Source of the DNA: an uncultured Rikenellaceae bacterium
GTDB lineage: Bacteria; Bacteroidota; Bacteroidia; Bacteroidales; VadinHA17
Direction of reading: 5' to 3'
NCBI GenBank assembly: GCA_964446825.1
Contig: CAYUQR010000004.1
Span: 22,828-86,827 of the forward strand
DNA: 64,000 nt
Part shown: piece after piece, positions 1 to 64,000 of the stretch
How positions within the stretch are numbered: the stretch's first letter is position 1
How the letters are laid out: each line of letters opens with the position of its first letter
Notes under the pieces: generated by a model
What the model saw: only the letters and a program-made list of their open reading frames with translations
What the model was told of the DNA's origin: nothing
Databases searched by the model: none
Made by a program: the position numbers and the translations under genes

Positions 1-1070
1 ATTTGATCAGCATATAAAGGATTGGCTGTCAGCCTGAGCAAACTGAAACATAGTTTCATCCACGTCATGGTAACACAGGTCTCCATGGTATGATAAGTTG
101 GCTGCGTCTGATACTTTGCACCGTTATAGAAACATTCAAATGCCGTTCCCGAACCAGCAACATTTATTTCATTTTCAATAATATTGCTTACCGCCATTTC
201 AACAGCTTTGAGGTATTCAGGTTCCCCCGTAATACGATAGAGTTCAAGCAATCCATCATAACACGACATCATCTCATAAGCTTTCTGGCCGTTTTCATAA
301 GACCACCATACAGCAGGATGAGGGAATCTTTCAAAAACAGGAACAGCGGCTAGTGCACTGCTTATAAGCTTTGGCCCTTCAGGCGTCTCCCATTGTTCCA
401 CTATATATTTTGCAAAATCAAGATACTTTTTATCACCTGTATGACGATACAGATATACCATTGGTTCAAGAATTGAACTGCTTGGCATGCCACGGTAATT
501 ACCTGTTTTCACAATATTCACTTTTCCGGGTCCCACCCGGGTCATCAGGTTGTCGGCTAGCCTGCATGCTCCTTTGAGTGAGGCTTTATCTCCCGTCAGA
601 TCATAATAAGACTGTAATCCAAGCAGGGTATACTTCTGACCCCATATATCCCACTGCTGCAACCTGGCACTATCGGTATAATTGCCGATATAACCATCCG
701 GCATCTGGGTCAGCAACAACAGATTCACTGCATTTTTGACTTTTGCCAACATTTCCGGATCATTATTGTATTCGTATGAGGCTATAGCCGAAAGGATCCA
801 TTTCCCCCAGAACTCGGTCTGCCATAAATGGGTTTCATCCTTATGACGGAAAGGCTCAACCAGATAATCAGGATCCTGTGTTTTTATCCGTCGATCTGTT
901 ATCAGGTTCATTTTATCGCCCAGGTATCCTTTAATTTTTATTGACGAAGGAGAGAATGGAACCAGTTTATCAGGCACAGAATTAGAACTTCCTGATTTCA
1001 TGTCCGGATATTGACCAGTAATGCGAAGAGGGATAATAAATATGAAAACCATAACCAGATAAAACTTCAT
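1..1070 (-). CDS. GH127/GH146-like glycoside hydrolase (beta-L-arabinofuranosidase-like, DUF1680), 3' end runs off window
   Basis: Hand translation from ATG at 1070: signal peptide MKFYLVMVFIFII, then WQTEFWGKW, GQKAYEMMSCYDGL and METCVTMTWMKLC..LLRLTANPLYADQ motifs. Absent from the ORF track. Confidence 0.8.
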   Translation of the reverse strand, partial: MKFYLVMVFIFIIPLRITGQYPDMKSGSSNSVPDKLVPFSPSSIKIKGYLGDKMNLITDRRIKTQDPDYLVEPFRHKDETHLWQTEFWGKWILSAIASYEYNNDPEMLAKVKNAVNLLLLTQMPDGYIGNYTDSARLQQWDIWGQKYTLLGLQSYYDLTGDKASLKGACRLADNLMTRVGPGKVNIVKTGNYRGMPSSSILEPMVYLYRHTGDKKYLDFAKYIVEQWETPEGPKLISSALAAVPVFERFPHPAVWWSYENGQKAYEMMSCYDGLLELYRITGEPEYLKAVEMAVSNIIENEINVAGSGTAFECFYNGAKYQTQPTYHTMETCVTMTWMKLCFSLLRLTANPLYADQ

Positions 1071-1130
1071 AATGACTATTTTTAAATTGATCCTCTAATT
1101 TATTACAATTATTTGGCATATCACAGTTGT

Positions 1131-1178
1131 TCTCCCATTCTCTCAATCTCCCTCTCTCCCTTTCTCCCACTCTCCCCT
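1131..1178 (+). repeat. Degenerate 8-bp tandem repeat TCTCCCNN x6
   Basis: tctcccat tctctcaa tctccctc tctccctt tctcccac tctcccct, intergenic. Confidence 0.8.
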
Positions 1179-1259
1179 TCAAGTATCTTTATAATGCCTT
1201 CTGAATTGAAAACGTTATATTGCCAAATAATTGATATTTTTGTCGCGTAAAAATTATTT

Positions 1260-2765
1260 ATGACAGAACTTGAAAAATATTTTAACCCTTATCGTAAGAA
1301 TATCATTGGGATAGACAAGGAAATTGAAACACCATTCGGAAAGAAACCCCTGGTATATGCCGACTGGGTTGCCAGCGGAAGGCTCTATTCCAAAATTGAG
1401 AAGAGGATTTCTGATGATATAGGTCCTATGGTTGGAAATACCCATTCAGAATCTACAGGTACTGGAAAGGCGATGACCGAGGCATACCATCTTGCCCAGA
1501 AAATTGTGAAGCATCACGTTAATGCAAATGAAGATGATGTAATCATTTTCACAGGATCGGGGATGACTTCGGCAATTGTCAAGTTGCAGAGAATGCTGGG
1601 TCTGAAGGTACCTGAACAGGCAATTCACTACTGTGCCTATTCAAATGGAGATTACAGAAGATGCAATGATGTCCCGAACGACAACCGTCCCGTAGTTTTT
1701 ATTACACATACCGAACATCATTCAAACCATACTTCATGGTTTGAGACTCTTGCGGAAATTGTGGTACTGGAGCCTTCTCCTGATCTTAAAGTTAATCCCG
1801 AAACACTTAGAAAGGAGATAGCTAAGTACAAAAACCGGCCACTGCTTATCGGATCATTTTCAGCCTGCTCAAATGTTACGGGATATTACCCTCCTTACCA
1901 TGAGCTTGCTAAAATAATGCACGAACATAACGGATATTGCTTTGTTGATTTTGCAGCATCTGCACCATATGTCGACATAGATATGCATCCTGCTGACAAG
2001 AGTCATCAACTGGATGCAATCTTCTTTTCACCCCACAAGTTCCTGGGTGGTCCGGGGAGTGCAGGAGTACTTGTTTTTAACAAAGATTTATACAAGAACA
2101 AGACCCCTGATACACCTGGCGGTGGAACATTAAAATGGACAAACAGGTGGGGAGGATTCAGTTATATTACTGACATTGAAGTTAAAGAAGATGGAGGCAC
2201 ACCGGGCTTTCTTCAGGGAATCAAGGCAGCCCTGGTAATAAAATTAAAAGAGGAAATGGGTGTCTCGAAGATAAAAGAACGTGAGAGAGAGCTTATTAAC
2301 ATAACTTTCAGCGAATTATCAAAAATAAAAGGACTTCATATACTGGCACAGAACATCAGGGAAAGGCTTGGAGTATTCTCCTTCTATTTAGATAATGTGC
2401 ACCACAATCTTTTTACTATCTTACTTAACGATATGTTTGGGATACAGGTCAGAGGCGGTTGTTCCTGTGCGGGGACTTATGGCCATTTTCTACTGGATGT
2501 CGATCTAAGCATGTCAACGGAAATCACTGATAAGATTGATGCCGGTGATCTCTCCCTTAAACCTGGATGGGTCAGATTGTCTCTTCATCCAACAATGACA
2601 AACGACGAATTGTACTATATCATAAATGCTGTGGAACAGACTGTCGTTAATGCTGCAGAATGGGGGAAAGATTATGTATACGACCGTCACACCAACGAAT
2701 TTCATCATTGTAGAGCCAAGTCTGAGACATGGCTCTACAATTCATGGTTCAATATGGATGTTTGA
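1260..2765 (+). CDS. Aminotransferase class V (cysteine desulfurase/selenocysteine lyase-like)
   Basis: YADWVASGR, EHHSNHTSW, DFAASAPY, SPHKFLGG PLP-lysine motif, VRGGCSCAGTYGH. Confidence 0.85.
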   Translation: MTELEKYFNPYRKNIIGIDKEIETPFGKKPLVYADWVASGRLYSKIEKRISDDIGPMVGNTHSESTGTGKAMTEAYHLAQKIVKHHVNANEDDVIIFTGSGMTSAIVKLQRMLGLKVPEQAIHYCAYSNGDYRRCNDVPNDNRPVVFITHTEHHSNHTSWFETLAEIVVLEPSPDLKVNPETLRKEIAKYKNRPLLIGSFSACSNVTGYYPPYHELAKIMHEHNGYCFVDFAASAPYVDIDMHPADKSHQLDAIFFSPHKFLGGPGSAGVLVFNKDLYKNKTPDTPGGGTLKWTNRWGGFSYITDIEVKEDGGTPGFLQGIKAALVIKLKEEMGVSKIKERERELINITFSELSKIKGLHILAQNIRERLGVFSFYLDNVHHNLFTILLNDMFGIQVRGGCSCAGTYGHFLLDVDLSMSTEITDKIDAGDLSLKPGWVRLSLHPTMTNDELYYIINAVEQTVVNAAEWGKDYVYDRHTNEFHHCRAKSETWLYNSWFNMDV

Positions 2766-2840
2766 TGTAATAGGGGCTGAGCCCCTCAACAAATGAGACC
2801 TGGCTCTGCGTTACAAATAAATTCCAAAAAAACTTGCATT

Positions 2841-2864
2841 ATAAACATATGTTCATTATCTTTG
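2841..2864 (+). promoter_or_regulatory. Palindromic operator ATAAAC-ATAT-GTTCAT followed by -7 element TATCTTTG
   Basis: Lies between TTG (2834) and TAnnTTTG (2857), upstream of a DUF134 gene; recurs five more times. Confidence 0.75.
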
Positions 2865-2887
2865 TAGTGAACTATTGCTCATAATAT

Positions 2888-3472
2888 ATGTCACCACGAC
2901 CCATAAAACTCAGAAAAATAAGCAATCCCCCGTTAGTATCGGGATTTAAACCATATGGGGCAAAAGACACTGACAAAGATCCGGAGGTTGTTTTTCTTCA
3001 ATATGAAGAATACGAAGCAATACGGCTTTGTGATTATGAAAAGCTGAATCACCTCCATGCTTCTGAAATAATGAATGTTTCGAGGCCTACTCTTACCAGG
3101 ATCTATGCAAAAGCCAGAGAAAAAATGGCTGAAGCGATAGTTCTTGGGAAGCAACTGATTATTGAGGGAGGGAAAATTTATTTCGACAGCGAATGGTTTT
3201 CTTGTAAAACCTGCGGCTGCTTTTTTAATAATCCTGAAAAACAAGATGATAATAAAGAATGTCCTCTCTGTAACAGTAAGGATATTATAATTTGCGAGGA
3301 ATTTATATATGAAGATGAAGAATCTTTTTCAAGGTGCCACGATATTTGTGTCTGTCCTGTATGCGGATTTGAAAAACCTCATGGATTCAGAATTCCATGC
3401 AGAAACGAAATATGCCCTGAATGTCATCAGCATCTTATAAGGAAAGGAAGTCTTCACACTAAAAACATCTAA
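2888..3472 (+). CDS. DUF134 (UPF0251) DNA-binding protein with two C-terminal Cys-rich zinc-ribbon-like domains
   Basis: MSPRPIKLRKI, EEYEAIRLCDY, MNVSRPTLTRIY HTH; CKTC..CPLC and CVCPVC..CPEC. Confidence 0.9.
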   Translation: MSPRPIKLRKISNPPLVSGFKPYGAKDTDKDPEVVFLQYEEYEAIRLCDYEKLNHLHASEIMNVSRPTLTRIYAKAREKMAEAIVLGKQLIIEGGKIYFDSEWFSCKTCGCFFNNPEKQDDNKECPLCNSKDIIICEEFIYEDEESFSRCHDICVCPVCGFEKPHGFRIPCRNEICPECHQHLIRKGSLHTKNI

Positions 3473-3473
3473 T

Positions 3474-3794
3474 ATGAAAACAGCAATAACAAGTACCGGA
3501 AACACTCTTGAGAGTAAACTGGACCAGCGTTTTGGACGCTGTGCATATTTTGTCATTTATGATACGGAAACAACTGGAATGGAATTCATTCCAAACCACA
3601 GCAAAGATGCCCAGGAAGGAGCAGGTCCTGCAGCAGTGCAACTTGTTGCTTCGCGTGATGTCAGGAAAATAATATCAGGCGAATTTGGCATTAAGATAAA
3701 ATCGTTGCTTGACAGACTAAAAATACAGATGATTGTGCTGAAAGAACCTGAAAAAACCATAAATGAGATCATTGAAATGTTAAACAAAAAATAG
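3474..3794 (+). CDS. NifB/NifX-family (dinitrogenase FeMo-co domain) protein
   Basis: LDQRFGRCAYFVIYD, GAGPAAVQL, IISGEFG. Confidence 0.85.
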   Translation: MKTAITSTGNTLESKLDQRFGRCAYFVIYDTETTGMEFIPNHSKDAQEGAGPAAVQLVASRDVRKIISGEFGIKIKSLLDRLKIQMIVLKEPEKTINEIIEMLNKK

Positions 3795-3801
3795 ATAAAA
3801 G

Positions 3802-3984
3802 ATGCCACAAATTAATGGAACAGGCCCGGAAGGGAAAGGTCCGAAAACCGGTCGCGGACTTGGAAAATGCACGAAGCATTCTCCTGATGAGTTGCTTACC
3901 AGATTAGGAAAAGGTCAGGGAAAGCGACGGAAAACCGGTGGAGGAAAAGGAGAGGGAAAACGCTTAAAAAGCGATATGAAGTAG
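3802..3984 (+). CDS. DUF5320-like Gly/Lys/Arg-rich small protein
   Basis: MPQINGTGPEGKGPKTGRGLGKC; paralog at 17009..17188. Confidence 0.75.
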   Translation: MPQINGTGPEGKGPKTGRGLGKCTKHSPDELLTRLGKGQGKRRKTGGGKGEGKRLKSDMK

Positions 3985-4009
3985 AGCGAGGTCTCAGACC
4001 TCGCTCTAC
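3981..4009. repeat. Perfect 14-bp inverted repeat (REP-like)
   Basis: GTAGAGCGAGGTCT-C-AGACCTCGCTCTAC overlapping the stop codon. Confidence 0.75.
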
Positions 4010-4048
4010 AATAACAAATTAATTTTATTCATTAATAGAAAAATCATT

Positions 4049-4387
4049 ATGAAAAAACGTATTGCCATCCCATTGGAGAATGGGATATTATGCTCACATT
4101 TTGGTCATTGTCAGCAATTCGCAATTGTAGATGCTGAAAATAACTCGATATCAGGCGAGACATTAGTCACACCCCCGCCCCATGAACCCGGATTGCTGCC
4201 TGCCTGGCTGGCAGAAAAAGGAGTGACGGATGTTATTGCAGGTGGTATGGGACAACGTGCCATAAATCTCTTTAACAATCAAAAAATAAATGTATTTGTT
4301 GGTGCACAGATTAAGAATTATACGGATCTGGCAAATGATCTTATAAATGGCAGTCTTGTTGCCGGTGCAAATTATTGCGATCATTAA
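4049..4387 (+). CDS. NifB/NifX-family protein
   Basis: CSHFGHCQQF, PPHEPGLLP, IAGGMGQRA, ANYCDH. Confidence 0.9.
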   Translation: MKKRIAIPLENGILCSHFGHCQQFAIVDAENNSISGETLVTPPPHEPGLLPAWLAEKGVTDVIAGGMGQRAINLFNNQKINVFVGAQIKNYTDLANDLINGSLVAGANYCDH

Positions 4388-4399
4388 TCAGAGAGTATC

Positions 4400-5251
4400 A
4401 TGATATCAGATCACCGATGCTTCTTCTGCTTTACTAAGGCTTTTGAAAGGTTACTTGCTAAAGAGAATATTACCAACGAAGCAAAAAATTCTTTCACCAG
4501 GGATATGATTACTTTGTATCATACTAAATGGGATGAGCTTTATTCACCCGAATTCTCGCGCGAGCTTCATATCATATTAAGAAGCTATACGAATAATCCC
4601 GACCCGTACAAAGAAGAGAAAAGAGTGAACAACGATCAGGCATTGAATTTAATTTCTGAGTCTGAAAAGCTTGTTAATCAATCTGATGACCCTTTCCGAA
4701 CTGCCCTGAGAATAGCAATTGCAGGAAATATTATAGATTTTGCGGCGAATGATAATTTTAACATTCTGGTAACTATCGAAAAAGCTCTGAATTCAGGTTT
4801 TGCAATTGATCATTCAAGGCAACTTAAGAAAGAACTGGAAAAAGCCAGGTCTGTTTTATATCTTGGAGATAATGCCGGCGAAATAGTATTCGATAAACTT
4901 TTTATTGAAAAAATAAAACACCCGAATCTTACTTATGTGGTCAGAGGAGGACCTGTTATCAACGATGCCACCATGGAAGATGCCGAATATACAGGGATGA
5001 ACAAGATAACCAGAGTAATCTCAAGTGAGTATGACGCCCCTTCCACAATTGTTCATAAGTCAGGAAAATTATTCCAGGAATACTTCAGTAACGCCGACCT
5101 TATAATATCAAAAGGACAGGGCAATCTTGAAGGGTTGCTTCCATTAAACGATAAAAGGATATATTTTCTTTTAATGGTTAAATGCAATGTAATTGCTGAA
5201 CTACTCAAAGTTAATAAAGACGATTTAGTTGTTTACAATACTTCCGGTTAA
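4400..5251 (+). CDS. DUF89/ARMT1-like damage-control phosphatase
   Basis: CFFCF, IAGNIIDF, LGDNAGEIVFD, PVINDAT, ISKGQGNLEGL. Confidence 0.9.
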   Translation: MISDHRCFFCFTKAFERLLAKENITNEAKNSFTRDMITLYHTKWDELYSPEFSRELHIILRSYTNNPDPYKEEKRVNNDQALNLISESEKLVNQSDDPFRTALRIAIAGNIIDFAANDNFNILVTIEKALNSGFAIDHSRQLKKELEKARSVLYLGDNAGEIVFDKLFIEKIKHPNLTYVVRGGPVINDATMEDAEYTGMNKITRVISSEYDAPSTIVHKSGKLFQEYFSNADLIISKGQGNLEGLLPLNDKRIYFLLMVKCNVIAELLKVNKDDLVVYNTSG

Positions 5252-5286
5252 AGAGTAATTCAAAAGATTCAAATATAAATTTAAGC

Positions 5287-6231
5287 ATGATAAGTTTCGG
5301 ACCTGTGCCATCAAGAAGATTAGGAAGAAGCCTGGGAATAAACAATATTGTGACCCCAAAAATCTGTTCTTATAATTGTGTCTATTGCCAGGTTGGAAAG
5401 ACTACTAAAAAAAGTGCTGAAAGACAGGTATTTTTTAGACCTGAAGTAATTTTCAGAAATGTCGAGAAACATCTTAAAAAACTGAAGCCTGAGAATCATC
5501 CCGATTTTCTGACATTTGTTTCAAATGGAGAACCTACTCTTGATATAAACCTGTCAACTTCTATTGAATTATTAAAAAAATTAAACATCCCGATAGCAAT
5601 CATAACTAATGCTTCAATGATCTTTCATAAATCTGTCAGAGATGACCTTCAGCTTGTAGATTGGGTATCTCTTAAAATGGATGCCGGGGACAATGATACA
5701 TGGCAGCGAATTAACCGTCCCTTCCCCGGACTAGAGTTTAAGGAAATAATTGAGAATATACAGATATTTGCCAGTGAGTATAAAGGTACATTATGCACAG
5801 AAACCATGCTCGTTGATGGATTGAATGATAAACTAAAGAATCTGACAACCCTGTCGGAAATGATAAAACGGATTAATCCCTGGAAGGCATACATTGCAAT
5901 TCCTACAAGGCCTCCGGCTGAGAAATCGGTTAATCCGCCGGATGTAAAAATACTGAATCATGCATGGCAGATTTTTAATAATCTGGGTATCAATTCAGAA
6001 TTGCTGACTGGTTTTGAAGGGATTGTAACTGATTTAACTGGTAATATATATGAGGATATACTCAACATTACTGCAGTTCATCCTTTGAGAGAAGATTCAA
6101 TGCTTAACCTGCTACACAATAACAATGCTGATCTTCAGATAATTAACTCTCTTATCAGACAACGACTTATAAGGTCAGTAAAATACTTGGGGCATACATA
6201 TTATTTAAGGGAATATCATATCAATACTTAA
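5287..6231 (+). CDS. Radical SAM protein (COG0731-like)
   Basis: FGPVPSRRLGRSLG, CSYNCVYCQ, NGEPTL. Confidence 0.9.
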   Translation: MISFGPVPSRRLGRSLGINNIVTPKICSYNCVYCQVGKTTKKSAERQVFFRPEVIFRNVEKHLKKLKPENHPDFLTFVSNGEPTLDINLSTSIELLKKLNIPIAIITNASMIFHKSVRDDLQLVDWVSLKMDAGDNDTWQRINRPFPGLEFKEIIENIQIFASEYKGTLCTETMLVDGLNDKLKNLTTLSEMIKRINPWKAYIAIPTRPPAEKSVNPPDVKILNHAWQIFNNLGINSELLTGFEGIVTDLTGNIYEDILNITAVHPLREDSMLNLLHNNNADLQIINSLIRQRLIRSVKYLGHTYYLREYHINT

Positions 6232-6235
6232 TATC

Positions 6236-6754
6236 ATGGTCACACCTATTATCCTTTACGGGTCCTCGATACTCAGGAAACCTTCAGCTGAAGTTACATG
6301 GGATGATAATATACAGGAATTAAATGAAATGCTTTTTGATACTCTTAAAAAAGCAGAAGGTATTGGACTGGCAGCCCCTCAGATAAGTTTTTTAAAAAGA
6401 GCATTTGTTATTGATACCACTCCTGTTGTAGCAGATGATATAACAATTGAAAAATTTGAGGGGATCTTTCTTAATCCTCAGATAATAGACAGAAGCAGCG
6501 AGCCAGAAATCTTTAGGGAAGGTTGCCTTAGTTTCCCGGGGATATATGAAGATATATACAGACCAGGCAAAATCCTGGTAAAGTATCAGGATTTATCATT
6601 CAATACTATTGAAGAAGAAATGGATGGACTAAAAGCCAGGATATTTCAGCATGAGTTCGATCATTTATCGGGCATTCTCTTTATTGATAAATTAAGTATC
6701 ATAAGAAGAAAATTATTAACTGGAAAATTAAACAGGATTAAAAAGTTAAGATAA
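6236..6754 (+). CDS. def: Peptide deformylase
   Basis: GIGLAAPQ, EGCLS, QHEFDH motifs. Confidence 0.95.
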   Translation: MVTPIILYGSSILRKPSAEVTWDDNIQELNEMLFDTLKKAEGIGLAAPQISFLKRAFVIDTTPVVADDITIEKFEGIFLNPQIIDRSSEPEIFREGCLSFPGIYEDIYRPGKILVKYQDLSFNTIEEEMDGLKARIFQHEFDHLSGILFIDKLSIIRRKLLTGKLNRIKKLR

Positions 6755-6760
6755 ATAAAG

Positions 6761-7204
6761 ATGGAAAAAATCAAAATCGGCATAATAATCTGCGATAGAT
6801 ACCGAACCTGCACCGGAGGAAAGTGTTTCAGGGCCGCTGCTAAAAGAGAAGGCGCATTTTCAATATATGAAAACATGGAACTGGAGATTGCTGCTTTTAC
6901 AACCTGTGGAGGCTGCCCTGGCGGAAATATAGAATATGCACCTGAAGAGATGAAGAAAAATGGGGTTACACATATTCATTTTGCGACAGGATTCATCGTT
7001 GGCTATCCACCCTGCCCATACATGGAACATTTTAAAAAGTTCATCCCGGAAAAATATGGGATGAAGGTAATTATCGGAACACATCCAATTCCTCAAAAAT
7101 ATTATATCACGCATCATAACCTGGACACATGGAATAATAAATTTCTTCAGGAGTCGGTTAAACCAACTCTTGCAGATGAATCAACCCGTCTCAGATATGA
7201 TTAA
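6761..7204 (+). CDS. CGGC domain protein
   Basis: CDRYRTCTGGKC, TCGGCPG, GYPPCP, IGTH. Confidence 0.85.
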   Translation: MEKIKIGIIICDRYRTCTGGKCFRAAAKREGAFSIYENMELEIAAFTTCGGCPGGNIEYAPEEMKKNGVTHIHFATGFIVGYPPCPYMEHFKKFIPEKYGMKVIIGTHPIPQKYYITHHNLDTWNNKFLQESVKPTLADESTRLRYD

Positions 7205-8075
7205 AATTGCAATAGCCAGCGGAAAAGGAGGAACTGGGAAGACCTTTATTTCAACCAATATTTTCTATACAGTCTTTCAAACCAATTACAGGGCAGAACT
7301 TGTTGATTGTGATGCTGAAGCTCCAAATGCCGCTGCATTCTTCAATGCTGAAGAAACTGCAAAATTTGAAGTCACTCAGCAAGTACCGGTAATTAATACC
7401 GACATATGCACTTTTTGCGGCAAATGCCATGAATACTGTAACTACAATGCAATTTTTATATTGCCTCCGATGAAAATAATTAATGTCATCGAAGATCTAT
7501 GCCATGCTTGTGGGGCATGCAGTGTTGCCTGTAAATTCGGAGCAATAACAGAAAAGCCGGTTTCACTGGGCCAGGTAACCACTTTTTCGCTGAACAACTT
7601 TAACAGGATTCATGAAGCCCGAATAAATATTGGAGTTATGTCGCCTGTAAGTGTAATAAAAGCTGCAATAAAATCTACTGATATTCAATCAGATATTATA
7701 ATACTCGATTCCCCGCCAGGCACTTCATGCCCGTTCGTGCAAACGGTAGCAGCAGCTGATTATGTTATACTGGTCACAGAACCTACACCCTTCGGACTGA
7801 GTGACCTCAAACAGAGTGTTGAGACACTCAGGACTATTGAAAAACCTTTTGGTGTAATTATTAACCGGTCCGGATTGGGCGATACGAATGTTCAAAAGTA
7901 TCTTCTGCAGGAAGATATTTCACTGCTTCTTGAAATACCATTTAAAAAAGAGACTGCAGTATTATGTTCCAATGGCCTTATTGTATCTGAATACGATATC
8001 TTTCTTGCTCAACAGCTTCTGACAGTAACTGAAAACATTATGGCAAACCATGGAAATAGCAATAATCAGCGGTAA
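7197..8075 (+). CDS. MinD-superfamily P-loop ATPase with inserted ferredoxin domain (COG1149)
   Basis: ASGKGGTGKT, two CxxCxxC motifs, DSPPGTSCP, TEPTPFG; likely start ATG 7197. Confidence 0.9.
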   Translation: MIKIAIASGKGGTGKTFISTNIFYTVFQTNYRAELVDCDAEAPNAAAFFNAEETAKFEVTQQVPVINTDICTFCGKCHEYCNYNAIFILPPMKIINVIEDLCHACGACSVACKFGAITEKPVSLGQVTTFSLNNFNRIHEARINIGVMSPVSVIKAAIKSTDIQSDIIILDSPPGTSCPFVQTVAAADYVILVTEPTPFGLSDLKQSVETLRTIEKPFGVIINRSGLGDTNVQKYLLQEDISLLLEIPFKKETAVLCSNGLIVSEYDIFLAQQLLTVTENIMANHGNSNNQR

Positions 8076-8910
8076 AGGAGGAACCGGAAAATCAAGTATA
8101 AGCGCAGCATTTGCTACACTGAACGGCAAAGTTGTACTTGCCGACTGTGATGTGGACGCAGCAAACCTGTATCTTCTTTTTAATCCTTCAAACGAAGAAG
8201 AAGAGACTTACATTGCGGGAAAGAAAGCAGTTATAGATTATAATGTTTGTAATAGTTGCGGAATATGTGTGGATTATTGCAGGTTTGATGCAATTTCTCT
8301 TAAAGCTGGCAAGATTGTGATATCTGAAATATCATGTGACGGATGTATTCTTTGCTCTCGTATATGTCCGGAGAATGCAATCAACATGATCTCAAAAGAT
8401 AAAAGCCGGATGTATTCAGGTACTTTCCGTAATGGGAAAATGGTTTATGGACGTCTCGCTCCGGGTGAGGAAAATTCAGGCAAGCTTGTAAATATGGTGC
8501 GCGACAAGGCAAAAATATTATCCGAAGAAAGCGGGTTGGAAACCATCATACTCGATGGCCCCCCTGGCATTGGCTGTCCCGTAATTTCGACCATTACCGG
8601 AGTAGATAAGGTTGTAATCGTAACTGAACCAACTATTTCAGGATTACACGATATGGAAAGAACGGTCGGGATTGTTCAAAAATTCAGCCTGCCAACTTAT
8701 GTAATAATTAATAAGTTTGATCTTAACACTTCCATAATGTATCAGATTGAGGAGTGGTGTAAAGAAAGAAATATCGTTGTAGCAGGGAAGCTGCCTTTTG
8801 ATACTAAAATTGTAGAGGCAATGGTTCATGGCAAAAGCATTAATGAATATAAGCCCGATTTAAAGATCAGTAAGGATATTCAAGAGATCTGGAATAAAAT
8901 TATTAACTGA
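8050..8910 (+). CDS. Second COG1149 MinD-like ATPase with ferredoxin insertion
   Basis: ISGKGGTGKS, DCDVDAANL, CNSCGIC, CDGCILC, DGPPGIGCP. Confidence 0.9.
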   Translation: MEIAIISGKGGTGKSSISAAFATLNGKVVLADCDVDAANLYLLFNPSNEEEETYIAGKKAVIDYNVCNSCGICVDYCRFDAISLKAGKIVISEISCDGCILCSRICPENAINMISKDKSRMYSGTFRNGKMVYGRLAPGEENSGKLVNMVRDKAKILSEESGLETIILDGPPGIGCPVISTITGVDKVVIVTEPTISGLHDMERTVGIVQKFSLPTYVIINKFDLNTSIMYQIEEWCKERNIVVAGKLPFDTKIVEAMVHGKSINEYKPDLKISKDIQEIWNKIIN

Positions 8911-9158
8911 ATATTGTCGGGTACCTTATTTTTCTATCATAAAAATATTGCCTGTTTCCAGGATGGCATTACCATGCCTTTCACCCGATTTTATTAAAGC
9001 CTGAGGAATATTTTAAACCAATTTTAACATATGAGAATAATAACGTAAATATTATTATAATAATTTTGCATCTGCAATTCACAAGTCTTTTAAAGAAATA
9101 CTTAATATTCAATAAAATACAATTCCCTGTAAAAACAAACAAACCCGGAGGTAACATA

Positions 9159-10817
9159 ATGAATAATAATGATACCATATCAACGGATATATTAATAATC
9201 GGAGGAGGTCCCTCCGGTCTGGCAGCATCAATCCACCTGGCTGACATATTTAAGCAAAGGGGACTGAAAGGAAGAATATTACTGATAGAAAAAGGTCGTT
9301 CCATAGGGAGTCATATAATATCAGGTGCGGTTATAAAACCTTCAGTCTTCAGGGAATTACTTCCGGAAGCTGATATCTCTGAAATCCCTCTCACTTCAAA
9401 AGTAACTAAAGACAAAACTATAATGCTGGGGAAAAAAGGTGCTATAGCCCTTCCATTTAATATTCCCTATATGAGGAACAAAGGTAACTATACAGCTTCA
9501 TTAGGGCAGATATGCAGGTATTTAGCTGTCAAAGCCCAGGAAAGGGGGGTAGAGATATATCCCGGTTTTGCTGTTGATGAGATATTATACAAAGATGGAA
9601 AAGTGATTGGTGCCAAAACAAAAGATACTGGTCTGGATCATCATGGACATCAGCTGGAGAATTTCCAGGCAGGTACGAGTATAGAGGCTAAAATTACAAT
9701 TTTTGCAGAAGGGACAAGAGGCAGTCTTACCAAAACCCTGATTAAAAAATTCAATTTAACACTAGGCAGAAACGAACAGGTTTATTCATTAGGCTGCAAG
9801 GAATTATGGACAGTTCCCGAGGGCAACATTGAGGCCGGTCAGATTTACCATACGATGGGTTATCCGCTCAATATTGATGAATTCGGAGGAGGCTTCATTT
9901 ACGGGTTAAAAGATAATAAAGTAGCCGTCGGGCTTGTTGTCGGACTCGACTATAAAGATCCTTCTTTCGATACACACGATGCATTCCAGGTATGGAAAAC
10001 CACCCCCTTTGTTTCCAGTATTTTAAAAGGAGGCAAACTTCTGGAATATGGGGCTAAAACACTTCCTGAAGGTGGATACTATGCCATTCCAAAATTGTAT
10101 GTCGACAACGCTCTGATAGTCGGCGACAGTGCAGGCCTGGTTGCCATGCCAGCTTTAAAAGGAGTCCACCTGGCTATTAAATCCGGTATGCTGGCCGCAG
10201 AAACCACAGCCAATGCTCTGGAAAACAAGGATACTTCGGAAAGAACCCTTCAACAATACGAAACACTTTTAAATGCCAGTATAATTCACAAAGAACTTTA
10301 TCCTGTTCGTAATTTCAGACAGGGATTTGCCAAGGGGGAAATAATCGGCGCTTTACATTTCGCGACGCAATTAATAACTGGTGGAGCAGGTTTCTTCGGC
10401 AGGTTGAGATCTCATCCCGACTATCAGACCACACAAAAAATAAGCGAATTTAAAAAGAAACCTTTTAAGGATCGTTTCAAAGGTCAACTGGAGTTTGACA
10501 AAGTGCTGACATTCGATAAAGCTACTGATGTTTTCTATTCGGGAGTATACCACGATGAGCAACAGGTTGTTCATCTTCAGATTAACGACCCGGATAAGTT
10601 TAATGCAATTAACATTGAAGAATATGGGGCTCCCGAGCAATTCTTTTGTTCGTCGGAGGTATATGAACTTCATGTTAGCAAAACCGGAGAGAAGGAGCTC
10701 AGAATCCATGCAGAAAACTGCATGCACTGCAAAACCTGTGACATTAAATCTCCAGAAGAAGGAATTACATGGTTAGTGCCCAATGGCGGAAACGGGCCGG
10801 ATTTTCAAAATATGTAA
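9159..10817 (+). CDS. ETF:quinone oxidoreductase (FixC-FixX-like)
   Basis: GGGPSGL, GSHIISGAV, YGAKTLPEGG, C-terminal CMHCKTCDIK; likely start 9159. Confidence 0.9.
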   Translation: MNNNDTISTDILIIGGGPSGLAASIHLADIFKQRGLKGRILLIEKGRSIGSHIISGAVIKPSVFRELLPEADISEIPLTSKVTKDKTIMLGKKGAIALPFNIPYMRNKGNYTASLGQICRYLAVKAQERGVEIYPGFAVDEILYKDGKVIGAKTKDTGLDHHGHQLENFQAGTSIEAKITIFAEGTRGSLTKTLIKKFNLTLGRNEQVYSLGCKELWTVPEGNIEAGQIYHTMGYPLNIDEFGGGFIYGLKDNKVAVGLVVGLDYKDPSFDTHDAFQVWKTTPFVSSILKGGKLLEYGAKTLPEGGYYAIPKLYVDNALIVGDSAGLVAMPALKGVHLAIKSGMLAAETTANALENKDTSERTLQQYETLLNASIIHKELYPVRNFRQGFAKGEIIGALHFATQLITGGAGFFGRLRSHPDYQTTQKISEFKKKPFKDRFKGQLEFDKVLTFDKATDVFYSGVYHDEQQVVHLQINDPDKFNAINIEEYGAPEQFFCSSEVYELHVSKTGEKELRIHAENCMHCKTCDIKSPEEGITWLVPNGGNGPDFQNM

Positions 10818-10839
10818 ACAATTGTAAGATAATATAGCA

Positions 10840-12783
10840 ATGGCTCTAACAATATTAAGTCTGATAAAACAAGTCCCGCTGCCAGGTGAAATGAGAATGG
10901 GAGAAGATGGTTTGATGGAGCGGACAAAAGCAAAATCAATAATTAATATTGATTGCCAGTTTGGTTTGGAAGCCGGACTGCAACTCAAAAAACAACATCC
11001 TGATGCAAGGTTAATTGTTTGCTCAATGGGACCCGGTTCGTTTGAAAACTCTCTCAGAACTGCTATTTCCATGGGTTATGACGAAGCATACCTTTTATCT
11101 GACCGTAAACTTGGAGGAAGCGATACTTTTGCTACCGGCCTGGCTCTATCAACATTGATCAGGCACCTGGGCTTCACAAAAGATTCCAAAGAACCATTTA
11201 TTATTCTTGCAGGACGCCAGACCAGTGATGGCGATACGGCACATGTGCCATCGCAGGTGGCAGAAAACATGGGCATTCCACAGGCCACTTTTATAGAGAG
11301 CATAAAAGACGATGGACGTGGAAACGTTCTGGTAAAAAGGATTATAGAGGGTGGATATCAGATGATGAGATTACCCCTGCCCTGCGTAATCTCCCTTACC
11401 CCTACCGGAATCCCTCCTCGAAAGCCTTCGCTGAGTGGTGCGATTAAGGCCCGCAATATAAACATTACAACTTTCGGAGTCGACCAGATTGGTTTGGGAA
11501 CGGAGAAAATCGGTATTAATGGCTCACCTACCATTGTTTCGAAAGTGGTCAACATTGTTAGCGAACGACCACCTGTCGCATTGGCAGAAGGTCATAATGA
11601 AGTTAAGCTGGTTGATAGTCTGATCGAAAACTTTAAAAAAGGCGGGAATGTCCTGGAGAAGAAAGAGAAAGTTGCCAGGAAGGAAATCGAACGCCCTGAT
11701 TACCCCGAGAAAGACTTCAGAAACGGTGCAAGAGGCATTGTTACCTGGGCCGAGGTAGCCAACGGTAAAATTACAAGGCCATCCCTTGAACTTCTGACCC
11801 CGGCGAGAAACCTTGCAACGGAGTTAGGTGACAACACCCGGGTAATGACAATGATTATAGGAAAAAATGTTGGACCATTGGCTCAGACCCTTATTGAGCA
11901 TGGTTCAGATGAAGTAGTTATTGTCGAAAACAATAAGCTTGAAGAATATCTTGTTCTGCCCTTCTCCTCGATTTTTGCACAATTCATCAGGGAAAGGAAG
12001 CCTGAGATTGCTCTTTTTGCAGCAACAACATCAGGGAGGGAACTGGCTCCCAGGATCGCGATGAAAACCGAAAGCGGAGTAACAGCCGACTGCACCGGGC
12101 TCGAGATTGGAGAGTACATAAACAAGAAAGAACAGGTCATTTACAGACCTATACTCGAATCGCGCAGGCCCACTTACGGAGAAAGCAAACTTGCCACAAT
12201 CCTTGGCTTTGTATGTCCCCAGGTTTCGACAGCACGGGCAGGAACATTCGAAGTTCCTGAACGCATAGAAGGAAGACAGGGTATTATTTCAACTTTCAAA
12301 CCTGTTCTAAATGAAAAAGATTTTGTTGTTGAGATTGTGGAAACGGTAAGAGGAGAAGGCGGACTTCAAAATCTCTTCGATGCTGATATTATAGTCTCAG
12401 GAGGAAGAGGTGCCACAGGAGATAATTTAGGGTTGATAAAAGCACTTGCTGAAGCTCTAAAAGATAAGGGGATAAATGCTGAATGGGCATGCAGCCGTAC
12501 AGTTGTTGACGAAGGCGTTGCAGAATATGCCAGACAAATTGGACAGACAGGTAAAACGGTACGTCCCAGAATATATATTGCTGTCGGCATCTCAGGCGCG
12601 CTTCAGCACCTGGCCGGCATGAAAGAATCGGGGAAAGTGATAGCAATTGACCATAACGCCAGGGCAAATATTTTTCATAATGCCGATTTTGGTATTGTTG
12701 GTGAATATGCAGATATAATACCTGAATTAATTGAACGGGTTAAAGCAGGGTTTGCCTTTGGCATTGAAGCGAAAAAAAATTGA
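10840..12783 (+). CDS. Fused electron transfer flavoprotein beta+alpha (EtfB-EtfA/FixA-FixB)
   Basis: N-terminal beta motifs SDRKLGGSDT and GRQTSDGDT; C-terminal alpha motifs SGGRG, QIGQTGKTVRP, VGISGALQH. Confidence 0.9.
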   Translation: MALTILSLIKQVPLPGEMRMGEDGLMERTKAKSIINIDCQFGLEAGLQLKKQHPDARLIVCSMGPGSFENSLRTAISMGYDEAYLLSDRKLGGSDTFATGLALSTLIRHLGFTKDSKEPFIILAGRQTSDGDTAHVPSQVAENMGIPQATFIESIKDDGRGNVLVKRIIEGGYQMMRLPLPCVISLTPTGIPPRKPSLSGAIKARNINITTFGVDQIGLGTEKIGINGSPTIVSKVVNIVSERPPVALAEGHNEVKLVDSLIENFKKGGNVLEKKEKVARKEIERPDYPEKDFRNGARGIVTWAEVANGKITRPSLELLTPARNLATELGDNTRVMTMIIGKNVGPLAQTLIEHGSDEVVIVENNKLEEYLVLPFSSIFAQFIRERKPEIALFAATTSGRELAPRIAMKTESGVTADCTGLEIGEYINKKEQVIYRPILESRRPTYGESKLATILGFVCPQVSTARAGTFEVPERIEGRQGIISTFKPVLNEKDFVVEIVETVRGEGGLQNLFDADIIVSGGRGATGDNLGLIKALAEALKDKGINAEWACSRTVVDEGVAEYARQIGQTGKTVRPRIYIAVGISGALQHLAGMKESGKVIAIDHNARANIFHNADFGIVGEYADIIPELIERVKAGFAFGIEAKKN

Positions 12784-12838
12784 CCAACATTCAGGGCCAA
12801 AGCAAAGAAGAATAAAGCCTTCTAACCTTTTGAATCCG

Positions 12839-13492
12839 TTATTGCTTTACAGATTTCAGTAACCTGACATATTTCTTAAGATGGAGATGTTCACTGAAAT
12901 CTCCAAAGCCATAACCTTTAAGAATTTCTTTCCAGTCGCGTTTTATATAATCAAAAGCATAAATACACTCAACTTTTTTAAAGATAGCCCGGTGTAACCA
13001 GGGCATCTTATACATATCAAATTCTGCATAATCAAGTATATAGAATGCCCCCCCCGGTTTCAAATGATCAAATGCATTTTTTATGACAGCGTCCCTTACT
13101 TCATGAGGAAAACCATGAATAACAAAACTGATAAAAACCTTATCATAAGTTTTTTGCAGGTTCAGTGGCTGATCGATACGCTGGTTGATAAATTTAACCC
13201 GGTTGTCATTCTTAAACCTTTGCCTGAATTGCTTTTCCATGTCCTCTGAAATATCCAGACCGGTAATGCGTCCGTCTTCCCCCAGGGAAGATAACATCAG
13301 ACCTGCATTACGTCCTGTTCCGCAACCTAAATCGAGAATTTGATCTCCCGGTTGAATCTCCATATCATTTATCACTCTTTTTATAAAACTCCTGTACATA
13401 CCGACAGATCCGATGTTCATCACCTTGTCGTAATTCCTGGCAGTGAAAGGAGTAAGTTCAACACCAGATTCGGGATATAACTTTTTATTCAT
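12839..13492 (-). CDS. Class I SAM-dependent methyltransferase (UbiE-like)
   Basis: ILDLGCGTG, ITGLDIS, LKPGG. Confidence 0.85.
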   Translation of the reverse strand: MNKKLYPESGVELTPFTARNYDKVMNIGSVGMYRSFIKRVINDMEIQPGDQILDLGCGTGRNAGLMLSSLGEDGRITGLDISEDMEKQFRQRFKNDNRVKFINQRIDQPLNLQKTYDKVFISFVIHGFPHEVRDAVIKNAFDHLKPGGAFYILDYAEFDMYKMPWLHRAIFKKVECIYAFDYIKRDWKEILKGYGFGDFSEHLHLKKYVRLLKSVKQ

Positions 13493-13500
13493 AGTGTAAA

Positions 13501-13923
13501 TTAAGATTCTGTCACTTTTATCTCCGATGTAATTCCCAGAGCTTTTTTATATGTGGCACTTACCCCGCAATATCTTTCCTCTGACAGTTCAATAGCAGTC
13601 TTAAGCTTATCCATCGGTAAGTTTTTACCCGTGAATTCGTATATAACATGCATTTTATAAAACTGTTTCGGATGCTCATCCGTAAGATCTCCCTCTACTT
13701 TAACATTAAAACTATCAACCTGTACCCTCATTTTTTTAAGGATTGAAATTACATCCATTGCAGTACAGCCCCCCAGAGCCAGCAGCATAAAAGGTTTCGG
13801 ACGGGGACCTTTGTCCTGCCCCCCTACCATTGGATCTGCATCGATAACTATTTTATGGCCGCCGATATCACCTTCAAAAGCCATTTCACCGAGCCATTTT
13901 GTATTTACAATTTCTTTTCCCAT
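13501..13923 (-). CDS. OsmC-family protein
   Basis: GPRPK..LLALGGCTAMDV, RYCGVS. Confidence 0.9.
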   Translation of the reverse strand: MGKEIVNTKWLGEMAFEGDIGGHKIVIDADPMVGGQDKGPRPKPFMLLALGGCTAMDVISILKKMRVQVDSFNVKVEGDLTDEHPKQFYKMHVIYEFTGKNLPMDKLKTAIELSEERYCGVSATYKKALGITSEIKVTES

Positions 13924-14001
13924 GATTATTTAATTTATGCAAAGTTAGCATGATTAGTATATCGAACAAAGCATTCGAGTTTGCTAACATGAATATAAAA
14001 G

Positions 14002-14020
14002 GTTGAGATATTTCAACTTT
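14002..14020. promoter_or_regulatory. FNR-like palindrome GTTGAGATATTTCAAC(TTT)
   Basis: TTGA-N6-TCAA spacing; identical 19-mer at 38747..38765; upstream of osmC. Confidence 0.45.
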
Positions 14021-14525
14021 TTCATTGTCAAAGTTCAATTCATCGGAATCAGGCAGAAGCATTATGAAAAATGTCAGAAGACATCATTCCCAAGCCGGAA
14101 TAATGCCAACTGATATTAAATGTGACCTGAATCTAAGGAAATAAATGGATGATCATCCGTTGGCACTGACTCTAATGACAGTGATCTGCAATCAATAAGT
14201 ATTCTTTTATCGCATCCCGGAATTACAGTAATAACCATTTTAGTATCCGATGGTAAACGTCATCGTGAAGAGGGCATTAAAAAAACAGAAATCTCCTGCA
14301 TCGCTTTAGTGCCGACACGATCCTGGTAGACACAGGTATCGGTAATTAAAGAAGCCGTAACCTATATGATAAACGGGTATTATAAATCAGGACATTTTGT
14401 TGCATTATACGGGTTCCAGGTTAATCTTTAATTATATGTATATGATGTAGGACAAATAATGGATTCGGCAATAATGCGCTACGGTATTGATGAAGTCCAC
14501 AACTTTTCAGCTCAAAATACTGAAC

Positions 14526-14870
14526 CTACTCTCCTTTTTCTAATTCTCCGAGTCGTTTTTCAATATCTTCCTGCGAGCGGCTGAGTGCATCTGCCTGAGA
14601 TTTAAGCAGTTTAACTTCATCTTCTTTACTCATCGAAGGCATCCAGGGATAGCCCTTAAAGGATCCAGTATAAGCTCCGCCAAAGTTCCGGCCCCAGCCG
14701 AACCCCCTGCCTCTGCCCATACCCATACCTCTTCCATAGCCAAATCCCCTGCCCATTCCACCTCCAACTCCTTTTGTAAATCCCGGGGAATCAAATCCCT
14801 CACAATATCCTAATGCTCTTCCGGTTCTGAAACCTTGTCCCATTGGTCCGGTACGATCTCCTCTTGGCAT
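14526..14870 (-). CDS. DUF5320 domain protein (Gly/Arg-rich, C-terminal coiled coil)
   Basis: MPRGDRTGPMGQG.RTGRALGYC; true start 14870, because the longer ORF overlaps the promoter. Confidence 0.85.
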   Translation of the reverse strand: MPRGDRTGPMGQGFRTGRALGYCEGFDSPGFTKGVGGGMGRGFGYGRGMGMGRGRGFGWGRNFGGAYTGSFKGYPWMPSMSKEDEVKLLKSQADALSRSQEDIEKRLGELEKGE

Positions 14871-14978
14871 AATACTTAATTTTTTAAGTTTAATACTTAA
14901 TTTACTTAATATTAACTGTTTAACCAGATTAATGTGCCTGAGTATACAGTAATATATAATACAAAGATACAAATTAAT

Positions 14979-14994
14979 ATGAACATATGTTCAC
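14979..14994. promoter_or_regulatory. Operator ATGAAC-ATAT-GTTCAC
   Basis: Next to minus-strand -7 element TATCTTTG (14962..14969), upstream of the DUF5320 gene. Confidence 0.75.
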
Positions 14995-15046
14995 TTTATT
15001 TAAAATATTTTTGAATTTCATATCCCAAATTGTAAAAGAACTCTTA

Positions 15047-16765
15047 TTAAGTGAGCGTTACAGATAAAATCAAATTTAATAGCCCACCGGTTATCAGAGC
15101 TGATAAAAGCATTATCACTGTTGACTTCAATAAATCAATTAGGCCCAGTTCTTTTAAAAGTACTGCAAATGTAGCTACACACGGGAAGTACATAGATAAA
15201 ACAACAGATGAAACAATAAGCTGCTTTAGAGTCATGTTTAGAGGAATAAGCATTCCCACGGCAAGGTCTTTTCGCAGGAATCCAATTATCAATGCCCCCA
15301 CTGCCTCCTGAGGCAAACCTAAAAAATGATTAAAAACAGGGGCTGCTATTTTCCCGATAAACTGGATAACACCAAATGTATAAAGGAGATTGGCAATTAA
15401 AACACCAACCAACACAAAAGGCAGTGCTTCTTTGATAAACCACTTTAATCTCATCCAGACTTTTTTTGCTACCCCACTCAGATAAGGTATTCTGTATGGT
15501 GGAATTTCAATAAATATTTCTGGTGAGGTGCCCCTTATTATTTTTCTGAGAATTAAGCCTAATATGAACCACACCACTAACAGTGTTCCAAAAACCATAC
15601 CTAATCCTTTTATGCCATAGGGACCCAACAGACCGAATAACATAGCTTGTAGAGCCATGCAGGGTACTGCAATTGACATTAATGTTGCTGCAATAAATTT
15701 TTCCTTCCTTGTTTCCAGTATCCGCGTTGCCATGGCTCCCGGAACATTACATCCAAACCCCAGAAGCATGGGTATAATAGCAAGACCATGAAGACCCAAT
15801 TTATGCATTATGGTATCTACCATTACCGCCACACGGGGCAGATAACCTGAATCTTCCAAAAACGCAAGAACTGCATAAAATGCAAATACATACGGCAAGA
15901 CGGCTCCAATCGGTACAAATAATCCGGTGGTTAAAAGACCGAATGACTTTCCATAGTCCACAGCTCCGTTTACGAGCCTGCCAATAAGCAAATCATGCAA
16001 AACCACATGATTGCTCAAAAGTGCTGAGAGTTTAAGCATCAGGGGGGACCAGACATTTTCAAATAAAGGGTGAAATACGTAGTTTATCAGATTTTCTCCC
16101 AGGAAACGTATTGCCATGAACACCGACAGCAAAACCAATATCAGAATAGGGATACCTGTTATGGGTTTTACTGAAGCGTCGCGCAACTTTTCGGAAAAAG
16201 TATGGTGTTTATGTATCACATCCTGCACCTGTTCAATAATTTTACCAATTTCGTTCCACCTCTCTTCTTTATTAAAAACAAAATCAGAAGGGTGGGCTTC
16301 CTTAATTTTTTCAACAAGTTCCTTAATCCCTTCCCCTGTTAATGCACATGTAGGGATGCACGAGATGCCGATAATTTGTTCAAGTTTTTTCACATCAATT
16401 GAAATACCAATATGCTCTGTTTCATCAAAAAGATTAAGAGCAATCAGCATCGGCTTTTTCATCTGGATCAGTTGAAGCGTCAGATTCAGGTTACGCTCAA
16501 GGTTTGTTGAATCTATTATCTGTATAATAATATCACCTTCTTTAAGCATTTCTGTTGCCACCTCTTCGGCTTTGCATGTAGGATCCAGAGTATAAATACC
16601 CGGCACATCAATTATTTCAGCCCGTTCACCGGCCAGTGACACAAACCCCTTCGTGAAATCTATGGTAGTACCGGGGTAATTCGATGAAATCACATCTACA
16701 CCCGTAAGGCGGTTAAAAATAACACTCTTGCCTACATTAGGATTTCCTGTCAGCAAAATTTTCAT
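15047..16765 (-). CDS. feoB: Ferrous iron transporter B
   Basis: GNPNVGKS, NYPGTT, DVPGIY GTPase motifs; GFGCNVPG and YFPCVAT in the membrane domain. Confidence 0.95.
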   Translation of the reverse strand: MKILLTGNPNVGKSVIFNRLTGVDVISSNYPGTTIDFTKGFVSLAGERAEIIDVPGIYTLDPTCKAEEVATEMLKEGDIIIQIIDSTNLERNLNLTLQLIQMKKPMLIALNLFDETEHIGISIDVKKLEQIIGISCIPTCALTGEGIKELVEKIKEAHPSDFVFNKEERWNEIGKIIEQVQDVIHKHHTFSEKLRDASVKPITGIPILILVLLSVFMAIRFLGENLINYVFHPLFENVWSPLMLKLSALLSNHVVLHDLLIGRLVNGAVDYGKSFGLLTTGLFVPIGAVLPYVFAFYAVLAFLEDSGYLPRVAVMVDTIMHKLGLHGLAIIPMLLGFGCNVPGAMATRILETRKEKFIAATLMSIAVPCMALQAMLFGLLGPYGIKGLGMVFGTLLVVWFILGLILRKIIRGTSPEIFIEIPPYRIPYLSGVAKKVWMRLKWFIKEALPFVLVGVLIANLLYTFGVIQFIGKIAAPVFNHFLGLPQEAVGALIIGFLRKDLAVGMLIPLNMTLKQLIVSSVVLSMYFPCVATFAVLLKELGLIDLLKSTVIMLLSALITGGLLNLILSVTLT

Positions 16766-16777
16766 CAGGATCCCGGT

Positions 16778-17005
16778 TTATTTTATCTCCACCATTATTT
16801 TATTGGCCATACCATATCCTATAGCAAGTTCCGTATTACCTGAGCGTATTATCACGGGCCCCTTCATCCATTGACTGTTGACTTTGATAATTTCTTTTCC
16901 TGTCCGTATCCCCAAAGCATCAAGTTTTTTAACTAATCCAGCTCCTCCGTTAATAGTCATAATTATTCCTTTTTTCCCTTCTGGCAATTTATTAATTGAT
17001 ATCAT
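16778..17005 (-). CDS. feoA: FeoA family protein
   Basis: KLDALGIRTG, GPVII, AIGYGMANKI; adjacent to feoB. Confidence 0.9.
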   Translation of the reverse strand: MISINKLPEGKKGIIMTINGGAGLVKKLDALGIRTGKEIIKVNSQWMKGPVIIRSGNTELAIGYGMANKIMVEIK

Positions 17006-17008
17006 TAT

Positions 17009-17188
17009 TTAAGTATTATATTTTAAACGTTTCCCTCTTCCTTCTCCACCTCCTGATTTTCGGCGTTTGCCCATTCCTTTGCCAAGTTTCTGCAATAATT
17101 CTTCCCGAGGTACTTTTTTGCACTTACCAAGTCCTCTGCCTGTATCAGGTCCTTTGCCTTCAGGCCCGGTTCCATTCATTTGTGGCAT
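17009..17188 (-). CDS. DUF5320-like small protein (59 aa)
   Basis: Hand translation MPQMNGTGPEGKGPDTGRGLGKCKKVPREELLQKLGKGMGKRRKSGGGEGRGKRLKYNT; paralog of 3802..3984; not in the ORF track. Confidence 0.85.
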   Translation of the reverse strand: MPQMNGTGPEGKGPDTGRGLGKCKKVPREELLQKLGKGMGKRRKSGGGEGRGKRLKYNT

Positions 17189-17340
17189 AATTAAATGTTT
17201 ATCATAGTTATTATTTGTTGCACCGTTTTCAGTCAGTTTTTACAATTATCGAATAATGGACAACCCGTAAATCCTCTTTCGATCATTGTATTTAAGTTAT
17301 TAGCCGATACTTTAAGTGTTAAAATCATATTAACAACAGA

Positions 17341-18120
17341 TTAAAAATTATATATGTTTCCCGTTTTTACCAGGGCATTACCAAAGTTTTCATAAAAAGC
17401 CGACAAAGCTGGAAGATCAGTGCAATGTGAAGGCAAAACATGTTTCAGTTTATTATCTTTAATGTACCTGATTGTCTCCTTTGTCTGATTGTTATTCTCC
17501 TTCAGGTGAAACCCTCCCATTATGCCATAAAGATTATTTATACCGGTTACTTTCTTTGCATGTTCAAGGGTATTAACAATTCCAGCATGCCCACAACCAG
17601 TCACAACAAACAAACCCTCAGCCATTATAATAGCCATGGCACTATCGTCCATTACAAAATCATGTGTCCCATCTTCGAAAACAAAAGAGGTGGTAAGTGA
17701 TTCAAAATCGGTTACCCGGGGAATCTCTCCCAGAAAAAATATCTGCTCATAAATGTTATAAGGTTTAGATGCAGTAACAAGTTCGAATCTTCCGGCAAGT
17801 TCGTCTTTTGAATTTTTCAACCCAATATAAGAATTGTCCACTTTTCTGTATCGTTTCACAAAGCAACCCGGGTGACAAAGCAATCTGCCACCGGAGAGGT
17901 TCCATAATCCATCACCATGGTCAAAATGGCCATGACTCAGAATTACCATATCAATATCTTTCATACTGATGTTCATTACCTCTGCATTTTTCAGGAACAT
18001 ATCGCTTTGCCCCGTATCAAAAAGTAATCGTTTCCCATCGTATTCAATAAGATACGATAACCCATGTTCTGCAGGAGTATGTGAACCAGGATGATTATCT
18101 GCAAGCACTGAAATTTTCAT
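17341..18120 (-). CDS. MBL-fold metallo-hydrolase (COG1237-like)
   Basis: AEHGLS, FDTGQS, SHGHFDHGDG, GCGHAGIVN, GGFHL, SHCT. Confidence 0.9.
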   Translation of the reverse strand: MKISVLADNHPGSHTPAEHGLSYLIEYDGKRLLFDTGQSDMFLKNAEVMNISMKDIDMVILSHGHFDHGDGLWNLSGGRLLCHPGCFVKRYRKVDNSYIGLKNSKDELAGRFELVTASKPYNIYEQIFFLGEIPRVTDFESLTTSFVFEDGTHDFVMDDSAMAIIMAEGLFVVTGCGHAGIVNTLEHAKKVTGINNLYGIMGGFHLKENNNQTKETIRYIKDNKLKHVLPSHCTDLPALSAFYENFGNALVKTGNIYNF

Positions 18121-18129
18121 ATTAAATTT

Positions 18130-18152
18130 TTATTCAAATTTAATCTAAATAA
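18130..18152. promoter_or_regulatory. Fur-type box candidate TTATTCAAA-N5-TCTAAATAA
   Basis: Imperfect 9-5-9 palindrome upstream of the MBL-feoAB run; homologous site at 27602. Confidence 0.5.
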
Positions 18153-18159
18153 TTTTTAT

Positions 18160-18175
18160 ATGAACAATAGTTCAT
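18160..18175. promoter_or_regulatory. Operator ATGAAC-AATA-GTTCAT
   Basis: Perfect arms, in the divergent intergenic region between MBL and psd. Confidence 0.8.
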
Positions 18176-18241
18176 TTAAATTTACATGGTTTCTAATTAC
18201 AACTACGAATTCCGTAATCTAAAAACCATACTCTTGCAACA

Positions 18242-19105
18242 ATGTACATTTATAAAAATTCATACCCGCTTTTATTCCGCCTGGGTATAATTCTGATTAT
18301 CATAAATATATTTATAATATTCATAGCATTCCAGGGTAAGGCTTACCTTATTATACCAACGGTTTCTGTTTTTGCATTTATAAGCACAGTACTTTTTTTC
18401 AGAGTGCCGGAGAGAATAATTGCCAAAAACAATAATCTTGTTTATGCTTCCGCCGATGGCACTGTTGTAGATGTTGAGGAACTGTTCGAAGATGAATATC
18501 TGAATACTTCCTGCACAAAAGTATCCATCTTCATGTCGATGTTCAATATTCATCAAAATATTATACCTGTAAGTGGTAAGATCATATATTATAAGCATCA
18601 CCCGGGAAAATATCTTGTGGCATGGCACCCAAAATCAAGTTTTAAAAATGAACACACATCTATAGTAATTGAGACTAATGACGGCTTAAAACTTATGGTA
18701 CGGCAGATTGCCGGGTTTGTGGCAAGACGTATTATTTGCAATATAAAAGAAAATGATTATGTTGAACAGGGCGAAGAGCTGGGTTTTATTTTGTTCGGTT
18801 CACGGGTTGATATATTTCTTCCGGACAATACTGCGTTAAAAGTTAAAACAGGAGATAAGGTTAAAGCCAATATTAACCCAATTGCCGCGGTCGCTTATAA
18901 AGATACTGAAATAGAGTGCAAATGGTACCCGGTATGTCCTTTGAGAATATTCTACGAACAGGGAAAATTGGATAAAAGCTGGATTGAATTATATTGTAAA
19001 GGAGCATGGCTGAATTGTATAAGATACCAGATGGAAGAAAATGGAGAATATCATCCTGATAATATGATGCCCGACGGTAGTATAAATGATTTATTAACAA
19101 TATAG
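18242..19105 (+). CDS. psd: Phosphatidylserine decarboxylase proenzyme fused to a C-terminal Cys-containing small domain
   Basis: SADGTVV, HQNIIPVSG, RQIAGFVARRI, FGSRVD cleavage motif; extra ~65 aa CKWYPVCP..LYCKG..CIRY..HPD. Confidence 0.85.
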   Translation: MYIYKNSYPLLFRLGIILIIINIFIIFIAFQGKAYLIIPTVSVFAFISTVLFFRVPERIIAKNNNLVYASADGTVVDVEELFEDEYLNTSCTKVSIFMSMFNIHQNIIPVSGKIIYYKHHPGKYLVAWHPKSSFKNEHTSIVIETNDGLKLMVRQIAGFVARRIICNIKENDYVEQGEELGFILFGSRVDIFLPDNTALKVKTGDKVKANINPIAAVAYKDTEIECKWYPVCPLRIFYEQGKLDKSWIELYCKGAWLNCIRYQMEENGEYHPDNMMPDGSINDLLTI

Positions 19106-19119
19106 AAATGATTAAAATT

Positions 19120-19332
19120 ATGGAAAAATATTTAGTTGCATCATCAGGTGATACACTTGATTCAAAAGTAGCCAAAAGATTCGGTCATTCAGGATGCAAA
19201 GCAGGCGATTGCGATGGCGGGCATGGAACAGGAATAGGCATGGGCATGGGACAAAGAGATGGAAGAGTAATGGGCGAAGAAAGAGGAGCAGGAATGGGTA
19301 GCGGCAGAATCAGAGGCGAAAGAGGAAAATGA
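19120..19332 (+). pseudogene. Internally deleted NifB/NifX-family gene
   Basis: N-terminus nearly identical to 27806..28312, then jumps directly to the Gly-rich tail. Confidence 0.8.
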
Positions 19333-20123
19333 AAATTATAATGGATAAAAAAATTGTACATGACCTGGAAAAATGGTTCACCAGCTATGTAATGACATTT
19401 AAATATGACAACAATGAATTACAGCGCAACATAGATATTAAGAGAGAACACACAGAAAGGGTAACTGAAGAAATTATTAATATTGGAAAAAAGCTCGGAT
19501 TAAATGATAATGAGTTGAATCTGGCTGAAATAATTGCCCTGTTTCATGATATTGGCCGGTTTGAACAATATAACCAATATAAAACATTTTCTGACAATAA
19601 ATCGGAGAATCATGCTGAACTGGGGATTAAGATTCTAAAAAAATACAATGTATTGGGCATATTAGATAAAGAAATTCAGAATCTGATTTTATGCTCAATA
19701 AGATATCATAACCGTCCTTCAGTGCCCTTGGAAGAAACAGAAATATGCCTCTTTTATTCCAGGCTTATCCGTGATGCAGATAAACTGGACATCTGGAAAG
19801 TAGTCACCGATTATTATCACAGAAAAAACGGACATCGAAATGTCGCCCTCGAACTTGAATTACCTGACACGCCGGGAATCTCTAAAAAAGTTTATAATGC
19901 ACTCATGAACAGGCAGTTTGTTGAGATGAAACATGTTAAGAACATTAACGATATCAAATTACTCCAGGCAGGATGGATTTATGACATCAACTTTGAACCA
20001 ACATTCTATCTTATTAAAGAACGTCGTTACCTTGAAAAGATCAGGGAGGTATTGCCTGAAACGACTGAAATTAATGAAATTTTCGATTCCATCTTTCGCT
20101 CTTTAAATAGTTACTTTCACTAA
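19329..20123 (+). CDS. HD-domain phosphohydrolase
   Basis: EHTERV, LFHDIGR, IRYHN, RDADKLD. Confidence 0.9.
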   Translation: MKIIMDKKIVHDLEKWFTSYVMTFKYDNNELQRNIDIKREHTERVTEEIINIGKKLGLNDNELNLAEIIALFHDIGRFEQYNQYKTFSDNKSENHAELGIKILKKYNVLGILDKEIQNLILCSIRYHNRPSVPLEETEICLFYSRLIRDADKLDIWKVVTDYYHRKNGHRNVALELELPDTPGISKKVYNALMNRQFVEMKHVKNINDIKLLQAGWIYDINFEPTFYLIKERRYLEKIREVLPETTEINEIFDSIFRSLNSYFH

Positions 20124-20132
20124 AAATGTTAA

Positions 20133-20258
20133 ATGAAGATTAGCAATACGTCAAAATCAGAAAAAATGCCGGATTTTGCTTTCAGAATGATGTCATTGAT
20201 ACATGATAACCCACTTCTGTGGATATTTAAGGAAGATTATTACACATGTGCTGAATAG
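20133..20258 (+). pseudogene. N-terminal remnant, probably of a SAM-dependent methyltransferase
   Basis: MPDFAFRMMSLIHDNPLLWIFK, then reads into an unrelated fragment and stops. Confidence 0.4.
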
Positions 20259-20293
20259 TGTTGCGGGTTTACCAGTTCGCGATATTTTGCACA
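20240..20293 (-). pseudogene. 3' remnant of a uracil-DNA glycosylase gene
   Basis: Encodes KYRELVNPQHYSAHV*, matching KYRELVNPDHYSAHM* of 23780..24367. Confidence 0.8.
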
Positions 20294-20304
20294 ACCGGAA
20301 GTAA

Positions 20305-20583
20305 GTGGAAATAAATATCAAACAATTAGGCCCACAGGAGCTGGCTGTTCTGAGAAAGGAAATTCAATCAGCATTTGATGAGATAAAATCAAAATACGGA
20401 CTTTCTCAACTCTCGCTTGGTAATATCCGGTTTGATTTACTGCGATTTGGAAAATCTTCGCTTTCGAGTCCCCATGCAAATAAGTCCGTACCGGTTAACA
20501 ATTCTATATCTATTTCAGATCAGGGCAGTTTAATTCGTGCACTCTTTTCCAAAGGTGGATTTTTACTTTTATATTTACAGTAA
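20305..20583 (+). CDS. Hypothetical ORF, probably chimeric
   Basis: First ~45 aa look globular (EIQSAFDEIKSKYG..LGNIRF); the rest looks non-native. Confidence 0.3.
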   Translation: MEINIKQLGPQELAVLRKEIQSAFDEIKSKYGLSQLSLGNIRFDLLRFGKSSLSSPHANKSVPVNNSISISDQGSLIRALFSKGGFLLLYLQ

Positions 20584-20601
20584 AATATCATAATCCCGAA
20601 A

Positions 20602-21045
20602 ATGACAGGAGAATCATTAAATATAATCAACAACCAGCTTGAAAAACTGAAAGAACTTTTCCCCGAAACGGTTACTGAAGGAAAAGTTGACTGGGAAAAG
20701 CTTCAGGCAACTCTCGGTAAAGAAAATATCGAATTTCTTAATGAGCGTTACGTGCTGAACTGGGCCGGGAAATCCGATGCGTTCAAAGTATTGCAACAGA
20801 CAACCACGGCAACACTGAAACCGGTACCCGACGAATCAGTAAATTTTAATACCACTGAAAATGTGTTCATTGAAGGTGAAAACCTCGAGGTTCTGAAAGT
20901 GTTGCAGAAGTCATATTACGGTAAAATAAAATGTATAATCAGCGACCCGCCATACAATACCGGCAACGACAGCTTTATTTACCCCGACAGGTTTAAAGAA
21001 AGCAGGGAAGATTATCAGAAAAGGGCTATAAATCAAAAGGAATAA
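20602..21045 (+). pseudogene. mod: Type III R-M Mod subunit, N-terminal fragment
   Basis: LFPETVTEGKVDWEKL, LNWAGKS, IEGENLEVLK, DPPYNTG, then truncated. Confidence 0.9.
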
Positions 21046-22010
21046 AGGTTCTTTCACTTTTCTTTATCGACAGAGTGAAAAATTACAGGGAATATGATAC
21101 TGACGGGAATCCGGTCAAAGGTAAATTTGCACGATGGTTTGAGGAAATTTACACGAATGAGATTTCCAAACCCGCATTTAGAGACATAACCCGTAATTCA
21201 ATAGATGATATACACAACGGTTATTTTTCAAGCGATAATAAAGGGAGACTAAAAGATACCGGCGATGAAACTCAGCTTGATGAAACAAAAAATCCGCTTA
21301 TAAGATCAACCAGGGAAAAAGTGCTGATAACAGATGAAGGAGTCAGCGGTCAGCTTCTGAGCGACAGTGCAGATAACGGGTACACGGGCAGATTTGAAAT
21401 CCCTGATATTCTTTCATATATACAAAGCAAAACTGAGCTGACGCGTAATACCATATTTGAAATTTTGAAGAGAGCAAACCGGCTCAATGAGGCATTTATT
21501 AACCCGCAGTTATTTATGGATAATGCCGTTCTGAAAATAAGAGAAGAATTGCACCGGATGATGATTGAAGGCATAAAATATGAAAAATTCGGCGATAAGG
21601 TTTACGAAATGACATTATTCGATGATAGTGACCTGGAAATTTATATTGATAATTTCACTCATATAGTCAGGGATAGTTCCAAAACTATTTATAATAATTA
21701 TATTCCTCTCGACAGCAGCGTAGAAAACCGTTTTGCTATGGACTGCGAAAGCAGCGAACAGGTTGAGTTTTATTTTAAAATCCCCTACCGGTTTGAAATT
21801 AATACCCCTATAGGAAGGTATCGTCCCGACTGGGCCGTTGTTTTTAAGGGTGAAAAGAAAATATATTTTGTTGCCGAGACAAAATCTGCCGGAGAGGAAT
21901 TAAGAGAGAGCGAAAAACTAAAAATAGCATGTGGAACAGCACATTTTAAAGATTTTGACGATGTAGTTTATAAAAGAGTATCAACTGTTACTGACTTGAA
22001 AAATTTATAA
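21027..22010 (+). pseudogene. res: Type III R-M Res subunit remnant with internal deletion
   Basis: KGIKVLSLFFIDRVKNYR, HNGYFSSD, C-terminal YRPDWAVV..VAETK nuclease; no helicase motifs. Confidence 0.85.
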
Positions 22011-22043
22011 ACGGCTTGTAAAAAATTTTAACGAATCACAAAA

Positions 22044-23018
22044 ATGACAGATAAGATTTTGGAAGTCCAGGGCCTGAAAAAATCCTACAACGGCTTTGTT
22101 GCAGTAAACGGTATCAGTTTCCATGTGAACAGGGCTGAAATATTTGGTTTTTTAGGACCGAATGGCGCCGGAAAAACCACTACAATCAACATGCTGATTG
22201 GCATGGCAAAAATTTCGGAAGGCAGAATATTTTACAAGGGTAAAGACTTGACGGACAATATAAAAAAGGCACAGGAAATTATCGGTGTTGTCCCCGATGA
22301 GAGCAATTTGTATAATGAGATGAACGGTTTTGATAACCTCTGCTTTTGTGGCGCTCTCTACGGATTATCCAAACCGGGAAGAGAAGAGAAAGCACATAGG
22401 TTATTGGAATTATTCGGGCTGAAAGATGCAGCCGGTAAGAAATTCATGGCCTATTCCAAAGGGATGAAGCGCAAGCTGACTATTGCCGCCGCCCTTATCC
22501 ATGAACCTGAAATATTGTTTCTTGACGAACCCACCACCGGCATTGATGTGGCAAGTGTCAGACAGATTAGAAACCTTATTAAAGAGCTTAACGAAAATGG
22601 CACGACCATCTTCCTGACAACACATTATATTGAAGAAGCCGAACGCTTGTGCAACAGGGTTGCTTTTATTGACAAGGGTGAGATTATTCAAATAGACAGT
22701 GTCGAACAGTTGATAAAGGCAAGCAGGGAAACAAATATTATCGAAATCCATTTTGAACCTGTGAATAATGATAAAACCCGGTTACTGGAAAAGCTTAATG
22801 AGAAATTTCCGGGAATCGAATGTGTTTTTAAAAATGATAGCGCTATTAAAATAGTCAGTGCCAATAAAATTGATATTGCCCCGGTTGTAAACTACCTGTC
22901 AGCAGAAGGATTATTTATTTACGAAGCCAGGTTGATAAAACCCAGCCTTGAAGATGCTTTTGTAAAGGCAACAGGAATTGAAATTGATTTAATGAAAAAG
23001 GAGAAAGAGAAAAAATGA
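22044..23018 (+). CDS. ABC transporter ATP-binding protein (DrrA-like)
   Basis: GPNGAGKT, YSKGMKRK, FLDEPT, TTHY. Confidence 0.95.
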   Translation: MTDKILEVQGLKKSYNGFVAVNGISFHVNRAEIFGFLGPNGAGKTTTINMLIGMAKISEGRIFYKGKDLTDNIKKAQEIIGVVPDESNLYNEMNGFDNLCFCGALYGLSKPGREEKAHRLLELFGLKDAAGKKFMAYSKGMKRKLTIAAALIHEPEILFLDEPTTGIDVASVRQIRNLIKELNENGTTIFLTTHYIEEAERLCNRVAFIDKGEIIQIDSVEQLIKASRETNIIEIHFEPVNNDKTRLLEKLNEKFPGIECVFKNDSAIKIVSANKIDIAPVVNYLSAEGLFIYEARLIKPSLEDAFVKATGIEIDLMKKEKEKK

Positions 23019-23749
23019 AAAGTGCCATTGCATTTTGGAACATCCTGCTGAAAGACATGAAAAATTACTATCTGAAACCCCCTAATATCAGTTGGGGTAT
23101 TATTTTCCCTTTTGCATGGATGCTGATGATGTTTTTAAGAACCAAAACTGCATTCAACATAGAAGAAGTTTTTCCGGGAATTGTAGGTATGTCAATTCTT
23201 TTCGGTACGACTTCGATGCTATCGGTAACTATCACATTTGAAAGAAAGGCGCGTTCCTTCGAACGGTTATTATTAGCCCCAATCAGTATTGAATTGCTTA
23301 TAACTGCAAAAATTGCAGGAGCAATATTGTTTGGAATTTTTAACAGCATTGTGCCTGTTTTGTTTTCTGTTTTGTATTTTAAGGCTATTGTTGCCAATTG
23401 GGCTGTTTTGATTATCGGAATAATTCTTTTATCCATAATCTCAACATTACTCGGGCTATTCATATCTGTATCGGCAAAGGAAGTTTTTGAAGCACAAACC
23501 TATTCTAATTTTTTCAGGTTCCCCATGATTTTTCTTTGCGGACTGTTTATTCCGGTCTCTGCCCTACCCCTGATTATCCGGCCACTCTCCTATGTTTTAC
23601 CTGTCACATACGGGGTTGATGCCCTGCACCATGCAATTTCAGAAAACGGTTTTCTCCCCCTTAGCATTGATCTTACTATTCTTGTTGTTTCCTGTTTCCT
23701 GTTGTTTTTTATCAGCATTTATAATATCCGGAGGAAATGGATAATATAA
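23015..23749 (+). CDS. ABC-2 type permease
   Basis: Six hydrophobic segments, FERLLLAP, PMIFLCG.F.P, LPVTYGVDALH. Confidence 0.9.
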   Translation: MKSAIAFWNILLKDMKNYYLKPPNISWGIIFPFAWMLMMFLRTKTAFNIEEVFPGIVGMSILFGTTSMLSVTITFERKARSFERLLLAPISIELLITAKIAGAILFGIFNSIVPVLFSVLYFKAIVANWAVLIIGIILLSIISTLLGLFISVSAKEVFEAQTYSNFFRFPMIFLCGLFIPVSALPLIIRPLSYVLPVTYGVDALHHAISENGFLPLSIDLTILVVSCFLLFFISIYNIRRKWII

Positions 23750-23779
23750 AAATGGCTGCAATATTGCGCGGGTTGTTTG

Positions 23780-24367
23780 TCACATGTGTGCCGAATAATG
23801 ATCGGGATTTACCAGCTCGCGGTATTTGATAACAATTTTTTTAAAGTCCTCCCAGGTATCGCGTTTTAACGAAGGGTCGCGCAAGAGGGCAGCAGGGTGA
23901 TAAACCGGCATTGCCAGACGTTCATGCCATATTATCCAGTTGCCTCGTTCATGAGTGATCTTTCTATCCTGTCCTATCATGTATTTTAATGCCGTGGCCC
24001 CAAGCAATATTAATATTTTCGGATTAATAAGTTCAATCTGTTTTAAGAGCCAGGGCATACAAACGGCTGCTTCCTCCGGTGTGGGCACCCTGTTTTCAGG
24101 AGGTCTGCATTTTACGATATTACTGATAAACACATGTTCGCTTCGGGTAAACCCGCAGGCAGCCAGTATCTTGTCGAGCAACTGCCCCGATTTACCCACA
24201 AACGGTCTTCCCTGCAAATCTTCATCCCTGCCGGGGGCTTCACCAATAATAAATATTCCGCCATTTACATTTCCTTCTCCAAAAATAACATGCTGACGTG
24301 ACTGTGCCAATTCACATTTTGTGCACTTGAGAACTTCTTCCTTTAATAGTTCAAATCCTGAATTCAT
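23780..24367 (-). CDS. Uracil-DNA glycosylase family 4 (Fe-S)
   Basis: CTKCEL, GEAPGRDED, NIVKCRPPENR, HPAALLR. Confidence 0.95.
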   Translation of the reverse strand: MNSGFELLKEEVLKCTKCELAQSRQHVIFGEGNVNGGIFIIGEAPGRDEDLQGRPFVGKSGQLLDKILAACGFTRSEHVFISNIVKCRPPENRVPTPEEAAVCMPWLLKQIELINPKILILLGATALKYMIGQDRKITHERGNWIIWHERLAMPVYHPAALLRDPSLKRDTWEDFKKIVIKYRELVNPDHYSAHM

Positions 24368-24439
24368 TACAATAAGATTAAATCACAAAATATCGTTTAT
24401 TATTTTTTATCCTCCGCGAGGCATTAAAAAAAATATGGA

Positions 24440-24560
24440 TCACTTTATTTCAAATGGTATCTTCAAAGATACTGAAACATTTCTGCCCTGATTGTAATAA
24501 TTCAAAGGCTTAAGCGTGGAAAGATGATCATAATATTTTGTGCCAAATAGATTATGTGCC
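24440..24560 (-). pseudogene. C-terminal remnant of a second TonB-dependent receptor
   Basis: Hand translation NLFGTKYYDHLSTLKPLNYYNQGRNVSVSLKIPFEIK*, directly after the stop of the intact receptor. Confidence 0.7.
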
Positions 24561-27008
24561 TCAGGGGTTCATTCTCCCTCCCCGCCACCTGCGACGCTCC
24601 CTGTTTGGTTTTGAGTTTTGATATTCGGATCGCTTAAGGCGGGGTAGTTCATTCCCGATTTTAATACCGAAATAAACAGTTCGGGGCGATACCGGTCCAT
24701 AAATATATGCCGGATCACGGTCAATACCTGAATCAAAATCCGACTGGAAAGAATTGAATATGTTTTTTATTCCGGTAAAGAGCTGTAAAGAAGCGCCATT
24801 AAGTTTTATATCGTAGTGAATTTTACTTCCCAGATCGAAAAACGGATCAGACTTTCTTAATTCTCCGATATCAGTATCAGTCAAAGGGCCGAAATATGGT
24901 ACCAGCATCCTGCCTGTATAAGTTCCTGTAGCAGAAAGACCTGCATTGTTAACAAAATTCCAGTCAATATTAAAATAACCATAATCGGAAGGAGTACGGA
25001 AGAATTCTTTCCTGGCAAATTGCTGAGGTACATCATACATACTGGACTGAAAAGTAAAACCTGATGTTAAAGAAAAATCCTTCAAAGACCTAAGCTTTAG
25101 TTCCATGTTTATGCCTTTGACGACGGCCCCATTTTCTGTATTCTTTCTGGTATATAAAACTTTACCATTCTCATCCGGAACTCCTATTTCATTAACAAAA
25201 GGGTTTTGCAGTCTGGTATAGAATCCTTCAATTAAAAGTCCGGTTGTAACACTGCCGATAAGCTTGTTGAAATCAAGAGAAGCCATTATACTATGGCTGG
25301 TTTCCTGTTTAAGGGCAGGATCATTTACATTGATGACCTGTCGTGAACCTGATGTTTCAATATGCAGATCTTCATCAAATATCTGTGGAGCCCTGTAACC
25401 ATGTGAATAGCTTACCCGTGCCTGCAGTGAACTGAGAACTTCATACATCAGGCTTATACGAGGACTAAAAACATTACCATCTTTTGCTTCATTGTTTTTT
25501 GCATGGTCAACTATGCTGTAATGATCAAATCTTCCCCCGAGTCCGACTTTTAACCTGTTTATTTTCAGGTCATACTGAAGAAAAGCGCCTGTTGAGACCG
25601 ATGACTGGTCAGAAACCAATATGTTGTCAGTATGCGGGACACTGATTATTGAGTCATTGACAATTACAGCATTGGCATAGTCGGGATATCCCAGTTTCTC
25701 ATCTTTCAGATAATCTCCTGTATTTTCAATGCCTGCAATGAAGGAAGAAATTCCAAAGAAAGCTTTATATTGTATGCCGGTATTATATGTCAGCCCTTCG
25801 GAACTGCCATAATCTTTAAGCGACCGGTTGGCCCCGTAGTATGAATTACGCATGATATGCTGTGCGGAAAAGAATACAGATAAAAGATCATAATCCCGAA
25901 AATATTGCTCATAAGTTATCGCACCGGTTTTAAGGTCGTGTTTTATGGCTTCTGCCACATCCCTTTCATGCAATGGATACTCCTGTCTGTTTCCCCCGTT
26001 TCGTTCCTCCTTAATATTGAAGAAGTCGATGGAAATCTTACTCCGGAAGCCAAATCTGTGAAAGAATTGTGTCCCTATTGTCTGATTATTCATTGGCGAT
26101 ATTTCGGAATAACCATCGTTATTGGCATCTAACATTTTTCTTTCACGCGTAAATCCATAAAGAGCCATGCCGGTTTTGCTGTCGTCAGAAACAATCGATG
26201 TATTCAGGTTAACAGAGTAATCAGGTGCAACGCCTCCCGATCCTTTTAATCCAATACCTGTCAGCCCTGTATTAATGCCGGCTCCATAAGAGTTCGAGGT
26301 CGGTTCTTTCAAAATTATATTTATTGTGCCGGCAATAGCATTGCTGCCATAAAGAGCAGAACCTCCACCTCTTACAACTTCAATACGCTCTATCATGTTG
26401 GTGGGAATAAGTTCAAGACCATAAACACCGGCAAGACCGCTGAATATCGGATGACTATTAATGAGTATCTGTGAATAAGGGCCCTCCATCCCGTTCATCC
26501 TGACCTGTGAAAAACCACAGTTCTGGCAATCATTTTCAATTCTGATTCCCGGAGAAAAGCTCAATCCTTCGCTTAATGTTACTGACTGGGCAGAAGAAAA
26601 GAGCTTGGGAGAGAGAGTATTCACTATTGTGACTGATTCTGTCCTCTTCATCTCGCTTCTGTCGCCCGTTACAACAACCTCCTCAAGACCAAGAATATCC
26701 TGCTCGAGGTCAAAATTGATTTCCAGTGTTTCTCCTGCCTTGATCATAACCTCTTTTTCTGATGGTTTAAAACCTACATATCGGGCAACGAGCGTGTGAG
26801 TTCCTGCAGGTAAATTAATCAGTTGATAATGGCCCGTTTCGTCTGTATTAACGCCCATTGTCGTTCCCTTTATGCTGACCGTTGCAAAAGGGATATGGGT
26901 ATTGTTGCCTTTTACATGGCCAAAAATATTTGCATCTGTTTTTTTCTGAGAGTAAAGTATTGTTGTATTAAGAATAAGGACACATAACATCCATATATAT
27001 ATTTTCAT
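24561..27008 (-). CDS. TonB-dependent receptor with N-terminal carboxypeptidase-regulatory-like domain
   Basis: Signal peptide, EEVVVTG, plug ENDCQNCG..GMEGPYSQILIN, IERIEVVRGGGSALYG. Confidence 0.95.
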   Translation of the reverse strand: MKIYIWMLCVLILNTTILYSQKKTDANIFGHVKGNNTHIPFATVSIKGTTMGVNTDETGHYQLINLPAGTHTLVARYVGFKPSEKEVMIKAGETLEINFDLEQDILGLEEVVVTGDRSEMKRTESVTIVNTLSPKLFSSAQSVTLSEGLSFSPGIRIENDCQNCGFSQVRMNGMEGPYSQILINSHPIFSGLAGVYGLELIPTNMIERIEVVRGGGSALYGSNAIAGTINIILKEPTSNSYGAGINTGLTGIGLKGSGGVAPDYSVNLNTSIVSDDSKTGMALYGFTRERKMLDANNDGYSEISPMNNQTIGTQFFHRFGFRSKISIDFFNIKEERNGGNRQEYPLHERDVAEAIKHDLKTGAITYEQYFRDYDLLSVFFSAQHIMRNSYYGANRSLKDYGSSEGLTYNTGIQYKAFFGISSFIAGIENTGDYLKDEKLGYPDYANAVIVNDSIISVPHTDNILVSDQSSVSTGAFLQYDLKINRLKVGLGGRFDHYSIVDHAKNNEAKDGNVFSPRISLMYEVLSSLQARVSYSHGYRAPQIFDEDLHIETSGSRQVINVNDPALKQETSHSIMASLDFNKLIGSVTTGLLIEGFYTRLQNPFVNEIGVPDENGKVLYTRKNTENGAVVKGINMELKLRSLKDFSLTSGFTFQSSMYDVPQQFARKEFFRTPSDYGYFNIDWNFVNNAGLSATGTYTGRMLVPYFGPLTDTDIGELRKSDPFFDLGSKIHYDIKLNGASLQLFTGIKNIFNSFQSDFDSGIDRDPAYIYGPVSPRTVYFGIKIGNELPRLKRSEYQNSKPNRERRRWRGGRMNP

Positions 27009-27109
27009 TATAATAAGTTTAAATATTACACAATATGATTAACATGCAGGGAAACACTGCCCGCATGCAAAGAGAAATCTGTAATTCTCTGAAAAGTCTG
27101 ATTGTGCAA

Positions 27110-27478
27110 TTATGAAGTTGGCGCCCTCGGGCGGTGAGGAGAGTAACTATATAAAGAAAAATAAAGATTTGTATCAGGGATGAGAATTCTGATATTTAAA
27201 GCCTTTCGAAAAATCGCAATTCCCCAAAATATTAAGAGAGCAGTGGCAATAAAATGCGAAATGAAATGTATCAGAAGAAATCCATCATTTGAATGGTTGT
27301 GATTAACCGGAATATTTCCTGAGTGAGATTTAAATGGGTGTGAATGAACAATAGTAACACCATCAACTATATGAGTATGAGGGAAAAATGTAACACTCCC
27401 GAAATACCCCAGAAAGAGTATTAAAAGGAAATAACCTGTTATTTTCTTATATATCCGTTTTAAGCCGTCTAACTTCAT
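27110..27478 (-). CDS. His-rich small membrane protein upstream of the TonB receptor
   Basis: HTHIVDGVTIVHSHPF..HNHS between two hydrophobic helices; C-terminal RAP motif. Confidence 0.75.
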   Translation of the reverse strand: MKLDGLKRIYKKITGYFLLILFLGYFGSVTFFPHTHIVDGVTIVHSHPFKSHSGNIPVNHNHSNDGFLLIHFISHFIATALLIFWGIAIFRKALNIRILIPDTNLYFSLYSYSPHRPRAPTS

Positions 27479-27601
27479 TTTAAATAATGAAAACCTGTCG
27501 TAAATATAACATTTTTTCGATTGTGTTTCTGCGCTTCAGACAAACAATGCGAAGCAAAAACATATAAATAGTATTTCTGACATTAACACAAGCATCAACT
27601 T

Positions 27602-27624
27602 TTATTTAAAATTAGTCTAAATAA
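27602..27624. promoter_or_regulatory. Fur-type box candidate TTATTTAAA-N5-TCTAAATAA
   Basis: 9-5-9 palindrome with one mismatch, upstream of the His-rich/TBDR operon. Confidence 0.55.
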
Positions 27625-27631
27625 TTTTTAA

Positions 27632-27647
27632 ATGAACAAATGTTCAT
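27632..27647. promoter_or_regulatory. Operator ATGAAC-AAAT-GTTCAT
   Basis: Perfect arms; 7 bp from the Fur-type box, as at 18130/18160. Confidence 0.8.
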
Positions 27648-27718
27648 TTAAATTTGTTTATTATATTTAAAAGATTACATCACACCGCATTATCAGGTCA
27701 CTAATGGAGGAATTTAAG

Positions 27719-27802
27719 ATGGAAAAACCAATCAACTTATTCAATGATTCAGGCTGGGAAGATGCGCAGGAGTATTCGGCCGGGACAAGAAAAAAAATTT
27801 AG
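27719..27802 (+). pseudogene. 27-aa N-terminal remnant, possibly of a cupin-type protein
   Basis: GGAGG upstream; MEKPINLFNDSGWEDAQEYSAGTRKKI* abuts the next gene. Confidence 0.45.
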
Positions 27803-27805
27803 ATT

Positions 27806-28312
27806 ATGGAAAAATATTTAGTTGCATCATCAGGTGATACATTGGATTCAAAAGTATCAGGCAGATTCGGTCATTCCGGATATTTCATGATAATTGATCC
27901 GCTTACCATGGAGTATGAAACTTTCACAGGGGTAAGTACTGATGAAGATCAAAACATCGGGAAATTTATTACCCCGGCTGTAAAAAAGGTTATTGTCGGT
28001 AATATCGGTCCGTCATCATACAGCGAGGTATTATCTTACGGCTGTAAAGTTTACCTGTGCCGTAATATGTCTGTTAATGAGGCAGTAAGAAAAGTTAAGA
28101 ATGATGAAGTTCCGATATTGAAAGAGCCGACATTAAAAGATAGTATTCATTCAGCCCGTAAAGCAGGCGACGTCGATGGCGGACGTGGAGCAGGAAGGGG
28201 CATGGGTACCGGACAAAGAGATGGCAGAGGCAGAGGCACGGGTGGAGGACAAGGAAGTGAGATGGGAAGAGGAATGGGTGGTGGAAGAGGCATGGGAAAA
28301 AGAGGTAAATGA
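27806..28312 (+). CDS. NifB/NifX-family protein with Gly/Arg/Met-rich tail
   Basis: RFGHSGYFMIID, VGNIGP, tail GRGAGRGMGTGQRDGRG. Confidence 0.85.
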   Translation: MEKYLVASSGDTLDSKVSGRFGHSGYFMIIDPLTMEYETFTGVSTDEDQNIGKFITPAVKKVIVGNIGPSSYSEVLSYGCKVYLCRNMSVNEAVRKVKNDEVPILKEPTLKDSIHSARKAGDVDGGRGAGRGMGTGQRDGRGRGTGGGQGSEMGRGMGGGRGMGKRGK

Positions 28313-28373
28313 TATCAAATTAATAGCATGCCTATTGCAGTTTTGTGCATTTAAGTACCTCTTCCTTTAATAT

Positions 28374-28673
28374 TTAGATCTTAGAATTCATTACAAAAGC
28401 TTCATCGCCGCTTGTAGCGATCATGGCAGTAACCAGTGCCCCAAATGAGACCAGGTGGTGCGTGAACAGGGCCACAACGGTGAATGCCCCAAGGCATCCG
28501 GGTATTGCCCCCAATAGTCCGGCAATTATATACTACTTCCATTTGTTTCCGGTGAGATGCTTTTGCCATACTCCTTTTGATTGAACATTTATATATTCAA
28601 TCACCAGCATCATGATAAATACAAACCCGGATATCATGATGGATTGTAAGAACATTTTATAAATTACTTCCAT
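28374..28673 (-). pseudogene. Putative manganese/heavy-metal permease fragment
   Basis: Hand translation MMLVIEYINV..K*YIIAGLLGAIPGCLGAF..TAMIATSGDEAFVM; in-frame TAG at 28533..28535, then truncated. Confidence 0.75.
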
Positions 28674-29056
28674 AATACTTATTATTCAAAAATATTATTA
28701 ACTACTTTACGAAATTAAATCACAGAATATTCTTTAGTTTAGGAATACCTAAACTTATAAATAAAAGAGATTTGCTAATGTTTTTTGTTCTTCTGTCAAC
28801 AAAATTATTTTTTAGACTTCTTCTTTAAGAGTTGGCATTTTAACTTTAATGGAAGAAATAGTTTTGCGATTTCAAGAGCCTCCTACTGGAATGGTAAACA
28901 TCCCTATTCTATGATTAAATCTATGTAATTTTATAAAAAACAGTTATTTCTATTCAAATATATTTATTTTTATGCAATATATTCAAAATATAACTATATT
29001 TATGCAACATAATTTATTCTTATGCAAGAAGATAAAAATTTAAACTTATTTAATAT

Positions 29057-30559
29057 ATGTCTGAGAACCCTATAGGAAGCACCTGGCTAAAACAGAACTA
29101 CCAGCTTTCAAACGTTAAGTTGTCTCATGAATCTTACCTTGGTACACGATCGAAAGTTGAAGCATTGCAGGATGGGACAGTAATAGAAACCTTTCAGAAG
29201 ATGCAATATGCTCTTAAAGCAGACAATCCTGTAAGCCATTTTGAGTTTGCTCTGAAATATGATGATCTTCAAATGAATTTTTTTCAGGCTGTCCTAAAAT
29301 GTATCTCTGTAAAAGATATAGTTGAATTTATAAAATCGACTCCAAACTTTAAATATTCCAGAAAGATAGGATTTTGGTATGAATTCTTAACTAAAGAACG
29401 TCTCCCCATTGAAGATAGGCCAACCATTAACTATGTAGATTTAATTGACTCCAATCGGTATTTTACAGGTGTAAATGTTAAGAACAGCAGGTGGCGAATA
29501 AATAATAATTTACTGGGGGATGTGGGTTTTTGTCCTGCTATTAAGAGAACAGATGCTATTTCAAAAGTACTGGCGCTTGATTTTTCTGAGACTCTCAATA
29601 AAATCTCAAAGAACTATTCCCCTGAGATATTAAAAAGGGCTAATAATTATTTATATAAAAAGGAAACACGTTCATCTTACCAGATCGAAAAAGAAGAACC
29701 AACACCAGAACGCATTGAAAGATTTGTAAATTTATTAAGTAATGCTGGTAAGAACGATATTGCAGAGCTGCTTAGTGAGGAATCTCTGGTAATGTTACAG
29801 AATCAAATTGTTGATCCACGTTTTGCAGCGACAAATTTTCGTGATTTTCAAAATTACATTGGCCAAACAACATTGAATTATGATGAGATCATTAATTACA
29901 TTTGTCCACCACCGGAATTCCTTTCAGATTTAATAAAAGAGCTTTCAAATACTGCCATTAAAATGGAAGTTGTTCATCCAATTGTCAGAGCGGCTGCTGT
30001 TGCTTTTGGATTTGTTTTTATTCACCCGTTTGAAGATGGAAATGGAAGAATTCACAGATTTTTAATTCACGATATTTTATCGAGAGATAATTTTTTACCT
30101 TCAGGAATGATAATTCCCGTTTCTGCTCATATGGTAAATAATATAAAAGATTACGATGACGCCCTTGAAGTTTATTCAAAGCCACTTATGCATATAATCA
30201 AATACACAAAAAACGAAGAACAGGAATTATTGGTCTTAAATGCTTCTGATGTTGAAGGATATTACCGGCTTCCGGATTTAACCGCACAAACTGAATATCT
30301 TTGTAAAGTAATCGAAACCGTTGTATCTCATGACCTCCCTAATGAATTAATTTTTTTGCAAAACTATGATGAGGCTAAGGGGTTAATGAAGCAGAGGGTC
30401 GATATGCCTGATAAACTGATTGATTTATTTATCCGATTTACTCATCAGAATAACGGAATTTTCCCAAAGCGGAGAAGGTCTGATTTCCAAATGTTAAAGG
30501 ATGATGAAATAGAAGCCCTTCAGTCCATTTTTCAAGATGTCTTTACAGTAGAAAAATAG
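29057..30559 (+). CDS. Fic-domain protein
   Basis: HPFEDGNGRIHR motif; ATG at 29057 and TAG at 30557..30559 read on the + strand (ORF track strand label is wrong). Confidence 0.9.
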   Translation: MSENPIGSTWLKQNYQLSNVKLSHESYLGTRSKVEALQDGTVIETFQKMQYALKADNPVSHFEFALKYDDLQMNFFQAVLKCISVKDIVEFIKSTPNFKYSRKIGFWYEFLTKERLPIEDRPTINYVDLIDSNRYFTGVNVKNSRWRINNNLLGDVGFCPAIKRTDAISKVLALDFSETLNKISKNYSPEILKRANNYLYKKETRSSYQIEKEEPTPERIERFVNLLSNAGKNDIAELLSEESLVMLQNQIVDPRFAATNFRDFQNYIGQTTLNYDEIINYICPPPEFLSDLIKELSNTAIKMEVVHPIVRAAAVAFGFVFIHPFEDGNGRIHRFLIHDILSRDNFLPSGMIIPVSAHMVNNIKDYDDALEVYSKPLMHIIKYTKNEEQELLVLNASDVEGYYRLPDLTAQTEYLCKVIETVVSHDLPNELIFLQNYDEAKGLMKQRVDMPDKLIDLFIRFTHQNNGIFPKRRRSDFQMLKDDEIEALQSIFQDVFTVEK

Positions 30560-30673
30560 TCAGAGCTTGTTTTCATTAAATATATTTAAATTTATGTACT
30601 AATAGCCTGATATATATAAATATATGCATTATTATTTGTTTGATGGTTGTATGTGAAATCATTTTTATAAATA

Positions 30674-32020
30674 TTATAATGTAAATGCTAATTTGTATGC
30701 ATCATAGATGGCACTCTGAGCATTCCCCGCTTCTCTGGCATCTCCGGTGTAATAGACGGGTATTTTAAATTCAGGTTTAAAAGGGATATAGCTTGTCATA
30801 CCAGTGGAAACCACAATTGTATCTATATCGTCAAACCGGATATCCTCTCCGTTTTTCTCTGCAAAAACGGTTTTTCCTTCAACCTTTTTAATATTAGTAT
30901 GATCACTAAAGACTGTACCGCTGTCTCTCATAATTTTTAATGAAAGATTTTTAGCAATCATTTCCATATCTTCCCCAAAATCAGTTGTTCTTTTAACAAT
31001 AATTACTTTATTGTTTAGCGGTATTAAAGCAGTTGCAATATCAACGCCAATCAGCCCTCCGCCAATAATAAGTATTTTTTGATTTTCCGGTAAATTTTTT
31101 CTCAGCAAAATATCAGCCCGATAAAATTTATCTAACCCGGGAATTACTGGAATTTTTGGCTCAGATCCTGTGGCAAATATCACACCATCATACCCGGTCA
31201 GAATATCTGCTTTTGTAACTTCTTTAAAAATTATATTGATACCATACTTTTTTAATCTCTCAACGAAATATGGAACCAAACGTCCCATTGATTTCTTATT
31301 GGGAGTTAAGGGAGCTAAATTAAATTGCCCCCCCAGTCTGTTTTTTTCATAAAGATCAACGCCATGTCCTCTCTTTTTCAAAATTATCGCAGCTTCCATT
31401 CCTGCTATGCCTCCTCCGATGATAGCAAAGTGTTTAGGTTGTCTGGCTAGTTCATAAACCTCAGTTCCCCGGCCCACTTCCGGATTTACAAGACATTGAA
31501 GTCCCTGCCCTGATTTAACTCCTCCATGACATCCTTCTGCACATGCAAGACATGGCCTGATATTCCCGCTCACAAGCCCAAAGTGTTTACCGATAAAGTC
31601 AGGATCAGCTACCAGCGCCCGCCCCAACGCGATATATTCAGCATGATATTTTTGTTCCAGTAACTGAATATCTTCCCTGGCATTAACCTGTCCCACAAAT
31701 ATTACCGGTATTTTTACCTCTGACTTTATTTTACCTGCCAATTCCCATGTTTTACCTTTTGCGACAAACATGTGTTGAAAAAACCATGGTGGCGTTGAGC
31801 AGGCAGAGCCGGCAGAAACATGAATGGCTTTGTTACCTTATTCATCATGTCGCGGGTAATCATTTCAGGTACGGCCCCTCCGTTTTCACAAGCCTCGCCT
31901 GTTGACGACCAGAAATAATTTCCCGGTATTTTAGGATTTACCATTCTCCCCGGGTGATTAAGGTGTGCGGTCACTTTAGCCCCATTGTTATGCATCAGGT
32001 TAACCAGGCTGGTCAGCCCG
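30674..32020 (-). pseudogene. NADH:flavin oxidoreductase (Old Yellow Enzyme/2,4-dienoyl-CoA reductase-like), 5' truncated with an internal frameshifting deletion
   Basis: HLNHPGRM segment, then a frameshift near 31835 to AIHVSAGSACSTPPWFFQH; intact CLACAEGC and GGGIAG C-terminal half. Confidence 0.85.
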
Positions 32021-32511
32021 GGTATTTTATCCATGTCGGATTCGCCATAGTCGAGTATAAAGAAACTGCCTCCGGGCTTAAGATGCTCATATGCATTTTT
32101 TATAACGGCATCTCTCACTTCATGAGGAAAACCATGTATTACAAAACTGATAAAAGCTTTGTCATATCTCTTTTGTAAATTAAGCGGCTGATCGATTCTG
32201 CGGTTGATAAACTCAATTCTCTTATCGTCGTTAAATTTCTGACGGAATTGTTTTTCCATGTGTTCAGAAATATCCAATCCGGTTATATGGCCGTTATGGT
32301 TTAAATATTTACGCATCAGATTTGCATTTCTGCCCGTTCCGCGGCCCAAATCAAGAATTTGATCATCGGGTTTTATCTCCGTATCACGGATTACCTTTTT
32401 TATAAAACTCCTGTACATTCCAAGAGAACCGATATTCATCACCTTATCGTAATTTTTAGCAGTGAAAGGATTCAGCTCGACACCCGAATCAGGATAAATT
32501 TTTGTACTCAT
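32020..32511 (-). pseudogene. Truncated paralog of methyltransferase 12839..13492, fused in frame to the OYE remnant
   Basis: Highly similar up to DYGESDMDKIP; motif I changed to DLGRGTG. Confidence 0.85.
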
Positions 32512-32601
32512 ACCATTTTATTATTTGTTAATATTCAGTTTTAAAGAGGCATTAGAAAGATACCGGCACCAGCCAGATTTATTACAAAATAATGTTATGA
32601 C

Positions 32602-33048
32602 TCAATCATCTTTTCGGATAGTTGTTTTTAATATTCCATTCTTAATAGTAAAGAGCTTATGCTCTTCGGGATTGTTAGCAATTTCATCCTCAATCCATTT
32701 TATGTGCTTTTTCAGAATAAGACTAACTTCTTCCGCCGTCTCCGTATAAACAATAACCGGTATGAAGTACCTGTTAACCATTTTTATGTTTTTACCGAAT
32801 TTTTTTGATACGAGCACTTTAACATCAAGGTTCTGAAGCGAATCAATTATTGCTTTGCCTTTTTTCCGCAAGCCGTGTTCCTGTTTCTCGTCAAGGTTTT
32901 TAAAAATGTTGATTACTTCTTTCAGGAAATGCAATTCATCCATACTCCATTCAAATATTAAATACTTATCAGCATCACCGAAGTGTTTTGCCTCAAAATG
33001 ACCGGCATTGTTAACCGCCATTGCAAATCGAATAGGTTTCCTATTCAT
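32602..33048 (-). CDS. NifB/NifX-family protein
   Basis: KHFGDADKYLIFE, VLVSKKFGKNI. Confidence 0.75.
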   Translation of the reverse strand: MNRKPIRFAMAVNNAGHFEAKHFGDADKYLIFEWSMDELHFLKEVINIFKNLDEKQEHGLRKKGKAIIDSLQNLDVKVLVSKKFGKNIKMVNRYFIPVIVYTETAEEVSLILKKHIKWIEDEIANNPEEHKLFTIKNGILKTTIRKDD

Positions 33049-33059
33049 TTATTCACATT

Positions 33060-34280
33060 TTATTTTTTGCAGTCAATTTTTCGGATAAAATAAACTGACA
33101 TTAATACAATAATCATAAATAGTAAGAAGAAAGGACGGAAACCTAACCAGTTAATAATCAATCCGCCTGAAAGAGGGAAAATAGCAGGCAGTATATTTCC
33201 TGCTCCGGCAAATCCTGTATATAGTGCCCTGTTCTCTTTGTCTGAAACTTCAAGTAATAACCCGTTCATGGTAATTGAATATAATGAATAAATTATACCT
33301 CCCAGGATAAAAATATATCTGAGTGTATGCTCATCACCAACGAGTAATGTGATAGTTATAACCACCACCGACAATATCACATTTACATAAAGAAGAGGAT
33401 TATACTTAATTTTTTTTGAAGAGAAGAATACCATAAGGCTTATGATAACTATCCCGAATACTTTATAGAGTAAAAAGTTCCCGGTATCCTGACTCTGTGT
33501 ATTCAATGTTTCTTTGGCATAAAGCATAACAAAGGGCAGAAAGGAGATAATAATACCCTGTGTATTTATAAAACCGAGAAAATAGGCCAGCCTTTTATTC
33601 TCCTTTAATTCCGATCGAAGTATCCTTATGAAATCTTTAAATCCACTGATTTTTAATGTTGATGGAATATTTTCTTTTATATTCCAAAACCCTCCTGAAG
33701 CAATAAAAAGTAATAATGCCCCTGCAAAAAACATGTATGCATAATTTACTGGATATTCTGCTGACGATAATACTCTTTTTGCAAGGAAAGCAGATAATAA
33801 AACTACGATTCCAGCCAGTATTTGTTTTGTAGAAAAGAACAATTTTCTCTTATCTTCATTTATGCTCTTACCTAAAATATCAGCATAACTTATATTTGCA
33901 AATGCCCCACTTAACGAGAATATGGTTAATAATAGAAAGATAAGCCAAATAACCCATTTCGTCTGTGTACCCTGCAAATAAAATAAGATGAAACCCAAAG
34001 CGAAAATAGAAATCGTCCTTAAATTTATGCCTAATATCAGAAATTTCTTTTTAAAAGTCTTATTACTGATATAGGGTGCAAACAACAACTGCGTAAAACT
34101 CGAACCTCCCATCATAATGGCCGTCATAACACCTATATGTATTGCCTTCCCGCCTGAATCGATAAGCATTGAAGGAATGACAGTGTCAACATCCATAAAA
34201 CTTTGAGCCAGGGCAAGGAATCCGGCATGCCAAAGAAAGGAATAAAAGTTATGATTCGATATTTCACGTGGCAGAGTCAT
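33060..34280 (-). CDS. MFS transporter
   Basis: About 12 hydrophobic segments, YADILGKSI, ENRALYTG; likely start ATG 34280. Confidence 0.85.
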   Translation of the reverse strand: MTLPREISNHNFYSFLWHAGFLALAQSFMDVDTVIPSMLIDSGGKAIHIGVMTAIMMGGSSFTQLLFAPYISNKTFKKKFLILGINLRTISIFALGFILFYLQGTQTKWVIWLIFLLLTIFSLSGAFANISYADILGKSINEDKRKLFFSTKQILAGIVVLLSAFLAKRVLSSAEYPVNYAYMFFAGALLLFIASGGFWNIKENIPSTLKISGFKDFIRILRSELKENKRLAYFLGFINTQGIIISFLPFVMLYAKETLNTQSQDTGNFLLYKVFGIVIISLMVFFSSKKIKYNPLLYVNVILSVVVITITLLVGDEHTLRYIFILGGIIYSLYSITMNGLLLEVSDKENRALYTGFAGAGNILPAIFPLSGGLIINWLGFRPFFLLFMIIVLMSVYFIRKIDCKK

Positions 34281-34288
34281 TTTTAGAA

Positions 34289-34786
34289 TTATTTTAATAA
34301 CTCTTTCAGGCAATGTATCTTAAAACAAAACCAAGGCAATCGGTTTTTATATTCGATATAGTCTTTCCCGAATTTTTTAATGGCTTCCGGCTCTTCCATG
34401 AATTTAATCATGATCAGCATAAAAATTATTTCACCCGAAGCAATAAAAAGAATAAACGAAGGAGAACCTATCAAGAAGGCAAAACTTAACGGGAGAAAGA
34501 GCAAGCCAAGATGCATTGGATGCCTCATATATTTATAAGCGCCCTGATTAACAAGGACATTAGTTTCCATTCTTTTTAAATTCCCTTCGCGTCCATATTT
34601 TGCCAGTGTTCTTCCTGTATTTTTGCTTATCTTAAGTACTAATATCATAAGCAAAACTCCAATTAAAAAACTTATGATATGAAAGCCAATGCTGGTATGG
34701 GCATTTTCAAATAAGATAGTATCAAGGTAAAAACCCAGAACAGAACCTACTACTATCAATATTATCCAAACCAGTATTCTTACCAT
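34289..34786 (-). CDS. ICMT/PEMT-family membrane methyltransferase
   Basis: LVNQGAYKYMRHPMHLG, EEPEAIKKFG.DY..Y. Confidence 0.85.
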   Translation of the reverse strand: MVRILVWIILIVVGSVLGFYLDTILFENAHTSIGFHIISFLIGVLLMILVLKISKNTGRTLAKYGREGNLKRMETNVLVNQGAYKYMRHPMHLGLLFLPLSFAFLIGSPSFILFIASGEIIFMLIMIKFMEEPEAIKKFGKDYIEYKNRLPWFCFKIHCLKELLK

Positions 34787-34808
34787 TATTTTTTACTTTT
34801 TTATGCTT

Positions 34809-35096
34809 TCACCCTTTCCATGCTTCATTTTCTAACTGTAAAAACCGCGTTTTTTCTTCCTGAGTCATTACTCTGATGGTGTATTCAAATTCTAATCCCA
34901 GGGATTGAACAGGTTGTGAAACTGAACTAATAAGCGCTTCAGCTATGGGAATATTAGGGAAGGGGAATGCAAAAACCACTTTTACCTTATCATCAATTAA
35001 TTCCACATCAGTAACTATTCCTAATTTTATCAGAGAGTAACTGATAGCAGGATGATCTACCTGCGACAACGTATTTAAAACAATTTCTTTAGTCAT
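34809..35096 (-). CDS. DUF59/Fe-S cluster assembly-like small protein
   Basis: LSQVDHPAISYSLIKLGIVTDV. Confidence 0.65.
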   Translation of the reverse strand: MTKEIVLNTLSQVDHPAISYSLIKLGIVTDVELIDDKVKVVFAFPFPNIPIAEALISSVSQPVQSLGLEFEYTIRVMTQEEKTRFLQLENEAWKG

Positions 35097-35111
35097 AGTG
35101 AAATTATTAAA

Positions 35112-35912
35112 TTAAATTTTATCAGCATCTACAACAATTTCGTTTCGGTCATTTGTCTTTACAACATCCTTTAAAGACTCTGTATTAGGGAGGTAACCGA
35201 TGAAAATAAAGACACCGTCAGTTTTCATTTCGGACAATTCACCTGTTGTCAGGGTTTCGATCATCACGGCTTCAAGTATCTCATTACCTTTAATTTCCCT
35301 GAGTTCAGATCCCATTATAAAACTGATCTTCGGGTTCTTTTTTGCTTCCTGTATGGCATGTTCAAAAGCCTGAAAATTATTGAATTGATGCACAATGGTA
35401 ACTTTCGATGCAAAATTTGTAAGTGTAACTGCTTCTTCGAGAGCTGAATTTCCTCCACCCACTACAATTATTTCTTTGCCTGTAAAAAAATCGCCATCGC
35501 AAGTGGCACAATAGGAAATATCGGTGCCTTTACACTTTTCTTCATCCGGAATATTTAACGGGCGTGGTTTCCCCCCAGGCGCAAGAATAACTGATTTTGC
35601 CTGAAAGCTGCGACCATCTTCAAGTTCAATGGTTTTTATATTACCCTCCAGTTTATATCCGGCTATTTTGATATTCGACTTTATTTTACAGCCAAAATCT
35701 TTTGCCTGTTTTTTCATGATATTGGCCAATGTATAACCTTTGGTTGACTCAACCCCCGGATAATTAGCAATCTCGTCGGTCAAAATCATTTGTCCTCCGA
35801 TAGCACCTTCATTCAGGATGAGTGTGTCCAGCTTAGCTCTTGAAGAATAGATGCCTGCCGCCAAACCTGCCGCTCCGGCACCTAAAATCATCACATCATA
35901 TACTTCGTCCAT
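35112..35912 (-). pseudogene. trxB: Thioredoxin reductase, C-terminally truncated
   Basis: GAGAAG, CATCDG, GGGNSA present; ends at VVDADKI, missing the ~40-aa GD/FAD-binding tail seen in paralog 53115..54383. Confidence 0.8.
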
Positions 35913-35967
35913 GTTACTGAGAATCTATATTGCAAATCCGCAACTATAAGGCTATAGATATAAAATG

Positions 35968-36315
35968 CTATGCAAAAAACTGATCCATAACAGATATAAT
36001 TTGTTCCTTGTCCTGAATACTTGTAGTCGCCGTTACCATTTGCCCGTTTTTATAATACACGTTGAAAGGTAGCCCCATAAACCCCCTGCACAATGGGGCA
36101 TTCCTTATAGGAGAAGCCTCCGAAGTATCAAATCCCATTACATAAAATTTAACATCCGGCCGTTCTTCTTCCAATTCTTCCATTGCATCATAAACAGGAA
36201 TACACATGGGCCCCATACGGCCACAACTGACCATTACATTTTCATTCTCATTTATTATCTTCTCAAGTTCTGTTGCTGTTTCTATTTCATGAACAGCTGT
36301 TTCCAACATTTTCAT
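35968..36315 (-). CDS. Thioredoxin-fold protein with CGRMGPMC motif
   Basis: VSCGRMGPMCIPVY, GLPFNVYYKNG; next to trxB. Confidence 0.75.
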   Translation of the reverse strand: MKMLETAVHEIETATELEKIINENENVMVSCGRMGPMCIPVYDAMEELEEERPDVKFYVMGFDTSEASPIRNAPLCRGFMGLPFNVYYKNGQMVTATTSIQDKEQIISVMDQFFA

Positions 36316-36474
36316 ACTCTATAAATTAAAATTTAACATTATTATTAATTATTCCTTCACATATTCGTTTATGGGCAATTCTTTCAGGTAGGCAGATAAT
36401 TCTCTTATCTGTTTCCATTTAAAAAGATAAATAAAATGGCCTCAGCACTGGCTATTTGTATTTGATTTTTCATG

Positions 36475-36819
36475 TCAGGCCATTATTTCTGAAATAATTC
36501 CTTCATCCGATCTAAGCTTACCATTTATATAATCCTCGATAAGGTTACGCGGTGTATTTACAGGGATCCCCACAAAAAGGTTTATTCTTAAAGGAGCAAA
36601 TAAAGTGATAATTCGTTTATCGATCCTGTGAACAATAATATCTGTTATTCCTTCTACTGATGCCCACTCCGGCAATTTTGTTATATACTCCTTCGGAGCT
36701 ATTTCTATCTCTTCGCTTATCACATTACCATCGTTAATTTCAAATATTTCATAATGATCACACTGCCCGAAATATTCGCTTAGCCGACCTCCAACAACAG
36801 GAATTGCTACTCTTTTCAT
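36475..36819 (-). CDS. NifB/NifX-family protein
   Basis: RVAIPV..LSEYFGQCDHYEIF. Confidence 0.8.
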   Translation of the reverse strand: MKRVAIPVVGGRLSEYFGQCDHYEIFEINDGNVISEEIEIAPKEYITKLPEWASVEGITDIIVHRIDKRIITLFAPLRINLFVGIPVNTPRNLIEDYINGKLRSDEGIISEIMA

Positions 36820-37100
36820 TTAAATTTCAATTATTGACCGCAAAGATACCGTCAGTAATTTTTGCATTGACGAAAGCCGGTTTGGAAAATCAGTAGTTTT
36901 GTTTGAAATATTATAACTTTTTTCTTATAAAATTTCACTACTGACCGACTAAAAGTATGAGATTCTGAGTGAAACGATGTGAAGCGAAGAATCTCCTTTA
37001 AATATCATAGATTATCCCTTTAATAGTGTAAGTTTATCAGCAAAGATTAACATTTACCGACATTATATTTATTTTTGCATACATTTTTAATACTAAAAGC

Positions 37101-37793
37101 TTGGAACCCGATAGCAACAATAATTGTAAGGAATGTAAAAAAATATCAAAGTGTTTTCAGTATTTATATCCCAATGAACTGGAATTTATAAACAGCAGGA
37201 AAACGCAGATAATTTATTTAAAAGGCGAGACTATATTTAAACAAGGCGCCTTTGCTCCTTATATTTTATATGTTGTTGATGGCCTTGTAAGGGTATTTCT
37301 GCAAACAGGCAGTACAAAACAATTAAATATCCGTTTGACAAAACAGGGTGATTTCATGGCTTTTTCATCTGTTTTCGGGGACAATGTTTACAACTGTTCG
37401 GCAGTAGCCTTAAAGGATTCAACAATATGCATGATTGAAAAAACAGCATTGAAACAATTATTAATGAAAAATGCTGATTTTGCCATGCGTATCACATCCA
37501 GGAATTACAAGAATGAAGCACGATATCTTGATATAATACAAAATATTTCCTATAAGCAAATGAGGGGTAAACTGGCTTCGGCCTTATTATATTTGTCTTC
37601 GGAAGAATTCCCTGAAGAAAATGTTTTTCAATATTTAACCCGGCAGGATATTGCAGACTTTGCATCAATTACAATTGAAAGTGCTGTTAAATTTATCAAA
37701 GAATTTGAGAATGATGGAATTTTGAAGCTTAACGGGAAGGACCTTAAAATAATTAATAAGGATAAACTCGAAGAAATTGCTAAAAGAGGATAA
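37101..37793 (+). CDS. Crp/Fnr-family regulator with N-terminal Cys cluster
   Basis: CKECKKISKC, cNMP-like domain, HTH LTRQDIADFASITIES; TTG start. Confidence 0.9.
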   Translation: MEPDSNNNCKECKKISKCFQYLYPNELEFINSRKTQIIYLKGETIFKQGAFAPYILYVVDGLVRVFLQTGSTKQLNIRLTKQGDFMAFSSVFGDNVYNCSAVALKDSTICMIEKTALKQLLMKNADFAMRITSRNYKNEARYLDIIQNISYKQMRGKLASALLYLSSEEFPEENVFQYLTRQDIADFASITIESAVKFIKEFENDGILKLNGKDLKIINKDKLEEIAKRG

Positions 37794-37798
37794 ATTAT

Positions 37799-37870
37799 GG
37801 CCCGTTTGTCCAGGGGTCAGGACGGTAAATTCTTAGTCTACAGACGAAAGGTCGATTCTGTTGCTGACTA
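37799..37870 (+). pseudogene. Degenerate tRNA (tRNA-Glu-like 5' half)
   Basis: GGCCCGT-TT-GTCCAGGGGTCAGGAC then cloverleaf-spaced but mismatched anticodon, T and acceptor stems. Confidence 0.55.
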
Positions 37871-37890
37871 CAAAAAAAAGTAATAAGTTA

Positions 37891-38292
37891 TTAGTCAGGA
37901 TTTAGCCTGGTAATATTATCCGAATCGCATTTCCGGCATTGGTCTGCCGGTTTTATGGTAACCATTGTTTCGTGACAATCATCGCACCTATACCAATAAT
38001 CCTCAGTTACATACGTCCCACCCTGAATAATAATTGCTTTCCCTTCCACAAACGCCTTTGCAATATTTTTACGGGCTTTGTCGTATAGTCTCGTAAAAGT
38101 CGGACGTGAAATATTCATCTTTTTTGCAGCCTCTTCCTGTGTAAGATTTTCGTAATCGGCAAGCCTCAAAGCCTCATACTCTTCATACTTTAAATCAACA
38201 GATCCCAGTTCCCGCATCGGAATGCCAAATGGTTTATACCCTTCCATCTGAGGAGGTCTTGTTATTCTTCTATGTCGAATACGGTTGGGCAT
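37891..38292 (-). CDS. DUF134 protein
   Basis: EEYEALRLADY, MNISRPTFTRLY, CDDC..CRKC. Confidence 0.9.
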   Translation of the reverse strand: MPNRIRHRRITRPPQMEGYKPFGIPMRELGSVDLKYEEYEALRLADYENLTQEEAAKKMNISRPTFTRLYDKARKNIAKAFVEGKAIIIQGGTYVTEDYWYRCDDCHETMVTIKPADQCRKCDSDNITRLNPD

Positions 38293-38361
38293 TTTGCAAT
38301 TCAGATATAAATTAAATAGCTCTTAATACATCATTAATTAAGGTACAAATTTAATGTTTTA

Positions 38362-38377
38362 ATGCACCAATGTTCAT
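38362..38377. promoter_or_regulatory. Operator ATGCAC-CAAT-GTTCAT
   Basis: One mismatch; upstream of DUF134 gene, near minus-strand -7 TAAATTTG (38346..38353). Confidence 0.7.
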
Positions 38378-38412
38378 TTAATCTGCTTTTTAATTAGTTT
38401 TGCACCCACATT

Positions 38413-38485
38413 CGGCCCGTAGCTCAGCTGGCAGAGCACGTGACTCTTAATCATGGGGTCGAGGGTTCGATTCCCTCCGGGCCGA
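38413..38485 (+). tRNA. tRNA-Lys(CTT)
   Basis: Acceptor CGGCCCG/CGGGCCG, D arm GCTC/GAGC, anticodon loop CT-CTT-AA, T arm GAGGG-TTCGATT-CCCTC; CCA not encoded. Confidence 0.95.
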
Positions 38486-38499
38486 CAATTTTTACATCA

Positions 38500-38640
38500 T
38501 CACCCGTTTGCACTTATCATTATGAGTGTTTTCTTATTCAGAATCTCAGTTTTCCTGCATGAGATCTTTATAATGTTATCCTTTTCGAATTCAGTCAGTA
38601 TGCGACTTACGCTCTTTCTTTATGCATCTAATATACTCAT
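38500..38640 (-). pseudogene. C-terminal HTH remnant of a fourth Crp/Fnr gene
   Basis: LDA*RKSVSRILTEFEKDNIIKISCRKTEILNKKTLIMISANG* matches the C-terminus of 40490..41167. Confidence 0.8.
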
Positions 38641-38746
38641 TTTTCAATTTGTTTAGCTAATATTTAAGAAACTGAATCTAAATGCAAATCTATCTGATAC
38701 ATTTGTTGCAGGGGGAAAAAAACATATTGAAGATTATAGCCGAATT

Positions 38747-38765
38747 GTTGAGATATTTCAACTTT
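38747..38765. promoter_or_regulatory. FNR-like palindrome GTTGAGATATTTCAAC(TTT)
   Basis: Identical to 14002..14020. Confidence 0.45.
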
Positions 38766-38844
38766 AGTACTCTACCAAATCAATAGATGAATACGCGTCA
38801 TATCTCAACAGGCAGAAATAGTGATACCTAAAATGATGCATATT

Positions 38845-39330
38845 TTATGCAATAGATTTGTGCTGCAGGCTGATCTTTGAATTGAAAAGCATATTAGCAA
38901 AAAGAGATTTTTCTTTCTTCGTTTTTTTCAGCATATAATAAAATGTATTGGCTTCTGTATGGGTCAATTCATTTTCTGATGACAATATGTTGTAGATTTT
39001 TATAAGACAATCGTCAAAATGCAGTTCAATTTCAATTAAATCTCCCATAGTCACTTCGACTCGAGGCAAAATATTGTTTCTTAAACATTCAGTTATCTGG
39101 TTAGATAGCTTCTCACACGGGAAATCCAACCAGCAATTCATTGCCTTGGCGATTTTTTCATGGTGTGCCAGGTATTTTTCCCGTTCTCTTTCACGTTCAC
39201 AAAGATCAGATATTAATGACTTTATTTCACGATCTTCTGCATTTTTATAAAGTTCCTGATATAATTCTGCCACCTGCCGGTGATAATTTTGAATCTGACT
39301 GATAATATCGCTTTTTTGCCTGTACATCAC
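38845..39330 (-). CDS. Hypothetical helical protein (ferritin-like?)
   Basis: YHRQVAELY..EREREKYL..LHFDDCL; all-helical, Glu-rich. Confidence 0.55.
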   Translation of the reverse strand: MMYRQKSDIISQIQNYHRQVAELYQELYKNAEDREIKSLISDLCEREREREKYLAHHEKIAKAMNCWLDFPCEKLSNQITECLRNNILPRVEVTMGDLIEIELHFDDCLIKIYNILSSENELTHTEANTFYYMLKKTKKEKSLFANMLFNSKISLQHKSIA

Positions 39331-39634
39331 TTTGCCCTTTCTTTACTTTATTCAGATCTGCATTAACAGACCCAATGATTTGCTTTAACTGCCTTTATAC
39401 AAAGGTAAGCATCTATATCGCTAATTACAAGTACGTTAATGATTGTTGCAACAAAGATAACCTTGAGATTTATCAAGTTTTTTTTTGTGCAGAAAGCAGA
39501 AAATTTAAGTGCTTATATTGATTGAAATTACGACAACCCTGAAAAAGAATGGCAGCAGGGTCTCAGGCCTGACCTTTATTTTTTGTATATCTCAGATATT
39601 AAATATATTACGGACTAGATTGTTTAATATGGCT

Positions 39635-40327
39635 TTATCCCTTCTGATTAAGAATTATTAACCGTTCCATATCCCTGATCTCAATTTTTTTCCCTTTTAA
39701 TTCAATTATTTTTTCGTCGTTAAACTCCGATAAAATTCTTACAACACTTTCCATGGACATTCCTGATAATTCGGCCAAATCTTTCCTGCTTATATAAGAA
39801 AAAATATCAATCGATTTAAATTCTTCCCTGTTTAAATACAACAATGTATTTGCGAGCTTCCCATTTAATTGTCTGAGACCTAAATTTAAACATTTGGTAA
39901 GCATAATGTTGTAATTTTTACAATACCAGTCGGACAGTTTTTGGGAAAAATCACAACAATTTGTTACAAGGTCTTTAATAGCTTCACGGTCCATTGAACA
40001 AATTTTCGTTTCTTTTAATGCCGATGCAGAGAAATAATATGTATCATCGCCAAACAATGATGTTAAGCCAATAAAATCATCAGATTTTAACAGTTTAATA
40101 ATAATGTTTTTTTCAGGGCTTTCAATATAGACCTTAGCTAAACCATCCAGAATATAGATAATATTTGTTACCTTAATTCCTTCTTTTACTATTGTTTCAC
40201 CTTTTTTATACCTGATTTGGGTCTTTTGTAAATTATAAAACTTTTCAGTATTTTTTGTCAGATGAACAAAACATTCCGATCGCTCTGAACAATCATTGCA
40301 ATTCGTTTTTGTCAAATACCTGTCCAT
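39635..40327 (-). CDS. Crp/Fnr-family regulator with N-terminal Cys cluster
   Basis: CNDCSERSEC, HTH ISRKDLAELSGMSMESVVR. Confidence 0.9.
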   Translation of the reverse strand: MDRYLTKTNCNDCSERSECFVHLTKNTEKFYNLQKTQIRYKKGETIVKEGIKVTNIIYILDGLAKVYIESPEKNIIIKLLKSDDFIGLTSLFGDDTYYFSASALKETKICSMDREAIKDLVTNCCDFSQKLSDWYCKNYNIMLTKCLNLGLRQLNGKLANTLLYLNREEFKSIDIFSYISRKDLAELSGMSMESVVRILSEFNDEKIIELKGKKIEIRDMERLIILNQKG

Positions 40328-40489
40328 TATAGAAATTTGTTGTGAAGAATTGATAAGCTATCTCCATTTTTAAATTAAAAATAAAAAACAAGCTCATATA
40401 CAAAGATATAAATAAGATAGCAGAATTTACAAAGCTTATAACATAGTTTGTAAATTCAGCCATTCTGATTACAACCGGCTTCCCGGAAG

Positions 40490-41167
40490 TCAACCGTTTG
40501 CACTGACAAGCTGCAGGGATTTTTTGTTTAATATTTCAACTTTTTTCTTCGCAATCCTTATTAAGCCGTCCTTTTCAAATTCAGTAATGACCCTGCTGAC
40601 GCTTTCGCGTGAGGAATCTACAAGGCCTCCGATTTCTTCCTGGTTAACCGGCATTGTAAATATGCTTGAGTTATATATCTGGTCCGACATTTCCAGTAAT
40701 ACATCTGCAATTTTACCTCTTACCTGCTTCTGTGTACGATTGGCACACCTGAAAAAGATTTCAAGTTCTTTCCTGCATAATTCAATCATTATTTCATATG
40801 AGAAATCCGGGTTTATGCTGAGCAAAAAACGGAAAATAGCCATATCAATAAAACATACCTCTGCTTTCTCAACAACAGTAACCGAATACTGGTTTATCTT
40901 GTCACCGAATGTGGTTGGCAGTCCCAGGTAACTGGGCGCTTTTATCAGACGGATAATTTGTTCATGGTGTGGCCCTGCTATGTGAACCTTTGCCAGGCCG
41001 TTGCGCAGGTAGGCAACATTTGTTGAAAAAGTACCCTGTTTAATTATCGGATCACCCTTACGGAAGATTACGAGCGCGCAATTGCACGAAAGTTTTTCAA
41101 TCTCCTCTTCACTCAATGTAGATGCTGCTTTTGACTTTATGCTACAAAATTTGCATTCGCTTTTCAT
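40490..41167 (-). CDS. Crp/Fnr-family regulator
   Basis: CKFC..CNC, HTH NQEEIGGLVDSSRESVSR. Confidence 0.9.
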   Translation of the reverse strand: MKSECKFCSIKSKAASTLSEEEIEKLSCNCALVIFRKGDPIIKQGTFSTNVAYLRNGLAKVHIAGPHHEQIIRLIKAPSYLGLPTTFGDKINQYSVTVVEKAEVCFIDMAIFRFLLSINPDFSYEIMIELCRKELEIFFRCANRTQKQVRGKIADVLLEMSDQIYNSSIFTMPVNQEEIGGLVDSSRESVSRVITEFEKDGLIRIAKKKVEILNKKSLQLVSANG

Positions 41168-41187
41168 TTTTCAAAAATACTAATTTT

Positions 41188-41203
41188 TGTGATACAGATC
41201 ACA
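41188..41203. promoter_or_regulatory. Perfect CRP-type box TGTGA-TACAGA-TCACA
   Basis: In the divergent region between crp and dsrE; overlaps the crp -7 element TAAATTTG. Confidence 0.75.
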
Positions 41204-41293
41204 AATTTACATAATCAACCTCACAGCCAAAATTAAGCATCAAAGCTAATAATTTAGTTCTTTTGTGAATTAATTAACAATAAAATATTTATT

Positions 41294-41713
41294 ATGGAAA
41301 CGAAAAAATTATGTCTGGCTCTATATACAGGAAGCGTAGACAAACTGACGGCTGCAGGAGTAATCCTGGGCGGTGCAGCAGCTGAAGACATGGATGTTGA
41401 AATCTTTGTTCTTTTACAGGCTGCTTTTGCATTTAAAAAGGAAAATGCCATGGTTAATGACAGGGTTGCAGAAATAACTGATAAGAAAGACGACTTTCTT
41501 GCATCACTGAAACGTCTTGGTACCCCTCATTGGACTGAGGCTTTCAAAAAAGCGAAGGATCTGACCAGCATAAAAATACATATTTGCGGTTTTGCAGGAA
41601 AAGTATGGCATGGTGAAAAACTCGATGACTTTATTGATCTGGCTGATGACATTTGTGGCATTGCTCAATATATACAGGCAGCAGAAGAAGCTGATCTGAA
41701 TCTTTTTATCTGA
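41294..41713 (+). CDS. DsrE/DrsE-family sulfur relay protein
   Basis: DKLTAAGVILGGAAA, KIHICG, DDICGIAQY. Confidence 0.7.
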   Translation: METKKLCLALYTGSVDKLTAAGVILGGAAAEDMDVEIFVLLQAAFAFKKENAMVNDRVAEITDKKDDFLASLKRLGTPHWTEAFKKAKDLTSIKIHICGFAGKVWHGEKLDDFIDLADDICGIAQYIQAAEEADLNLFI

Positions 41714-41758
41714 TGCTTCTTAGCTTCAGGTTCATAAATAATTTTAAAAATAAAAGAA

Positions 41759-42013
41759 ATGATAGCAATTGAAGAACTTAAAAAACTTAAAGCAGACAAG
41801 GTAGTTGATGCCCGTGGAACTGCATGCCCGGGACCACTGCTGGAAGCAAAGAAGGCTATTGGCACGATAAAGCCTGGAGATACAATGGAAGTTTTATCTG
41901 CTGATGAAGGGACAAAATCAGATCTTCCTAAATGGTGCACCAAACAGGGTCATGAGTACCTTGGCACTATTGAGGAGAGCGGGTACTTCAGGGTATTCCT
42001 GAAGAAGAAATAG
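41759..42013 (+). CDS. tusA: TusA-family sulfurtransferase
   Basis: DARGTACPGPLL, VLSADEG..DLPKWC. Confidence 0.9.
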   Translation: MIAIEELKKLKADKVVDARGTACPGPLLEAKKAIGTIKPGDTMEVLSADEGTKSDLPKWCTKQGHEYLGTIEESGYFRVFLKKK

Positions 42014-42022
42014 GGAAACAGT

Positions 42023-42430
42023 ATGGCAGGTATAAATAACAAGAGTGCCAGAATCCTGGTGTTTTCTACTGAAAAAATTTCTGATCCCGCCATCGATATG
42101 GCGGGATTATTAAAATTGCATTACCCACCTACTGTCTATACGATATCCGTTCCATGTTCCAGCGGAATAAAATCAAGATGGATTATGCATGCTTTCGAAC
42201 AAGGATTTGACGGGGTATTTATTGCTGCTGACGGCAGTGATTGCCCTTATGGCGAATCATGCACTGAAAAAACAGGTAAGATAGTCGGTCAAACTCATGA
42301 ATTGATGACAGCAAAGAACATCGAACGGGCCCGGCTGAGAATGGCCGCTATATGTTCAGTTTGCAGTGAAGCTTTTGTAAAACAGATGAAAAGCTTTAAT
42401 GAGTATTTAATAAATAATTCAAATAATTGA
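42023..42430 (+). CDS. MvhD-like (hydrogenase Fe-S delta subunit) protein, variant ligand set
   Basis: SDPAIDMAG..HYPP, VPCSSG, FDGVFIA..DC, RLRMAAICSVC. Confidence 0.8.
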   Translation: MAGINNKSARILVFSTEKISDPAIDMAGLLKLHYPPTVYTISVPCSSGIKSRWIMHAFEQGFDGVFIAADGSDCPYGESCTEKTGKIVGQTHELMTAKNIERARLRMAAICSVCSEAFVKQMKSFNEYLINNSNN

Positions 42431-42432
42431 TT

Positions 42433-43734
42433 ATGAGCGGGGAAATAGTTAATGCCTCTTATGATGCGCTAGTTATTGGTGGTGGTATTGCCGGTGGTGA
42501 GGCTGCTATAAACCTGGCCAACAATGGATTCAGGGTACTGATTGCTGAAAAAGATCTTTCCATTGGCGGGAAAATGATTCTTTTGAGCAAGGTATTCCCG
42601 ACTTTAGATTGCTCTGCCTGTATTACCACACCAAAGGTATCTGAAATATCGAGGCACCCGGGTATTACAATATTCACAGAAACCGAAGTAAAAAGAATTG
42701 TTAAAACCTCTGAAAGCAGTTTCGAAGCGAAAGTGATCAGAAATCCGCGTTATATCATCGCAGACGACTGTACCGGCTGCCAGCTTTGCGAACAGGCCTG
42801 TCCCGTAGTCGTTAACGACCAGTTCCAGTACAACATGGTTGGACGAAAAGCAGCTTATATCCCTTTTAGTATTGCCAGTCCCAGGATAGCTGCAATAGAT
42901 ATTGAAAACTGTACTCTATGTGGTGCCTGCGAAAAGGTATGTCCGACAAAATGTATTGACTTCACGCAGGAGGCTATAGAATACCATATAGACATAAAAA
43001 CAGTTGTTATTGCCACCGGCTTCAACCTGTTCGATCCTCTCAGGATACCACGCTATGGATTCGGAAATTATAAAAATATAATTACCTCGATGCAAATGGA
43101 AAGACAGCTGGCTCCTACCCGGCCTTTTCATACTATTCTCAGACCGGGCGACGGCAAGATGCCTGATAAAATCGCTTATGTCCTTTGCACAGGTTCGCGC
43201 GATGTTACTGTGGGAAACCCGATCTGTTCACAGATATGCTGCATGTATTCCATCAAGCAGGCACAACTGCTCATGGGTGCACTACCTATGGCGGATGTGA
43301 CAATATATTATATTAACATAAGGTCATTTGGCAAAGGGTTTGAAGAGTTTTACGAACAGGCCAAAGGAATGGGAGTCAATTTTGTTAAAGGCAAAATAGG
43401 GAAGATAGCTGAAAAAGAGAACGGGAACCTTCTGCTGCGGTATGAAGACATAAATGAAAGTACCGTGAAAGAGGCTGAGCATGATCTTGTGGTGCTCTCA
43501 GTTGGTATTCTTCCTAATCCTGACACTGCAATGTTTTTTCCTGAAAAAGAACTTGAACTTGATCCATTCAGCTTTATAAATCAGACTGACCCACTTGCAA
43601 GACCAGCCAAAACAAGTATTGAAGGCGTCTTTGTTGCCGGCACAGCCTCGGGGCCTATGGATATACCCGACTCAATACTTTCAGCAGGTTCAGCCTCTGC
43701 TGAAGCGATCAGTTACTTAACTCAGAAACCATGA
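42433..43734 (+). CDS. HdrA/QmoA-like flavoprotein
   Basis: GGGIAG, SKVFPTLDCSAC, ferredoxin insert, LCTGSRD..CSQICC. Confidence 0.9.
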   Translation: MSGEIVNASYDALVIGGGIAGGEAAINLANNGFRVLIAEKDLSIGGKMILLSKVFPTLDCSACITTPKVSEISRHPGITIFTETEVKRIVKTSESSFEAKVIRNPRYIIADDCTGCQLCEQACPVVVNDQFQYNMVGRKAAYIPFSIASPRIAAIDIENCTLCGACEKVCPTKCIDFTQEAIEYHIDIKTVVIATGFNLFDPLRIPRYGFGNYKNIITSMQMERQLAPTRPFHTILRPGDGKMPDKIAYVLCTGSRDVTVGNPICSQICCMYSIKQAQLLMGALPMADVTIYYINIRSFGKGFEEFYEQAKGMGVNFVKGKIGKIAEKENGNLLLRYEDINESTVKEAEHDLVVLSVGILPNPDTAMFFPEKELELDPFSFINQTDPLARPAKTSIEGVFVAGTASGPMDIPDSILSAGSASAEAISYLTQKP

Positions 43735-45668
43735 ACAATAAGTTAGGCGTTTATATTTGTCATTGCGGCGGGAATATCTCCGATTATGTTGACGTAGAAA
43801 AAGTAAGGCAGTCAATTGAAAATGAGGAGGGTGTTATCGTTGCCAAAACCACAATGTTTGCCTGCAGCGATTCAAGCCAGAAAGAAATTGTGGATGATAT
43901 CACAAAAAATGTGCTGGATGGTATAGTAGTTGCCTCATGTTCTCCGAAACTGCATCTGATAACCTTCAGGGCTGTAGTGGAAAGAGCAGGTCTGAATAAA
44001 TATAACTATGTTCAGGCAAATATTCGCGAACAGGCCTCATGGGCTCACTCCGACAATAAAAGCGGGGCCACGGAAAAGGCTATTCAGCTGGTAAAATCGG
44101 CCATTGCCAGGGTGCGTCTTGCTGAACCCCTATATCCTATTATAATCCCTTCCAAAAAAGCCGTTGCAGTTATTGGCGGAGGTATTGCCGGATTAAGAGC
44201 AGCCATTGAACTGTCAGATATGGACTGCCCGGTAACAGTAATAGAAAGAGAACATTTTATCGGGGGCAGGGTGGCTCAGTGGGACATCCTGTTTACTACC
44301 AACCAGACTGGCAAAGAACTGGTAACCAAATTGTATGATGATGTTATAAAACGCGATAACATTACATTACTGACAGGTGCCGAGGTAATATCGAATAAAG
44401 GGAATATTGGCGATTTCAAACTTAAAATTAAAATAACGCCACGATATATTACCGAACATTGTAATACAGGCCACCTGCAAAAAGCTATTGATGCCTGTCC
44501 TGTTGAAGTACCTGATGAATTCAATTTTAATATAACAAACAGGAAAGCAATATATCATAATTTCCCGAGCGAATACCCACAATACCCTGTTATTGATATT
44601 AAAAACTGCACCAGGTGCGGCGAATGCGAAAAGATTTGCGATAGCGTTGATTTTTCCCAGGAGGAAGGAATAATTGAGATCAATGTAGGCTCCGTTCTGA
44701 TGGCTACAGGGTTCGATTCCTACACACCTGTTGAAGGAGAATTCGGATATCAAAAATTTGATAATGTCATAACACTCCCGCAGTTTAAAAGGCTGATTGA
44801 CCTCAATGATAAAAAACTTATATTCAAAGGAAAAGAAATAAAGAATATAGCATATATATATTGTGTCGGGAGTCGTCAGATAGAGGGAGAGAATAAATTT
44901 TGCTCAAGGTATTGTTGTACTTCTGTAATTCATGCCTCAATCCAGACAAAGAAGAAATTTAGAAACATCAATAATTTCCATTTTACAAGGGGAATAAGAA
45001 CATATGGGAAACAGGAGGTTCTGTATAACGAATCTCTTAAAACCGGTGATATTTACATGCAGTCGTATGAAGATGACCCGACTGTTGTTACCATGGAGAA
45101 TGAAAAGACCATAGTTAAAATTAACGACATTTTAACAGGGAAGAAAGAGATAACGGTTGAAGCTGATCTTGTTGTGCTGGTAACGGGCATGGTACCAAGA
45201 GCAGATAACACGGTTGCATCGATCTTTAAACTGCCAAAAGGCCGTGACAGATTCTTCAATGAGATCCACATGAAACTTCGTCCGGTTGAAACTGTTATCG
45301 ACGGAATAACAATAAGCGGAGCCTGCCAGGGGCCAAAAAATATTATGGAATCTGTCAATTCTGCCCTTTCAGCCGCTACCAAATCATTCTCTTATGTAAG
45401 TAAAGGAGAACTTGCACTCGAGCCAATAATAGCAAAAATTGACAAGAATGTTTGCACCTGGTGCGGAGCCTGTGCTGAAGCCTGTCCGTTCGATGCAGTC
45501 ATTATGGTGAAGGATGAGAAAAAAGATACAGCAACAATAAATAATTCCGTGTGCAAAGGATGTGGAATGTGTCTGCCAGTTTGCCCTGTGAATGCCATAG
45601 ATTTAATTGCCTACTCTGACAATGAAATTGAAAGTATGATAGATGCACTTGCAGATGTTAAGAATTGA
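43731..45668 (+). CDS. HdrA/QmoB-like flavoprotein with C-terminal ferredoxin
   Basis: VYICHCGGNI, VASCSP, NIREQ, YCVGSR..CSRYCC, CTWCGACAEACP, CKGCGMCLPVCP. Confidence 0.9.
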   Translation: MNNKLGVYICHCGGNISDYVDVEKVRQSIENEEGVIVAKTTMFACSDSSQKEIVDDITKNVLDGIVVASCSPKLHLITFRAVVERAGLNKYNYVQANIREQASWAHSDNKSGATEKAIQLVKSAIARVRLAEPLYPIIIPSKKAVAVIGGGIAGLRAAIELSDMDCPVTVIEREHFIGGRVAQWDILFTTNQTGKELVTKLYDDVIKRDNITLLTGAEVISNKGNIGDFKLKIKITPRYITEHCNTGHLQKAIDACPVEVPDEFNFNITNRKAIYHNFPSEYPQYPVIDIKNCTRCGECEKICDSVDFSQEEGIIEINVGSVLMATGFDSYTPVEGEFGYQKFDNVITLPQFKRLIDLNDKKLIFKGKEIKNIAYIYCVGSRQIEGENKFCSRYCCTSVIHASIQTKKKFRNINNFHFTRGIRTYGKQEVLYNESLKTGDIYMQSYEDDPTVVTMENEKTIVKINDILTGKKEITVEADLVVLVTGMVPRADNTVASIFKLPKGRDRFFNEIHMKLRPVETVIDGITISGACQGPKNIMESVNSALSAATKSFSYVSKGELALEPIIAKIDKNVCTWCGACAEACPFDAVIMVKDEKKDTATINNSVCKGCGMCLPVCPVNAIDLIAYSDNEIESMIDALADVKN

Positions 45669-45703
45669 TTATTTGCTTTTTACTTATTCAAAAATATTTC
45701 ACC

Positions 45704-45982
45704 ATGGAGATTGAGAAAGGGAAAACATATAAATACCTGAGAGAGAAAAGAGAGGTATCCCAGATTGCAAAAGATAAAATGAAACAATTCAGTAAAATGA
45801 AGAAAATAATACTGGATTCGCTTAAGGAGGGAGAGCTTACCGTTGATCAGCTTACGCAAAAAATCAACCTTCCAAAAGATGAAGTTCTATTTTACCTGAT
45901 GTCTTTGATAAAGTATGGTTTTGTGCAGACCGGTTCGATTGATGATATGGATGAATATTTCACTTATAAACTTAAACAATAA
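45704..45982 (+). CDS. Small winged-helix protein
   Basis: IILDSLKEGELTVDQL..EVLFYLMSLIKYGFV; likely start 45704. Confidence 0.65.
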   Translation: MEIEKGKTYKYLREKREVSQIAKDKMKQFSKMKKIILDSLKEGELTVDQLTQKINLPKDEVLFYLMSLIKYGFVQTGSIDDMDEYFTYKLKQ

Positions 45983-47025
45983 TGGCCTCTATAAATCCTG
46001 AATTCGGTAAAGAGTTAACTAAGTATGGGGCATTTGATTTCAACGCATGCTATAACTGTGGTAATTGTACGGCTGTTTGTTCTTTATCAACTGAAGAAGA
46101 TTCATTTCCCAGGGAGATGCTGCGATTAAGTGTACTTGGACTGGAAGATGACATAAAATCATCGCTTAAGCCCTGGCTTTGCTATTATTGCGGCGAGTGT
46201 ACAACTCATTGTCCGCAAAATGCCAATCCCGGCGAATTAATGATGTCACTCAGAAGATGGCTCACATCAGAATATGACTGGACAAAACTATCAGGTTTAT
46301 TATACCGTTCATTCCCTCTTACCCTGATTGCATTTTTAGTTTCAGCTATTGGGATTTTGGCATATAGTATATTAAAGAATTTTAATATGCCGGAAATAAT
46401 GTCATCAGGGCATACTTTTGAAGTTGCTGCCATTGCAGCGGTTTTCGCAATAATCCTAATACCAAACATTGTAAGGATGTGGTGGTTCATTATTTTAAAA
46501 CCAAAGGTTAAGGTTCCTTTATTAAAATATTTTAAAAGTCTGGGGGAATTGATTATCCATATGTTCACACAAAAAAGGACCCTTGGATGCGATGAGAATA
46601 AGCTCAGATGGTTTGAACATTTTATTCTTGTAATAGGCTATTTAGGGTTGCTTTTTACCACAGTCTTTCTCGACTGGTTTTCAAGTACCAATATTTTTGT
46701 AATTGTTCTTGGATATGTGATGAGTATAATAATATTTCTGGTCACTATTGATTTCATGTGGGATCGTCTTAAGAAGAATAAAGAGATAAGCAAGAATTCA
46801 CAACCCTCCGACTGGATGTTCGTTGGATGGTTGTTTTTAATGGGGCTCACAGCATTTTTCGTCAGGTTGTTTATCGATAGCGGATTGCTCGATAATAACA
46901 AATGGCTCTATATCTTTCATATGATAATCCTTGTTCAGTGGGCATTGATAATTGTCCCGTTCGGGAAGTGGACTCATTTTCTGTATCGGTCATTTGCCAT
47001 GTATTTTTCTAAGCTAAAAAGTTAA
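45982..47025 (+). CDS. QmoC-like protein: HdrC-type 2x[4Fe-4S] domain plus membrane heme b domain
   Basis: CYNCGNCTAVC, CYYCGECTTHCP; transmembrane His in RWFEHF, IFHM and PFGKWTH. Confidence 0.85.
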   Translation: MASINPEFGKELTKYGAFDFNACYNCGNCTAVCSLSTEEDSFPREMLRLSVLGLEDDIKSSLKPWLCYYCGECTTHCPQNANPGELMMSLRRWLTSEYDWTKLSGLLYRSFPLTLIAFLVSAIGILAYSILKNFNMPEIMSSGHTFEVAAIAAVFAIILIPNIVRMWWFIILKPKVKVPLLKYFKSLGELIIHMFTQKRTLGCDENKLRWFEHFILVIGYLGLLFTTVFLDWFSSTNIFVIVLGYVMSIIIFLVTIDFMWDRLKKNKEISKNSQPSDWMFVGWLFLMGLTAFFVRLFIDSGLLDNNKWLYIFHMIILVQWALIIVPFGKWTHFLYRSFAMYFSKLKS

Positions 47026-47073
47026 ACTTTTCTTAAATATTTGACTTAAACCAGTTTTTTTAGTACCTTTACT

Positions 47074-47091
47074 TATTCCTAAATAGGAATA
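47074..47091. promoter_or_regulatory. Palindrome TATTCCTA-AA-TAGGAATA
   Basis: Between the putative -7 element and the start of the Fur-family gene. Confidence 0.5.
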
Positions 47092-47116
47092 TTTATCATT
47101 TAATATTACTTCTTAA

Positions 47117-47548
47117 ATGGCCAATAAATCAATTATAAGAATTCTGGTTCAGAACGATTTAAAAGTAACTCCTCAAAGAGTTGCCATACTGGAAGTGATT
47201 CTTGCACTTGAAACACATCCTACTGCTGATAATATCACTGAAGTTCTGAGATTTGCTCATCCCAATATCTCTCTAGCCACCATATACAATACTCTTGAAA
47301 CTTTCTCAAAAAAGGGAATAGTACACAAGGTGAGCACTGATAACGATACTACAAGATATGATCCGATAAGTGAAAGGCATCATCATCTTTATTGCCCTGA
47401 ATCGGGTCGTATAGAAGATTTTTACGATGAAGAGCTCAATAAAATACTTGACGATTATCTGATGAAAAAAAATATTCCCAATTTCACTATTGATAATGTC
47501 AGGATACAGATCATGGGGAAATTCACTGACAGGAAAATAAATAAATAA
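47117..47548 (+). CDS. Fur-family regulator (PerR-like)
   Basis: VTPQRVAIL, HPTAD, SLATIYNTL, RYD..HHHLYC. Confidence 0.9.
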   Translation: MANKSIIRILVQNDLKVTPQRVAILEVILALETHPTADNITEVLRFAHPNISLATIYNTLETFSKKGIVHKVSTDNDTTRYDPISERHHHLYCPESGRIEDFYDEELNKILDDYLMKKNIPNFTIDNVRIQIMGKFTDRKINK

Positions 47549-47680
47549 CCATATTAAGTTTTACAATTTAGGATATTGATCATTGATTCAGGATAAAAAA
47601 TAAAAGCAAAGAACTACCCACTGTTGCAGGGGTGAGTTCATGATAATAAGATTTAAAGATAAACTAACATTTAAAGTATT

Positions 47681-48181
47681 ATGGGACAAAAAGGAAGATC
47701 AATTGTAAAAATGGATGTTGATAAGTTAATCAACCTGTTGAACAAAGCATTAGCAGACGAGTGGCTCGCTTATTACCAGTATTGGGTAGGAGCTAAAGTG
47801 GTTAAAGGGCCGATGAAGGATGCGGTCATTTCGGAGCTTACCATTCATGCTACTGAAGAACTTAGTCACGCTGAACTTTTAGTAACCAGAATCATCCAGC
47901 TGGGCGGAACACCAGTTCTGTCGCCTGAAGAGTGGCTCAAGATTACAGGTTGTGGGTATGACCCTCCCCTTGATCATTATGTAGAGAAAATTCTTGATCA
48001 AAACATACAAGGGGAACAGTGCGCTATAAGCTTTTATAGTGGATTGCTCGATATTACAAGAGAGGGTGATCCTGTTACATACAACATAATCCTTACGATT
48101 CTGTCGCAGGAGGTTGAACATGAAGAAGACCTGTCTTCACTGAAAGAGGACCTTGAATTAATGCTTGCAAGAGGGAAGTAA
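47681..48181 (+). CDS. DpsL/bacterioferritin-like protein
   Basis: KALADEWLAYYQYW, EELSHA, GEQCAI, EVEHEEDL. Confidence 0.85.
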   Translation: MGQKGRSIVKMDVDKLINLLNKALADEWLAYYQYWVGAKVVKGPMKDAVISELTIHATEELSHAELLVTRIIQLGGTPVLSPEEWLKITGCGYDPPLDHYVEKILDQNIQGEQCAISFYSGLLDITREGDPVTYNIILTILSQEVEHEEDLSSLKEDLELMLARGK

Positions 48182-48243
48182 TCAGTGATCAGTGATCAGG
48201 AATCAGGAATCAGTGATCAGTAATCAGTAATCGGTAATCTGTA
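48181..48243 (+). repeat. Heptamer tandem repeat (consensus ATCAGTR) x9
   Basis: atcagtg atcagtg atcagga atcagga atcagtg atcagta atcagta atcggta atctgta. Confidence 0.9.
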
Positions 48244-48299
48244 ATTAAGAATTACTGGTTTTTAAAAAAATTGACTATTATTAACTAAAAACAAATATA

Positions 48300-49007
48300 A
48301 TGGAAGAGAATCAGGTAGTTGCCATGCCACGAATTGGCGATAAGGCACCATCATTTAAAGCAGTTACAACGCAGGGAGATATAAATTTTCCTGGCGATTA
48401 TTCCGGAGGCTGGGTAATCCTTTTCAGTCACCCTGCCGATTTCACTCCGGTATGTACATCTGAATTCATGACATTTGCAAGTATGGCAGATAAGTTTGAA
48501 GAAGCCAACTGCAAGCTTGTGGGTCTTTCGGTGGACGGACTTTACAGCCACATTGCATGGTTAAGGACCATCAAAGAAAAAATTGAATATAAGGGGATGA
48601 AAGATGTCGAAGTTAATTTTCCTCTTATTGAAGACATCACAATGGAAGTAGCCAAAAAATACGGAATGATACAACCAGGCGAAAGCAATACCAAAGCTGT
48701 AAGAGCAGTATTCTTCGTTGATCCCAAAGGCATTATCAGGGCAATTATATATTACCCGCTAAGCCTTGGACGTAATTTTGACGAACTATATAGATCCCTG
48801 ATTGCCATGCAGACAGCCGATGCATTTTCTATTGCCACTCCGGCCGACTGGCGTCCGGGTGATGACGTGATTGTTCCTACTGCAGGATCTTGTGGAGTCG
48901 CAAAAGAAAGGATGGAGAAAAAAGAGGAGATGCATTGTTACGATTGGTTTTTCTGTACCAAAAAGCTTGATAAAGATAAGCTATTTAAAACGGTGCTGAA
49001 GAAATAA
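48300..49007 (+). CDS. Peroxiredoxin (Prx6/archaeal-type)
   Basis: HPADFTPVCTSE, GRNFDE, TPADW, C-terminal CYDWFFC. Confidence 0.95.
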   Translation: MEENQVVAMPRIGDKAPSFKAVTTQGDINFPGDYSGGWVILFSHPADFTPVCTSEFMTFASMADKFEEANCKLVGLSVDGLYSHIAWLRTIKEKIEYKGMKDVEVNFPLIEDITMEVAKKYGMIQPGESNTKAVRAVFFVDPKGIIRAIIYYPLSLGRNFDELYRSLIAMQTADAFSIATPADWRPGDDVIVPTAGSCGVAKERMEKKEEMHCYDWFFCTKKLDKDKLFKTVLKK

Positions 49008-49175
49008 TCAAGATTCATTATTGTTCATACCCTGACCGCAAAGTACACACAAGATATATAAATAATACAAAGGGGCTATCATATCAATTGCTTCTTTGCC
49101 AAGTAAATAAATTCCTGGTGAACTTTGCGGTTATTTTTTTGTTCCATAAATACTTTTTCACTTGATACAGACCAT

Positions 49176-49793
49176 ATGAACGAATTTGACATAAAAGCAG
49201 CAGGATGGGATCAGAACCCTATGATCTGGAATCGGGCCAATGCCATTGCCAATGAAATAAAAAGACAGCTGCCATTAAACAACAGAATGACTGCACTGGA
49301 ATTCGGCGCAGGTACGGGAGTAACCAGTTTTATACTTAAGGATTCACTGAAAGAGATCACTTTAATGGATAATTCAAGAGAAATGGTGAAAATAATGGAT
49401 GAGAAAATAAAGGAAACAGGTGTTAAAAATCTTAAAACAGTGAACTTTAATCTTGAACATGAAAACTATAATGTTGCAAAGTTCGATCTTGTTTTTAACC
49501 AGATGGTTCTTCATCACATCACTGACATTCGTGATATCTTAAATAAATTTTTTAATCTTCTGAATCCGGGAGGATTTCTTGCTTTAGCTGACCTGTATCC
49601 TGAAAATGGCTCCTTTCACGGGGAGGGTTTTACCGGTCATAAAGGCTTCGATCCGGCAAAATTGTCAGAATTACTTTCTAAAGCTGGATTCAATAATATA
49701 AGTCACAGGCAGTGTTTTGTCATTAACAAGGAAATATCTGATTCTGTAAAAAAACAATTTAAGGTATTCCTGCTTACAGCTAACCGGCCTTAA
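49176..49793 (+). CDS. Class I SAM-dependent methyltransferase
   Basis: FDIKAAGWD, LEFGAGTG, LHHI, HKGFD; likely start 49176. Confidence 0.85.
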   Translation: MNEFDIKAAGWDQNPMIWNRANAIANEIKRQLPLNNRMTALEFGAGTGVTSFILKDSLKEITLMDNSREMVKIMDEKIKETGVKNLKTVNFNLEHENYNVAKFDLVFNQMVLHHITDIRDILNKFFNLLNPGGFLALADLYPENGSFHGEGFTGHKGFDPAKLSELLSKAGFNNISHRQCFVINKEISDSVKKQFKVFLLTANRP

Positions 49794-49860
49794 GTCTAAA
49801 AAGAGATATAGCGTAAAAAATGATTATTTAGTAAAAATAATCTCTTATTTTATTTGCATT

Positions 49861-49876
49861 ATGAACGTAGGTTCAT
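49861..49876. promoter_or_regulatory. Operator ATGAAC-GTAG-GTTCAT
   Basis: Perfect arms, flanked by TTGCATT and TATCTTT exactly as at 2841. Confidence 0.8.
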
Positions 49877-49899
49877 TATCTTTACATAAAACAAGAGAT

Positions 49900-50145
49900 A
49901 TGAAAGCCTCAATAGCAATTAAGATTTTTTTTATTCTGCCTCTTATACTTTTTGTTGATTATATCCTTATGGCGATAATAGGATGTTCAACATGCCTTTT
50001 TGGTCTTGGTGAAGATTTTTACTGCGGTCCTTTTTGTGCAGCAGGAAAAATAATTTTAGCTTTGTCAGTGATATTCTTTGGCTACCTTCTCTACCCGGAT
50101 ATCAAGACATTGTTCAAATCAAACAAAAATGGCGAGGCCAAATAA
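49900..50145 (+). CDS. Small two-helix membrane protein with Cys-containing loop
   Basis: GCSTCLFG..YCGPFC between hydrophobic helices; the ORF-track start 49861 lies inside the operator. Confidence 0.65.
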   Translation: MKASIAIKIFFILPLILFVDYILMAIIGCSTCLFGLGEDFYCGPFCAAGKIILALSVIFFGYLLYPDIKTLFKSNKNGEAK

Positions 50146-50533
50146 AAGCAGGAAAATCTCTAACCCCCCCAAAATGAAGGGCTTTAAGCCCTATGGAATG
50201 TCTTTCTGCAAAATTGACCCAGTTGTTTTGAAATTTGAAGAATTTGAAAGCATCAGATTGATAAATTACGAAAGACTTTCCCAGGAACAGGCGGCTGAGC
50301 AGATGAATATTTCACGTCCTACTTTCACACGGATATATAACAGAGCTTTAAAACAAATTGCCAAATCTTTTGTTGAAGGTAAAGCCCTTGAAATTGAAGG
50401 AGGAAATTACCTCCTTGAAAAGGACTGGTATCGTTGCAAAAAATGCTATAAGCTTATTGAGGGCTTAGAAAATCATTTCAGATGCAAGGATTGTAATTTA
50501 TATGGCGACAGTGAATTAATAAAATTAAATTAG
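50129..50533 (+). CDS. DUF134 protein
   Basis: MARPNKSRKI, EEFESIRL, MNISRPTFTRIY, CKKC..CKDC. Confidence 0.9.
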   Translation: MARPNKSRKISNPPKMKGFKPYGMSFCKIDPVVLKFEEFESIRLINYERLSQEQAAEQMNISRPTFTRIYNRALKQIAKSFVEGKALEIEGGNYLLEKDWYRCKKCYKLIEGLENHFRCKDCNLYGDSELIKLN

Positions 50534-50548
50534 GATACTGGATATTTT

Positions 50549-50938
50549 ATGGAAATAATATTTGAAGGAGACAAAATAGTTACCGCATTATATAATGGAC
50601 ATACAATCAAAACAGATCAACCTCTTGACAATGGAGGAGGCAATACCGCTCCTGCCCCATTTGATCTTTTTATGGCATCGATAGGCACATGTGCAGGAAT
50701 CTATGTGAAATCATTCTGCGACAGACGTAATATACCTACCGATAATATAAGGATCTTTCAGGATGTTGAATATAGTAACAAGACTCATCTTCCCGCTAAT
50801 GTCACAATTGATATTAAATTACCGGCTGATTTTCCTGAAAAGTATAAAGATGCTGTCATGAATTCGGCTGATCTTTGTGCGGTAAAAAGATCCATCTTCG
50901 ATCCTCCGGCTTTCCGGATTAAAACATCCCTGGCATAA
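50549..50938 (+). CDS. OsmC-family protein
   Basis: TDQP..GG..APAPFDLFMASIGTCAG, LCAVKR. Confidence 0.9.
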   Translation: MEIIFEGDKIVTALYNGHTIKTDQPLDNGGGNTAPAPFDLFMASIGTCAGIYVKSFCDRRNIPTDNIRIFQDVEYSNKTHLPANVTIDIKLPADFPEKYKDAVMNSADLCAVKRSIFDPPAFRIKTSLA

Positions 50939-51041
50939 TAAAAAAATATACGATTTATTGGCTTTAAGAACTTTCTCATATCCTGATAATTAACCAACTC
51001 AGAAATTAAAATAAAAATAAGTAATTTAAGAGGTCCGATTA

Positions 51042-52778
51042 TTGATGCATTTTATGAATACAATAATCCACAAACCTCTTAATTCCCTTTGGCTTAAAGC
51101 TTCTGTGATTGGAAGTTTCTGGGCTTCTATAGAGATTATTTTAGGTAGTTTCCTCCATAATCTAAAGGTCCCGCTTTCCGGTACCATCCTTTCATTTATA
51201 AGTGTCTTCCTATTAATCTCATTTCTTCAGATCTGGAAAGAAAATGGCTTGGTTCTGAGGGCAGGTATAATTTGTGCATTGATGAAGTCAATCTCACCAA
51301 GTGCGTTGATAATAGGGCCCATGATTGGCATTTTCACCGAAGCAATGCTTCTGGAATTCTTCATCTGGTTACTTGGTAAAAATTTGTTTGGCTATATGGC
51401 AGGCGGTGCATTCGCAATCTTAAGTGCATTACTCCATAAACTGGTTAGCCTGATAATCTTATATGGCTTTGATTTCGTTAAAATACTAAATGCATTTTAT
51501 CAGTTCGCCGTAAAACAGATTCATCTGAGTGATCCAAACCCGTTACACCTGGTAACATTAATCGTATTAATCTATTTATTGACCGGGATACTCGCCGCTA
51601 TTGCAGGATACCTAACAGGCAAAAAGTACATGGTTTCCAGGGGAACATCTGCAATGACAAATGGAATAAAAATTGAATATAAGGAAAAAACGCCTTTTAT
51701 CGCACAAGAACACAGGTATTCGGTATTTAATCTGTTTCTGAACACTTTTGCAGTTATTATCAGCCTCTTAATAATCAATTCAGACAAATCCGTTATTCTC
51801 TGGCTTATTCCTCTGATATATATATTGTATTGTGTGATTCATTACAAATCTTCACTGAACAGATTCAAAAAGATATCCCTCTGGCTGCAATTCATTATAA
51901 TTACCGCTATAGCTGCCTTTCTCTGGAATGGCATTTCAGGGGAAAGTATGTTTTCTTTAACCGGACTTACGGCAGGATTAAAGATGATAAGCAGAGCAGT
52001 GGTGGTAATAATCGGATTTGCGTCTATAAGTATTGAGTTAAAAAATCCGGTGGTAAAATCTGTTCTGTATGGCAGAGGTTTTGCCAGCCTGTACCAATCT
52101 ATCAATCTCTCATTCTCAGCACTAGGTTCAATCATATCATCTATGCCGGAATCAGGTAGCATTCTCAGACAAACCCGTACCTTTATGCGGGGGATACTCA
52201 GTCAGGCTGAAAATCTTCTCGAGATCTTTGAGAGTGAAACTATGAAGAGATCCCCTGTAATTATTATTACCGGAGATATCCGACAGGGGAAAACAACCTA
52301 TGTAAAGAAAATAGTCAATAAGCTGCAAAATCATAATAAAAAAATAGCTGGATTTCTATCAATTGGTATTGATGCTAATGGAGAGCGTTCCGGATTCAGA
52401 CTACATAATATACAAACAGAAGAGCAGGTTGAATTATGTACAAAAGTGCACCAAATGACCTGGCTGAGGTATGGGAGCTATTATTTTAATCCGGTTGGAA
52501 TTCAAACGGGCAAAGAAATTCTGAACAAAGCCAACCTGGAGGGCATACAATTAATAGTTATTGACGAAATCGGACCACTGGAAATTAATGATAACGGCTG
52601 GAGCGGATCCATAGATAATCTTTGTCAGAACAGCCAGATTCCTCAGCTGTGGGTCGTCAGAAAATCCCTGACAGACAAGATTATCAAAAAATGGAATATT
52701 GGAAATGTTTATATCTTCGATATCAGTGAAGATAGTGTTGAAGATGCTGAGAATAAAATCCTTGAGCTCATCCAGTGA
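51042..52778 (+). CDS. Polytopic membrane protein fused to a C-terminal THEP1/NTPase_1-type P-loop domain
   Basis: Many hydrophobic segments (WASIEIILGSFLHNL); then ITGDIRQGKTT and IVIDEIGPLE. Confidence 0.75.
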   Translation: MMHFMNTIIHKPLNSLWLKASVIGSFWASIEIILGSFLHNLKVPLSGTILSFISVFLLISFLQIWKENGLVLRAGIICALMKSISPSALIIGPMIGIFTEAMLLEFFIWLLGKNLFGYMAGGAFAILSALLHKLVSLIILYGFDFVKILNAFYQFAVKQIHLSDPNPLHLVTLIVLIYLLTGILAAIAGYLTGKKYMVSRGTSAMTNGIKIEYKEKTPFIAQEHRYSVFNLFLNTFAVIISLLIINSDKSVILWLIPLIYILYCVIHYKSSLNRFKKISLWLQFIIITAIAAFLWNGISGESMFSLTGLTAGLKMISRAVVVIIGFASISIELKNPVVKSVLYGRGFASLYQSINLSFSALGSIISSMPESGSILRQTRTFMRGILSQAENLLEIFESETMKRSPVIIITGDIRQGKTTYVKKIVNKLQNHNKKIAGFLSIGIDANGERSGFRLHNIQTEEQVELCTKVHQMTWLRYGSYYFNPVGIQTGKEILNKANLEGIQLIVIDEIGPLEINDNGWSGSIDNLCQNSQIPQLWVVRKSLTDKIIKKWNIGNVYIFDISEDSVEDAENKILELIQ

Positions 52779-52876
52779 TCAGAGTCTTCTTAAACCGGAT
52801 GCAAAAGAAAAACCGCACAGAGCTGTTTTTATAATGCTCTCTGCGGTTAAAAAATTTCACAACCAATTTTGTCCTG

Positions 52877-53080
52877 TTATTCCTTCTTCTTTGTACTTAA
52901 ACCAAATGGTAAATAAAGGGGGCAGAAACTAATAAGACTTGTTACTACAAATATACCTGCCACTATTAAAAGAATAATTGCCAATGTACCTGTTATTACA
53001 TGAGTAAAATAAAGTACAAGCACGACAATTGCAACCAGTATCCTGATCACCTTGTCAATAGTTCCCATGTTCTTTTTCAT
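52877..53080 (-). CDS. DUF2892 (YgaP-like) membrane protein
   Basis: NMGTIDKVIR, CPLYLPFGLST. Confidence 0.9.
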   Translation of the reverse strand: MKKNMGTIDKVIRILVAIVVLVLYFTHVITGTLAIILLIVAGIFVVTSLISFCPLYLPFGLSTKKKE

Positions 53081-53114
53081 AATAAAATAATTTTAAAATT
53101 ATTAATATCCAAAG

Positions 53115-54383
53115 TTAATCCATCTCTTTTGAAATCGCCATTGCGGCTATTGTCCCGTCAGCAACAGCAGTAGTTATCTGACGATATTTTTTGCTTATCA
53201 CATCTCCCACAGCATAGACTCCCGGTATGTTTGTCCTCATATCTTCATCGGTCTTTATATATCCCCACCTGTCGAGAATCAGTTTGTCCTTAAAAAGGTC
53301 AATATTGGGTTTCATTCCGATAAAAATAAATACTCCGTCACTAAACAGTTTCCGGCGCTCTTTTATTTTTAGATTTTCCACTTCTGTTATCATCTTATCT
53401 CCTTCCCTGGTGAACGATCTTGGTTCATTCTCAAACAGAATGTTAATTTTCGGATTTTTGAATACTTTCTCCTGAGCCTGCTTATTTGCTGTCAGCTTAT
53501 CAAACTGGTGAACGATTGTCAGTTTACTTGCAAACCTGGTAATATATTCCGATTCTTCGACAGCTGAATTACCACCACCAATAACAATAACCTCTTTGCC
53601 ATCAAAGTATTTTGCGTCGCAGGTAGCACAGTAAGAGATCCCCTTACCTTTAAGTTCCCTTTCACCCGGGGCCCCTGTAAGATTCGGAGTTGTACCGGTA
53701 GCTATAATGATCTTTTTTGCTTTTACGGTTTCATACTCATCTATTAAAACCTCTTTTTTATCAAGATCAACTTTTGTAATATCAACTGCTACTTTGTATA
53801 CTGTGCCGCACAGTTTAGTCTGCTCACTCATGTTATGTGAAAGCATATAACCCGCCTGAGGCTCAATAAAACCCGGATAATTTGAAACTTCATGAGTAGT
53901 TGACACATGTCCGCCCGGCAATGCAATATCGATAAGGACAGTATTGACTTTAGACTGACACAGGTATAAACCGGCTGTAAGGCCTCCGGGACCTGCGCCA
54001 AGAATTATAACGTCAAACTCTGAAACAGAAGGTTTAACATTGTTTTTTATCTCTTTTACTCTTTTTTCCGGCAACATATTATTCAGGTTGCGAATAATAT
54101 CTATCCTCTTGATTCCGCCCACCAGTCTTTCGCCGACCTCTTTCCCATTGTTGAAAAACAATAGTGTGGGAGAACCATTAACACCCAGCTTTTCAGCCAA
54201 ATCCCTATTTTGCTGGCGAAATATTTTAAGGAATTTTACATCTTTTCCATATAATAATGATAAGTTCTCATATTTTGATGCCAATGCCTCGCAGGGAGGA
54301 CATTCAGTTGAATAAAAATCAAGGACCACTTTGCCTGACTGCAATACCTCACTTTCAAATTCTGTTGAATTTATCTCTTTCAT
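53115..54383 (-). CDS. Thioredoxin-thioredoxin reductase fusion (Trx N-terminal)
   Basis: ECPPCE Trx domain; GAGPGG, CATCD, GGGNSA, AVGD..ITTAVADG. Confidence 0.9.
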   Translation of the reverse strand: MKEINSTEFESEVLQSGKVVLDFYSTECPPCEALASKYENLSLLYGKDVKFLKIFRQQNRDLAEKLGVNGSPTLLFFNNGKEVGERLVGGIKRIDIIRNLNNMLPEKRVKEIKNNVKPSVSEFDVIILGAGPGGLTAGLYLCQSKVNTVLIDIALPGGHVSTTHEVSNYPGFIEPQAGYMLSHNMSEQTKLCGTVYKVAVDITKVDLDKKEVLIDEYETVKAKKIIIATGTTPNLTGAPGERELKGKGISYCATCDAKYFDGKEVIVIGGGNSAVEESEYITRFASKLTIVHQFDKLTANKQAQEKVFKNPKINILFENEPRSFTREGDKMITEVENLKIKERRKLFSDGVFIFIGMKPNIDLFKDKLILDRWGYIKTDEDMRTNIPGVYAVGDVISKKYRQITTAVADGTIAAMAISKEMD

Positions 54384-54413
54384 ATATTTTAAAATAATTA
54401 TACCTGTTAAAAT

Positions 54414-55745
54414 TTATATGGCGACATTCTCAAAATAAGCCGAAAAACCAAGTTCCAGTAGTTCCTTCACAGGCCTGCAGTCGGTAGAACATATCTCGCC
54501 GGTTCTGTTCCTTGCAACCGATCCACATCCTCCACCACATGCCAGCCGGACAGGGCAGTCTTTGCATTCAGGAATAGATGTTACATCGCGTCTTTCCCAC
54601 TCCTCAATTATAGAATCTCTGCGTGTTACAACAGGATAGAATGTACCCAATGATTCATCTGATTTCCCGACTGTGGCAGTGCATGAGTAAATCTGACCTG
54701 TATAATCAAAAGCCCACTCAGTTTTACATGCGGGACAAGAATCAAAAAGAGGGTCAGGGAGATCTCCATTCTCTGAAATAAATTTTGCTATAGAATATGC
54801 AGGTTTGTAAAATTCAAGAATATGGGGATGCACTTTAGTAAGTTCATAGATTGCCTCAAAGATTGCTACTCTGTCGAACAGTTTATCAGGATCAGACTGA
54901 CAATGATGCAACTCATAATTCCGGCCCATCTGGCTTTTGAAGAAAGCACTTTTTGTCCAGCCTTTGTCAATAGCAAACTGTGCCAATTCAGGAAGGTTAC
55001 TGATATTTTCTTTATCGATTACCATCCGGAGATTTATATCAATTTTGTTTTCCAGACAGGAATCTATACCTCTCACAATCTTGTTAAAGGTACCTTCTCC
55101 TCCTTTCAGAAAACGGCGCCTATTATGGACTTTTTCAGTACCATCGAGGGTGACCTGGATTTCACGAATTTTCCCTTTTCCAAGTATCTGAGAATATTCT
55201 TCCAGAAAATACCCATTGGTCACAAAGCTTACTTCAAGATCAGATTCGACGGACCTTTCAAGTATTTGTGATATAAGTTCTTTTTGTTTTGGACTATTAA
55301 GAAGCGGTTCCCCTCCGAAAATTGTGATATACTTCTTGCGCCCGGCAAACTCCCTGCTGACATAGCTGAAAAATGTATCGATAACTTCCGTACTCAGTCC
55401 CTGAACAGGATTTGTATATTGATCCTGGTAACAATAGGTACAGGCAAAGTTGCAGCTGTAGTTTGTCACAAAAAATATCTGTATTTCATCCTTGTCGCGG
55501 GAATCAATAAAATCGAGGTATCTTTCACGATAAATACGTGTTTCTTCTGTTTCATCAATCAAATATCCCTTTTCTATCAATTCACTCATGAAATCATCAT
55601 CAGTCTTTTTCCCACTTTTGATCATCTCAACCTTTCTCGCATCATCAACGGACAGAATATCAGCATTACCTGTAAGAAGGTTGATGATGAAATAGTTTTC
55701 AGAATCCCTGATCCTTGAAAAAATATTGAATTTTGAATATTCCAT
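54414..55745 (-). CDS. Radical SAM/SPASM peptide maturase with RRE-like N-terminus
   Basis: CNFACTYC, FGGEPL; SPASM CPAC..YSC..CKDC..CGGGC..C; ~80-aa winged-helix-like N-terminus. Confidence 0.9.
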   Translation of the reverse strand: MEYSKFNIFSRIRDSENYFIINLLTGNADILSVDDARKVEMIKSGKKTDDDFMSELIEKGYLIDETEETRIYRERYLDFIDSRDKDEIQIFFVTNYSCNFACTYCYQDQYTNPVQGLSTEVIDTFFSYVSREFAGRKKYITIFGGEPLLNSPKQKELISQILERSVESDLEVSFVTNGYFLEEYSQILGKGKIREIQVTLDGTEKVHNRRRFLKGGEGTFNKIVRGIDSCLENKIDINLRMVIDKENISNLPELAQFAIDKGWTKSAFFKSQMGRNYELHHCQSDPDKLFDRVAIFEAIYELTKVHPHILEFYKPAYSIAKFISENGDLPDPLFDSCPACKTEWAFDYTGQIYSCTATVGKSDESLGTFYPVVTRRDSIIEEWERRDVTSIPECKDCPVRLACGGGCGSVARNRTGEICSTDCRPVKELLELGFSAYFENVAI

Positions 55746-55824
55746 TTAATGATATAAAAATATCAGACGAGATCGTTCTAAAATGAATGAATTTTGTGAT
55801 TGACCAATTTTTTTGCAGAGATAG

Positions 55825-55923
55825 TTAATCGTGACAGCCGACAACTGTTTTAGAAGTTTTGGCGCAACACTGGGCGACTTTTGAACCGGCCCTGTTTTCT
55901 TTCTTTTTAATCAGACTTTTCAT
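55825..55923 (-). CDS. Putative RiPP precursor peptide, 32 aa
   Basis: Hand translation MKSLIKKKENRAGSKVAQCCAKTSKTVVGCHD; directly upstream of the rSAM/SPASM gene; missed by the ORF track. Confidence 0.8.
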   Translation of the reverse strand: MKSLIKKKENRAGSKVAQCCAKTSKTVVGCHD

Positions 55924-55933
55924 AATTTATCAT

Positions 55934-56392
55934 CTATTTTAATAAAACATCATTTACACCTTTTTCCAGGTTTTCTTTCGACACAAACCCTACAACAAGC
56001 TGTGGCTTCCCTTTCACAGGTATGAATACCAGGGTAGGCAGCCCGCTTATTCCAAGTGATTGGGTGACTGCTCTTTCCTGGTCAGTATTGACCTTGTAAA
56101 CAACTATTTTACCGGCATACTCTTTTGCAACTTCCTCAACCAGGGGAGAAAGTACACGACACGGAGGGCACCAGTCAGCATAAAAATCAATAATGGCCGG
56201 CTTGTCTCCTTTATAATTCCATACCTTGTCAGATTCATAATCAAAAACATATTTCCTGAATGTATCGTTTGTGAGAGGCATAACTATTTCGCCGGAAGCC
56301 AGTTTTGTACCTTCGGCAGGCTTATTCCCTGATTTACAACCTGATATTAGCAGAGATAAAGTGAGCGCTGTTAAGACAATGTTCTTTCTCAT
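55934..56392 (-). CDS. Thioredoxin-like lipoprotein
   Basis: Lipobox LISGC, DFYADWCPPC, GISGLPT. Confidence 0.9.
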   Translation of the reverse strand: MRKNIVLTALTLSLLISGCKSGNKPAEGTKLASGEIVMPLTNDTFRKYVFDYESDKVWNYKGDKPAIIDFYADWCPPCRVLSPLVEEVAKEYAGKIVVYKVNTDQERAVTQSLGISGLPTLVFIPVKGKPQLVVGFVSKENLEKGVNDVLLK

Positions 56393-56404
56393 GTTCTTAT
56401 ATTT

Positions 56405-57061
56405 TCAGTTTTTACAACCACAACCACCTTTACCCGATGGTTTTTCTCCGGCAACAGTCCAGGATGAGACTCTTGTCATTCCTTTTTCGTAAGGTTCTGA
56501 TTCTTCAATGATCTTAATTGAACCAAACCCGGCGTTATGAAGTTGTTCCAGGTATTCGTCTCGAGTTACAGAACCTGCCCAGCATTCTGAAATTGCAACA
56601 GGGTCATTTCTGAATTCATCAGCAATGGGCTCAATAGCATAAATATCACTTACCACAAATCTACCGCCATTCTTGAGTATCCTGAAGACCTCATTCCATA
56701 CAGCCTGTTTGTCAGAGGCATGATTGATTGTACAATTTGAAATAACAAGATCAGCAGTATTATCTTTGAGATTAAGTTTTTCAAGCGAACTCTGAATAAA
56801 GTTCACATTATTGATTCCAAGCCTTTCTGCTGTGCTTACGGCTTTCCTGATCATACCACCTGAAATATCGATGCCGTAAACCTTACCCTTTTCCCCGACA
56901 GTTTCTGAAAGTCTTAAAACATCTGTCCCCCTTCCGCTGCCAAGATCAACGCATATCTCTCCGGGCAATGCCCCGGAATAATTAATTGCTCCTCCGCAAG
57001 AAAGGCAGCATGTTGATTCTGCAAGATCGCTGTATCGTTTATTGATTTCAGTATATTCCAT
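56405..57061 (-). CDS. ArsM-like SAM-dependent methyltransferase
   Basis: CCLSCGGA, DLGSGRG, ISNCTIN, SECWAG, C-terminal CGC; likely start 57061. Confidence 0.75.
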   Translation of the reverse strand: MEYTEINKRYSDLAESTCCLSCGGAINYSGALPGEICVDLGSGRGTDVLRLSETVGEKGKVYGIDISGGMIRKAVSTAERLGINNVNFIQSSLEKLNLKDNTADLVISNCTINHASDKQAVWNEVFRILKNGGRFVVSDIYAIEPIADEFRNDPVAISECWAGSVTRDEYLEQLHNAGFGSIKIIEESEPYEKGMTRVSSWTVAGEKPSGKGGCGCKN

Positions 57062-57145
57062 TCTGTTTTTTTTTACCACTCCGAATTTTTAGGAGCTTAT
57101 TTCAATCTTCAAAGATGTTACTTTTAAAAAAGTGGCGCAAAGATA

Positions 57146-57159
57146 ATGATAAATATCAT
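57146..57159. promoter_or_regulatory. Palindrome ATGAT-N4-ATCAT (FNR-like) abutting the -7 element
   Basis: Adjacent to minus-strand TATCTTTG (57138..57145) of the methyltransferase/RiPP operon. Confidence 0.45.
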
Positions 57160-57233
57160 GAATCGCAATAGTATCACTTAAATCTTTTTAATATCACTTA
57201 TTTTTTTAACTTTGTAAAGTAAACTTTCTGAAA

Positions 57234-57665
57234 ATGAGTTCAATTTTTAAAAATGATCTTGATGATGATCGCCTTTCAGAGCTTTTCCGGAGTGATGAAA
57301 AATGTTATGAATTCCTGGCCAACCTGAAATGGAGTGAGGGTTTCACTTGCCGTAAATGCGGCAATAAAAATTATTGTCAGGGCAAGACACCATATTCAAG
57401 GCGATGCACCAAATGCAAGGCAGAAGAATCAGCTACCTCCGGTACTATTTTTCATAATTGTAAATTTCCTGTAAGCAAAGCTTTTTACATTGCATATAAT
57501 GTATGTAAAGGGAAAGAAAACATTTCCACATATGAATTTGCCCGACGGTTATCGCTCAGGCAGATGACCTGCTGGAATTTCAAGGCCAAGATTCAGAATG
57601 CGCTTCAGGAAATTGATTCACTTACCGAGAGGGAAAAATCATCGATACAAAAAATTCTTTCATAG
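57234..57665 (+). CDS. Stand-alone IS1595-type zinc-ribbon/HTH protein (no DDE domain)
   Basis: CYEFLANLKWSEGFTCRKCG, RRCTKC..SATSGTIFH; no catalytic domain or IRs seen. Confidence 0.7.
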   Translation: MSSIFKNDLDDDRLSELFRSDEKCYEFLANLKWSEGFTCRKCGNKNYCQGKTPYSRRCTKCKAEESATSGTIFHNCKFPVSKAFYIAYNVCKGKENISTYEFARRLSLRQMTCWNFKAKIQNALQEIDSLTEREKSSIQKILS

Positions 57666-57694
57666 ACCAGTAAATAATCCTATTTGATCAGTTA

Positions 57695-58594
57695 TCAGGC
57701 AAGATACATATTTATCAGTTGTTCATAGAGTTCCTGTTTACCGCTTATGGTTACAGGTTCCCCTGCCTTAGAAGCTATTTCCCTTAATTTTTCAAGAGTA
57801 AGTTTCCCTTCTTCAAAGTCTTTTCCCGATCCTTTATCAAAAGACTCGTATCTTTTCTTACGCATCTGAAGATATTCACTCTCTTTCAATATCGTATCCG
57901 CTATTACAAGCGATCTTGCGAAAGTGTCCATTCCGCTTACATGAGCAATAAATAAGTCTTCATTATCGGTGGAATTTCTTCTTACTTTGGCATCAAAATT
58001 GATTCCGCCATGTGTAAATCCTCCGGCCTGCAGAATTACCAACATAGCCTCGGTTATCTCATAAATATTGGTTGGGAACTCATCGGTGTCCCATCCATTC
58101 TGATAATCACCTTTATTGGCATCAATACTGCCTAACAGGCCTGCATCGGCCGCAACCTGAAGCTCGTGCATAAAAGTATGTCCGGCAAGTGTGGCATGAT
58201 TAACTTCAATATTCAGTTTAAAATCTTTATCAAGGCCATGATGACGCAAGAATCCTATAATTGTGGCAACATCAAAATCATACTGATGTTTCGAAGGCTC
58301 CATGGGTTTTGGCTCAATAAGGAATGTTCCGTCAAAGCCAATTTTTCTTCCATAGTCGCGTGCCAGAGAGAGCATCAAGCCTCTGCTTTATCCTATCATC
58401 ATTTTTTGCATTTTCCCATGGATATAACCTTGTAGCATTCCCAAATGGATCAGAACCGTCGCCACAGAAAGAATGCCAGTATGCTATGGCAAATCTGAGA
58501 TGATCCTTCATCGTTTTACCCAATACGATCTCGTCGGGGTTATACCATTTAAAAGCCAGTGGATTTTTAGATTTCCTGCCTTCATATTCGATCA
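57695..58594 (-). pseudogene. xylA: Xylose isomerase, 5' truncated with an internal frameshifting deletion
   Basis: [26 protein letters not shown] joined out of frame to [29 protein letters not shown]. Confidence 0.9.
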
Positions 58595-58595
58595 G

Positions 58596-58660
58596 CCCCC
58601 TGCCCCCCTAAAGAGGGGTTAATTCTGTACTATTTTTAACCCCCTTTGGGGGGTCGGGGG
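58596..58660. repeat. G/C-rich bipartite palindrome (REP-like)
   Basis: CCCCCTGCCCCCCTAAAGAGGGGTT..AACCCCCTTTGGGGGGTCGGGGG. Confidence 0.7.
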
Positions 58661-58669
58661 TTTTAATAT

Positions 58670-59368
58670 CTATTCATGAGACCTTCTTTCCCTGTAAATA
58701 CAATCTTTCATATCGCAGATTTTGCAGGTATAAGCAAGTCGTTTAACTTCCTTCCCGATGCCAATAATACCGCTCACTGATTTAACAGGATTCATAAGGG
58801 CTGATTCAGTTAACCGGATACCACAAAAGTTATCCGGGACCAGCTGGAATAGTTTATGTTGTTCTGCCACATCCCAACCACAATATCCCGGACTGTAACG
58901 GTTAGTAATCTTCATTCCTGAAGCCAGGGCCTGGTCTTCAAGATTAAGCTGCATGAGATCGGCTGCCGCCTCAACAATTTCACTTCCTATAACATCGAAG
59001 ATATAACCTCTGAGCAGATCTTTCTCAATCATTGCTTTCCTGCTGTTCAGTCCGATCTCTTCTCCTGCAGTGCAGATGAACACCGCAATTGACTCAGACT
59101 TTTTTAACTGCCCAAAAATAATTTTACCAATATCGAATCTGATATTACTGATCTCAGCAGATTGTGTTTCCTTATGGAACCTGATATCATTAAAAATGTT
59201 ATACTGAGCTTTTATATTGCAGATATCGTGTGCTTCCATTAATAATTCATTAATGAGACCGGTAACCAGTCCACGGTCCTCCCCTTCTTTGTATCCTATA
59301 ACTTTCTCAATAGCGGGGACGCTCAGCTTCAGATCCTTCAAGTCAAACTCAAATGTCCTGTTTACCAT
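58670..59368 (-). CDS. B12-dependent methionine synthase activation-domain protein
   Basis: AVFICTAG, RYSPGYCGW, MNPVKSVSGIIG, CKICDMKDC. Confidence 0.85.
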   Translation of the reverse strand: MVNRTFEFDLKDLKLSVPAIEKVIGYKEGEDRGLVTGLINELLMEAHDICNIKAQYNIFNDIRFHKETQSAEISNIRFDIGKIIFGQLKKSESIAVFICTAGEEIGLNSRKAMIEKDLLRGYIFDVIGSEIVEAAADLMQLNLEDQALASGMKITNRYSPGYCGWDVAEQHKLFQLVPDNFCGIRLTESALMNPVKSVSGIIGIGKEVKRLAYTCKICDMKDCIYRERRSHE

Positions 59369-60833
59369 TCTTTGTAGTAGCTTTTAATACTTTGTTATTA
59401 TCAAGGCCTGATTCAGTCACAATTCTCTGAACTATGGATTCCCATCCCATAGTCATGATATGAATTCCATTCACTCCTTTTTTATCTTTTATCCTGTCAA
59501 TCATCTCAAGAGCAACCTGAACACCTTCCTCTGCTCCCGATTCCCCGGCCTTAACCATGCGTGACATAATCTTTTCCGGAACCCTGACCCCGGGAACTCT
59601 TTCGTTGAGATATTTAGCTGTTTTATAATTCTTCAAAGGTGCAATTCCAATCAGAATAGATACCTTACCAAGGATATTTCTTTTATCAAGCTGTTCAAGC
59701 CATAAGTCGAGGCGGTCGGGATCAAATATAATATTTGTCTGAAAAAACTGAGCTCCTGCGTTCACTTTTTTATGGTCCTTTATAGCCTGAAGTTCAGGGT
59801 CTGAGGCAAAAGGAGTCGTTGCGGCTCCGAGAAAAAATTCAGGAGGTTCTTTAATACTACTTCCATCAAGATAAAGGCTATCGTCTCTCATTCTTCTAAG
59901 GATCCAGAGCATCTGCACAGAGTCAATATCAAAAAAATTCATATTCCCGGTTGGAGGAAGGCCAATAACCGGACTGTCGCCTGTCAGGCAAAGAATATTC
60001 CTTATTCCAAGGTATTTCAGTCCAACAGCTATAGATTGCAGACTGTTTCTTGTTATATCACGGGCGACTATTTGATATACTGGTTCAGTATTGTTATCAT
60101 CTGCTACTTTACTGCATATCAGACTCGACATATTTGGCTTGCCTGCAGATGAGTTCATAAAATTAACCGCATTTACAAAAGGGCTTACTGACTTAATATC
60201 CTTTATTAACTTTACAGTCATCGTGTCATGTGGGGATGTTACCTCGGTAGTCACAACAAATTCACCATCCACAAGTGCCTTCTGAAGACCAGAAACTGAT
60301 TTTATGTTTTTTGCCTGATGATATTCTGAGTCACCCTGCCACCAATCTGGCTGTCGGATCTTCCTGAAAACGTTGTCCCATAATATTTCTTTTCTGACTT
60401 TACCTTTAAATATGAGTCCACTTATGAACTTCCAGGTACCTGTTTTAATTATCTGCCGGGCAACATCACTCCATGTTCCTGTTCCGGTTTTATTCCAATC
60501 GAGTGGAGGTAAGACTTCAAGAAGAGTTTCCTGCCTGCCAGTTTTTAATGCCCTTCTATAAATATTGTACCAGACGCATTTACGAGTTTCGTCGATATAG
60601 CAATTTTTCTCCGGGGTTATATTGCCGCAAGGGCCGTTTCTTAATCCTTTCGGGCATTCCATCGGACATATGAAAGCTGTCTCCTGAAGGAGACAATTCC
60701 CACACATGCGGCATCCAAATAATGGGCCTTTAATGCTGAGTTCTGCTTTAGCCAGTATACGGCTTACAAATTTTTCGCGTTTGAAAGGATAAAAGGCCGG
60801 TTGCCATCTGCGTGCAGGTTTGATGCCAGACAT
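59349..60833 (-). CDS. metF: Methylenetetrahydrofolate reductase with fused N-terminal Cys-rich MetV/MTHFR_C domain
   Basis: CRMCGNC..CPMECPKGLRNGPCG; TTEVTSP, ILCLTGD, AGAQFFQTN. Confidence 0.85.
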   Translation of the reverse strand: MSGIKPARRWQPAFYPFKREKFVSRILAKAELSIKGPLFGCRMCGNCLLQETAFICPMECPKGLRNGPCGNITPEKNCYIDETRKCVWYNIYRRALKTGRQETLLEVLPPLDWNKTGTGTWSDVARQIIKTGTWKFISGLIFKGKVRKEILWDNVFRKIRQPDWWQGDSEYHQAKNIKSVSGLQKALVDGEFVVTTEVTSPHDTMTVKLIKDIKSVSPFVNAVNFMNSSAGKPNMSSLICSKVADDNNTEPVYQIVARDITRNSLQSIAVGLKYLGIRNILCLTGDSPVIGLPPTGNMNFFDIDSVQMLWILRRMRDDSLYLDGSSIKEPPEFFLGAATTPFASDPELQAIKDHKKVNAGAQFFQTNIIFDPDRLDLWLEQLDKRNILGKVSILIGIAPLKNYKTAKYLNERVPGVRVPEKIMSRMVKAGESGAEEGVQVALEMIDRIKDKKGVNGIHIMTMGWESIVQRIVTESGLDNNKVLKATTKNGKQDI

Positions 60834-60868
60834 AATAGGTCAGATTCAAGAATAAAAAAGAAAATCAA

Positions 60869-61711
60869 TTAGTTAACTCCTGATTGAAAATTTTCCAAAA
60901 ATCGTACTGCATAATCGTCCCTGCAAAGGATCAGATCAGTTGCTCTGACGATAGGGACAATCTTCTCCGGGTTTGCAATAGGGCATGTTAATCCGTTAAG
61001 AATAGATAACACCATAAATGCTGAGTTTAAAACCTCCCTGTTTGGCAAACCGAATGAAATATTACTGGCACCCTGAGTAATGTTCAGTCCGAGTTTCTGA
61101 TGGACAAGTCTGATAGTATCCAGTGTAACGATACATGCCCGGGGATCAGCACTAACTGCCATTACCAAAGGATCGATAATCACATCATTTTCATTGATCC
61201 CGAGCTTGACTGCCCTTTCCAATATCTTTTCTGCAATGATGAGTCTTTTTTCAGGATCATTTGTAATTCCTTCATCATCCATGGTCAGTCCTATAATAGC
61301 AGCTCCATACTCTCTGGCCATTGGCAACAGAGTATTTAAAGACGCCTCTTCTCCGTTTACGGAATTAATAAGACATTTCCCTCCCGCTACCTTAAGTGCA
61401 GCTTCTATAGCATCAGGATTCGGGGAATCGAGGCAAAGCGGAATATCAAATTTTTCTTTTACAGCCAGAACAGCCGCAGGGAGCAACTTCACGTCATCAA
61501 CTCCAGGAAACCCCACATTTATATCGAGTACATCAGCCATTGCCCTGATCTGTTTGTCAGCCAGGTCGAGCATATATTCAAAATTCCCAACTTCGAGCGT
61601 TGATACCAGTTTTTTCTTTCTTGTGGGGTTTATGCATTCACCAATAACAACTACAGGACCGTTGGTATCAATAACCACTTCCTTTGTTTTTCCTTTGAGA
61701 ATTGTCTGCAT
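60869..61711 (-). CDS. Pterin-binding methyltetrahydrofolate:corrinoid methyltransferase (AcsE/MetH pterin domain)
   Basis: IGECINPT, LDINVG, CLDS, INSVNG, IIDPL, GASNISFGLP. Confidence 0.9.
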   Translation of the reverse strand: MQTILKGKTKEVVIDTNGPVVVIGECINPTRKKKLVSTLEVGNFEYMLDLADKQIRAMADVLDINVGFPGVDDVKLLPAAVLAVKEKFDIPLCLDSPNPDAIEAALKVAGGKCLINSVNGEEASLNTLLPMAREYGAAIIGLTMDDEGITNDPEKRLIIAEKILERAVKLGINENDVIIDPLVMAVSADPRACIVTLDTIRLVHQKLGLNITQGASNISFGLPNREVLNSAFMVLSILNGLTCPIANPEKIVPIVRATDLILCRDDYAVRFLENFQSGVN

Positions 61712-61718
61712 AGTCTTT

Positions 61719-62387
61719 TTATGATACCAGCTCTTTCAGATAATTAACTGCTCCCTGAGGGTCGGGAGAATAAAAGTCAGCGCCAATCTTTTTACAATAT
61801 TCATGAGTGACAGGTGCACCGCCAACCATTATTTTTGAATCTGCATATTTCTCTTTTATTGCTGCCACAATCTTTTTCATGTTTTCCATGGTTGTTGTCA
61901 GCAATGCTGAGAGACCAACTATAGCATCAGGGTTTTCATCCAGGGCTTTAAGAAACTTTTCTGATCCTGCATCAACTCCAAGGTCGATAACCTCCCATCC
62001 ACCTCCCTCTATCATCATAGCAACCAGGTTTTTACCAATATCATGGAGATCACCTGAAACAGTACCAATAATAAATTTACCTTTTCGTTTTGTTTCACCT
62101 GATATAAAAAATGGTTTAAGATGAACCATAGCGCTGTTCATTGCTTTTGCCGACATAAGCATCTGGGGCACATAGATCTCTTTTCTGCTAAACTTATTGC
62201 CAACAGCAGCCATGGCAGGGATAAGGGCATTTTCAAGTATCTCATCTGCTTTGATTCCCGCATCCAGGGCTTTTTTAGTCAGCTCATCAGCTCCTTCCAG
62301 GTCTTTCATCGCCGGGGGATAAGTTGAGGTCTTATTTATTTTCCCGAACTCCACACATTTTGCAATATTTTCAAGAATCTCATTCAT
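61719..62387 (-). CDS. Corrinoid (B12-binding) protein
   Basis: GDLHDIGKNLV, VGLSALLTTT, MVGGAP. Confidence 0.95.
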   Translation of the reverse strand: MNEILENIAKCVEFGKINKTSTYPPAMKDLEGADELTKKALDAGIKADEILENALIPAMAAVGNKFSRKEIYVPQMLMSAKAMNSAMVHLKPFFISGETKRKGKFIIGTVSGDLHDIGKNLVAMMIEGGGWEVIDLGVDAGSEKFLKALDENPDAIVGLSALLTTTMENMKKIVAAIKEKYADSKIMVGGAPVTHEYCKKIGADFYSPDPQGAVNYLKELVS

Positions 62388-62690
62388 ATTTCTAAAGTTA
62401 AAATCAGATAATAATATCGGCAGAACAAAAATGATGTTTTATTCCATCTGCATCACCAAAATAATTCATTTTTTTTATTTTCAGTTATATTCTTTTAATT
62501 ATTTGCATGCCTCGTTTAATCCGGCTATATTTTGATTTCTTTAATTTCTATATATCCATGTAATTCAAAATATAGTATCTTTAATTCTATAATTTATAAG
62601 GTGGAGACCAGTAACCATTCAAAAAACGGGGCGGTATCGAAAAGCCAGATGAGTAGGTAAACCTAATATAATCTCAAACAATCATCTATT

Positions 62691-64000
62691 ATGAAATTCA
62701 CCTTTATTCTTATGTTCAGTCTTTTGCTAAATGTCGCTGGTGCTCAGGACAATCCTGTTGGTATCTTTCAGAATAATTCTGATATAGGAAATCCAAAATT
62801 ATCTGGTTCAGCCACTTACAATAAAATGGACCAAAGCTATGACCTAAAAGGAGCAGGCTATAATATCTGGTTTGAAAGGGATGAGTTTCACTACCTGTTT
62901 AATAAGATAAAAGGTGATTTCATCCTGACAGCAAATTTTGAGTTTGTAGGCAAGGGAACTGAAGCGCACAGAAAAACAGGATGGATGGTCAGGGAGTCGA
63001 CGGATGAAAAGGCACCTCATATTTCCGCCACTCTGCACGGTGATGGTCTGACTGTTCTGCAATGGAGGGTTTCTGCCGGAGCAGCAATGAGAGATCCCCA
63101 GGATGAGATATTTGCTAAAGATTCAGCTTACAGTGTAATACAGGTTGAGCGTGCCGGTAACCTGATAACAATGAGAGCCGCTCATACAGGGAAACCTCTC
63201 GAAACGGTCGGTTCGCACGAAATGGATAATTTATCTGGTGAAGTACTTGTTGGGCCTTTCATTTGTTCCCATAACCCTGATGTAAGTGAAGAGGTTAAGA
63301 TATGGAATGTAAGGATCGACGGACCAGTTGCTGAAGATTATAATCCTTACAGTTCGGGCTACCTTGGATGCAGGCTGGAGACGATGACCGTTTCAGACGG
63401 AAAGAGAATGGTTATCTATGAAAAACAGGGCAGTTTCGAAGCCCCGAACTGGATGCCTGATGGGAAAAAACTCCTTTTCAACATGAATGGCTTGTTATAT
63501 AAAATACCAGTTGAAGGAGGGGATATCGAAAAACTAAATACTGATTTTGCTACCCGTTGCAATAATGATCATGGGATTTCATTTAACGGAAAGTTGCTGG
63601 CTATAAGCAGTTCACCTGAGGGAAAAGGTTCGGCGGTATATGTTTTACCTCTTACAGGTGGTGTACCAAAACTTATAACCGAAGATACCCCTTCATACTG
63701 GCATGGATGGGCACCTAATAATGAAGAGGTGGTATATGTAGCACGGCGTAATGGTAAGCAAGAATATAATATTTACCGAAATTCTATCGAAGGAGGAAAA
63801 GAGGTTGCACTTACAAACATTAAACCAGGTCAGCATGTTGATGGATGTGAATATACTCCTGACGGAAAATATATTTATTTTAATGGCAATCTTACCGGCA
63901 TGATGCAGATATGGCGTATGAAACCTGATGGGTCAGGAAAGGAACAAATCACTTTCGATAATTATAATAACTGGTTCCCACATATCTCCCCCGATGGAAA
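62691..64000 (+). CDS. Secreted TolB-like protein with PD40 repeats, 3' end runs off window
   Basis: Hand translation: signal peptide, DIGNP..GAGYNIW, EAPNWMPDG, NNDHGIS, HGWAP, NWFPHISPDG. Confidence 0.85.
   Translation, partial: MKFTFILMFSLLLNVAGAQDNPVGIFQNNSDIGNPKLSGSATYNKMDQSYDLKGAGYNIWFERDEFHYLFNKIKGDFILTANFEFVGKGTEAHRKTGWMVRESTDEKAPHISATLHGDGLTVLQWRVSAGAAMRDPQDEIFAKDSAYSVIQVERAGNLITMRAAHTGKPLETVGSHEMDNLSGEVLVGPFICSHNPDVSEEVKIWNVRIDGPVAEDYNPYSSGYLGCRLETMTVSDGKRMVIYEKQGSFEAPNWMPDGKKLLFNMNGLLYKIPVEGGDIEKLNTDFATRCNNDHGISFNGKLLAISSSPEGKGSAVYVLPLTGGVPKLITEDTPSYWHGWAPNNEEVVYVARRNGKQEYNIYRNSIEGGKEVALTNIKPGQHVDGCEYTPDGKYIYFNGNLTGMMQIWRMKPDGSGKEQITFDNYNNWFPHISPDG

Follow-up and report, generated by a model that had tools for sequence, protein, structure and literature searches.

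A 64,000-nt stretch of a Bacteroidales (VadinHA17) contig (CAYUQR010000004.1, 22,828-86,827; hereafter the window) carries three DUF134 genes and, at six promoters, the palindrome ATGAAC-N4-GTTCAT, raising the question of which protein binds this palindrome and to what effect. The initial annotation had proposed that it is the operator of the DUF134 regulators.

The palindrome and its genes in the window

Exact matches to the palindrome occur three times in the window (18160, 27632 and 49861), where 0.03 are expected. When one mismatch was allowed, the six positions of the initial annotation were reproduced (2841, 14979, 18160, 27632, 38362 and 49861) against an expectation of 0.30, and none of 100 shuffled controls contained more than two matches. 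Up to two mismatches gave 10 matches versus 4.3 expected. Among the four additional ones, that at 2867 is probably a real second site, and a tandem pair like 2841/2867 is also found upstream of the DUF134_a ortholog in another locus (L013), while the three in coding regions (20855, 37174 and 43312) look like chance matches. A position weight matrix built from 89 sites of other Bacteroidales scored the six sites at 21-30 bits, with runners-up at 14.4 and 14.0 bits and a shuffle maximum of 17.3 bits. The consensus derived from the collected sites is WWATGAACATATGTTCATWW, and G3 and C6 are almost invariant among these sites; the proposed operator is written WWATGAAC-(A/T)4-GTTCATWW.

The six sites all fall between genes, where they overlap core promoters of the Bacteroidota type, in agreement with their earlier assignment to promoter regions. 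They precede the three DUF134 genes or operons (3/3, with Pfam-verified neighbours), a DUF5320 gene, a cluster of an MBL-fold hydrolase, a DUF5320-like ORF and feoAB, with psd divergent from it, and an IssA-like NifX-domain gene (Table 1). A random choice of six among the 33 upstream regions in the window would capture the three DUF134 promoters together with P ~0.004. The other targets named at the outset, DUF5320, MBL/psd and NifX, were verified by Pfam; the co-transcription of MBL with the DUF5320-like ORF, feoA and feoB can only be presumed, because ~150 bp separates MBL from the next gene.

Table 1 Putative operators and surrounding genes, in window coordinates.
Feature	Position	Strand	Description
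Putative operator 1	2841..2856		ATAAACATATGTTCAT; occupies the 20-bp spacer from -33 CTTG to -7 TATCTTTG of the DUF134_a promoter
Candidate operator, second and weaker	2867..2882		GTGAACTATTGCTCAT; 26 bp downstream of operator 1
DUF134_a	2888..3472	+	HTH helix SRPTLTR, Cys4 ribbon, additional Cys-rich C-terminal extension
NifX-like (PF02579) gene	3474..3794	+	Begins 2 nt past DUF134_a
ORP-like set	4049..8910	+	NifX-like, ARMT1/DUF89, radical SAM, peptide deformylase, CGGC, two MinD-type ATPases with ferredoxin inserts
DUF5320 gene	14526..14870	-	Gly/Arg-rich tract and coiled coil
Putative operator 2	14979..14994		ATGAACATATGTTCAC; DUF5320 ATG 108 bp downstream; -7 box 10 nt downstream
feoB	15047-16765	-	
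feoA	16778-17005	-	
DUF5320-like ORF	17009-17188	-	59 aa; after MBL
MBL-fold hydrolase	17341-18120	-	Pfam
Putative operator 3	18160..18175		ATGAACAATAGTTCAT; common to the divergent MBL (39 bp to ATG) and psd promoters
psd	18242-19105	+	Pfam
Gly-rich ORF	19108-19332	+	74 aa; remnant of an IssA-like gene
HD-domain gene	last in the 18242..20123 set	+	Set of psd, Gly-rich remnant and HD
TonB-dependent receptor	24561-27008	-	
His-rich membrane protein	27110-27478	-	
Putative operator 4	27632..27647		ATGAACAAATGTTCAT; between the His-rich membrane protein/TonB-receptor unit and the IssA-like gene
NifX-domain gene	27806..28312	+	C-terminal Gly/Arg-rich tail; IssA-like iron-sulfur storage type
DUF134_b	37891..38292	-	HTH helix SRPTFTR; Cys4 ribbon, C103, C106, C119 and C122 invariant
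Putative operator 5	38362..38377		ATGAACATTGGTGCAT (minus strand); DUF134_b 69 bp downstream
Crp/Fnr genes, Fnr-like	37101-37793, 39635-40327, 40490-41167		N-terminal Cys motifs; one adjoins DUF134_b
Fur-family gene	47117-47548		Beside Dps and peroxiredoxin genes; no palindrome
Putative operator 6	49861..49876		ATGAACGTAGGTTCAT; in the spacer from -33 TTTG to -7 TATCTTTA
Small Cys-rich membrane protein	49900-50145	+	
DUF134_c	50129-50533	+	Pfam
OsmC-like	50549-50938	+	
Membrane protein with NTPase domain	51042-52778	+	

The NifX-like gene behind DUF134_a is the unfused counterpart of natural DUF134-NifX fusions, and the genes past the following 254-bp gap are a possible continuation of the DUF134_a operon. 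Similarly, the His-rich membrane protein and the TonB-dependent receptor are possible divergent targets of operator 4. Pfam placed PF02579 (NifX-type) genes at starts 3474, 4049, 27806, 32602 and 36475, and ParA/CbiA plus Fer4 genes at 7170 and 8050. The window therefore contains an ORP/IssA-type gene module, with NifX-type proteins, one of them bearing a Gly/Arg-rich tail, and paired MinD-type ATPases with ferredoxin inserts.

Conservation of the motif across genomes

The motif was analysed in two sets of loci chosen by DUF134, with 8-20 kb covered around each DUF134 gene: 80 genomes with a DUF134_b relative (73 Bacteroidales loci; 1.19 Mb in total) and 80 far more distant DUF134 loci with GC contents of 26-69%. 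Enrichment upstream of DUF134 orthologs, the check suggested by the initial annotation, was borne out. With up to two mismatches, the motif was present within 300 bp upstream of the DUF134_b relative in 52/80 genomes. The remaining 28 relatives, including 22/73 from Bacteroidales, lack a site within this distance of their own start, indicating that DUF134 autoregulation is common but not universal; many of these loci have other regulon sites. At one mismatch or fewer, the 1.19 Mb contained 109 matches, 95 of them (87%) intergenic, versus 0-18 for each of 25 control palindromes with a permuted half-site. The genes following the motif in this set were the same as in the window (DUF134, 41; DUF5320, 20; MBL, 16; NifX, 6), and each target class retained its own flanks and spacing, as exemplified by the 39-40 bp between the motif and the MBL start. 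Of the regulon members, DUF5320 is the one retained most constantly from phylum to phylum, and the MBL-fold hydrolase is also a conserved target. Even the deviations from the consensus are kept: the imperfect half GTGCAT of operator 5 in orthologous promoters, and the G/C-containing centre of operator 6 before the same operon in other species.

A generalised 6-N4-6 palindrome lies within 200 bp upstream of DUF134 in 84/160 loci across both sets, and in most of the remaining loci DUF134 is within an operon with the site at the first gene, often paired 24 bp apart. The density of this palindrome was 2.78 per kb upstream of DUF134 versus 0.137 per kb elsewhere, a 20-fold difference which, together with the permuted-motif controls, lessens but does not remove the concern that the association is partly by design, since the loci were collected around DUF134.

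DUF134 as the probable binder, and the alternatives

The three window genes match PF02001 (DUF134/UPF0251) at 83.6, 90.2 and 82.9 bits (cut-off, 27), and the Pfam matches of these 133-194 aa paralogs are limited to DUF134, HTH and zinc-ribbon entries. In alignments, a conserved N-terminal RPxRxR...FKPxG segment is followed by a sigma-region-4-like HTH; an AF2 model (pLDDT 82; helices 36-47, 52-58 and 63-83) matched sigma region 4 in Foldseek with an rmsd of 0.7 Å over 49 residues. Four cysteines are invariant in the alignment. The family occurs in archaea as well as bacteria, and the Cys ribbon is absent from some archaeal members and is thus not a universal sensor. All ten of the long members tested were DUF134-NifX-like fusions. 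Pfam labels DUF134 'unknown function', the best NCBIfam model is a 'hypothetical protein', and neither the literature nor the family libraries searched contain a characterisation of DUF134 or a DNA site for it, as the initial annotation had stated.

The half-site covaries with the recognition helix among 62 dereplicated genes. The helices SRPTF(T/S)R, SR(Q/A/P)TF(G/A)R, SRQTFGN and SQPTF(H/F)R pair with the half-sites ATGAAC, ATGAGC, ATT(A/G)GC and ATGAAT, respectively. At helix position 7, R corresponds to G at base 3 (100/104) and N to T (20/20); at position 2, R corresponds to C at base 6 (98/98) and Q to T (26/26); and at position 6, T/S/H/F correspond to A at base 5 and G/A to G. Because the helix classes are clades, this covariation represents few independent evolutionary events.

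The two covarying arginines align with DeoR arginines reported to contact bases: in B. subtilis, R39 contacts G4 and R34 contacts T12 of the dra-nupC-pdp operator ATTGAAC-AAAA-TTTCAAT, with base contacts in TTGAACA (PMC11229326). DeoR is the closest solved HTH (7bhy and 8r7y; rmsd 0.6-0.8 Å), and the DUF134 HTH matches its DNA-binding domain with a phmmer E value of 0.007 (7bhy_A; 38% identity over ~40 residues). Both recognition helices are of the SRPTxSR type (DeoR, ISRPTVSR; DUF134, ISRPTFTR), both operators have the 6-N4-6 form with near-identical TTGAA(C)-type half-sites 4 bp apart, and DeoR is a repressor acting at the promoter. DeoR uses two half-operators, and some DUF134 sites occur in tandem at a distance of 24-26 bp. 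In contrast to DeoR, which forms tetramers through a large C-terminal sugar-phosphate-binding domain, DUF134 has no such domain but the RPxRxR...FKPxG segment and the Cys4 ribbon, to which some members add a NifX-like domain, and its regulon concerns iron-sulfur handling rather than sugars. Since the C-terminal effector domain is absent, DUF134 is a relative of the SorC DNA-binding domain only, not a SorC family member.

Could another protein bind the palindrome? DeoR itself binds TTGAAC-N4 half-sites, unrelated regulators can use the same core, as shown by C. glutamicum RolR of the TetR family, which binds TGAAC-N4-GTTCA (PMC9210681), and our view was limited to 8-20 kb around each DUF134 gene. 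A SorC/DeoR- or TetR-type regulator that travels with the cluster and is encoded elsewhere, with DUF134 doing something else, is nevertheless improbable: no SorC sugar-binding or TetR_N domain was found by Pfam in the window proteins scanned, DUF134 is the only gene common to all palindrome loci from Bacteroidales to methanogen-like archaea, and a hidden factor would have to have changed its helix in parallel with DUF134, clade for clade. Still less probable is binding by one of the three Fnr-like Crp-family regulators, with the placement of DUF134 reflecting a shared redox regulon. With its 5-N4-5 core, TGAAC-N4-GTTCA, the palindrome matches FNR-type boxes in geometry, the window genes bear N-terminal Cys motifs, and such a gene is present in 17/80 loci of the first set; however, it occurs in 0/80 distant palindrome loci and adjoins only 1/109 sites, and the half-site covaries with the DUF134 helix and with nothing else in the loci. 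Fur, which the initial annotation had named beside Crp/Fnr as a binder that would refute its proposal, also fails to fit: the Fur box is a 19-bp GATAATGATAATCATTATC-like inverted repeat, which WWATGAACATATGTTCATWW does not resemble. The Rex operator (TTGTGAA-N4-TTCACAA) was rejected as well, since TGAA/TTCA are 6 bp apart here versus 4 bp, the flanks are A/T rather than TTG/CAA, and no Rex domain was found by Pfam among the window proteins scanned. We give almost no weight to a chance or structural promoter feature (AT-rich spacer, RNA hairpin or terminator) with no dedicated binder. Both the sites and the promoters around them are AT-rich, yet the sites are 20-fold enriched over shuffles and permuted palindromes, keep G3 and C6 almost throughout, and persist in GC-rich genomes (57-61% GC). 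A stem of 6 bp is insufficient for a terminator, and the site is located upstream of transcription starts.

How DUF134 would act at the site is suggested by promoter position. The palindrome overlaps -33/-7 promoters in Bacteroidota, follows TTGACA by 10-11 nt or overlaps the -10 hexamer in sigma-70-type promoters, and lies ~6 nt downstream of the TATA box in archaea. In each lineage, the operator therefore coincides with part of the region from -33 to -7, from -35 to -10 or from TATA to the start, which makes DUF134 a likely repressor. The site position would also allow activation at MBL, unk122 (the His-rich membrane protein) and tRNA-Lys, where the -7 box begins 18 nt past the palindrome: this centres the site near -38, as in class II activated promoters. 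In addition, a single palindrome is shared by two divergent promoters at each of 18160, 27632 and 38362. We consider it unlikely, however, that DUF134 is an activator or dual regulator at MBL, the His-rich membrane protein and tRNA-Lys, where this reading puts the palindrome upstream of the -33 region, because at its own promoters, of three types, the site overlaps either the -10/-7 element or the start of transcription, an activation surface is not known, and the 39-40 bp MBL spacing puts the site over the -33 element, not beside it.

The proposed regulon and a possible signal

Taken together, these results make the palindrome the very probable DNA target of DUF134 proteins, and we estimate a probability of about 0.8 that it is the operator of a DUF134 dimer repressing the DUF134 genes and an iron-sulfur set. 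The regulator-site link, previously drawn from co-location, is supported by computation, through the enrichment, promoter position, conservation before the same genes across species, helix/half-site covariation and similarity to DeoR and its DNA; dimer binding, repression and the signal are what we infer. The dimer would set one HTH, of the sigma-region-4/DeoR type, on each ATGAAC half-site. Since the operator sits inside the core promoter, the bound protein would keep RNA polymerase off, repressing the three DUF134 genes, DUF5320, the MBL(-DUF5320-like-feoAB) unit, psd and the IssA-like NifX-domain gene. The three paralogs probably share the six sites, because their recognition helices are the same or nearly the same, although conserved variation at the four central positions and in one half-site may give the paralogs different site preferences.

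Our best guess for the signal is the iron-sulfur state of the cell (Fe2+, sulfide-bound iron or cluster species), for which the sensor may be the invariant Cys4 ribbon, a NifX-like domain in a partner or fusion, or both. This is suggested by the four cysteines, the natural fusions and the regulon content, which includes the IssA-like protein, DUF5320, ORP-like MinD-ferredoxin ATPases and feoAB. Fur and DtxR/IdeR likewise act as small dimers that repress from palindromic operators placed over core promoters, are often autoregulated, and control feoAB and iron storage genes; their fold and operator are unrelated to DUF134, for which a metal or cluster ligand is only presumed. Similar anaerobe-specific targets, NifX-like (Di-Nase domain) proteins together with MinD-type ATPases that occur in pairs and carry ferredoxin inserts, are found in the orange-protein (ORP) operons of Desulfovibrio vulgaris, activated by the sigma-54 activator OrpR, which senses redox via an iron-sulfur cluster (PMC8359166, PMC6345978). 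OrpR binds enhancers and activates in concert with sigma-54 and IHF, whereas DUF134 is a small HTH protein with its operator inside promoters of the housekeeping type; no sigma-54 activator was detected by Pfam in the window proteins scanned.

The product of 27806..28312 has the architecture of IssA, the thioferrate iron-sulfur storage protein of Pyrococcus furiosus, with a NifX-type domain and a cationic Gly-rich tail (PMC5524996). The literature found on IssA names no regulator for its genes. The IssA homologs of Methanococcus voltae increase together with FeoAB (PMC8516115), which is what one would expect of a shared repressor. DUF134 proteins appear to repress themselves and conserved iron-sulfur handling genes in anaerobic bacteria and archaea.

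A six-site palindrome in the window

A pattern search of the window recovered the palindrome ATGAACNNNNGTTCAT three times as an exact match (0.03 expected), six times with up to one mismatch (0.30 expected, and at most two in any shuffle) and ten times with up to two mismatches (4.3 expected). The six-site palindrome is real: the positions found, 2841, 14979, 18160, 27632, 38362 and 49861, are those that the initial annotation had listed with 0-1 mismatch. All six sites lie between genes, each with a -7 box downstream toward the gene, confirming their placement in promoter regions. The probability that six random upstream regions, from the 33 in the window, take in all three DUF134 promoters is ~0.004. 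A terminator or hairpin reading of the palindrome was rejected.

We scored the window with a matrix derived from 89 sites in other Bacteroidales, whose core columns were set by the site-collection procedure, so that its independent information resides in the flanks and centre. The six sites scored 21-30 bits, compared with a shuffle maximum of 17.3, and the next-best scores were 14.4 (within a coding region) and 14.0 (at 2867). The derived consensus, WWATGAAC-ATAT-GTTCATWW, has A/T-only flanks and favours an ATAT centre. Among the four matches added at two mismatches, only 2867 appears credible as a site, since it follows 2841 at a distance of 26 bp and the orthologous gene of another species (locus L013) has the same tandem pair in front of it. 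The matches at 20855, 37174 and 43312, within coding regions, with low or borderline matrix scores and without conservation, were dropped.

Pfam searches bore out the earlier gene calls next to the sites. In addition, a 59-aa ORF absent from the ORF list was found between the MBL-fold gene and feoA, ending 4 nt ahead of the feoA start. It scores above the Pfam cut-off (E 3.9e-10) as the N-terminal half of DUF5320, and the window therefore contains two DUF5320-type genes. The NifX-domain gene product carries a C-terminal Gly/Arg-rich tail, an architecture that it shares with IssA, by which Pyrococcus stores iron-sulfur as thioferrate (PMC5524996). Behind 2841, the operon may also take in a further NifX-like gene and a pair of genes for MinD-type ATPases with ferredoxin inserts, the set that encodes the ORP (orange-protein) complex in Desulfovibrio (PMC6345978).

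Features of the window, with the palindrome sites next to them
Feature	Position	Strand	Site	Remarks
DUF134_a	2888-3472	+	2841	Pfam
ETF-quinone oxidoreductase gene, then ETF fusion gene	9066-12783	+
DUF5320	14526-14870	-	14979	Pfam
59-aa ORF	17009-17188	-
MBL-fold gene	17341-18120	-	18160	then 59-aa DUF5320-like ORF, feoA, feoB
psd	18242-19105	+	18160	Pfam
74-aa ORF	19108-19332	+		behind psd
Apparent gene remnants	20305-22010	+
TonB-dependent receptor	24561-27008	-
122-aa His-rich membrane protein	27110-27478	-	27632
NifX-domain gene, IssA-like	27806-28312	+	27632	Pfam
Apparent gene remnants	30674-32511	-
Crp-family regulator	37101-37793	+
DUF134_b	37891-38292	-	38362	Pfam
tRNA-Lys(CTT)	38413-38486	+	38362	35 bp from site
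Crp-family regulator	39635-40327	-
Crp-family regulator	40490-41167	-
DsrE-like/TusA/MvhD/HdrA-like/ferredoxin-membrane gene set	41294-47025
Fur-family gene, then Dps/ferritin-like and peroxiredoxin genes	47117-49007	+
DUF134_c	50129-50533	+	49861	Pfam; small Cys-rich membrane protein gene ahead in same operon
Apparent gene remnants	57234-58378

Several further observations concern the surroundings of the sites. The 74-aa ORF behind psd has the first ~25 residues and the tail in common with the IssA-like protein, with the intervening domain missing, and looks like an internally deleted copy of that gene; the operator regions 18160 and 27632 have ~60 nt of flanking sequence in common. Divergent from the IssA-like gene at 27632 are the His-rich membrane protein gene and then the TonB-dependent receptor gene, and the motif also precedes a TonB receptor gene in locus L014 and the small protein gene in L024. 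The tRNA-Lys gene lies on the opposite side of site 38362 from DUF134_b, and the DUF134_b orthologs of L003, L008 and L026 likewise have a tRNA gene upstream, a conserved synteny. Elsewhere, ETF beta-like and alpha-like parts are fused in one 647-aa gene behind that of the ETF-quinone oxidoreductase, and the apparent remnants include restriction-modification fragments, a split flavin/pyridine-nucleotide oxidoreductase overlapping a methyltransferase, an IS1595-type zinc-ribbon ORF and a xylose isomerase-like C-terminal fragment.

Conservation and covariation with the recognition helix

Using DUF134_b as the query and one genome per species, we collected 80 loci with up to 20 kb of DNA each, mostly from Bacteroidales MAGs, and also from Ignavibacteria, Endomicrobia and two archaea; the closest match, in a Bacteroidales MAG (L001), was 96% identical. 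In 52 of the 80 loci, the 300 bp ahead of the DUF134 gene contained the motif (<=2 mismatches). At <=1 mismatch, the 1.19 Mb of these loci yielded 109 matches, compared with 0-18 for each of 25 control palindromes with permuted half-sites, and 95 of the 109 were intergenic, compared with 14% of the DNA. The genes behind the matches were DUF134 (41), DUF5320 (20), MBL (16), NifX-like (6), thioredoxin reductase-like (5), small Cys-rich membrane protein (3) and ARMT1 (3). Across species, the DUF5320 sites have an ATAT centre, those of the DUF134_c operon a G/C-containing centre between TTTG and TATCTTTG, and those of DUF134_b itself often an imperfect GTGCAT half, while the motif lies 39-40 bp ahead of the MBL start. 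Since the same genes and class-specific site details recur across species, the predicted regulon is conserved and no peculiarity of the window. Two Bacteroidales orthologs (L057 and L058) have no palindrome and carry, ~20-70 bp upstream of the DUF134 start, two copies of a direct repeat, (A)ATGGA(A/G)TTTGACTGCGCCA(A/C)A(A/G)A, which could be the site of a different regulator.

In the few non-Bacteroidales loci of this set, palindromes of this form with a variant sequence lie at -36 to -38 relative to the start of DUF134. Scanning metagenome contigs with a non-Bacteroidales DUF134 consensus provided 80 more loci (GC 26 to 69%); a profile search for distant homologs brought back mainly Bacteroidales proteins already in hand and was used only for a deeper structure-prediction alignment. 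Of the 160 loci taken together, 84 carry the generalised symmetric palindrome ATKRRY-N4-RYYMAT within 200 bp ahead of DUF134, where its density is 2.78 per kb compared with 0.137 per kb elsewhere. In most loci lacking it at DUF134, this gene lies inside an operon and the site precedes the first gene, usually DUF5320, often as a pair 24 bp apart. Tandem operators 24-25 bp apart upstream of DUF5320, which there opens the operon containing DUF134, were observed in a probable archaeal low-GC clade (L081-L112), for example at -552/-528 (L085), -964/-940 (L091) and -1144/-1119 (L098) relative to DUF134, an arrangement that hints at cooperative binding of two DUF134 dimers.

The recognition helices and half-sites fall into matching classes: SRPTF(T/S)R with ATGAAC, also in 57-61% GC genomes; SR(Q/A/P)TF(G/A)R with ATGAGC; SRQTFGN with ATT(A/G)GC; and SQPTF(H/F)R with ATGAAT. 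We counted this covariation in the 62 DUF134 genes left after dereplication at 90% identity. At helix position 7, arginine accompanies G at base 3 in 100 of 104 half-sites and asparagine accompanies T in 20 of 20; arginine at position 2 accompanies C at base 6 in 98 of 98 and glutamine T in 26 of 26. The correlation was not built in, because the search pattern permitted the alternatives equally, and the independent changes behind these counts are few, since the helix classes are clades.

The candidate binder and its probable mode of action

The core palindrome by itself would not identify its protein, because an unrelated TetR regulator in Corynebacterium uses the same core; the identification of DUF134 as the probable binder rests on comparative evidence. 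The window encodes three Fnr-like Crp-family regulators and one Fur-family protein, the competing binders named in the initial annotation. A Crp/Fnr gene is present in none of the 80 distant loci, and Crp/Fnr was rejected as the binder; Rex, Fur and TetR (RolR) were also considered and rejected. The three Crp-family regulators have N-terminal Cys motifs and adjoin the DsrE-like gene set, a neighbourhood repeated in several related loci. The Dps/ferritin-like and peroxiredoxin genes following the Fur-family gene suggest a peroxide-responsive (PerR-like) regulator rather than one of iron uptake, and no palindrome was found at these genes. Taken together, the recurrence of the palindrome before DUF134 genes and a half-site that tracks the recognition helix support the initial interpretation as a predicted DUF134 operator about as far as sequence analysis reaches.

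DUF134 has no solved structure. Its AlphaFold model (pLDDT 82) had no whole-protein PDB match in Foldseek (best E 5e-3, to the MCM zinc-ribbon part); the HTH and ribbon match PDB entries separately only. The HTH can be superposed both on sigma region 4 and on the B. subtilis DeoR DNA-binding domain with operator (7bhy, 8r7y), the latter at 38% identity and an rmsd of 0.6-0.8 A, and DeoR is the sole significant sequence match to DUF134 (E 0.007). The recognition helices are near-identical (DeoR ISRPTVSR, DUF134 ISRPTFTR), whereas the SorC-family effector domain is missing in DUF134, which is therefore not a SorC family member. DeoR binds the operator ATTGAAC-AAAA-TTTCAAT and makes its base contacts in TTGAACA; contacts of R39 with G4 and of R34 with T12 are reported, at limited resolution (PMC11229326). 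The same five-residue spacing separates the arginines at the covarying positions, R63 and R68 in DUF134_b, and the one aligned with DeoR R39 is that covarying with G. DeoR-type base reading by the DUF134 arginines, as we infer from this parallel, would fit the covariation exactly.

A sigma-70 consensus scan was uninformative for Bacteroidota (14 sites, 13.4 expected), and the Bacteroidota -7 box TAnnTTTG was scored in its place. At 2841, 49861, 18160 toward psd and 27632 toward the IssA-like gene, the box immediately follows the palindrome, which occupies the -33/-7 spacer; it lies 9-10 nt past the palindrome for DUF134_b and DUF5320, and 18 nt past it for MBL, the His-rich membrane protein and tRNA-Lys. 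Across the loci, the operator overlaps the core promoter in three promoter types: in the -33/-7 spacer (Bacteroidota), after TTGACA and 10-11 nt with the palindrome centre as the -10 region or behind a TATAAT running into it (sigma-70 type), and ~6 nt behind a TATA box (archaeal). Because of this overlap, the economical reading is that DUF134 on its operator would block the promoter, that is, repression by occlusion, often autoregulatory. Autoregulation would be frequent and not universal: in 28 of the 80 relatives, among them 22 of the 73 Bacteroidales loci, the DUF134 gene itself lacks a site upstream, and many of these loci have sites before DUF5320, MBL or NifX-like genes. At MBL-type promoters activation is conceivable, since the site is centred near -38 there.

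A predicted iron-sulfur regulon

The regulon content, invariant cysteines, IssA-like tails and NifX-like fusions point to the iron-sulfur state as the candidate signal of DUF134. The ribbon, with four invariant cysteines in the alignment, resembles the zinc ribbons of HypA and MCM, and Gly/Arg-rich tails resembling the IssA tail occur on some DUF134 proteins. Each of the ten long representatives of the family that were tested (P0151, P0155, P0174, P0188, P0191, P0207, P0210, P0245, P0271 and P0279) joins DUF134 to a NifX-like (PF02579) domain in a natural fusion, which suggests that this domain serves the DNA-binding part as its sensor partner; in the window, a separate NifX-like gene starts 2 nt behind DUF134_a. 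The families linked in the 80 distant loci include NifX-like (26), MinD-ferredoxin ATPases (25) and DUF5320 (23).

In Desulfovibrio, the ORP genes are under a different regulator, with redox sensing via an iron-sulfur cluster (PMC8359166), the only published control of these iron-sulfur storage and handling genes that we found. In Methanococcus voltae on pyrite, FeoAB and IssA homologs rise together, which the authors called paradoxical (PMC8516115); one shared DUF134 repressor, if present there, would be a simple explanation of this rise. As a tentative overall reading, to which we give roughly one chance in three, DUF134, either by itself or together with a NifX-like domain (fused or as a partner), would be the hitherto missing sensor and regulator of how strict anaerobes of both domains store and traffic iron-sulfur. 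It would read iron-sulfur availability and repress IssA-like, DUF5320, ORP-like ATPase and ferrous iron uptake genes via one operator family, with a two-arginine code (helix position 2 to base 6, position 7 to base 3).

A literature search (DUF134, UPF0251, COG1342, PF02001 and operator sequences), with most subscription journals outside its coverage, found no description of DUF134 function or site, in agreement with the initial annotation, and NCBIfam (June 2026) lists 'hypothetical protein' only. The family comprises 3,785 clusters at 50% identity (E up to 0.001, among 1.84 billion representative proteins), from Bacteroidales to methanogen-like archaea. As a kind of system, an HTH repressor acting on a palindromic operator is ordinary; the novelty lies in the family, in its regulon and in its occurrence throughout both prokaryotic domains. 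For DUF134/UPF0251, widespread and without an assigned function, these results predict where the protein binds DNA and how it probably acts, and they outline a conserved regulon whose other members (DUF5320, NifX-like/IssA-like and ORP-type ATPases) are themselves specific to anaerobes and poorly understood. The helix/half-site covariation offers a specificity code with which regulons could be predicted in uncultured anaerobes by the thousand.

What the first reader, a model, noticed from the sequence alone, without database searches (positions are those of the whole stretch)
41294..47025. Qmo-like membrane complex encoded with TusA and DsrE sulfur carriers, no aprAB in the window
The operon is dsrE, tusA, mvhD-like, hdrA (QmoA-like), hdrA (QmoB-like without fused MvhD), wHTH and qmoC-like. 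In sulfate reducers QmoABC links menaquinone to APS reductase. sHdr sulfur oxidation needs HdrB/HdrC and LbpA. None of those are in the window. Inference: a quinone-coupled, possibly bifurcating persulfide or sulfane-sulfur reductase/oxidase in a fermentative Bacteroidota.
Basis: partly seen in the sequence, partly recalled or inferred. Interest (0 to 1): 0.8.

Follow-up and report, generated by a model that had tools for sequence, protein, structure and literature searches.

The report
TusA/DsrE-fed Qmo-like membrane redox complex
Anaerobic sediment Bacteroidota carry a conserved, uncharacterised operon that joins sulfur-carrier proteins to a quinone-linked flavin/iron-sulfur membrane complex, which probably lets these fermenters reduce (or oxidise) protein-bound sulfur.

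Summary
Window 41294-47025 holds seven co-directional, partly overlapping genes: DsrE2B-type carrier, TusA, MvhD-like protein, QmoA-like HdrA, QmoB-like HdrA, small wHTH, QmoC-like anchor. All cofactor ligands are conserved.

It is not canonical QmoABC. QmoC scores 156 bits against a curated cutoff of 300. MvhD is a separate gene with a changed Cys pattern. No apr, sat, dsr, CCG/HdrB or LbpA gene lies in the 64 kb window.

The core tusA-to-qmoC order is intact in 53 of 56 informative loci from other Bacteroidota genomes. A DsrE-family gene is present in 54 of 56. A divergent Crp/Fnr regulator is present in 49 of 56.

Sister QmoC-like clades use the same core with a [NiFe] hydrogenase, a NuoEF-type module or an HdrD-like protein. 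TusA/DsrE therefore fills the slot of a swappable redox partner.

Best reading: a menaquinone-linked, possibly ferredoxin-coupled oxidoreductase acting on sulfur bound to TusA/DsrE. Direction and catalytic site are unknown. I found no description of it in the papers searched. Genome-wide absence of aprAB could not be tested.

The parts
40490..41167 (-). Divergent Crp/Fnr-family regulator (225 aa) with an FNR-like Cys set (C5, C8, C30, C105)
   Evidence: Pfam cNMP_binding + HTH_Crp_2 + Crp. Present divergently upstream in 49 of 56 loci. Cys conservation: C5/C8 96%, C105 98%.
41188..41203 (.). Operator box 1, perfect palindrome TGTGAtacagaTCACA
   Evidence: The only perfect match in the 64 kb window. 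With one mismatch allowed there are 6 hits against 2.35 expected, and 0 of 100 shuffles reach 6. A perfect box is present in 32 of 49 loci that have the divergent regulator.
41264..41279 (.). Operator box 2, TGTGAattaatTAACA, about 15 bp upstream of the dsrE start
   Evidence: One-mismatch hit. The surrounding TTCCTTTGTGAAaTAATTAACA block is conserved across loci.
41294..41713 (+). DsrE2B-type sulfur-carrier protein (139 aa), probable active Cys98
   Evidence: Pfam DsrE_2, 26 bits. Family profile against PDB 2QS7 (SSO1126, DsrE2B) gives E 2.4e-19, and against 3PNX 5e-9, with C98 aligned to their Cys. 2QS7 is identified as DsrE2B in PMC4175335. C98 is invariant and C121 is 97% conserved.
41759..42013 (+). 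TusA sulfur carrier (84 aa), Cys23 in a CPGP motif
   Evidence: Pfam TusA 81.6 bits. NCBIfam TusA equivalog 49.5 bits, below the cutoff of 78. C23 is 100% conserved in 64 sequences. Present in all complete cores.
42023..42430 (+). MvhD-like iron-sulfur subunit (135 aa) with a changed Cys pattern (C45, C74, C80, C111xxC114)
   Evidence: Pfam FlpD 96.7 bits. AF2 model pLDDT 74.5. Foldseek match to 5ODH chain D, TM 0.76, E 6e-10. Compared with hydrogenase-linked and methanogen MvhDs, it has lost the N-terminal CxxC and gained C80, C111 and C114. These Cys are invariant in 35 homologues.
42427..43734 (+). QmoA-like HdrA (435 aa): FAD domain, complete 2x[4Fe-4S] inserted ferredoxin domain, C254/C267/C271/C272 cluster, and a DC62xxC65 motif. 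It has no N-terminal or C-terminal HdrA domain.
   Evidence: NCBIfam HdrA2 470 bits over model positions 136-561. PDB HdrA 363 bits, with C65 aligned to the Sec/Cys position of methanogen HdrA. Cys conservation.
43731..45668 (+). QmoB-like HdrA (645 aa): N-terminal Cys domain (C10, C12, C45, C70), FAD domain, only one intact cluster motif in the inserted domain, and a C-terminal 2x[4Fe-4S] domain. It has no fused MvhD and no DCxxC motif.
   Evidence: NCBIfam HdrA2 572 bits over model positions 1-644 of 777. Full-length alignment to 5ODC chain A, 465 bits. Cys conservation. 32.5% identical to the QmoA-like paralogue.
45704..45982 (+). Small winged-helix protein (92 aa from ATG 45704; the ORF as listed starts at TTG 45665). 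It has no Cys. It is either a subunit/adaptor or a regulator.
   Evidence: Weak Pfam HTH_9, TrmB, HTH_5 and PCI hits, E 5e-7 to 1e-3. No significant PDB sequence match. Present in 76 of 80 loci, median length 92 aa, always between hdrA and qmoC.
45982..47025 (+). QmoC-like membrane anchor (347 aa): HdrC-like 2x[4Fe-4S] domain plus six predicted TM helices, with His pairs placed for two haems b
   Evidence: NCBIfam qmoC 155.7 bits, full length, below the cutoff of 300. HdrC hits in PDB. Cys motifs 100% conserved and H144, H193, H213, H313, H332 at least 96% conserved. TM segments and His positions. Relatives carry Pfam Nitrate_red_gam.

Best explanation
The operon encodes a membrane-anchored HdrA-type flavin/iron-sulfur complex. 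It is served by cytoplasmic sulfur-carrier proteins.

The two HdrA paralogues have lost complementary parts. Only the QmoA-like one keeps the DCxxC motif and both clusters of the inserted ferredoxin domain. Only the QmoB-like one keeps the N-terminal and C-terminal cluster domains. They should therefore work as a heterodimer with two FAD.

The QmoC-like subunit connects this dimer to the menaquinone pool through an HdrC-like pair of [4Fe-4S] clusters and two haems b that span the membrane. The MvhD-like protein is the port to a third partner. In sister clades that partner is a [NiFe] hydrogenase. Here it is replaced by TusA and DsrE2-type or DsrE3-type carriers, which hold sulfur on a conserved Cys as a persulfide or a thiosulfonate.

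The complex therefore moves electrons between menaquinone and carrier-bound sulfur. My preferred direction is reductive: sulfane sulfur to H2S, with menaquinol and reduced ferredoxin as joint donors (confurcation at HdrA-FAD). This would give fermenters in sulfidic, redox-fluctuating sediments an electron sink and a way to remove reactive sulfur species.

Expression is probably controlled by the divergent Crp/Fnr regulator through the TGTGA-N6-TCACA boxes.

Shown: gene content, cofactor motifs, synteny, the operator, non-membership of canonical Qmo, and the partner swap between clades. Inferred: the substrate, the direction, ferredoxin coupling, complex formation and regulation.
For: - Domain content and full-length homology to HdrA, MvhD and QmoC.
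- All cofactor ligands and both carrier Cys are conserved.
- The two HdrAs have lost complementary parts.
- QmoC has six TM helices. H144/H313 lie on the outer side and H213/H332 on the inner side.
- The window encodes ETF:quinone oxidoreductase, so the host uses a membrane quinone.
- The core gene order is intact in 53 of 56 loci, while flanking genes vary. At least one DsrE-family gene is present in 54 of 56.
- The carrier set (DsrE2B-like, 3PNX-like DsrE2, 3MC3/DsrE3A-like, TusA) matches the dsrE3A-dsrE2B-tusA trio next to Hdr-like genes in sulfur oxidisers.
- Sister QmoC-like clades place MvhD plus the [NiFe] hydrogenase small and large subunits, a NuoEF-like module or an HdrD-like protein next to the same core.
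- The MvhD Cys pattern differs between this TusA-linked clade and the three hydrogenase-linked MvhDs compared.
- SQR homologues adjoin the operon in 4 loci. A complete PsrABC/PhsABC-like operon adjoins it in L014, and its PhsA-like subunit is also found in L017 and L024.
- From established values (my own knowledge plus PMC3333476): the S0/HS- couple at about -270 mV lies close to the mean of menaquinone at about -75 mV and ferredoxin at about -450 mV. It could therefore take the thermodynamic place of H+/H2.
- Labilibaculum sp. carries the same operon. Black Sea Labilibaculum, Lentimicrobiales and Ancylomarina isolates are fermenters that tolerate 7 mM sulfide.
Against: - No subunit has a recognised site for S-S or persulfide chemistry. 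There is no CCG/HdrB domain and no rhodanese domain.
- DsrE2B, the closest characterised relative of the window's carrier, reacted with none of the sulfur compounds tested in vitro (PMC4175335).
- No sulfur importer of the YeeE type is linked to the operon.
- Menaquinol alone cannot reduce sulfane sulfur, so the reductive model needs a low-potential co-donor. That co-donor is assumed, not shown.
- All informative loci belong to one phylum, with QmoC at least 68% identical. Part of the synteny may therefore reflect shared ancestry.
- The neighbouring genes (PerR/Fur, Dps, peroxiredoxin, OsmC, thioredoxins) fit a general redox-stress role equally well.
Confidence: 0.5

Rival explanations
1. Same complex and substrates, opposite direction. 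Sulfide or carrier-bound sulfane sulfur is oxidised. Electrons go to menaquinone and, by bifurcation, to ferredoxin. The result is sulfide detoxification, or low-potential reductant gained from sulfide. The quinol is then re-oxidised by fumarate reductase or cytochrome bd.
For: - The host genera tolerate high sulfide, and the authors loosely suggested an 'Hdr system' for detoxification.
- SQR lies beside the operon in 4 loci.
- The carrier trio is the one associated with oxidative sHdr systems.
- The redox potentials allow near-equilibrium operation in either direction (inference).
Against: - There is no downstream pathway for the sulfane sulfur produced. No sHdr, Dsr, Soe or persulfide dioxygenase was seen in the window or the loci.
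- Electron flow from the cytoplasm to an outer quinone site would consume membrane potential.
- There is no recognised catalytic site.
Confidence: 0.2
2. It is a thiol/disulfide repair system of the oxidative-stress regulon. TusA and DsrE act as redox-active Cys proteins. Their mixed disulfide or trisulfide, comparable to DsrC or to CoM-S-S-CoB, is re-reduced by the complex with quinol or ferredoxin electrons after oxygen exposure.
For: - PerR/Fur, Dps, 1-Cys peroxiredoxin, OsmC, thioredoxins and thioredoxin reductases flank the operon here and in many loci.
- The regulator has an FNR-like Cys set.
- The MvhD-like protein gained a CxxC motif.
Against: - The flanking stress genes vary between loci and are not part of the operon.
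- TusA/DsrE families are known as sulfur carriers, not general disulfide reductants.
- SQR or Psr/Phs genes are neighbours in some loci.
Confidence: 0.1
3. It serves biosynthetic sulfur mobilisation. The complex supplies or removes electrons so that sulfide can be loaded on TusA, or released from it, for Fe-S cluster, molybdenum cofactor or thionucleoside synthesis in a sulfide-rich anaerobe.
For: - TusA is a biosynthetic sulfur hub in E. coli (general knowledge; stated in PMC4175335).
- The window is rich in Fe-S maturation-like genes: NifX-like, MinD/Fer4, Mrp-type neighbours, a radical SAM protein and a cysteine desulfurase-like protein.
Against: A two-FAD, dihaem, roughly ten-cluster respiratory-type complex is out of proportion to a biosynthetic need. 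No target biosynthetic enzyme is linked to it.
Confidence: 0.08
4. It is part of an sHdr-like sulfur-oxidising system. The HdrB/HdrC-type catalytic subunits, and perhaps LbpA, are encoded elsewhere in the genome.
For: - An HdrC-like (228 aa) plus CCG-domain (356 aa) pair lies within 10 kb in 20 of 80 related loci.
- QmoAB-HdrBC combinations are known (PMC10504309).
- The carrier trio is sHdr-like.
Against: - That pair belongs to a different module (DUF134-NifX-ARMT1-rSAM-...-MinD). Its orientation and distance vary, and it is absent from the window.
- No lipoate-binding protein recurs near the operon.
- QmoC is already present as the partner of HdrA.
Confidence: 0.07
5. It is an ordinary QmoABC that serves an APS reductase encoded elsewhere, for sulfate reduction or sulfite oxidation.
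For: Overall subunit architecture. JGI annotators name some homologues QmoC.
Against: - QmoC scores 155.7 bits against the curated cutoff of 300. It falls in a different clade from the one sampled representative that reaches the cutoff, P0174 at 305.7 bits.
- No AprA-like ORF lies within 10 kb in any of 80 loci, whereas tusA/dsrE are always linked.
- Cultured members of carrier genera are fermenters. In that study only Pseudodesulfovibrio had the sulfate-reduction pathway.
Confidence: 0.03

Closest known systems
QmoABC of sulfate reducers and green sulfur bacteria (Desulfovibrio, Archaeoglobus, Chlorobaculum)
   Same: Two HdrA-like flavoproteins, an MvhD-like module, and a membrane subunit that fuses an HdrC-like iron-sulfur domain to a dihaem cytochrome b. 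It is quinone-linked and suspected of confurcation with an unidentified third partner (PMC3333476).
   Different: - MvhD is a separate gene with a changed Cys pattern.
- QmoC is below the curated family cutoff.
- aprAB is not linked.
- tusA and dsrE genes, a small wHTH gene and a Crp/Fnr regulator are invariably linked.
'Type II' Qmo proteins (Neukirchen et al. 2023, PMC10504309, which cites an earlier QmoAB/HdrA phylogeny as its ref. 43)
   Same: QmoA/B closer to true HdrA than to canonical QmoA/B. Found in organisms with or without Apr/Dsr. Function declared unknown. The window's HdrAs score 360-465 bits against methanogen HdrA.
   Different: In the text and supplements I could read, that work does not mention a TusA/DsrE link or Bacteroidota carriers. 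I had no type II reference sequences, so membership is not tested.
sHdr sulfur-oxidising Hdr-like system with dsrE3A-dsrE2B-tusA and LbpA
   Same: The same kinds of sulfur carriers (DsrE2B-like, DsrE3A-like, TusA) sit directly next to an HdrA-containing complex.
   Different: The operon has no HdrB1/B2 or HdrC1/C2, and no LbpA was found near it. It has two HdrAs, MvhD and a membrane anchor to quinone instead.
MvhADG-HdrABC of methanogens, and the uncharacterised Mvh-HdrA-QmoC-like clusters of Aminicenantes and others (L081-L083)
   Same: The MvhD-HdrA core. The sister clusters share the QmoC-like anchor at 38-41% identity.
   Different: The hydrogenase subunits and HdrB are absent. MvhD has lost the canonical N-terminal CxxC. 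Sulfur carriers take the hydrogenase's place.
DsrMK(JOP) with DsrC
   Same: A functional analogy only: a quinone-linked membrane complex that reduces sulfur bound to the Cys of a small carrier protein.
   Different: DsrK uses an HdrD-type CCG catalytic domain. The subunits are not homologous to HdrA, and DsrC is not TusA or DsrE.

Membership tests
QmoABC (canonical, Apr-associated) | Two HdrA-related FAD/Fe-S subunits (QmoA, QmoB) | tested here: met
   435-aa and 645-aa HdrA homologues with GxGxxG and Fe-S motifs.
QmoABC (canonical, Apr-associated) | QmoB carries a fused C-terminal MvhD-like domain | tested here: not met
   The HdrA ends at model position 644 of 777. The MvhD-like part is a separate upstream gene, 42023-42430.
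QmoABC (canonical, Apr-associated) | QmoC is an HdrC-like 2x[4Fe-4S] domain fused to a dihaem b membrane domain | tested here: met
   Two CxxCxxCxxxC motifs, six TM segments and two His pairs. Haem binding itself cannot be tested here.
QmoABC (canonical, Apr-associated) | Reaches the curated QmoC equivalog score (NF038018, cutoff 300 bits) | tested here: not met
   155.7 bits. The clade representative P0121 scores 162.6. The one sampled representative that reaches the cutoff, P0174, scores 305.7.
QmoABC (canonical, Apr-associated) | Genomic or functional association with aprAB (and sat) | tested here: not met
   Absent from the 64 kb window. No AprA-like ORF lies within 10 kb in 80 loci. Genome-wide absence was not testable.
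sHdr sulfur-oxidation system | HdrB1/B2 (CCG domains) and HdrC1/C2 in the cluster | tested here: not met
   None in the operon or the window. An HdrC-like/CCG pair is a non-operonic neighbour in 20 of 80 loci.
sHdr sulfur-oxidation system | Lipoate-binding protein LbpA and its ligases linked to the cluster | tested here: not met
   No GcvH/lipoyl-type protein was found among the window ORFs scanned or the recurrent neighbours.
sHdr sulfur-oxidation system | Accompanying DsrE3/DsrE2/TusA sulfur transferases | tested here: met
   DsrE2B-like protein and TusA in the window. DsrE2 (3PNX-like) and DsrE3A-like proteins in sibling operons.
DsrE2B subgroup of DsrE proteins | DsrE fold, about 140 aa, with a single conserved active-site Cys near position 99, genetically linked to Hdr-type genes and tusA | tested here: met
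   The profile hits 2QS7 (SSO1126, DsrE2B) at E 2.4e-19, with C98 aligned to its Cys. Linkage. A second Cys, C121, is also conserved at 97%, so 'single' is not strictly met.
TusA family | TusA fold with the Cys-Pro-x-Pro active-site motif | tested here: met
   Pfam 81.6 bits. C23 in CPGP is invariant. It is not an E. coli TusA equivalog: 49.5 bits against a cutoff of 78.
MvhD / FlpD [2Fe-2S] subunit | MvhD fold | tested here: met
   Foldseek TM 0.76 to 5ODH chain D. Pfam 96.7 bits.
MvhD / FlpD [2Fe-2S] subunit | Canonical Cys ligand set (N-terminal CxxC, MCSG, GDC) | tested here: not met
   The N-terminal CxxC is replaced by FSTEKIS. C80 and C111xxC114 are gained. Whether a cluster is still bound cannot be tested here.
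Flavin-based electron-bifurcating HdrA complexes | Demonstrated coupled reduction or oxidation of three partners at HdrA-FAD | not testable with these tools
   Only the cofactor motifs and the ferredoxin-type inserted domain are seen.

The most novel reading that the evidence does not exclude
This would be a new class of respiratory, flavin-based bifurcating or confurcating enzyme. Its mid-potential partner would be a protein-bound persulfide (TusA/DsrE-SSH paired with H2S), standing where H2/H+ stands in the hydrogenase-linked sister complexes. Sulfur redox chemistry would be coupled at once to menaquinone and to ferredoxin. 'Fermentative' Bacteroidota, abundant in anoxic sediments, fens, lakes and digesters, would then have an unrecognised energy-conserving sulfur metabolism. 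The catalytic site might be the remodelled MvhD-like subunit.
Probability: 0.2. Interest if true: 0.85.

Novelty: new variant of a known kind. Interest (0 to 1): 0.68.

Why it matters
Bacteroidales and Marinilabiliales are among the main fermenters of anoxic sediments, peat, lakes and digesters. They are usually left out of sulfur-cycle budgets.

A conserved, widespread operon ties a quinone-linked HdrA complex to sulfur carriers. Relatives of its QmoC occur in 244 species-level genomes, and the 80 best, all Bacteroidota, were examined here. This suggests these organisms exchange electrons with zero-valent or other oxidised sulfur, so their automated 'QmoC' and 'hydrogenase subunit' labels do not indicate sulfate reduction or hydrogenase activity.

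The comparison across clades also bears on an old question about Qmo: what is the 'third partner' proposed for confurcation? The same MvhD-HdrA-QmoC core sits next to a hydrogenase, a NuoEF module, an HdrD-like protein or TusA/DsrE. Several of these natural variants are now open to biochemical test, some in cultured strains.

Tried and rejected
- An exact look-up of the window's QmoC-like protein found no record, so the source contig could not be identified.
I spent the last homologue search on obtaining an admissible but shallow alignment. Whether the new Cys rebuild a cluster site stays open.
- Sigma-70 promoter and terminator scans of 40900-47700 were no better than shuffles.
- The wHTH protein has no significant PDB sequence match; the best hit was E 0.12.
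- Seven literature searches found no description of a TusA/DsrE-linked Qmo-like operon.
- The supplement table of PMC10504309 covers only genomes with Dsr-related hits. It did not list the relevant genera usefully.
- The NCBIfam searches returned no QmoA or QmoB model, so only QmoC membership could be scored.
- I considered that the wHTH might be DsrC-like or DsrD-like. I rejected DsrC because the protein has no Cys. A DsrD-like role has no support beyond the fold class.
- I considered that the MetV-MetF reductase at 59349-60833 might be an Hdr partner, as in Moorella. I rejected this because it lies 12 kb away on the other strand, inside a corrinoid methyltransferase cluster.

Full report

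Yes. Seven co-directional ORFs fill 41294-47025. Pfam and NCBIfam assign them as follows:
- a weak DsrE_2 protein (139 aa)
- TusA (84 aa, 81.6 bits)
- an FlpD/MvhD protein (135 aa, 96.7 bits)
- an HdrA homologue of 435 aa, matching positions 136-561 of the 777-position HdrA2 model
- an HdrA homologue of 645 aa, matching positions 1-644, which is a whole HdrA minus the MvhD part
- a small winged-helix protein
- a 347-aa protein that aligns end to end with the curated QmoC model at 155.7 bits, half the cutoff of 300

The MvhD-like gene matches positions 644-769 of the same HdrA2 model. Stop and start codons overlap at three junctions, so this is one operon.

I scanned about 55 ORFs across the whole 64 kb window. 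None is an apr, sat, dsr, CCG-domain or lipoyl-carrier gene. A tblastn search with a CCG protein found nothing.

The window does encode ETF:quinone oxidoreductase and a fused ETF. The host therefore uses a membrane quinone.

**2. Are the proteins functional?**

I extracted orthologues from 80 related loci. Every expected ligand is conserved:
- TusA C23 (CPGP motif): 100%
- DsrE C98: 100%
- five Cys in the MvhD-like protein: 100%
- the HdrA cluster motifs
- both CxxCxxCxxxC motifs of QmoC: 100%
- five His in QmoC: at least 96%

A hydropathy profile gives QmoC six TM segments. H144 and H313 lie at the outer ends and H213 and H332 at the inner ends. This is the layout of a dihaem cytochrome b.

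Alignment to solved methanogen HdrA structures shows that the two paralogues have lost complementary parts:
- The 435-aa protein lacks the N-terminal and C-terminal domains. It keeps both clusters of the inserted ferredoxin domain. It also keeps the DC62xxC65 motif, whose second Cys aligns with the Sec/Cys of HdrA.
- The 645-aa protein keeps the N-terminal Cys domain and the C-terminal 2x[4Fe-4S] domain. It has lost that motif and one of the inserted clusters.

This fits an obligate heterodimer, as is assumed for QmoA and QmoB.

**3. Distribution and synteny**

The QmoC-like protein has thousands of relatives. The top 120 are 72-96% identical, and those that carry a taxon name are Bacteroidales, Bacteroidia or Lentimicrobiaceae.

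A scan of one genome per species found relatives in 244 genomes. The best 80 are all Bacteroidota MAGs. They come from fens, lakes, a sulfide spring, sulfidic caves, groundwater and digesters.

Of 56 loci with enough upstream DNA:
- 53 have the complete tusA-mvhD-hdrA-hdrA-wHTH-qmoC core by ORF calling. In two of the other three, tblastn detects the hdrA only in pieces or at reduced identity. In the third the wHTH protein is weakly similar.
- 54 have at least one DsrE-family gene.
- 49 have the divergent Crp/Fnr gene.

The DsrE region varies:
- the window's 141-aa type alone: 11 loci
- the 141-aa type plus a 188-aa canonical DsrE_2: 13 loci
- the 188-aa type alone: 15 loci
- the 188-aa type plus a 122-aa classical DsrE: 15 loci

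The gene after qmoC also varies: Fur, DUF134, Dps, ARMT1, a metallo-beta-lactamase-fold protein or a CCG gene. So rearrangements have accumulated around an intact core.

Labilibaculum sp., from a cultured genus, carries the same operon.

**4. The carriers**

A profile of the 141-aa family hits PDB 2QS7 at E 2.4e-19, with C98 on its conserved Cys. Liu et al. identify 2QS7 (SSO1126) as DsrE2B. This subgroup is genetically tied to Hdr-like systems and has Cys99 as its candidate active residue. It was unreactive in their in vitro assays (PMC4175335).

The 188-aa type resembles 3PNX. The 122-aa type resembles 3MC3, which is SSO1125 or DsrE3A. The carrier set therefore mirrors the dsrE3A-dsrE2B-tusA trio that flanks sHdr genes in sulfur oxidisers.

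**5. Relationship to Qmo**

A search of 1.84 billion cluster representatives collapses the Bacteroidota clade to one full-length representative, P0121, at 61% identity. The next full-length relatives reach only 38-41%.

In a neighbour-joining tree the window groups with P0121, apart from P0174. P0174 is the only one of ten sampled representatives to reach the curated QmoC cutoff, at 305.7 bits. P0121 scores 162.6 and the others score 141-221.

This fits the 'type II' Qmo proteins of Neukirchen et al. Those are closer to HdrA, occur with or without Apr/Dsr, and have no known function (PMC10504309). I had no type II reference sequences, so I could not test membership.

**6. The partner swap**

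I examined the gene contexts of seven outgroup QmoC-like proteins.
- Three carry HdrA-like genes, MvhD and the [NiFe] hydrogenase small and large subunits with a maturation protease (L081 and L082), or the hydrogenase large subunit with NuoE/NuoF-like modules (L083, Aminicenantes).
- Two carry NuoE/NuoF-type NAD(H) modules.
- One carries a 1483-aa HdrA-GltD fusion, MvhD and an HdrD-like CCG protein.
- TusA and DsrE appear in none of them.

The QmoC-like anchor with HdrA is therefore a reusable core, often accompanied by MvhD. Its remaining partner is exchangeable. In this clade the partner position is held by sulfur carriers.

The MvhD-like subunit is changed in this clade. The hydrogenase-linked and methanogen MvhDs share CxWC, MCSG, GC and GDC. 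The TusA-linked version has FSTEKIS in place of the N-terminal CxxC, and it has gained C80 and C111-S-V-C114. These Cys are invariant in 35 homologues. The fold is still MvhD: AF2 pLDDT 74.5 and TM 0.76 to 5ODH chain D.

All five Cys follow beta-strand ends in the model. A relocated cluster site is therefore plausible, but I could not measure distances.

**7. Regulation and neighbours**

The 126-bp region between the regulator and dsrE contains the window's only perfect TGTGA-N6-TCACA (41188-41203). It also contains a second one-mismatch box (41264-41279). A perfect box recurs in 32 of 49 loci.

The regulator has an FNR-like Cys set.

The flanking genes here encode:
- two more Crp/Fnr paralogues
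- DUF134 proteins
- PerR/Fur, Dps, a 1-Cys peroxiredoxin and OsmC
- thioredoxins and thioredoxin reductases

In other species the operon adjoins sulfur enzymes. An SQR homologue (3HYV, E 4e-36) is present in four loci. In L014 a complete PsrABC/PhsABC-like operon lies directly downstream of the regulator, and its PhsA-like subunit is also found in L017 and L024.

An HdrC-like plus CCG pair lies within 10 kb in 20 of 80 loci. It belongs to a separate DUF134-NifX-ARMT1-rSAM-MinD module. Its orientation varies, and it is absent from the window.

**8. Mechanism**

The most economical reading is a menaquinone-linked oxidoreductase that acts on sulfur carried by TusA or DsrE.

The S0/HS- couple, at about -270 mV, sits near the mean of menaquinone (-75 mV, PMC3333476) and ferredoxin (about -450 mV). 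It could therefore replace H+/H2 in a bifurcating or confurcating HdrA core. This is inference.

I favour the reductive direction, serving as an electron sink and removing reactive sulfur species. Two observations point that way:
- Cultured members of the carrier genera are fermenters that tolerate 7 mM sulfide (PMC11129491).
- No downstream oxidative pathway is visible.

The weakest point is that no recognised S-S-cleaving site is present. Candidate sites are the remodelled MvhD-like subunit and the HdrA C62/C65 region.

**9. Novelty**

Seven full-text searches found no description of this operon. The nearest statements are the 'type II Qmo, function unknown' remark and a loose mention of an 'Hdr system' in Black Sea isolates.

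I rate it a new variant of a known kind: a Qmo/Hdr-type complex combined with a TusA/DsrE relay. It is widespread and can be tested in culture.

**10. Limits**

- I could not check genome-wide absence of aprAB.
- All informative loci belong to one phylum.
- Substrate, direction, ferredoxin coupling, complex composition and regulation are inferred.

Noticed in passing
window 2888-8910; also L012, L017, L018, L041, L053: A conserved module of unknown function: DUF134, two NifX/NifB-like proteins, an ARMT1-like protein, a radical SAM protein, then (here) peptide deformylase, a CGGC-domain protein and two MinD/ParA-type ATPases with 4Fe-4S inserts. In related loci the same module also holds an HdrC-like plus CCG (HdrB-like) pair and an Mrp/NUBPL ATPase. 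The window lacks these.
   Followed up: partly
window 9066-12783: An ETF:quinone oxidoreductase (583 aa) followed by a fused ETF beta-alpha protein (647 aa). This is a quinone-linked electron input in a presumed fermenter.
   Followed up: no
window 37101-41167: Three paralogous Crp/Fnr regulators within 4 kb (37101+, 39635-, 40490-). Each has an N-terminal Cys cluster (for example C9/C12/C18 and C10/C13/C19). A DUF134 gene and a 161-aa protein with no Pfam match lie among them. The latter is conserved next to Crp2 in a few loci.
   Followed up: partly
window 47117-52778: A redox-stress gene string: Fur/PerR-like, Dps/ferritin-like, 1-Cys peroxiredoxin, a methyltransferase, DUF134, OsmC, and a 578-aa membrane protein fused to an NTPase_1 domain. 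The same genes recur in varying order near the operon in many loci.
   Followed up: partly
window 35112-36315, 53115-54383 and 55934-56392: Several thiol-redox genes: a thioredoxin-thioredoxin reductase fusion (422 aa), a 152-aa thioredoxin, and a TrxR-like ORF of 266 aa next to a Trx-like gene. The TrxR-like ORF is shorter than its homologues of about 321 aa in related loci. It may be truncated, or its start may be miscalled.
   Followed up: no
window 58670-62387 (- strand): A corrinoid methyl-transfer set: a B12-binding protein, a pterin-binding methyltransferase, a fused MetV-MetF-type methylenetetrahydrofolate reductase (494 aa) and a MetH-activation-domain protein. This acetogen-like or demethylase-like cluster is unusual for Bacteroidales.
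   Followed up: no
L014 377-5046; L017; L024; L002 2115-3572; L012; L015; L045: In L014 the regulator gene is followed on its own strand by a complete PsrABC/PhsABC-like molybdoenzyme operon (Tat signal; 472 bits to PhsA, below the cutoff). The PhsA-like subunit is also found in L017 and L024. In four other species an SQR homologue sits beside the regulator or operon.
   Followed up: partly
L081, L082, L083, L085, L086, L087: Uncharacterised QmoC-like/HdrA clusters in Aminicenantes, Fidelibacterota, other Bacteroidota, Nitrospirota-like and unclassified MAGs. They are joined to Mvh-type [NiFe] hydrogenases, NuoE/NuoF-GltD modules or HdrD-like proteins. They may be quinone-linked bifurcating hydrogenases or NADH modules.
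   Followed up: partly
window 12839-13492, 31726-32511, 49125-49793, 56405-57079: Four UbiE/TehB-like SAM methyltransferase paralogues are scattered through the window, several of them next to OsmC or redox genes. Their substrates are unknown.
   Followed up: no
window 21075-22010, 29057-30559, 57234-57665: Mobile or defence-type genes: a protein with a restriction-endonuclease domain, a 500-aa Fic-domain protein and an IS1595-type transposase zinc-ribbon fragment.
   Followed up: no

Follow-up and report, generated by a model that had tools for sequence, protein, structure and literature searches.

A conserved three-cysteine peptide and its probable radical SAM maturase in a thiol-redox operon: an apparently undescribed RiPP-type cassette found in several phyla

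Introduction

Several described systems rest on a radical SAM (rSAM)/SPASM enzyme and a short peptide. In the SCIFF system of Clostridia, a short conserved Cys-rich peptide (ScfA) lies beside an RRE-rSAM-SPASM enzyme (ScfB), a CteB-type maturase that forms thioethers. The CefB ('Cys-every-fifth') and TIGR04463 ('Cys-rich') families also act on Cys-rich precursors, and PapB, the freyrasin maturase, makes Cys-to-Asp beta-thioethers. In the mycofactocin (MftA/MftB/MftC) and PQQ (PqqA/D/E) systems, the short peptide has an invariant functional end, the products are retained by the cell, and redox enzymes co-occur. The products of SPASM enzymes further include C-C cross-links, formylglycine, thiooxazoles and epimers. 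In metal(loid) biology, ArsD binds As(III) through vicinal Cys-Cys plus a third Cys, MerA carries Hg(II) on a C-terminal Cys-Cys pair, and Trx/TrxR supports turnover of ArsM.

Here we describe a locus from an uncultured Rikenellaceae bacterium, within an analysed stretch of 64,000 nucleotides (the window), in which a three-Cys peptide and an rSAM enzyme share an operon with an ArsM-like methyltransferase and thioredoxin genes. The peptide-rSAM cassette is apparently undescribed and appears to be a new RiPP-type system.

Results

The locus comprises the following features:

57234..57665, plus strand: divergent Zn-ribbon (IS1595-like) protein, 143 aa (Pfam PF12760, E 3.4e-8)
57138..57199, minus strand: operon promoter/operator region
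56405..57079, minus strand: ArsM-like SAM methyltransferase, 224 aa from a GTG start
55934..56392, minus strand: exported lipoprotein thioredoxin, 152 aa, with lipobox LLISGC and a WCPPC motif
55825..55923, minus strand: putative precursor peptide, 32 aa, ATG start and TAA stop, MKSLIKKKENRAGSKVAQCCAKTSKTVVGCHD
54414..55745, minus strand: RRE-radical SAM-SPASM enzyme, putative peptide maturase, 443 aa
53115..54383, minus strand: thioredoxin-thioredoxin reductase fusion (Trx-TrxR), 422 aa, motifs CPPC (Trx domain) and CATC (reductase)
52877..53080, minus strand: DUF2892/YgaP-like two-helix membrane protein, 67 aa (Pfam PF11127, E 3.4e-22)

An earlier note on this DNA had described the peptide, the rSAM enzyme and a co-oriented redox operon, and all of them were present at the coordinates it gave, on the minus strand, in the order methyltransferase, lipoprotein thioredoxin, peptide, rSAM, Trx-TrxR and DUF2892, with the peptide ORF exactly 79 nt upstream of the rSAM gene. 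Its description of the ORF as previously uncalled was incorrect, as an identical 32-aa gene is annotated on two public contigs. Homologues of the peptide form ~1,400 clusters, those listed being unnamed or 'hypothetical protein'. No Pfam or NCBIfam family matched the peptide, and no paper carrying its motif was found in the literature. Because 117 ORFs of at least 25 aa overlap the surrounding 11-kb stretch, a 32-codon ORF is uninformative by itself, and the evidence that lifts this one above chance is comparative.

We therefore rely on 80 related Bacteroidales loci, all from species-representative genomes. The peptide ORF was found upstream of the rSAM homologue in 80/80 of them and was also retained in seven distant loci; absence of such conservation had been named beforehand as an outcome that would refute the earlier note. 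The basic N-terminus of the peptide carries a conserved motif, MKS[LV]IKKK, and a variable linker connects it to a conserved 16-residue core, AQCCAK-S----GCHD, in agreement with the basic leader and three-Cys core proposed earlier. Across the 80 loci, 11 of the 16 positions of the core (A-Q-C-C-A-K-x-S-x4-G-C-H-D) were invariant, while the core was encoded by 79 distinct nucleotide versions. Variability at codon positions 1, 2 and 3 was 0.04, 0.08 and 0.40, respectively, and selection therefore acts on the protein.

The rSAM enzyme carries the Pfam domains Radical_SAM and Fer4_12. Its AF2 model (pLDDT 93) contains a beta3-alpha3 N-terminal domain at residues 7-85, and C98/C102/C105 (CxxxCxxC) and seven SPASM cysteines (337, 355, 394, 397, 403, 407 and 423) were invariant in 72 sequences. 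This bears out the earlier assignment as a SPASM enzyme with an RRE-like N-terminus. None of the curated rSAM families reached its cut-off; the best NCBIfam matches, all far below threshold, were CefB (155 vs 600), TIGR04463 (134 vs 525) and PapB (132 vs 340), each of which acts on Cys-rich peptides. In a Foldseek search the best match was CteB (5WHY/5WGG, E 3.5e-18, TM 0.66-0.69), followed by anSME, SuiB, TigE and ChlB. The earlier suggestion of a distant link to the Geobacter geopeptide rSAM systems found only weak support: TIGR04280 matched residues 1-264 only, with 108.6 bits (cut-off 400), and CefB, TIGR04463 and PapB all scored higher.

The methyltransferase matched the NCBIfam arsenite methyltransferase PRK11873 with 182.7 bits (E 9e-54), below the cut-off of 263, and it aligned to the ArsM structures 5EVJ, 4KW7 and 4FR0 with E about 5e-25. 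Cys28, Cys116 and Cys166 fall on the YGCG, SNCV and EC(L)GG positions of ArsM, so that the ArsM cysteine triad is kept, in line with the earlier ArsM-like label. Cys24, 25, 28, 43, 116 and 166 were invariant in 75 orthologues, and the As(III)-binding cysteines were also seen in distant loci. The extensions that canonical ArsM has at its N- and C-termini are missing from the protein. Translation probably begins at the ATG at 57061, for a protein of 218 aa, since public gene calls give this length and the first 6 residues are unconserved. Of the 80 Bacteroidales loci, 75 carried the gene. The cassette was not accompanied by ArsR or by any ars, mer or cop transporter.

Both domains of Trx-TrxR were supported by Pfam and NCBIfam. 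The fusion occurred in 73/80 Bacteroidales loci, with C28/C31 96 % and C252/C255 100 % conserved. The lipoprotein thioredoxin, for which the Pfam Thioredoxin domain was found and TIGR01068 scored 95.7 bits (cut-off 96.8), occurred in 55-65 of the 80 loci and was missing from the distant lineages; its Cys19 was 96 % and its Cys75/Cys78 100 % conserved. The DUF2892 protein, with a fully conserved Cys53 (FCP; 100 %), was found in 41/80 loci and was at times relocated upstream of the methyltransferase. DUF6132, another small Cys-containing membrane protein, was linked in most Bacteroidales relatives. From this distribution we infer that the Bacteroidales cassette gained the lipoprotein thioredoxin and two small Cys membrane proteins, DUF2892 and, in most relatives, DUF6132.

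The seven distant loci that retain the peptide core (L083-L086, L090, L092 and L093; L091 was left out as a duplicate of L090) encode rSAM enzymes 35-43 % identical to the one here. They span 36-66 % GC and include cultured Acetivibrio cellulolyticus CD2 and an Acidobacteriota MAG. The methyltransferase accompanied the peptide in 7/7, and the Trx-TrxR fusion was present in all six loci long enough to show it (L083, L084, L085, L090, L092 and L093), L086 being a 1.9-kb contig. The last core residue differed between distant lineages (D, N or G). Near L088, where the rSAM homologue is 37 % identical, there was no peptide, methyltransferase or TrxR. Outside Bacteroidales, the rSAM enzyme is usually fused to DUF5714 or followed by it; this domain scored 123-128 bits against the NCBIfam 'metal-binding double selenoprotein MbdU' (cut-off 600). 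CsoR-family repressors adjoin two loci, a two-Cys CstR-like member of that family being divergent from the cassette in L085, and L093 is flanked by a CoA-disulfide-reductase-like (CoADR-like) gene. These neighbours, seen in one or two loci each, could be coincidental. Taken together, the comparison places a cassette with a near-constant core in anaerobic bacteria of several phyla. Its conserved core is four genes, for methyltransferase, peptide, rSAM and Trx-TrxR, to which the lipoprotein thioredoxin and DUF2892 are accessory.

Upstream of the operon lies a Bacteroidetes-type -7 box, TATCTTTG (57145..57138), preceded by a conserved direct-repeat element, AAGTGATATTAAAAAGATTTAAGTGATACTATTGCGATT (57199..57161). 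The -7 box motif showed no enrichment across the window. Of 49 divergent intergenic regions, 39 contained TTGCGAT and 47 contained AAAAGATT, and the direct-repeat element always lay between two divergently oriented -7 boxes. The Zn-ribbon protein occupied the same divergent position in 48/80 loci. It has no solved structural relative; eight of its nine cysteines were 100 % conserved and one was 96 % conserved. We infer that it is a candidate local regulator, which probably controls the cassette from the conserved operator.

Discussion

The evidence consists of comparative genomics and modelling, without any observed modification, metal binding or expression. We lean towards reading the locus as a cross-phylum, cell-retained RiPP-type cassette for thiol or soft metal(loid) chemistry, probably with thioether cross-links, its chemistry and function being inferred. 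The parts of this reading are not equally secure. That the peptide and the rSAM enzyme are a real substrate/enzyme pair we consider highly probable. Thioether chemistry is an inference that falls slightly short of an even bet, and a cell-retained thiol or metal(loid) role is likewise inferred and somewhat more tentative.

In the proposed mechanism, the N-terminal RRE domain of the rSAM enzyme would bind the basic N-terminus of the peptide (MK-x-[LV]-[IT]-KK), and the radical SAM/SPASM core would modify AQCCAK-S----GCHD, most likely by forming one or more intramolecular thioethers (sactionine/ranthionine-type) from Cys sulfur, as in CteB. The chemistry is not fixed as thioether, because SPASM enzymes make other modifications too. 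The product would stay in or on the cell, where its partner may be a soft metal(loid) (As/Sb/Hg/Cu-type) or reactive sulfur species, for which it would serve as thiol/thioether ligand, carrier or substrate in concert with the dedicated disulfide reductase and the Cys-triad methyltransferase; Trx-TrxR would keep the cysteines of the peptide and the methyltransferase reduced. Retention is the most likely fate since no leader peptidase, exporter or immunity gene is linked and the core is unvarying. No recurrent protease or exporter was found within +-6 kb of the loci, consistent with the absence of an adjacent one remarked on earlier. The methyltransferase could also simply methylate the peptide. 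As a separate point, a thioether would use up a thiol and fits poorly with a pure thiolate-ligand role.

The alternative that survives best, unlikely as we consider it, is an As/Sb methylation module made of a minimal true ArsM, Trx-TrxR recycling its disulfide, and the three-Cys peptide, modified or not, as an ArsD-like As(III) chaperone. The arsenite methyltransferase family is the best match of the methyltransferase (E 9e-54), the cysteines equivalent to C72/C174/C224 are invariant, the enzyme is linked with Trx-TrxR (75/80 and 73/80 Bacteroidales loci), and the CC...C pattern of the peptide resembles the As(III) site of ArsD. However, the enzyme does not reach the ArsM cut-off and has neither the N-terminal Cys region nor the C-terminal domain of canonical ArsM, and neither the neighbourhood in the window nor the recurrent neighbours include arsR, acr3/arsB, arsC or arsP; moreover, an RRE-rSAM-SPASM enzyme would be superfluous for a simple chaperone.

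Less probable again is that the peptide is sacrificed as the scaffold of a small-molecule cofactor, in the manner of PQQ or mycofactocin. The rSAM enzyme would cross-link or decarboxylate GCHD or QCCAK residues, the methyltransferase would decorate the product, and housekeeping peptidases would free a low-molecular-weight thiol/redox compound. A core and C-terminus near-constant across phyla, like those of PqqA and MftA, would suit this, as would an rSAM/SPASM enzyme with a dedicated reductase and no exporter. The scaffold model is weakened by the lack of a linked MftE/MftD/PqqB-F-type peptidase, amidase or flavoenzyme, by the D, N or G at the C-terminus in distant lineages, and by the mycofactocin and PqqE families scoring far below the Cys-peptide maturases.

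A role in reactive sulfur/persulfide handling or a transmembrane thiol relay is slightly less plausible still. Here the peptide would be a redox-active dithiol/disulfide shuttle, linking Trx-TrxR in the cytoplasm with the small Cys membrane proteins and with the lipoprotein thioredoxin in the periplasm, in line with the linkage of DUF2892, DUF6132 and the lipoprotein thioredoxin in Bacteroidales and with the CstR-like regulator of L085 and the CoADR-like gene beside L093. Yet loci outside Bacteroidales have neither the membrane nor the periplasmic parts, and a relay leaves the need for an ArsM-type methyltransferase and a radical SAM enzyme unexplained.

We regard a secreted antimicrobial or signalling ranthipeptide or sactipeptide, with the redox genes as bystanders, as very improbable. 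Sacti- and ranthipeptides typically involve this enzyme class and a Cys-rich precursor, but bacteriocin cores diversify, whereas this one is near-constant over several phyla; genes for export, proteolysis or immunity do not recur, and the peptide is joined by the methyltransferase in every sampled lineage and by Trx-TrxR wherever a distant locus is long enough. The earlier note had favoured an intracellular cofactor or ligand over a bacteriocin, and the invariant core fits its preference better, with the metal/redox function remaining an inference. Finally, a chance frame or non-coding leader, for which one can cite only that short ORFs are plentiful and that neither the 79-nt spacer nor the ORF carries special signals, is refuted by the codon-position analysis, with 80/80 loci, free third positions, 11 invariant residues and survival across 36-66 % GC. 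The cell-retained cassette remains our preferred reading, and its recurrence in several phyla with a near-unchanged core makes it look like an undescribed peptide-derived thiol/metal(loid) system, not an antibiotic.

Comparison with known systems

The Geobacter geopeptide system (TIGR04280) shares with this locus an rSAM peptide maturase with an N-terminal peptide-binding region, but it ranks sixth among the matches and the relationship is not specific. PapB aligns over the catalytic and SPASM regions (132 bits, residues 96-418). A Cys-Asp link is conceivable because the peptide core ends in C-H-D; the score is nevertheless below the cut-off of 340, and replacement of the C-terminal Asp by Asn or Gly in distant lineages means that Asp is not a universal acceptor. 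CefA/CefB and TIGR04463, the best-scoring curated families, can be aligned with the rSAM enzyme over its full length, N-terminal domain included, and have Cys-rich precursors as substrates. The rSAM enzyme is not a member of either, given its scores (155 vs 600 and 134 vs 525), and the precursor here, unlike CefA, has no Cys at every fifth residue.

Mycofactocin and PQQ resemble the locus in that an rSAM/SPASM enzyme acts on a short peptide whose functional end is invariant, and in cell-retained products and co-occurring redox enzymes, retention here being proposed. In contrast to both, the rSAM enzyme here contains the RRE as a fused domain and has no linked MftE-like peptidase or downstream tailoring set; family scores were low (57 bits for MftC). 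ArsM/AS3MT with its Trx/TrxR reductant shares the methyltransferase fold, the three As(III)-binding Cys positions and genetic linkage to a thioredoxin system. The protein here differs in its length of 218-224 aa without the N-terminal Cys region and C-terminal domain, in its sub-cut-off score, and in lying outside an ars operon, tied to a peptide/rSAM pair.

SCIFF differs in its peptide, to which the three-Cys sequence here (QCCAK...GCHD) is unrelated, and in its enzyme family (TIGR03974, 84.5 bits vs a cut-off of 425); SCIFF loci are not known to be organised around an ArsM-like methyltransferase and a Trx-TrxR fusion. What the two systems share is a short conserved Cys-rich peptide beside an RRE-rSAM-SPASM enzyme, no dedicated protease or exporter and broad conservation in anaerobes, and CteB is the best structural match of the maturase here.

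Organization of the operon

The cassette lies on the minus strand of the window as an operon of six genes in the same direction, separated by gaps of 10-79 nt. The earlier note's description of this operon, including the 79-nt spacing between the peptide and the radical SAM enzyme (rSAM), proved accurate, since each domain call was confirmed by Pfam and NCBIfam.

Genes of the operon
57079..56405 (-), ArsM-like methyltransferase; ATG at 57061 is the probable true start
56392..55934 (-), lipoprotein thioredoxin; lipobox LLISGC, WCPPC motif
55923..55825 (-), precursor peptide, 32-codon ORF; MKSLIKKKENRAGSKVAQCCAKTSKTVVGCHD
55745..54414 (-), radical SAM enzyme, 443 aa; starts 79 nt past the peptide stop
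54383..53115 (-), thioredoxin-thioredoxin reductase (Trx-TrxR) fusion; CPPC and CATC motifs
53080..52877 (-), DUF2892/YgaP-like membrane protein, 67 aa

No RNA structure was found in the 79-nt spacer (MFE -9.4 kcal/mol, z = 0.08), and an Rfam search of the window and six loci gave no match in or near the operon. Elsewhere in the window, Rfam identified a DUF805 RNA motif (62596..62663, +; 75 bits, above the gathering score) and a tRNA (38413..38485, +), both unrelated to the cassette.

The precursor peptide is conserved and under purifying selection

As many as 117 ORFs of 25 aa or longer fall at least partly in the 11-kb stretch around the operon, so the 32-codon ORF alone is no evidence for a gene and comparison must decide. 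A scan of species-representative genomes yielded 517 rSAM relatives, and the best 80 were fetched, all from uncultured Bacteroidales/Bacteroidota and 66-84 % identical. The peptide was encoded upstream of rSAM on the same strand in 80/80 of these best-matching loci. Its conservation beside homologous rSAMs, on which the earlier proposal of a peptide-modifying system depended, thus held in all 80 of these Bacteroidales loci and in seven distant ones.

Codon variability was then determined over the final 17 codons and the stop, for which there were 79 distinct nucleotide versions. Values for codon positions 1/2/3 were 0.04/0.08/0.40; the residues of A-Q-C-C-A-K-x-S-x-x-x-x-G-C-H-D are invariant while their codons turn over freely, which indicates purifying selection on the translated product. 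Together with its presence at 80/80 loci, this codon-position pattern effectively excludes a chance ORF. Conservation extends to the N-terminus, MKS[LV]IKKK, and the linker joining it to the core is variable in both length and sequence, a layout expected of a putative leader-plus-core precursor. The ORF had been described as uncalled, which does not hold generally: the 32-aa gene is called on two public contigs carrying an identical rSAM. An alignment-based profile search with the peptide retrieved about 1,400 homologue clusters, unnamed or labeled 'hypothetical protein' and without a Pfam domain, and no NCBIfam or Pfam model matched the peptide even at E = 10.

The modeled radical SAM enzyme resembles a thioether-forming maturase

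All 72 aligned sequences keep the CxxxCxxC motif of rSAM (C98-x3-C102-x2-C105), and Pfam Radical_SAM matches at E 1e-21. The enzyme carries a full SPASM motif (C337-x12-G350-x4-C355; C394-x2-C397-x5-C403-x3-C407; C423), whose seven Cys show no variation among the 72 sequences; 35/39 members of the orthologous clade have an eighth, C282. With 22 close homologues as input, AF2 gave a model of only pLDDT 60, which was replaced by one from the 72-sequence alignment (pLDDT 93, pTM 0.90). In this model, residues 7-85 form three strands (7-11, 18-22, 27-31) and three helices (33-43, 50-59, 65-85), the topology of an RRE, with a pLDDT of 93-97 over residues 1-90. Pfam PqqD did not match rSAM, so the evidence for an RRE is structural only; on that evidence the predicted N-terminus meets the definition of a PqqD-like beta3-alpha3 winged-helix RRE. 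The RRE-like N-terminus suspected earlier is therefore supported by the modeled fold and by the alignment to the RRE-bearing CteB.

In a Foldseek search of the PDB with the rSAM model, the top hits were the CteB structures 5WHY/5WGG (E 3.5e-18, TM 0.66-0.69), aligned over the full length (449-477 columns), and anSME, SuiB, TigE, ChlB and SkfB ranked below. The nearest structure is thus that of a thioether-forming SCIFF maturase that likewise bears an RRE. Among curated sactipeptide/ranthipeptide maturase families, rSAM scored below every cut-off: CefB NF038107, the best-scoring family (155.2 bits vs 600), TIGR04463 (134.2 vs 525), PapB NF047865 (132.2 vs 340) and the SCIFF family TIGR03974 (84.5 vs 425). 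A kinship with the Geobacter geopeptide systems, raised as a possibility in the earlier note, was not supported, as TIGR04280 ranked sixth with 108.6 bits vs a cut-off of 400 and covered residues 1-264 only. The families nearest to rSAM act on Cys-rich peptides. That the modification is a thioether is an inference by analogy, resting on the nearest structure and the nearest families alone.

The methyltransferase is ArsM-like but falls outside the ArsM family

Pfam Methyltransf_31, _25 and _11 all match the methyltransferase, as required of a class I SAM-binding fold, and it aligns to the ArsM structures 5EVJ, 4KW7 and 4FR0. Cys28 (CGG), Cys116 (SNC) and Cys166 (EC-AG) align to the As(III)-binding C72, C174 and C224 of CmArsM; these three, together with Cys24, Cys25 and Cys43, are 100 % conserved in 75 orthologues, and the triad recurs in the methyltransferases of three distant loci (L083, L092 and L093). 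Its best family is the arsenite methyltransferase PRK11873 (E 9e-54), but the score of 182.7 bits lies below the cut-off of 263, and the match is confined to the middle of the profile (positions 58-235 of 272). Canonical ArsM has a distant N-terminal (fourth) Cys, whereas this enzyme has a CCxxC cluster at residues 24-28 instead; neither the N-terminal region with the fourth Cys nor the C-terminal region of canonical ArsM is matched. Because the triad is kept while score and profile coverage fall short, the protein is, as judged from its sequence, ArsM-like in its active-site Cys and not an ArsM family member by score or architecture. A true minimal ArsM working with a peptide chaperone cannot be excluded by computation.

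With E values of about 1e-54 to 1e-63 for 'arsenite methyltransferase', the cassette methyltransferases could be counted among arsenic methylators in arsM surveys. This concerns metagenomic surveys of anoxic soils and sediments, whose arsM inventories would be inflated if these enzymes serve a peptide pathway.

The thioredoxin system and accessory genes

In the Trx-TrxR fusion, CPPC (residues 28-31) and CATC (252-255) are conserved at 96-100 %, and the protein matches Pfam Pyr_redox_2 (E 8e-55) and Thioredoxin (E 7.5e-21). By motif and domain match it combines a redox-active CxxC in each domain with an FAD/NAD(P)H fold; its TIGR01292 score, 309.1, is just below the equivalog cut-off of 343.45. 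Lipoprotein thioredoxin occurs in 55-65/80 Bacteroidales loci and DUF2892 in 41/80. In 52/80, the first operon gene encodes a two-helix DUF6132 membrane protein of ~80 aa with a GCxSGxC motif (within loci L002-L079, for example L024 4280..4519). A ~300-nt '5' UTR' considered ahead of the operon in many loci was rejected, as it holds this gene. No DUF6132 gene lies between promoter and methyltransferase in the window.

Outside Bacteroidales, DUF5714 is common, being fused to or following rSAM in most members, with zinc-ribbon Cys and a PRCCKRD motif; neither the window nor any of the 80 Bacteroidales loci has it. DUF5714 scored 123-128 bits vs a cut-off of 600 against the NCBIfam model 'metal-binding double selenoprotein MbdU', and a PDB sequence search with it gave nothing significant. 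Haft & Tolstoy 2025 (mSystems) reportedly defines MbdU and related selenoprotein neighbourhoods. CsoR-family repressors lie near two non-Bacteroidales loci, one with a C-H-C pattern and one two-Cys and CstR-like, and a CoA-disulfide-reductase-like gene near one. Three non-Bacteroidales loci that are unrelated to one another carry, beside the cassette, a gene for a conserved 47-48-aa protein (HCLxTC-x7-9-GCxDC) without a family match.

Accessory genes at distant loci (locus coordinates)
L084 7381..8184, DUF5714
L089 2174..2887, DUF5714
L090 3363..4142, DUF5714
L086 1714..1860, 47-48-aa HCLxTC...GCxDC protein
L092 13094..13240, 47-48-aa HCLxTC...GCxDC protein
L093 10787..10930, 47-48-aa HCLxTC...GCxDC protein

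The cassette extends beyond Bacteroidales

Clustering at 50 % reduced the Bacteroidales rSAM orthologues to one representative; the next tier consisted of full-length relatives with 35-43 % identity, whose contigs were examined.

Distant peptide-bearing loci
L083, GC 56 %: Trx-TrxR, methyltransferase, peptide, rSAM; peptide ...KIAQCCAKNSKIVSGCHD
L085, GC 43 %: Trx-TrxR, methyltransferase, peptide, rSAM; peptide ...GQCCAKSSKVVSGCHD
L086, GC 66 %: methyltransferase, peptide, rSAM; peptide ...AKCCAKSSKRAVGCHD
L084, GC 45 %: rSAM fused to DUF5714; peptide ...TTAQCCSKSSKIVAGCH[G/N]
L090, GC 45 %: rSAM, then DUF5714; peptide ...TTAQCCSKSSKIVAGCH[G/N]
L093 (Acidobacteriota MAG), GC 46 %: methyltransferase, peptide, rSAM, Trx-TrxR; peptide ...AQCCSKSSKVVAGCHN
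L092 (Acetivibrio cellulolyticus CD2), GC 36 %: rSAM, methyltransferase, peptide, Trx-TrxR; peptide ...SCCKKFTTAQCCSKSSKVVAGCHD

The methyltransferase was linked to peptide and rSAM in 7/7 of these loci, and the Trx-TrxR fusion was present in all those long enough to show one (6/6). Judged by this gene content, the conserved core consists of the methyltransferase, the peptide, rSAM and Trx-TrxR, four genes in all. Comparative sequence evidence thereby demonstrates a translated, strongly constrained peptide that is inherited together with an RRE-rSAM-SPASM enzyme in several phyla.

A profile of the 35-43 % tier retrieved at least 1,804 clusters, mostly rSAM::DUF5714 fusions, with Clostridium, Ruminiclostridium, Acidobacteriota, Carboxydocellales and Ca. 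Humimicrobiaceae among the source names. At L087, a contig whose rSAM is 35 % identical and scores 265 bits, the adjoining peptide is different, which places the family boundary near 300 bits. Neither a peptide nor partner genes were found near the rSAM of L088 (37 % identity), and the L089 contig has no peptide or methyltransferase upstream. In a Bacteroidales MAG (L018 1..7423) the module is duplicated in tandem, in the order rSAM, Trx, Trx-TrxR, DUF2892, then peptide, rSAM, Trx, Trx-TrxR, DUF2892.

Promoter region and neighbouring genes

Between the operon and a divergent Zn-ribbon gene lies a 154-nt region with two outward-facing Bacteroidetes -7 boxes.

Features of the divergent region
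57145..57138 (-), -7 box of the operon
57199..57161 (-), direct-repeat operator-like element between both -7 boxes; RGTGATAYTAAAAAGATTYARGTGATAYTATTGCGATT
57207..57214 (+), -7 box of the divergent gene
57234..57665 (+), Zn-ribbon (IS1595-like) protein, 143 aa; nine conserved Cys

Across the window, TAnnTTTG occurs 88 times vs 77.6 expected, which is no enrichment, but in this region the motif is rightly placed. Scanning the operon for sigma-70 promoters and terminators, a method that does not cover Bacteroidetes promoters, gave counts not above shuffles. The operator-like element follows the pattern RGTGATAY-N12-RGTGATAY-TATTGCGATT, and its key words occur in 39-47/49 related intergenic regions. 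The Zn-ribbon protein occupies this divergent position in 48/80 Bacteroidales loci and had no significant match in a PDB sequence search. It behaves like a resident regulator rather than a transposase fragment, and a local regulatory role is a plausible inference.

Upstream, a xylose isomerase gene is broken (57701..58643, -): remnants corresponding to residues 22-109 and 234-460 of a full-length relative lie in two different frames with ~124 residues missing between them, and a truncated gene is called alike on an independent JGI contig (L081). Beyond it, MetH activation-domain-like, MTHFR (with N-terminal DUF5981) and pterin-binding (MeTr-like) genes run together (58670..61711, -) as a split methyl-folate/corrinoid-type module. 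On the other side, a plus-strand cluster (49861..52778) comprises a 94-aa ORF for a Cys-rich membrane protein, genes for DUF134 and OsmC, and one for a 578-aa membrane protein whose C-terminal domain is NTPase_1; the cluster adjoins the cassette in 10-23/80 loci. DUF134, ParA/NifX-like and C_GCAxxG_C_C genes are found near the A. cellulolyticus cassette.

Possible function and relation to known systems

We propose that rSAM would bind the peptide leader and modify the core, that the product would stay with the cell, and that product, methyltransferase and reductase may act jointly on a thiophilic species. In ArsD, As(III) binds to a site made of Cys-Cys and a further Cys; in MerA, the Cys-Cys pair at the C-terminus is the carrier of Hg(II); and Trx/TrxR is used in ArsM turnover. 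Circumstantially, a thiophilic species fits with the DUF5714/MbdU link and with the CsoR-family neighbours; the cassette has no linked ars, mer or cop transport gene. A more far-reaching reading, which we hold possible rather than probable, is a peptide-derived cofactor or carrier of a new kind that is retained in the cell and shared by anaerobes of several phyla, in which a radical-SAM-tailored Cys/His peptide would itself be the methyltransferase's substrate or metal(loid)-presenting partner and a dedicated Trx-TrxR would close the redox cycle. Examples would be As, Sb, Hg or Cu presented via the Cys-Cys...Cys-His site, an S-methylated peptide, or a C-metalloid bond. If true, this would be chemistry beyond known RiPP classes, and many 'arsM' genes of anaerobe metagenomes would not be classical arsenic-resistance genes.

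The 16-residue core is almost unchanged from Bacteroidales to Clostridia and Acidobacteriota, and clustering of all ORFs within +-6 kb of the 80 loci revealed no recurrent protease or transporter, in line with the earlier observation that no protease or exporter is adjacent; together these points argue for a housekeeping-type peptide product. Few such products are known to us: PQQ, mycofactocin and SCIFF, the last of unknown function. Computation cannot rule out that the peptide is instead a sacrificial scaffold for a small cofactor, nor that the cassette handles reactive sulfur or forms a thiol relay across the membrane. Secretion as a bacteriocin, already doubted in the earlier note, is effectively excluded, because no exporter, protease or immunity gene recurs near the cassette and the core is invariant.

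Full-text literature searches with the core motifs found nothing, although a Sec-containing neighbourhood variant in the MbdU literature is not excluded, and nothing relevant was found on DUF5714, DUF6132, or arsM with radical SAM and thioredoxin reductase in Bacteroidetes. With a cassette in the cultured and sequenced Acetivibrio cellulolyticus CD2, the proposed cofactor or carrier role is directly testable. There is a realistic chance that the cassette holds new chemistry. A radical SAM/SPASM enzyme with a Cys-rich precursor is a known kind of system. For the precursor family, its cross-phylum invariance and the fixed partnership with methyltransferase and Trx-TrxR, no curated rSAM or peptide model was reached in NCBIfam (June 2026) or Pfam, and none of the curated families tested covers a radical SAM peptide maturase that is tied to an ArsM-type methyltransferase as well as to a private thioredoxin system.
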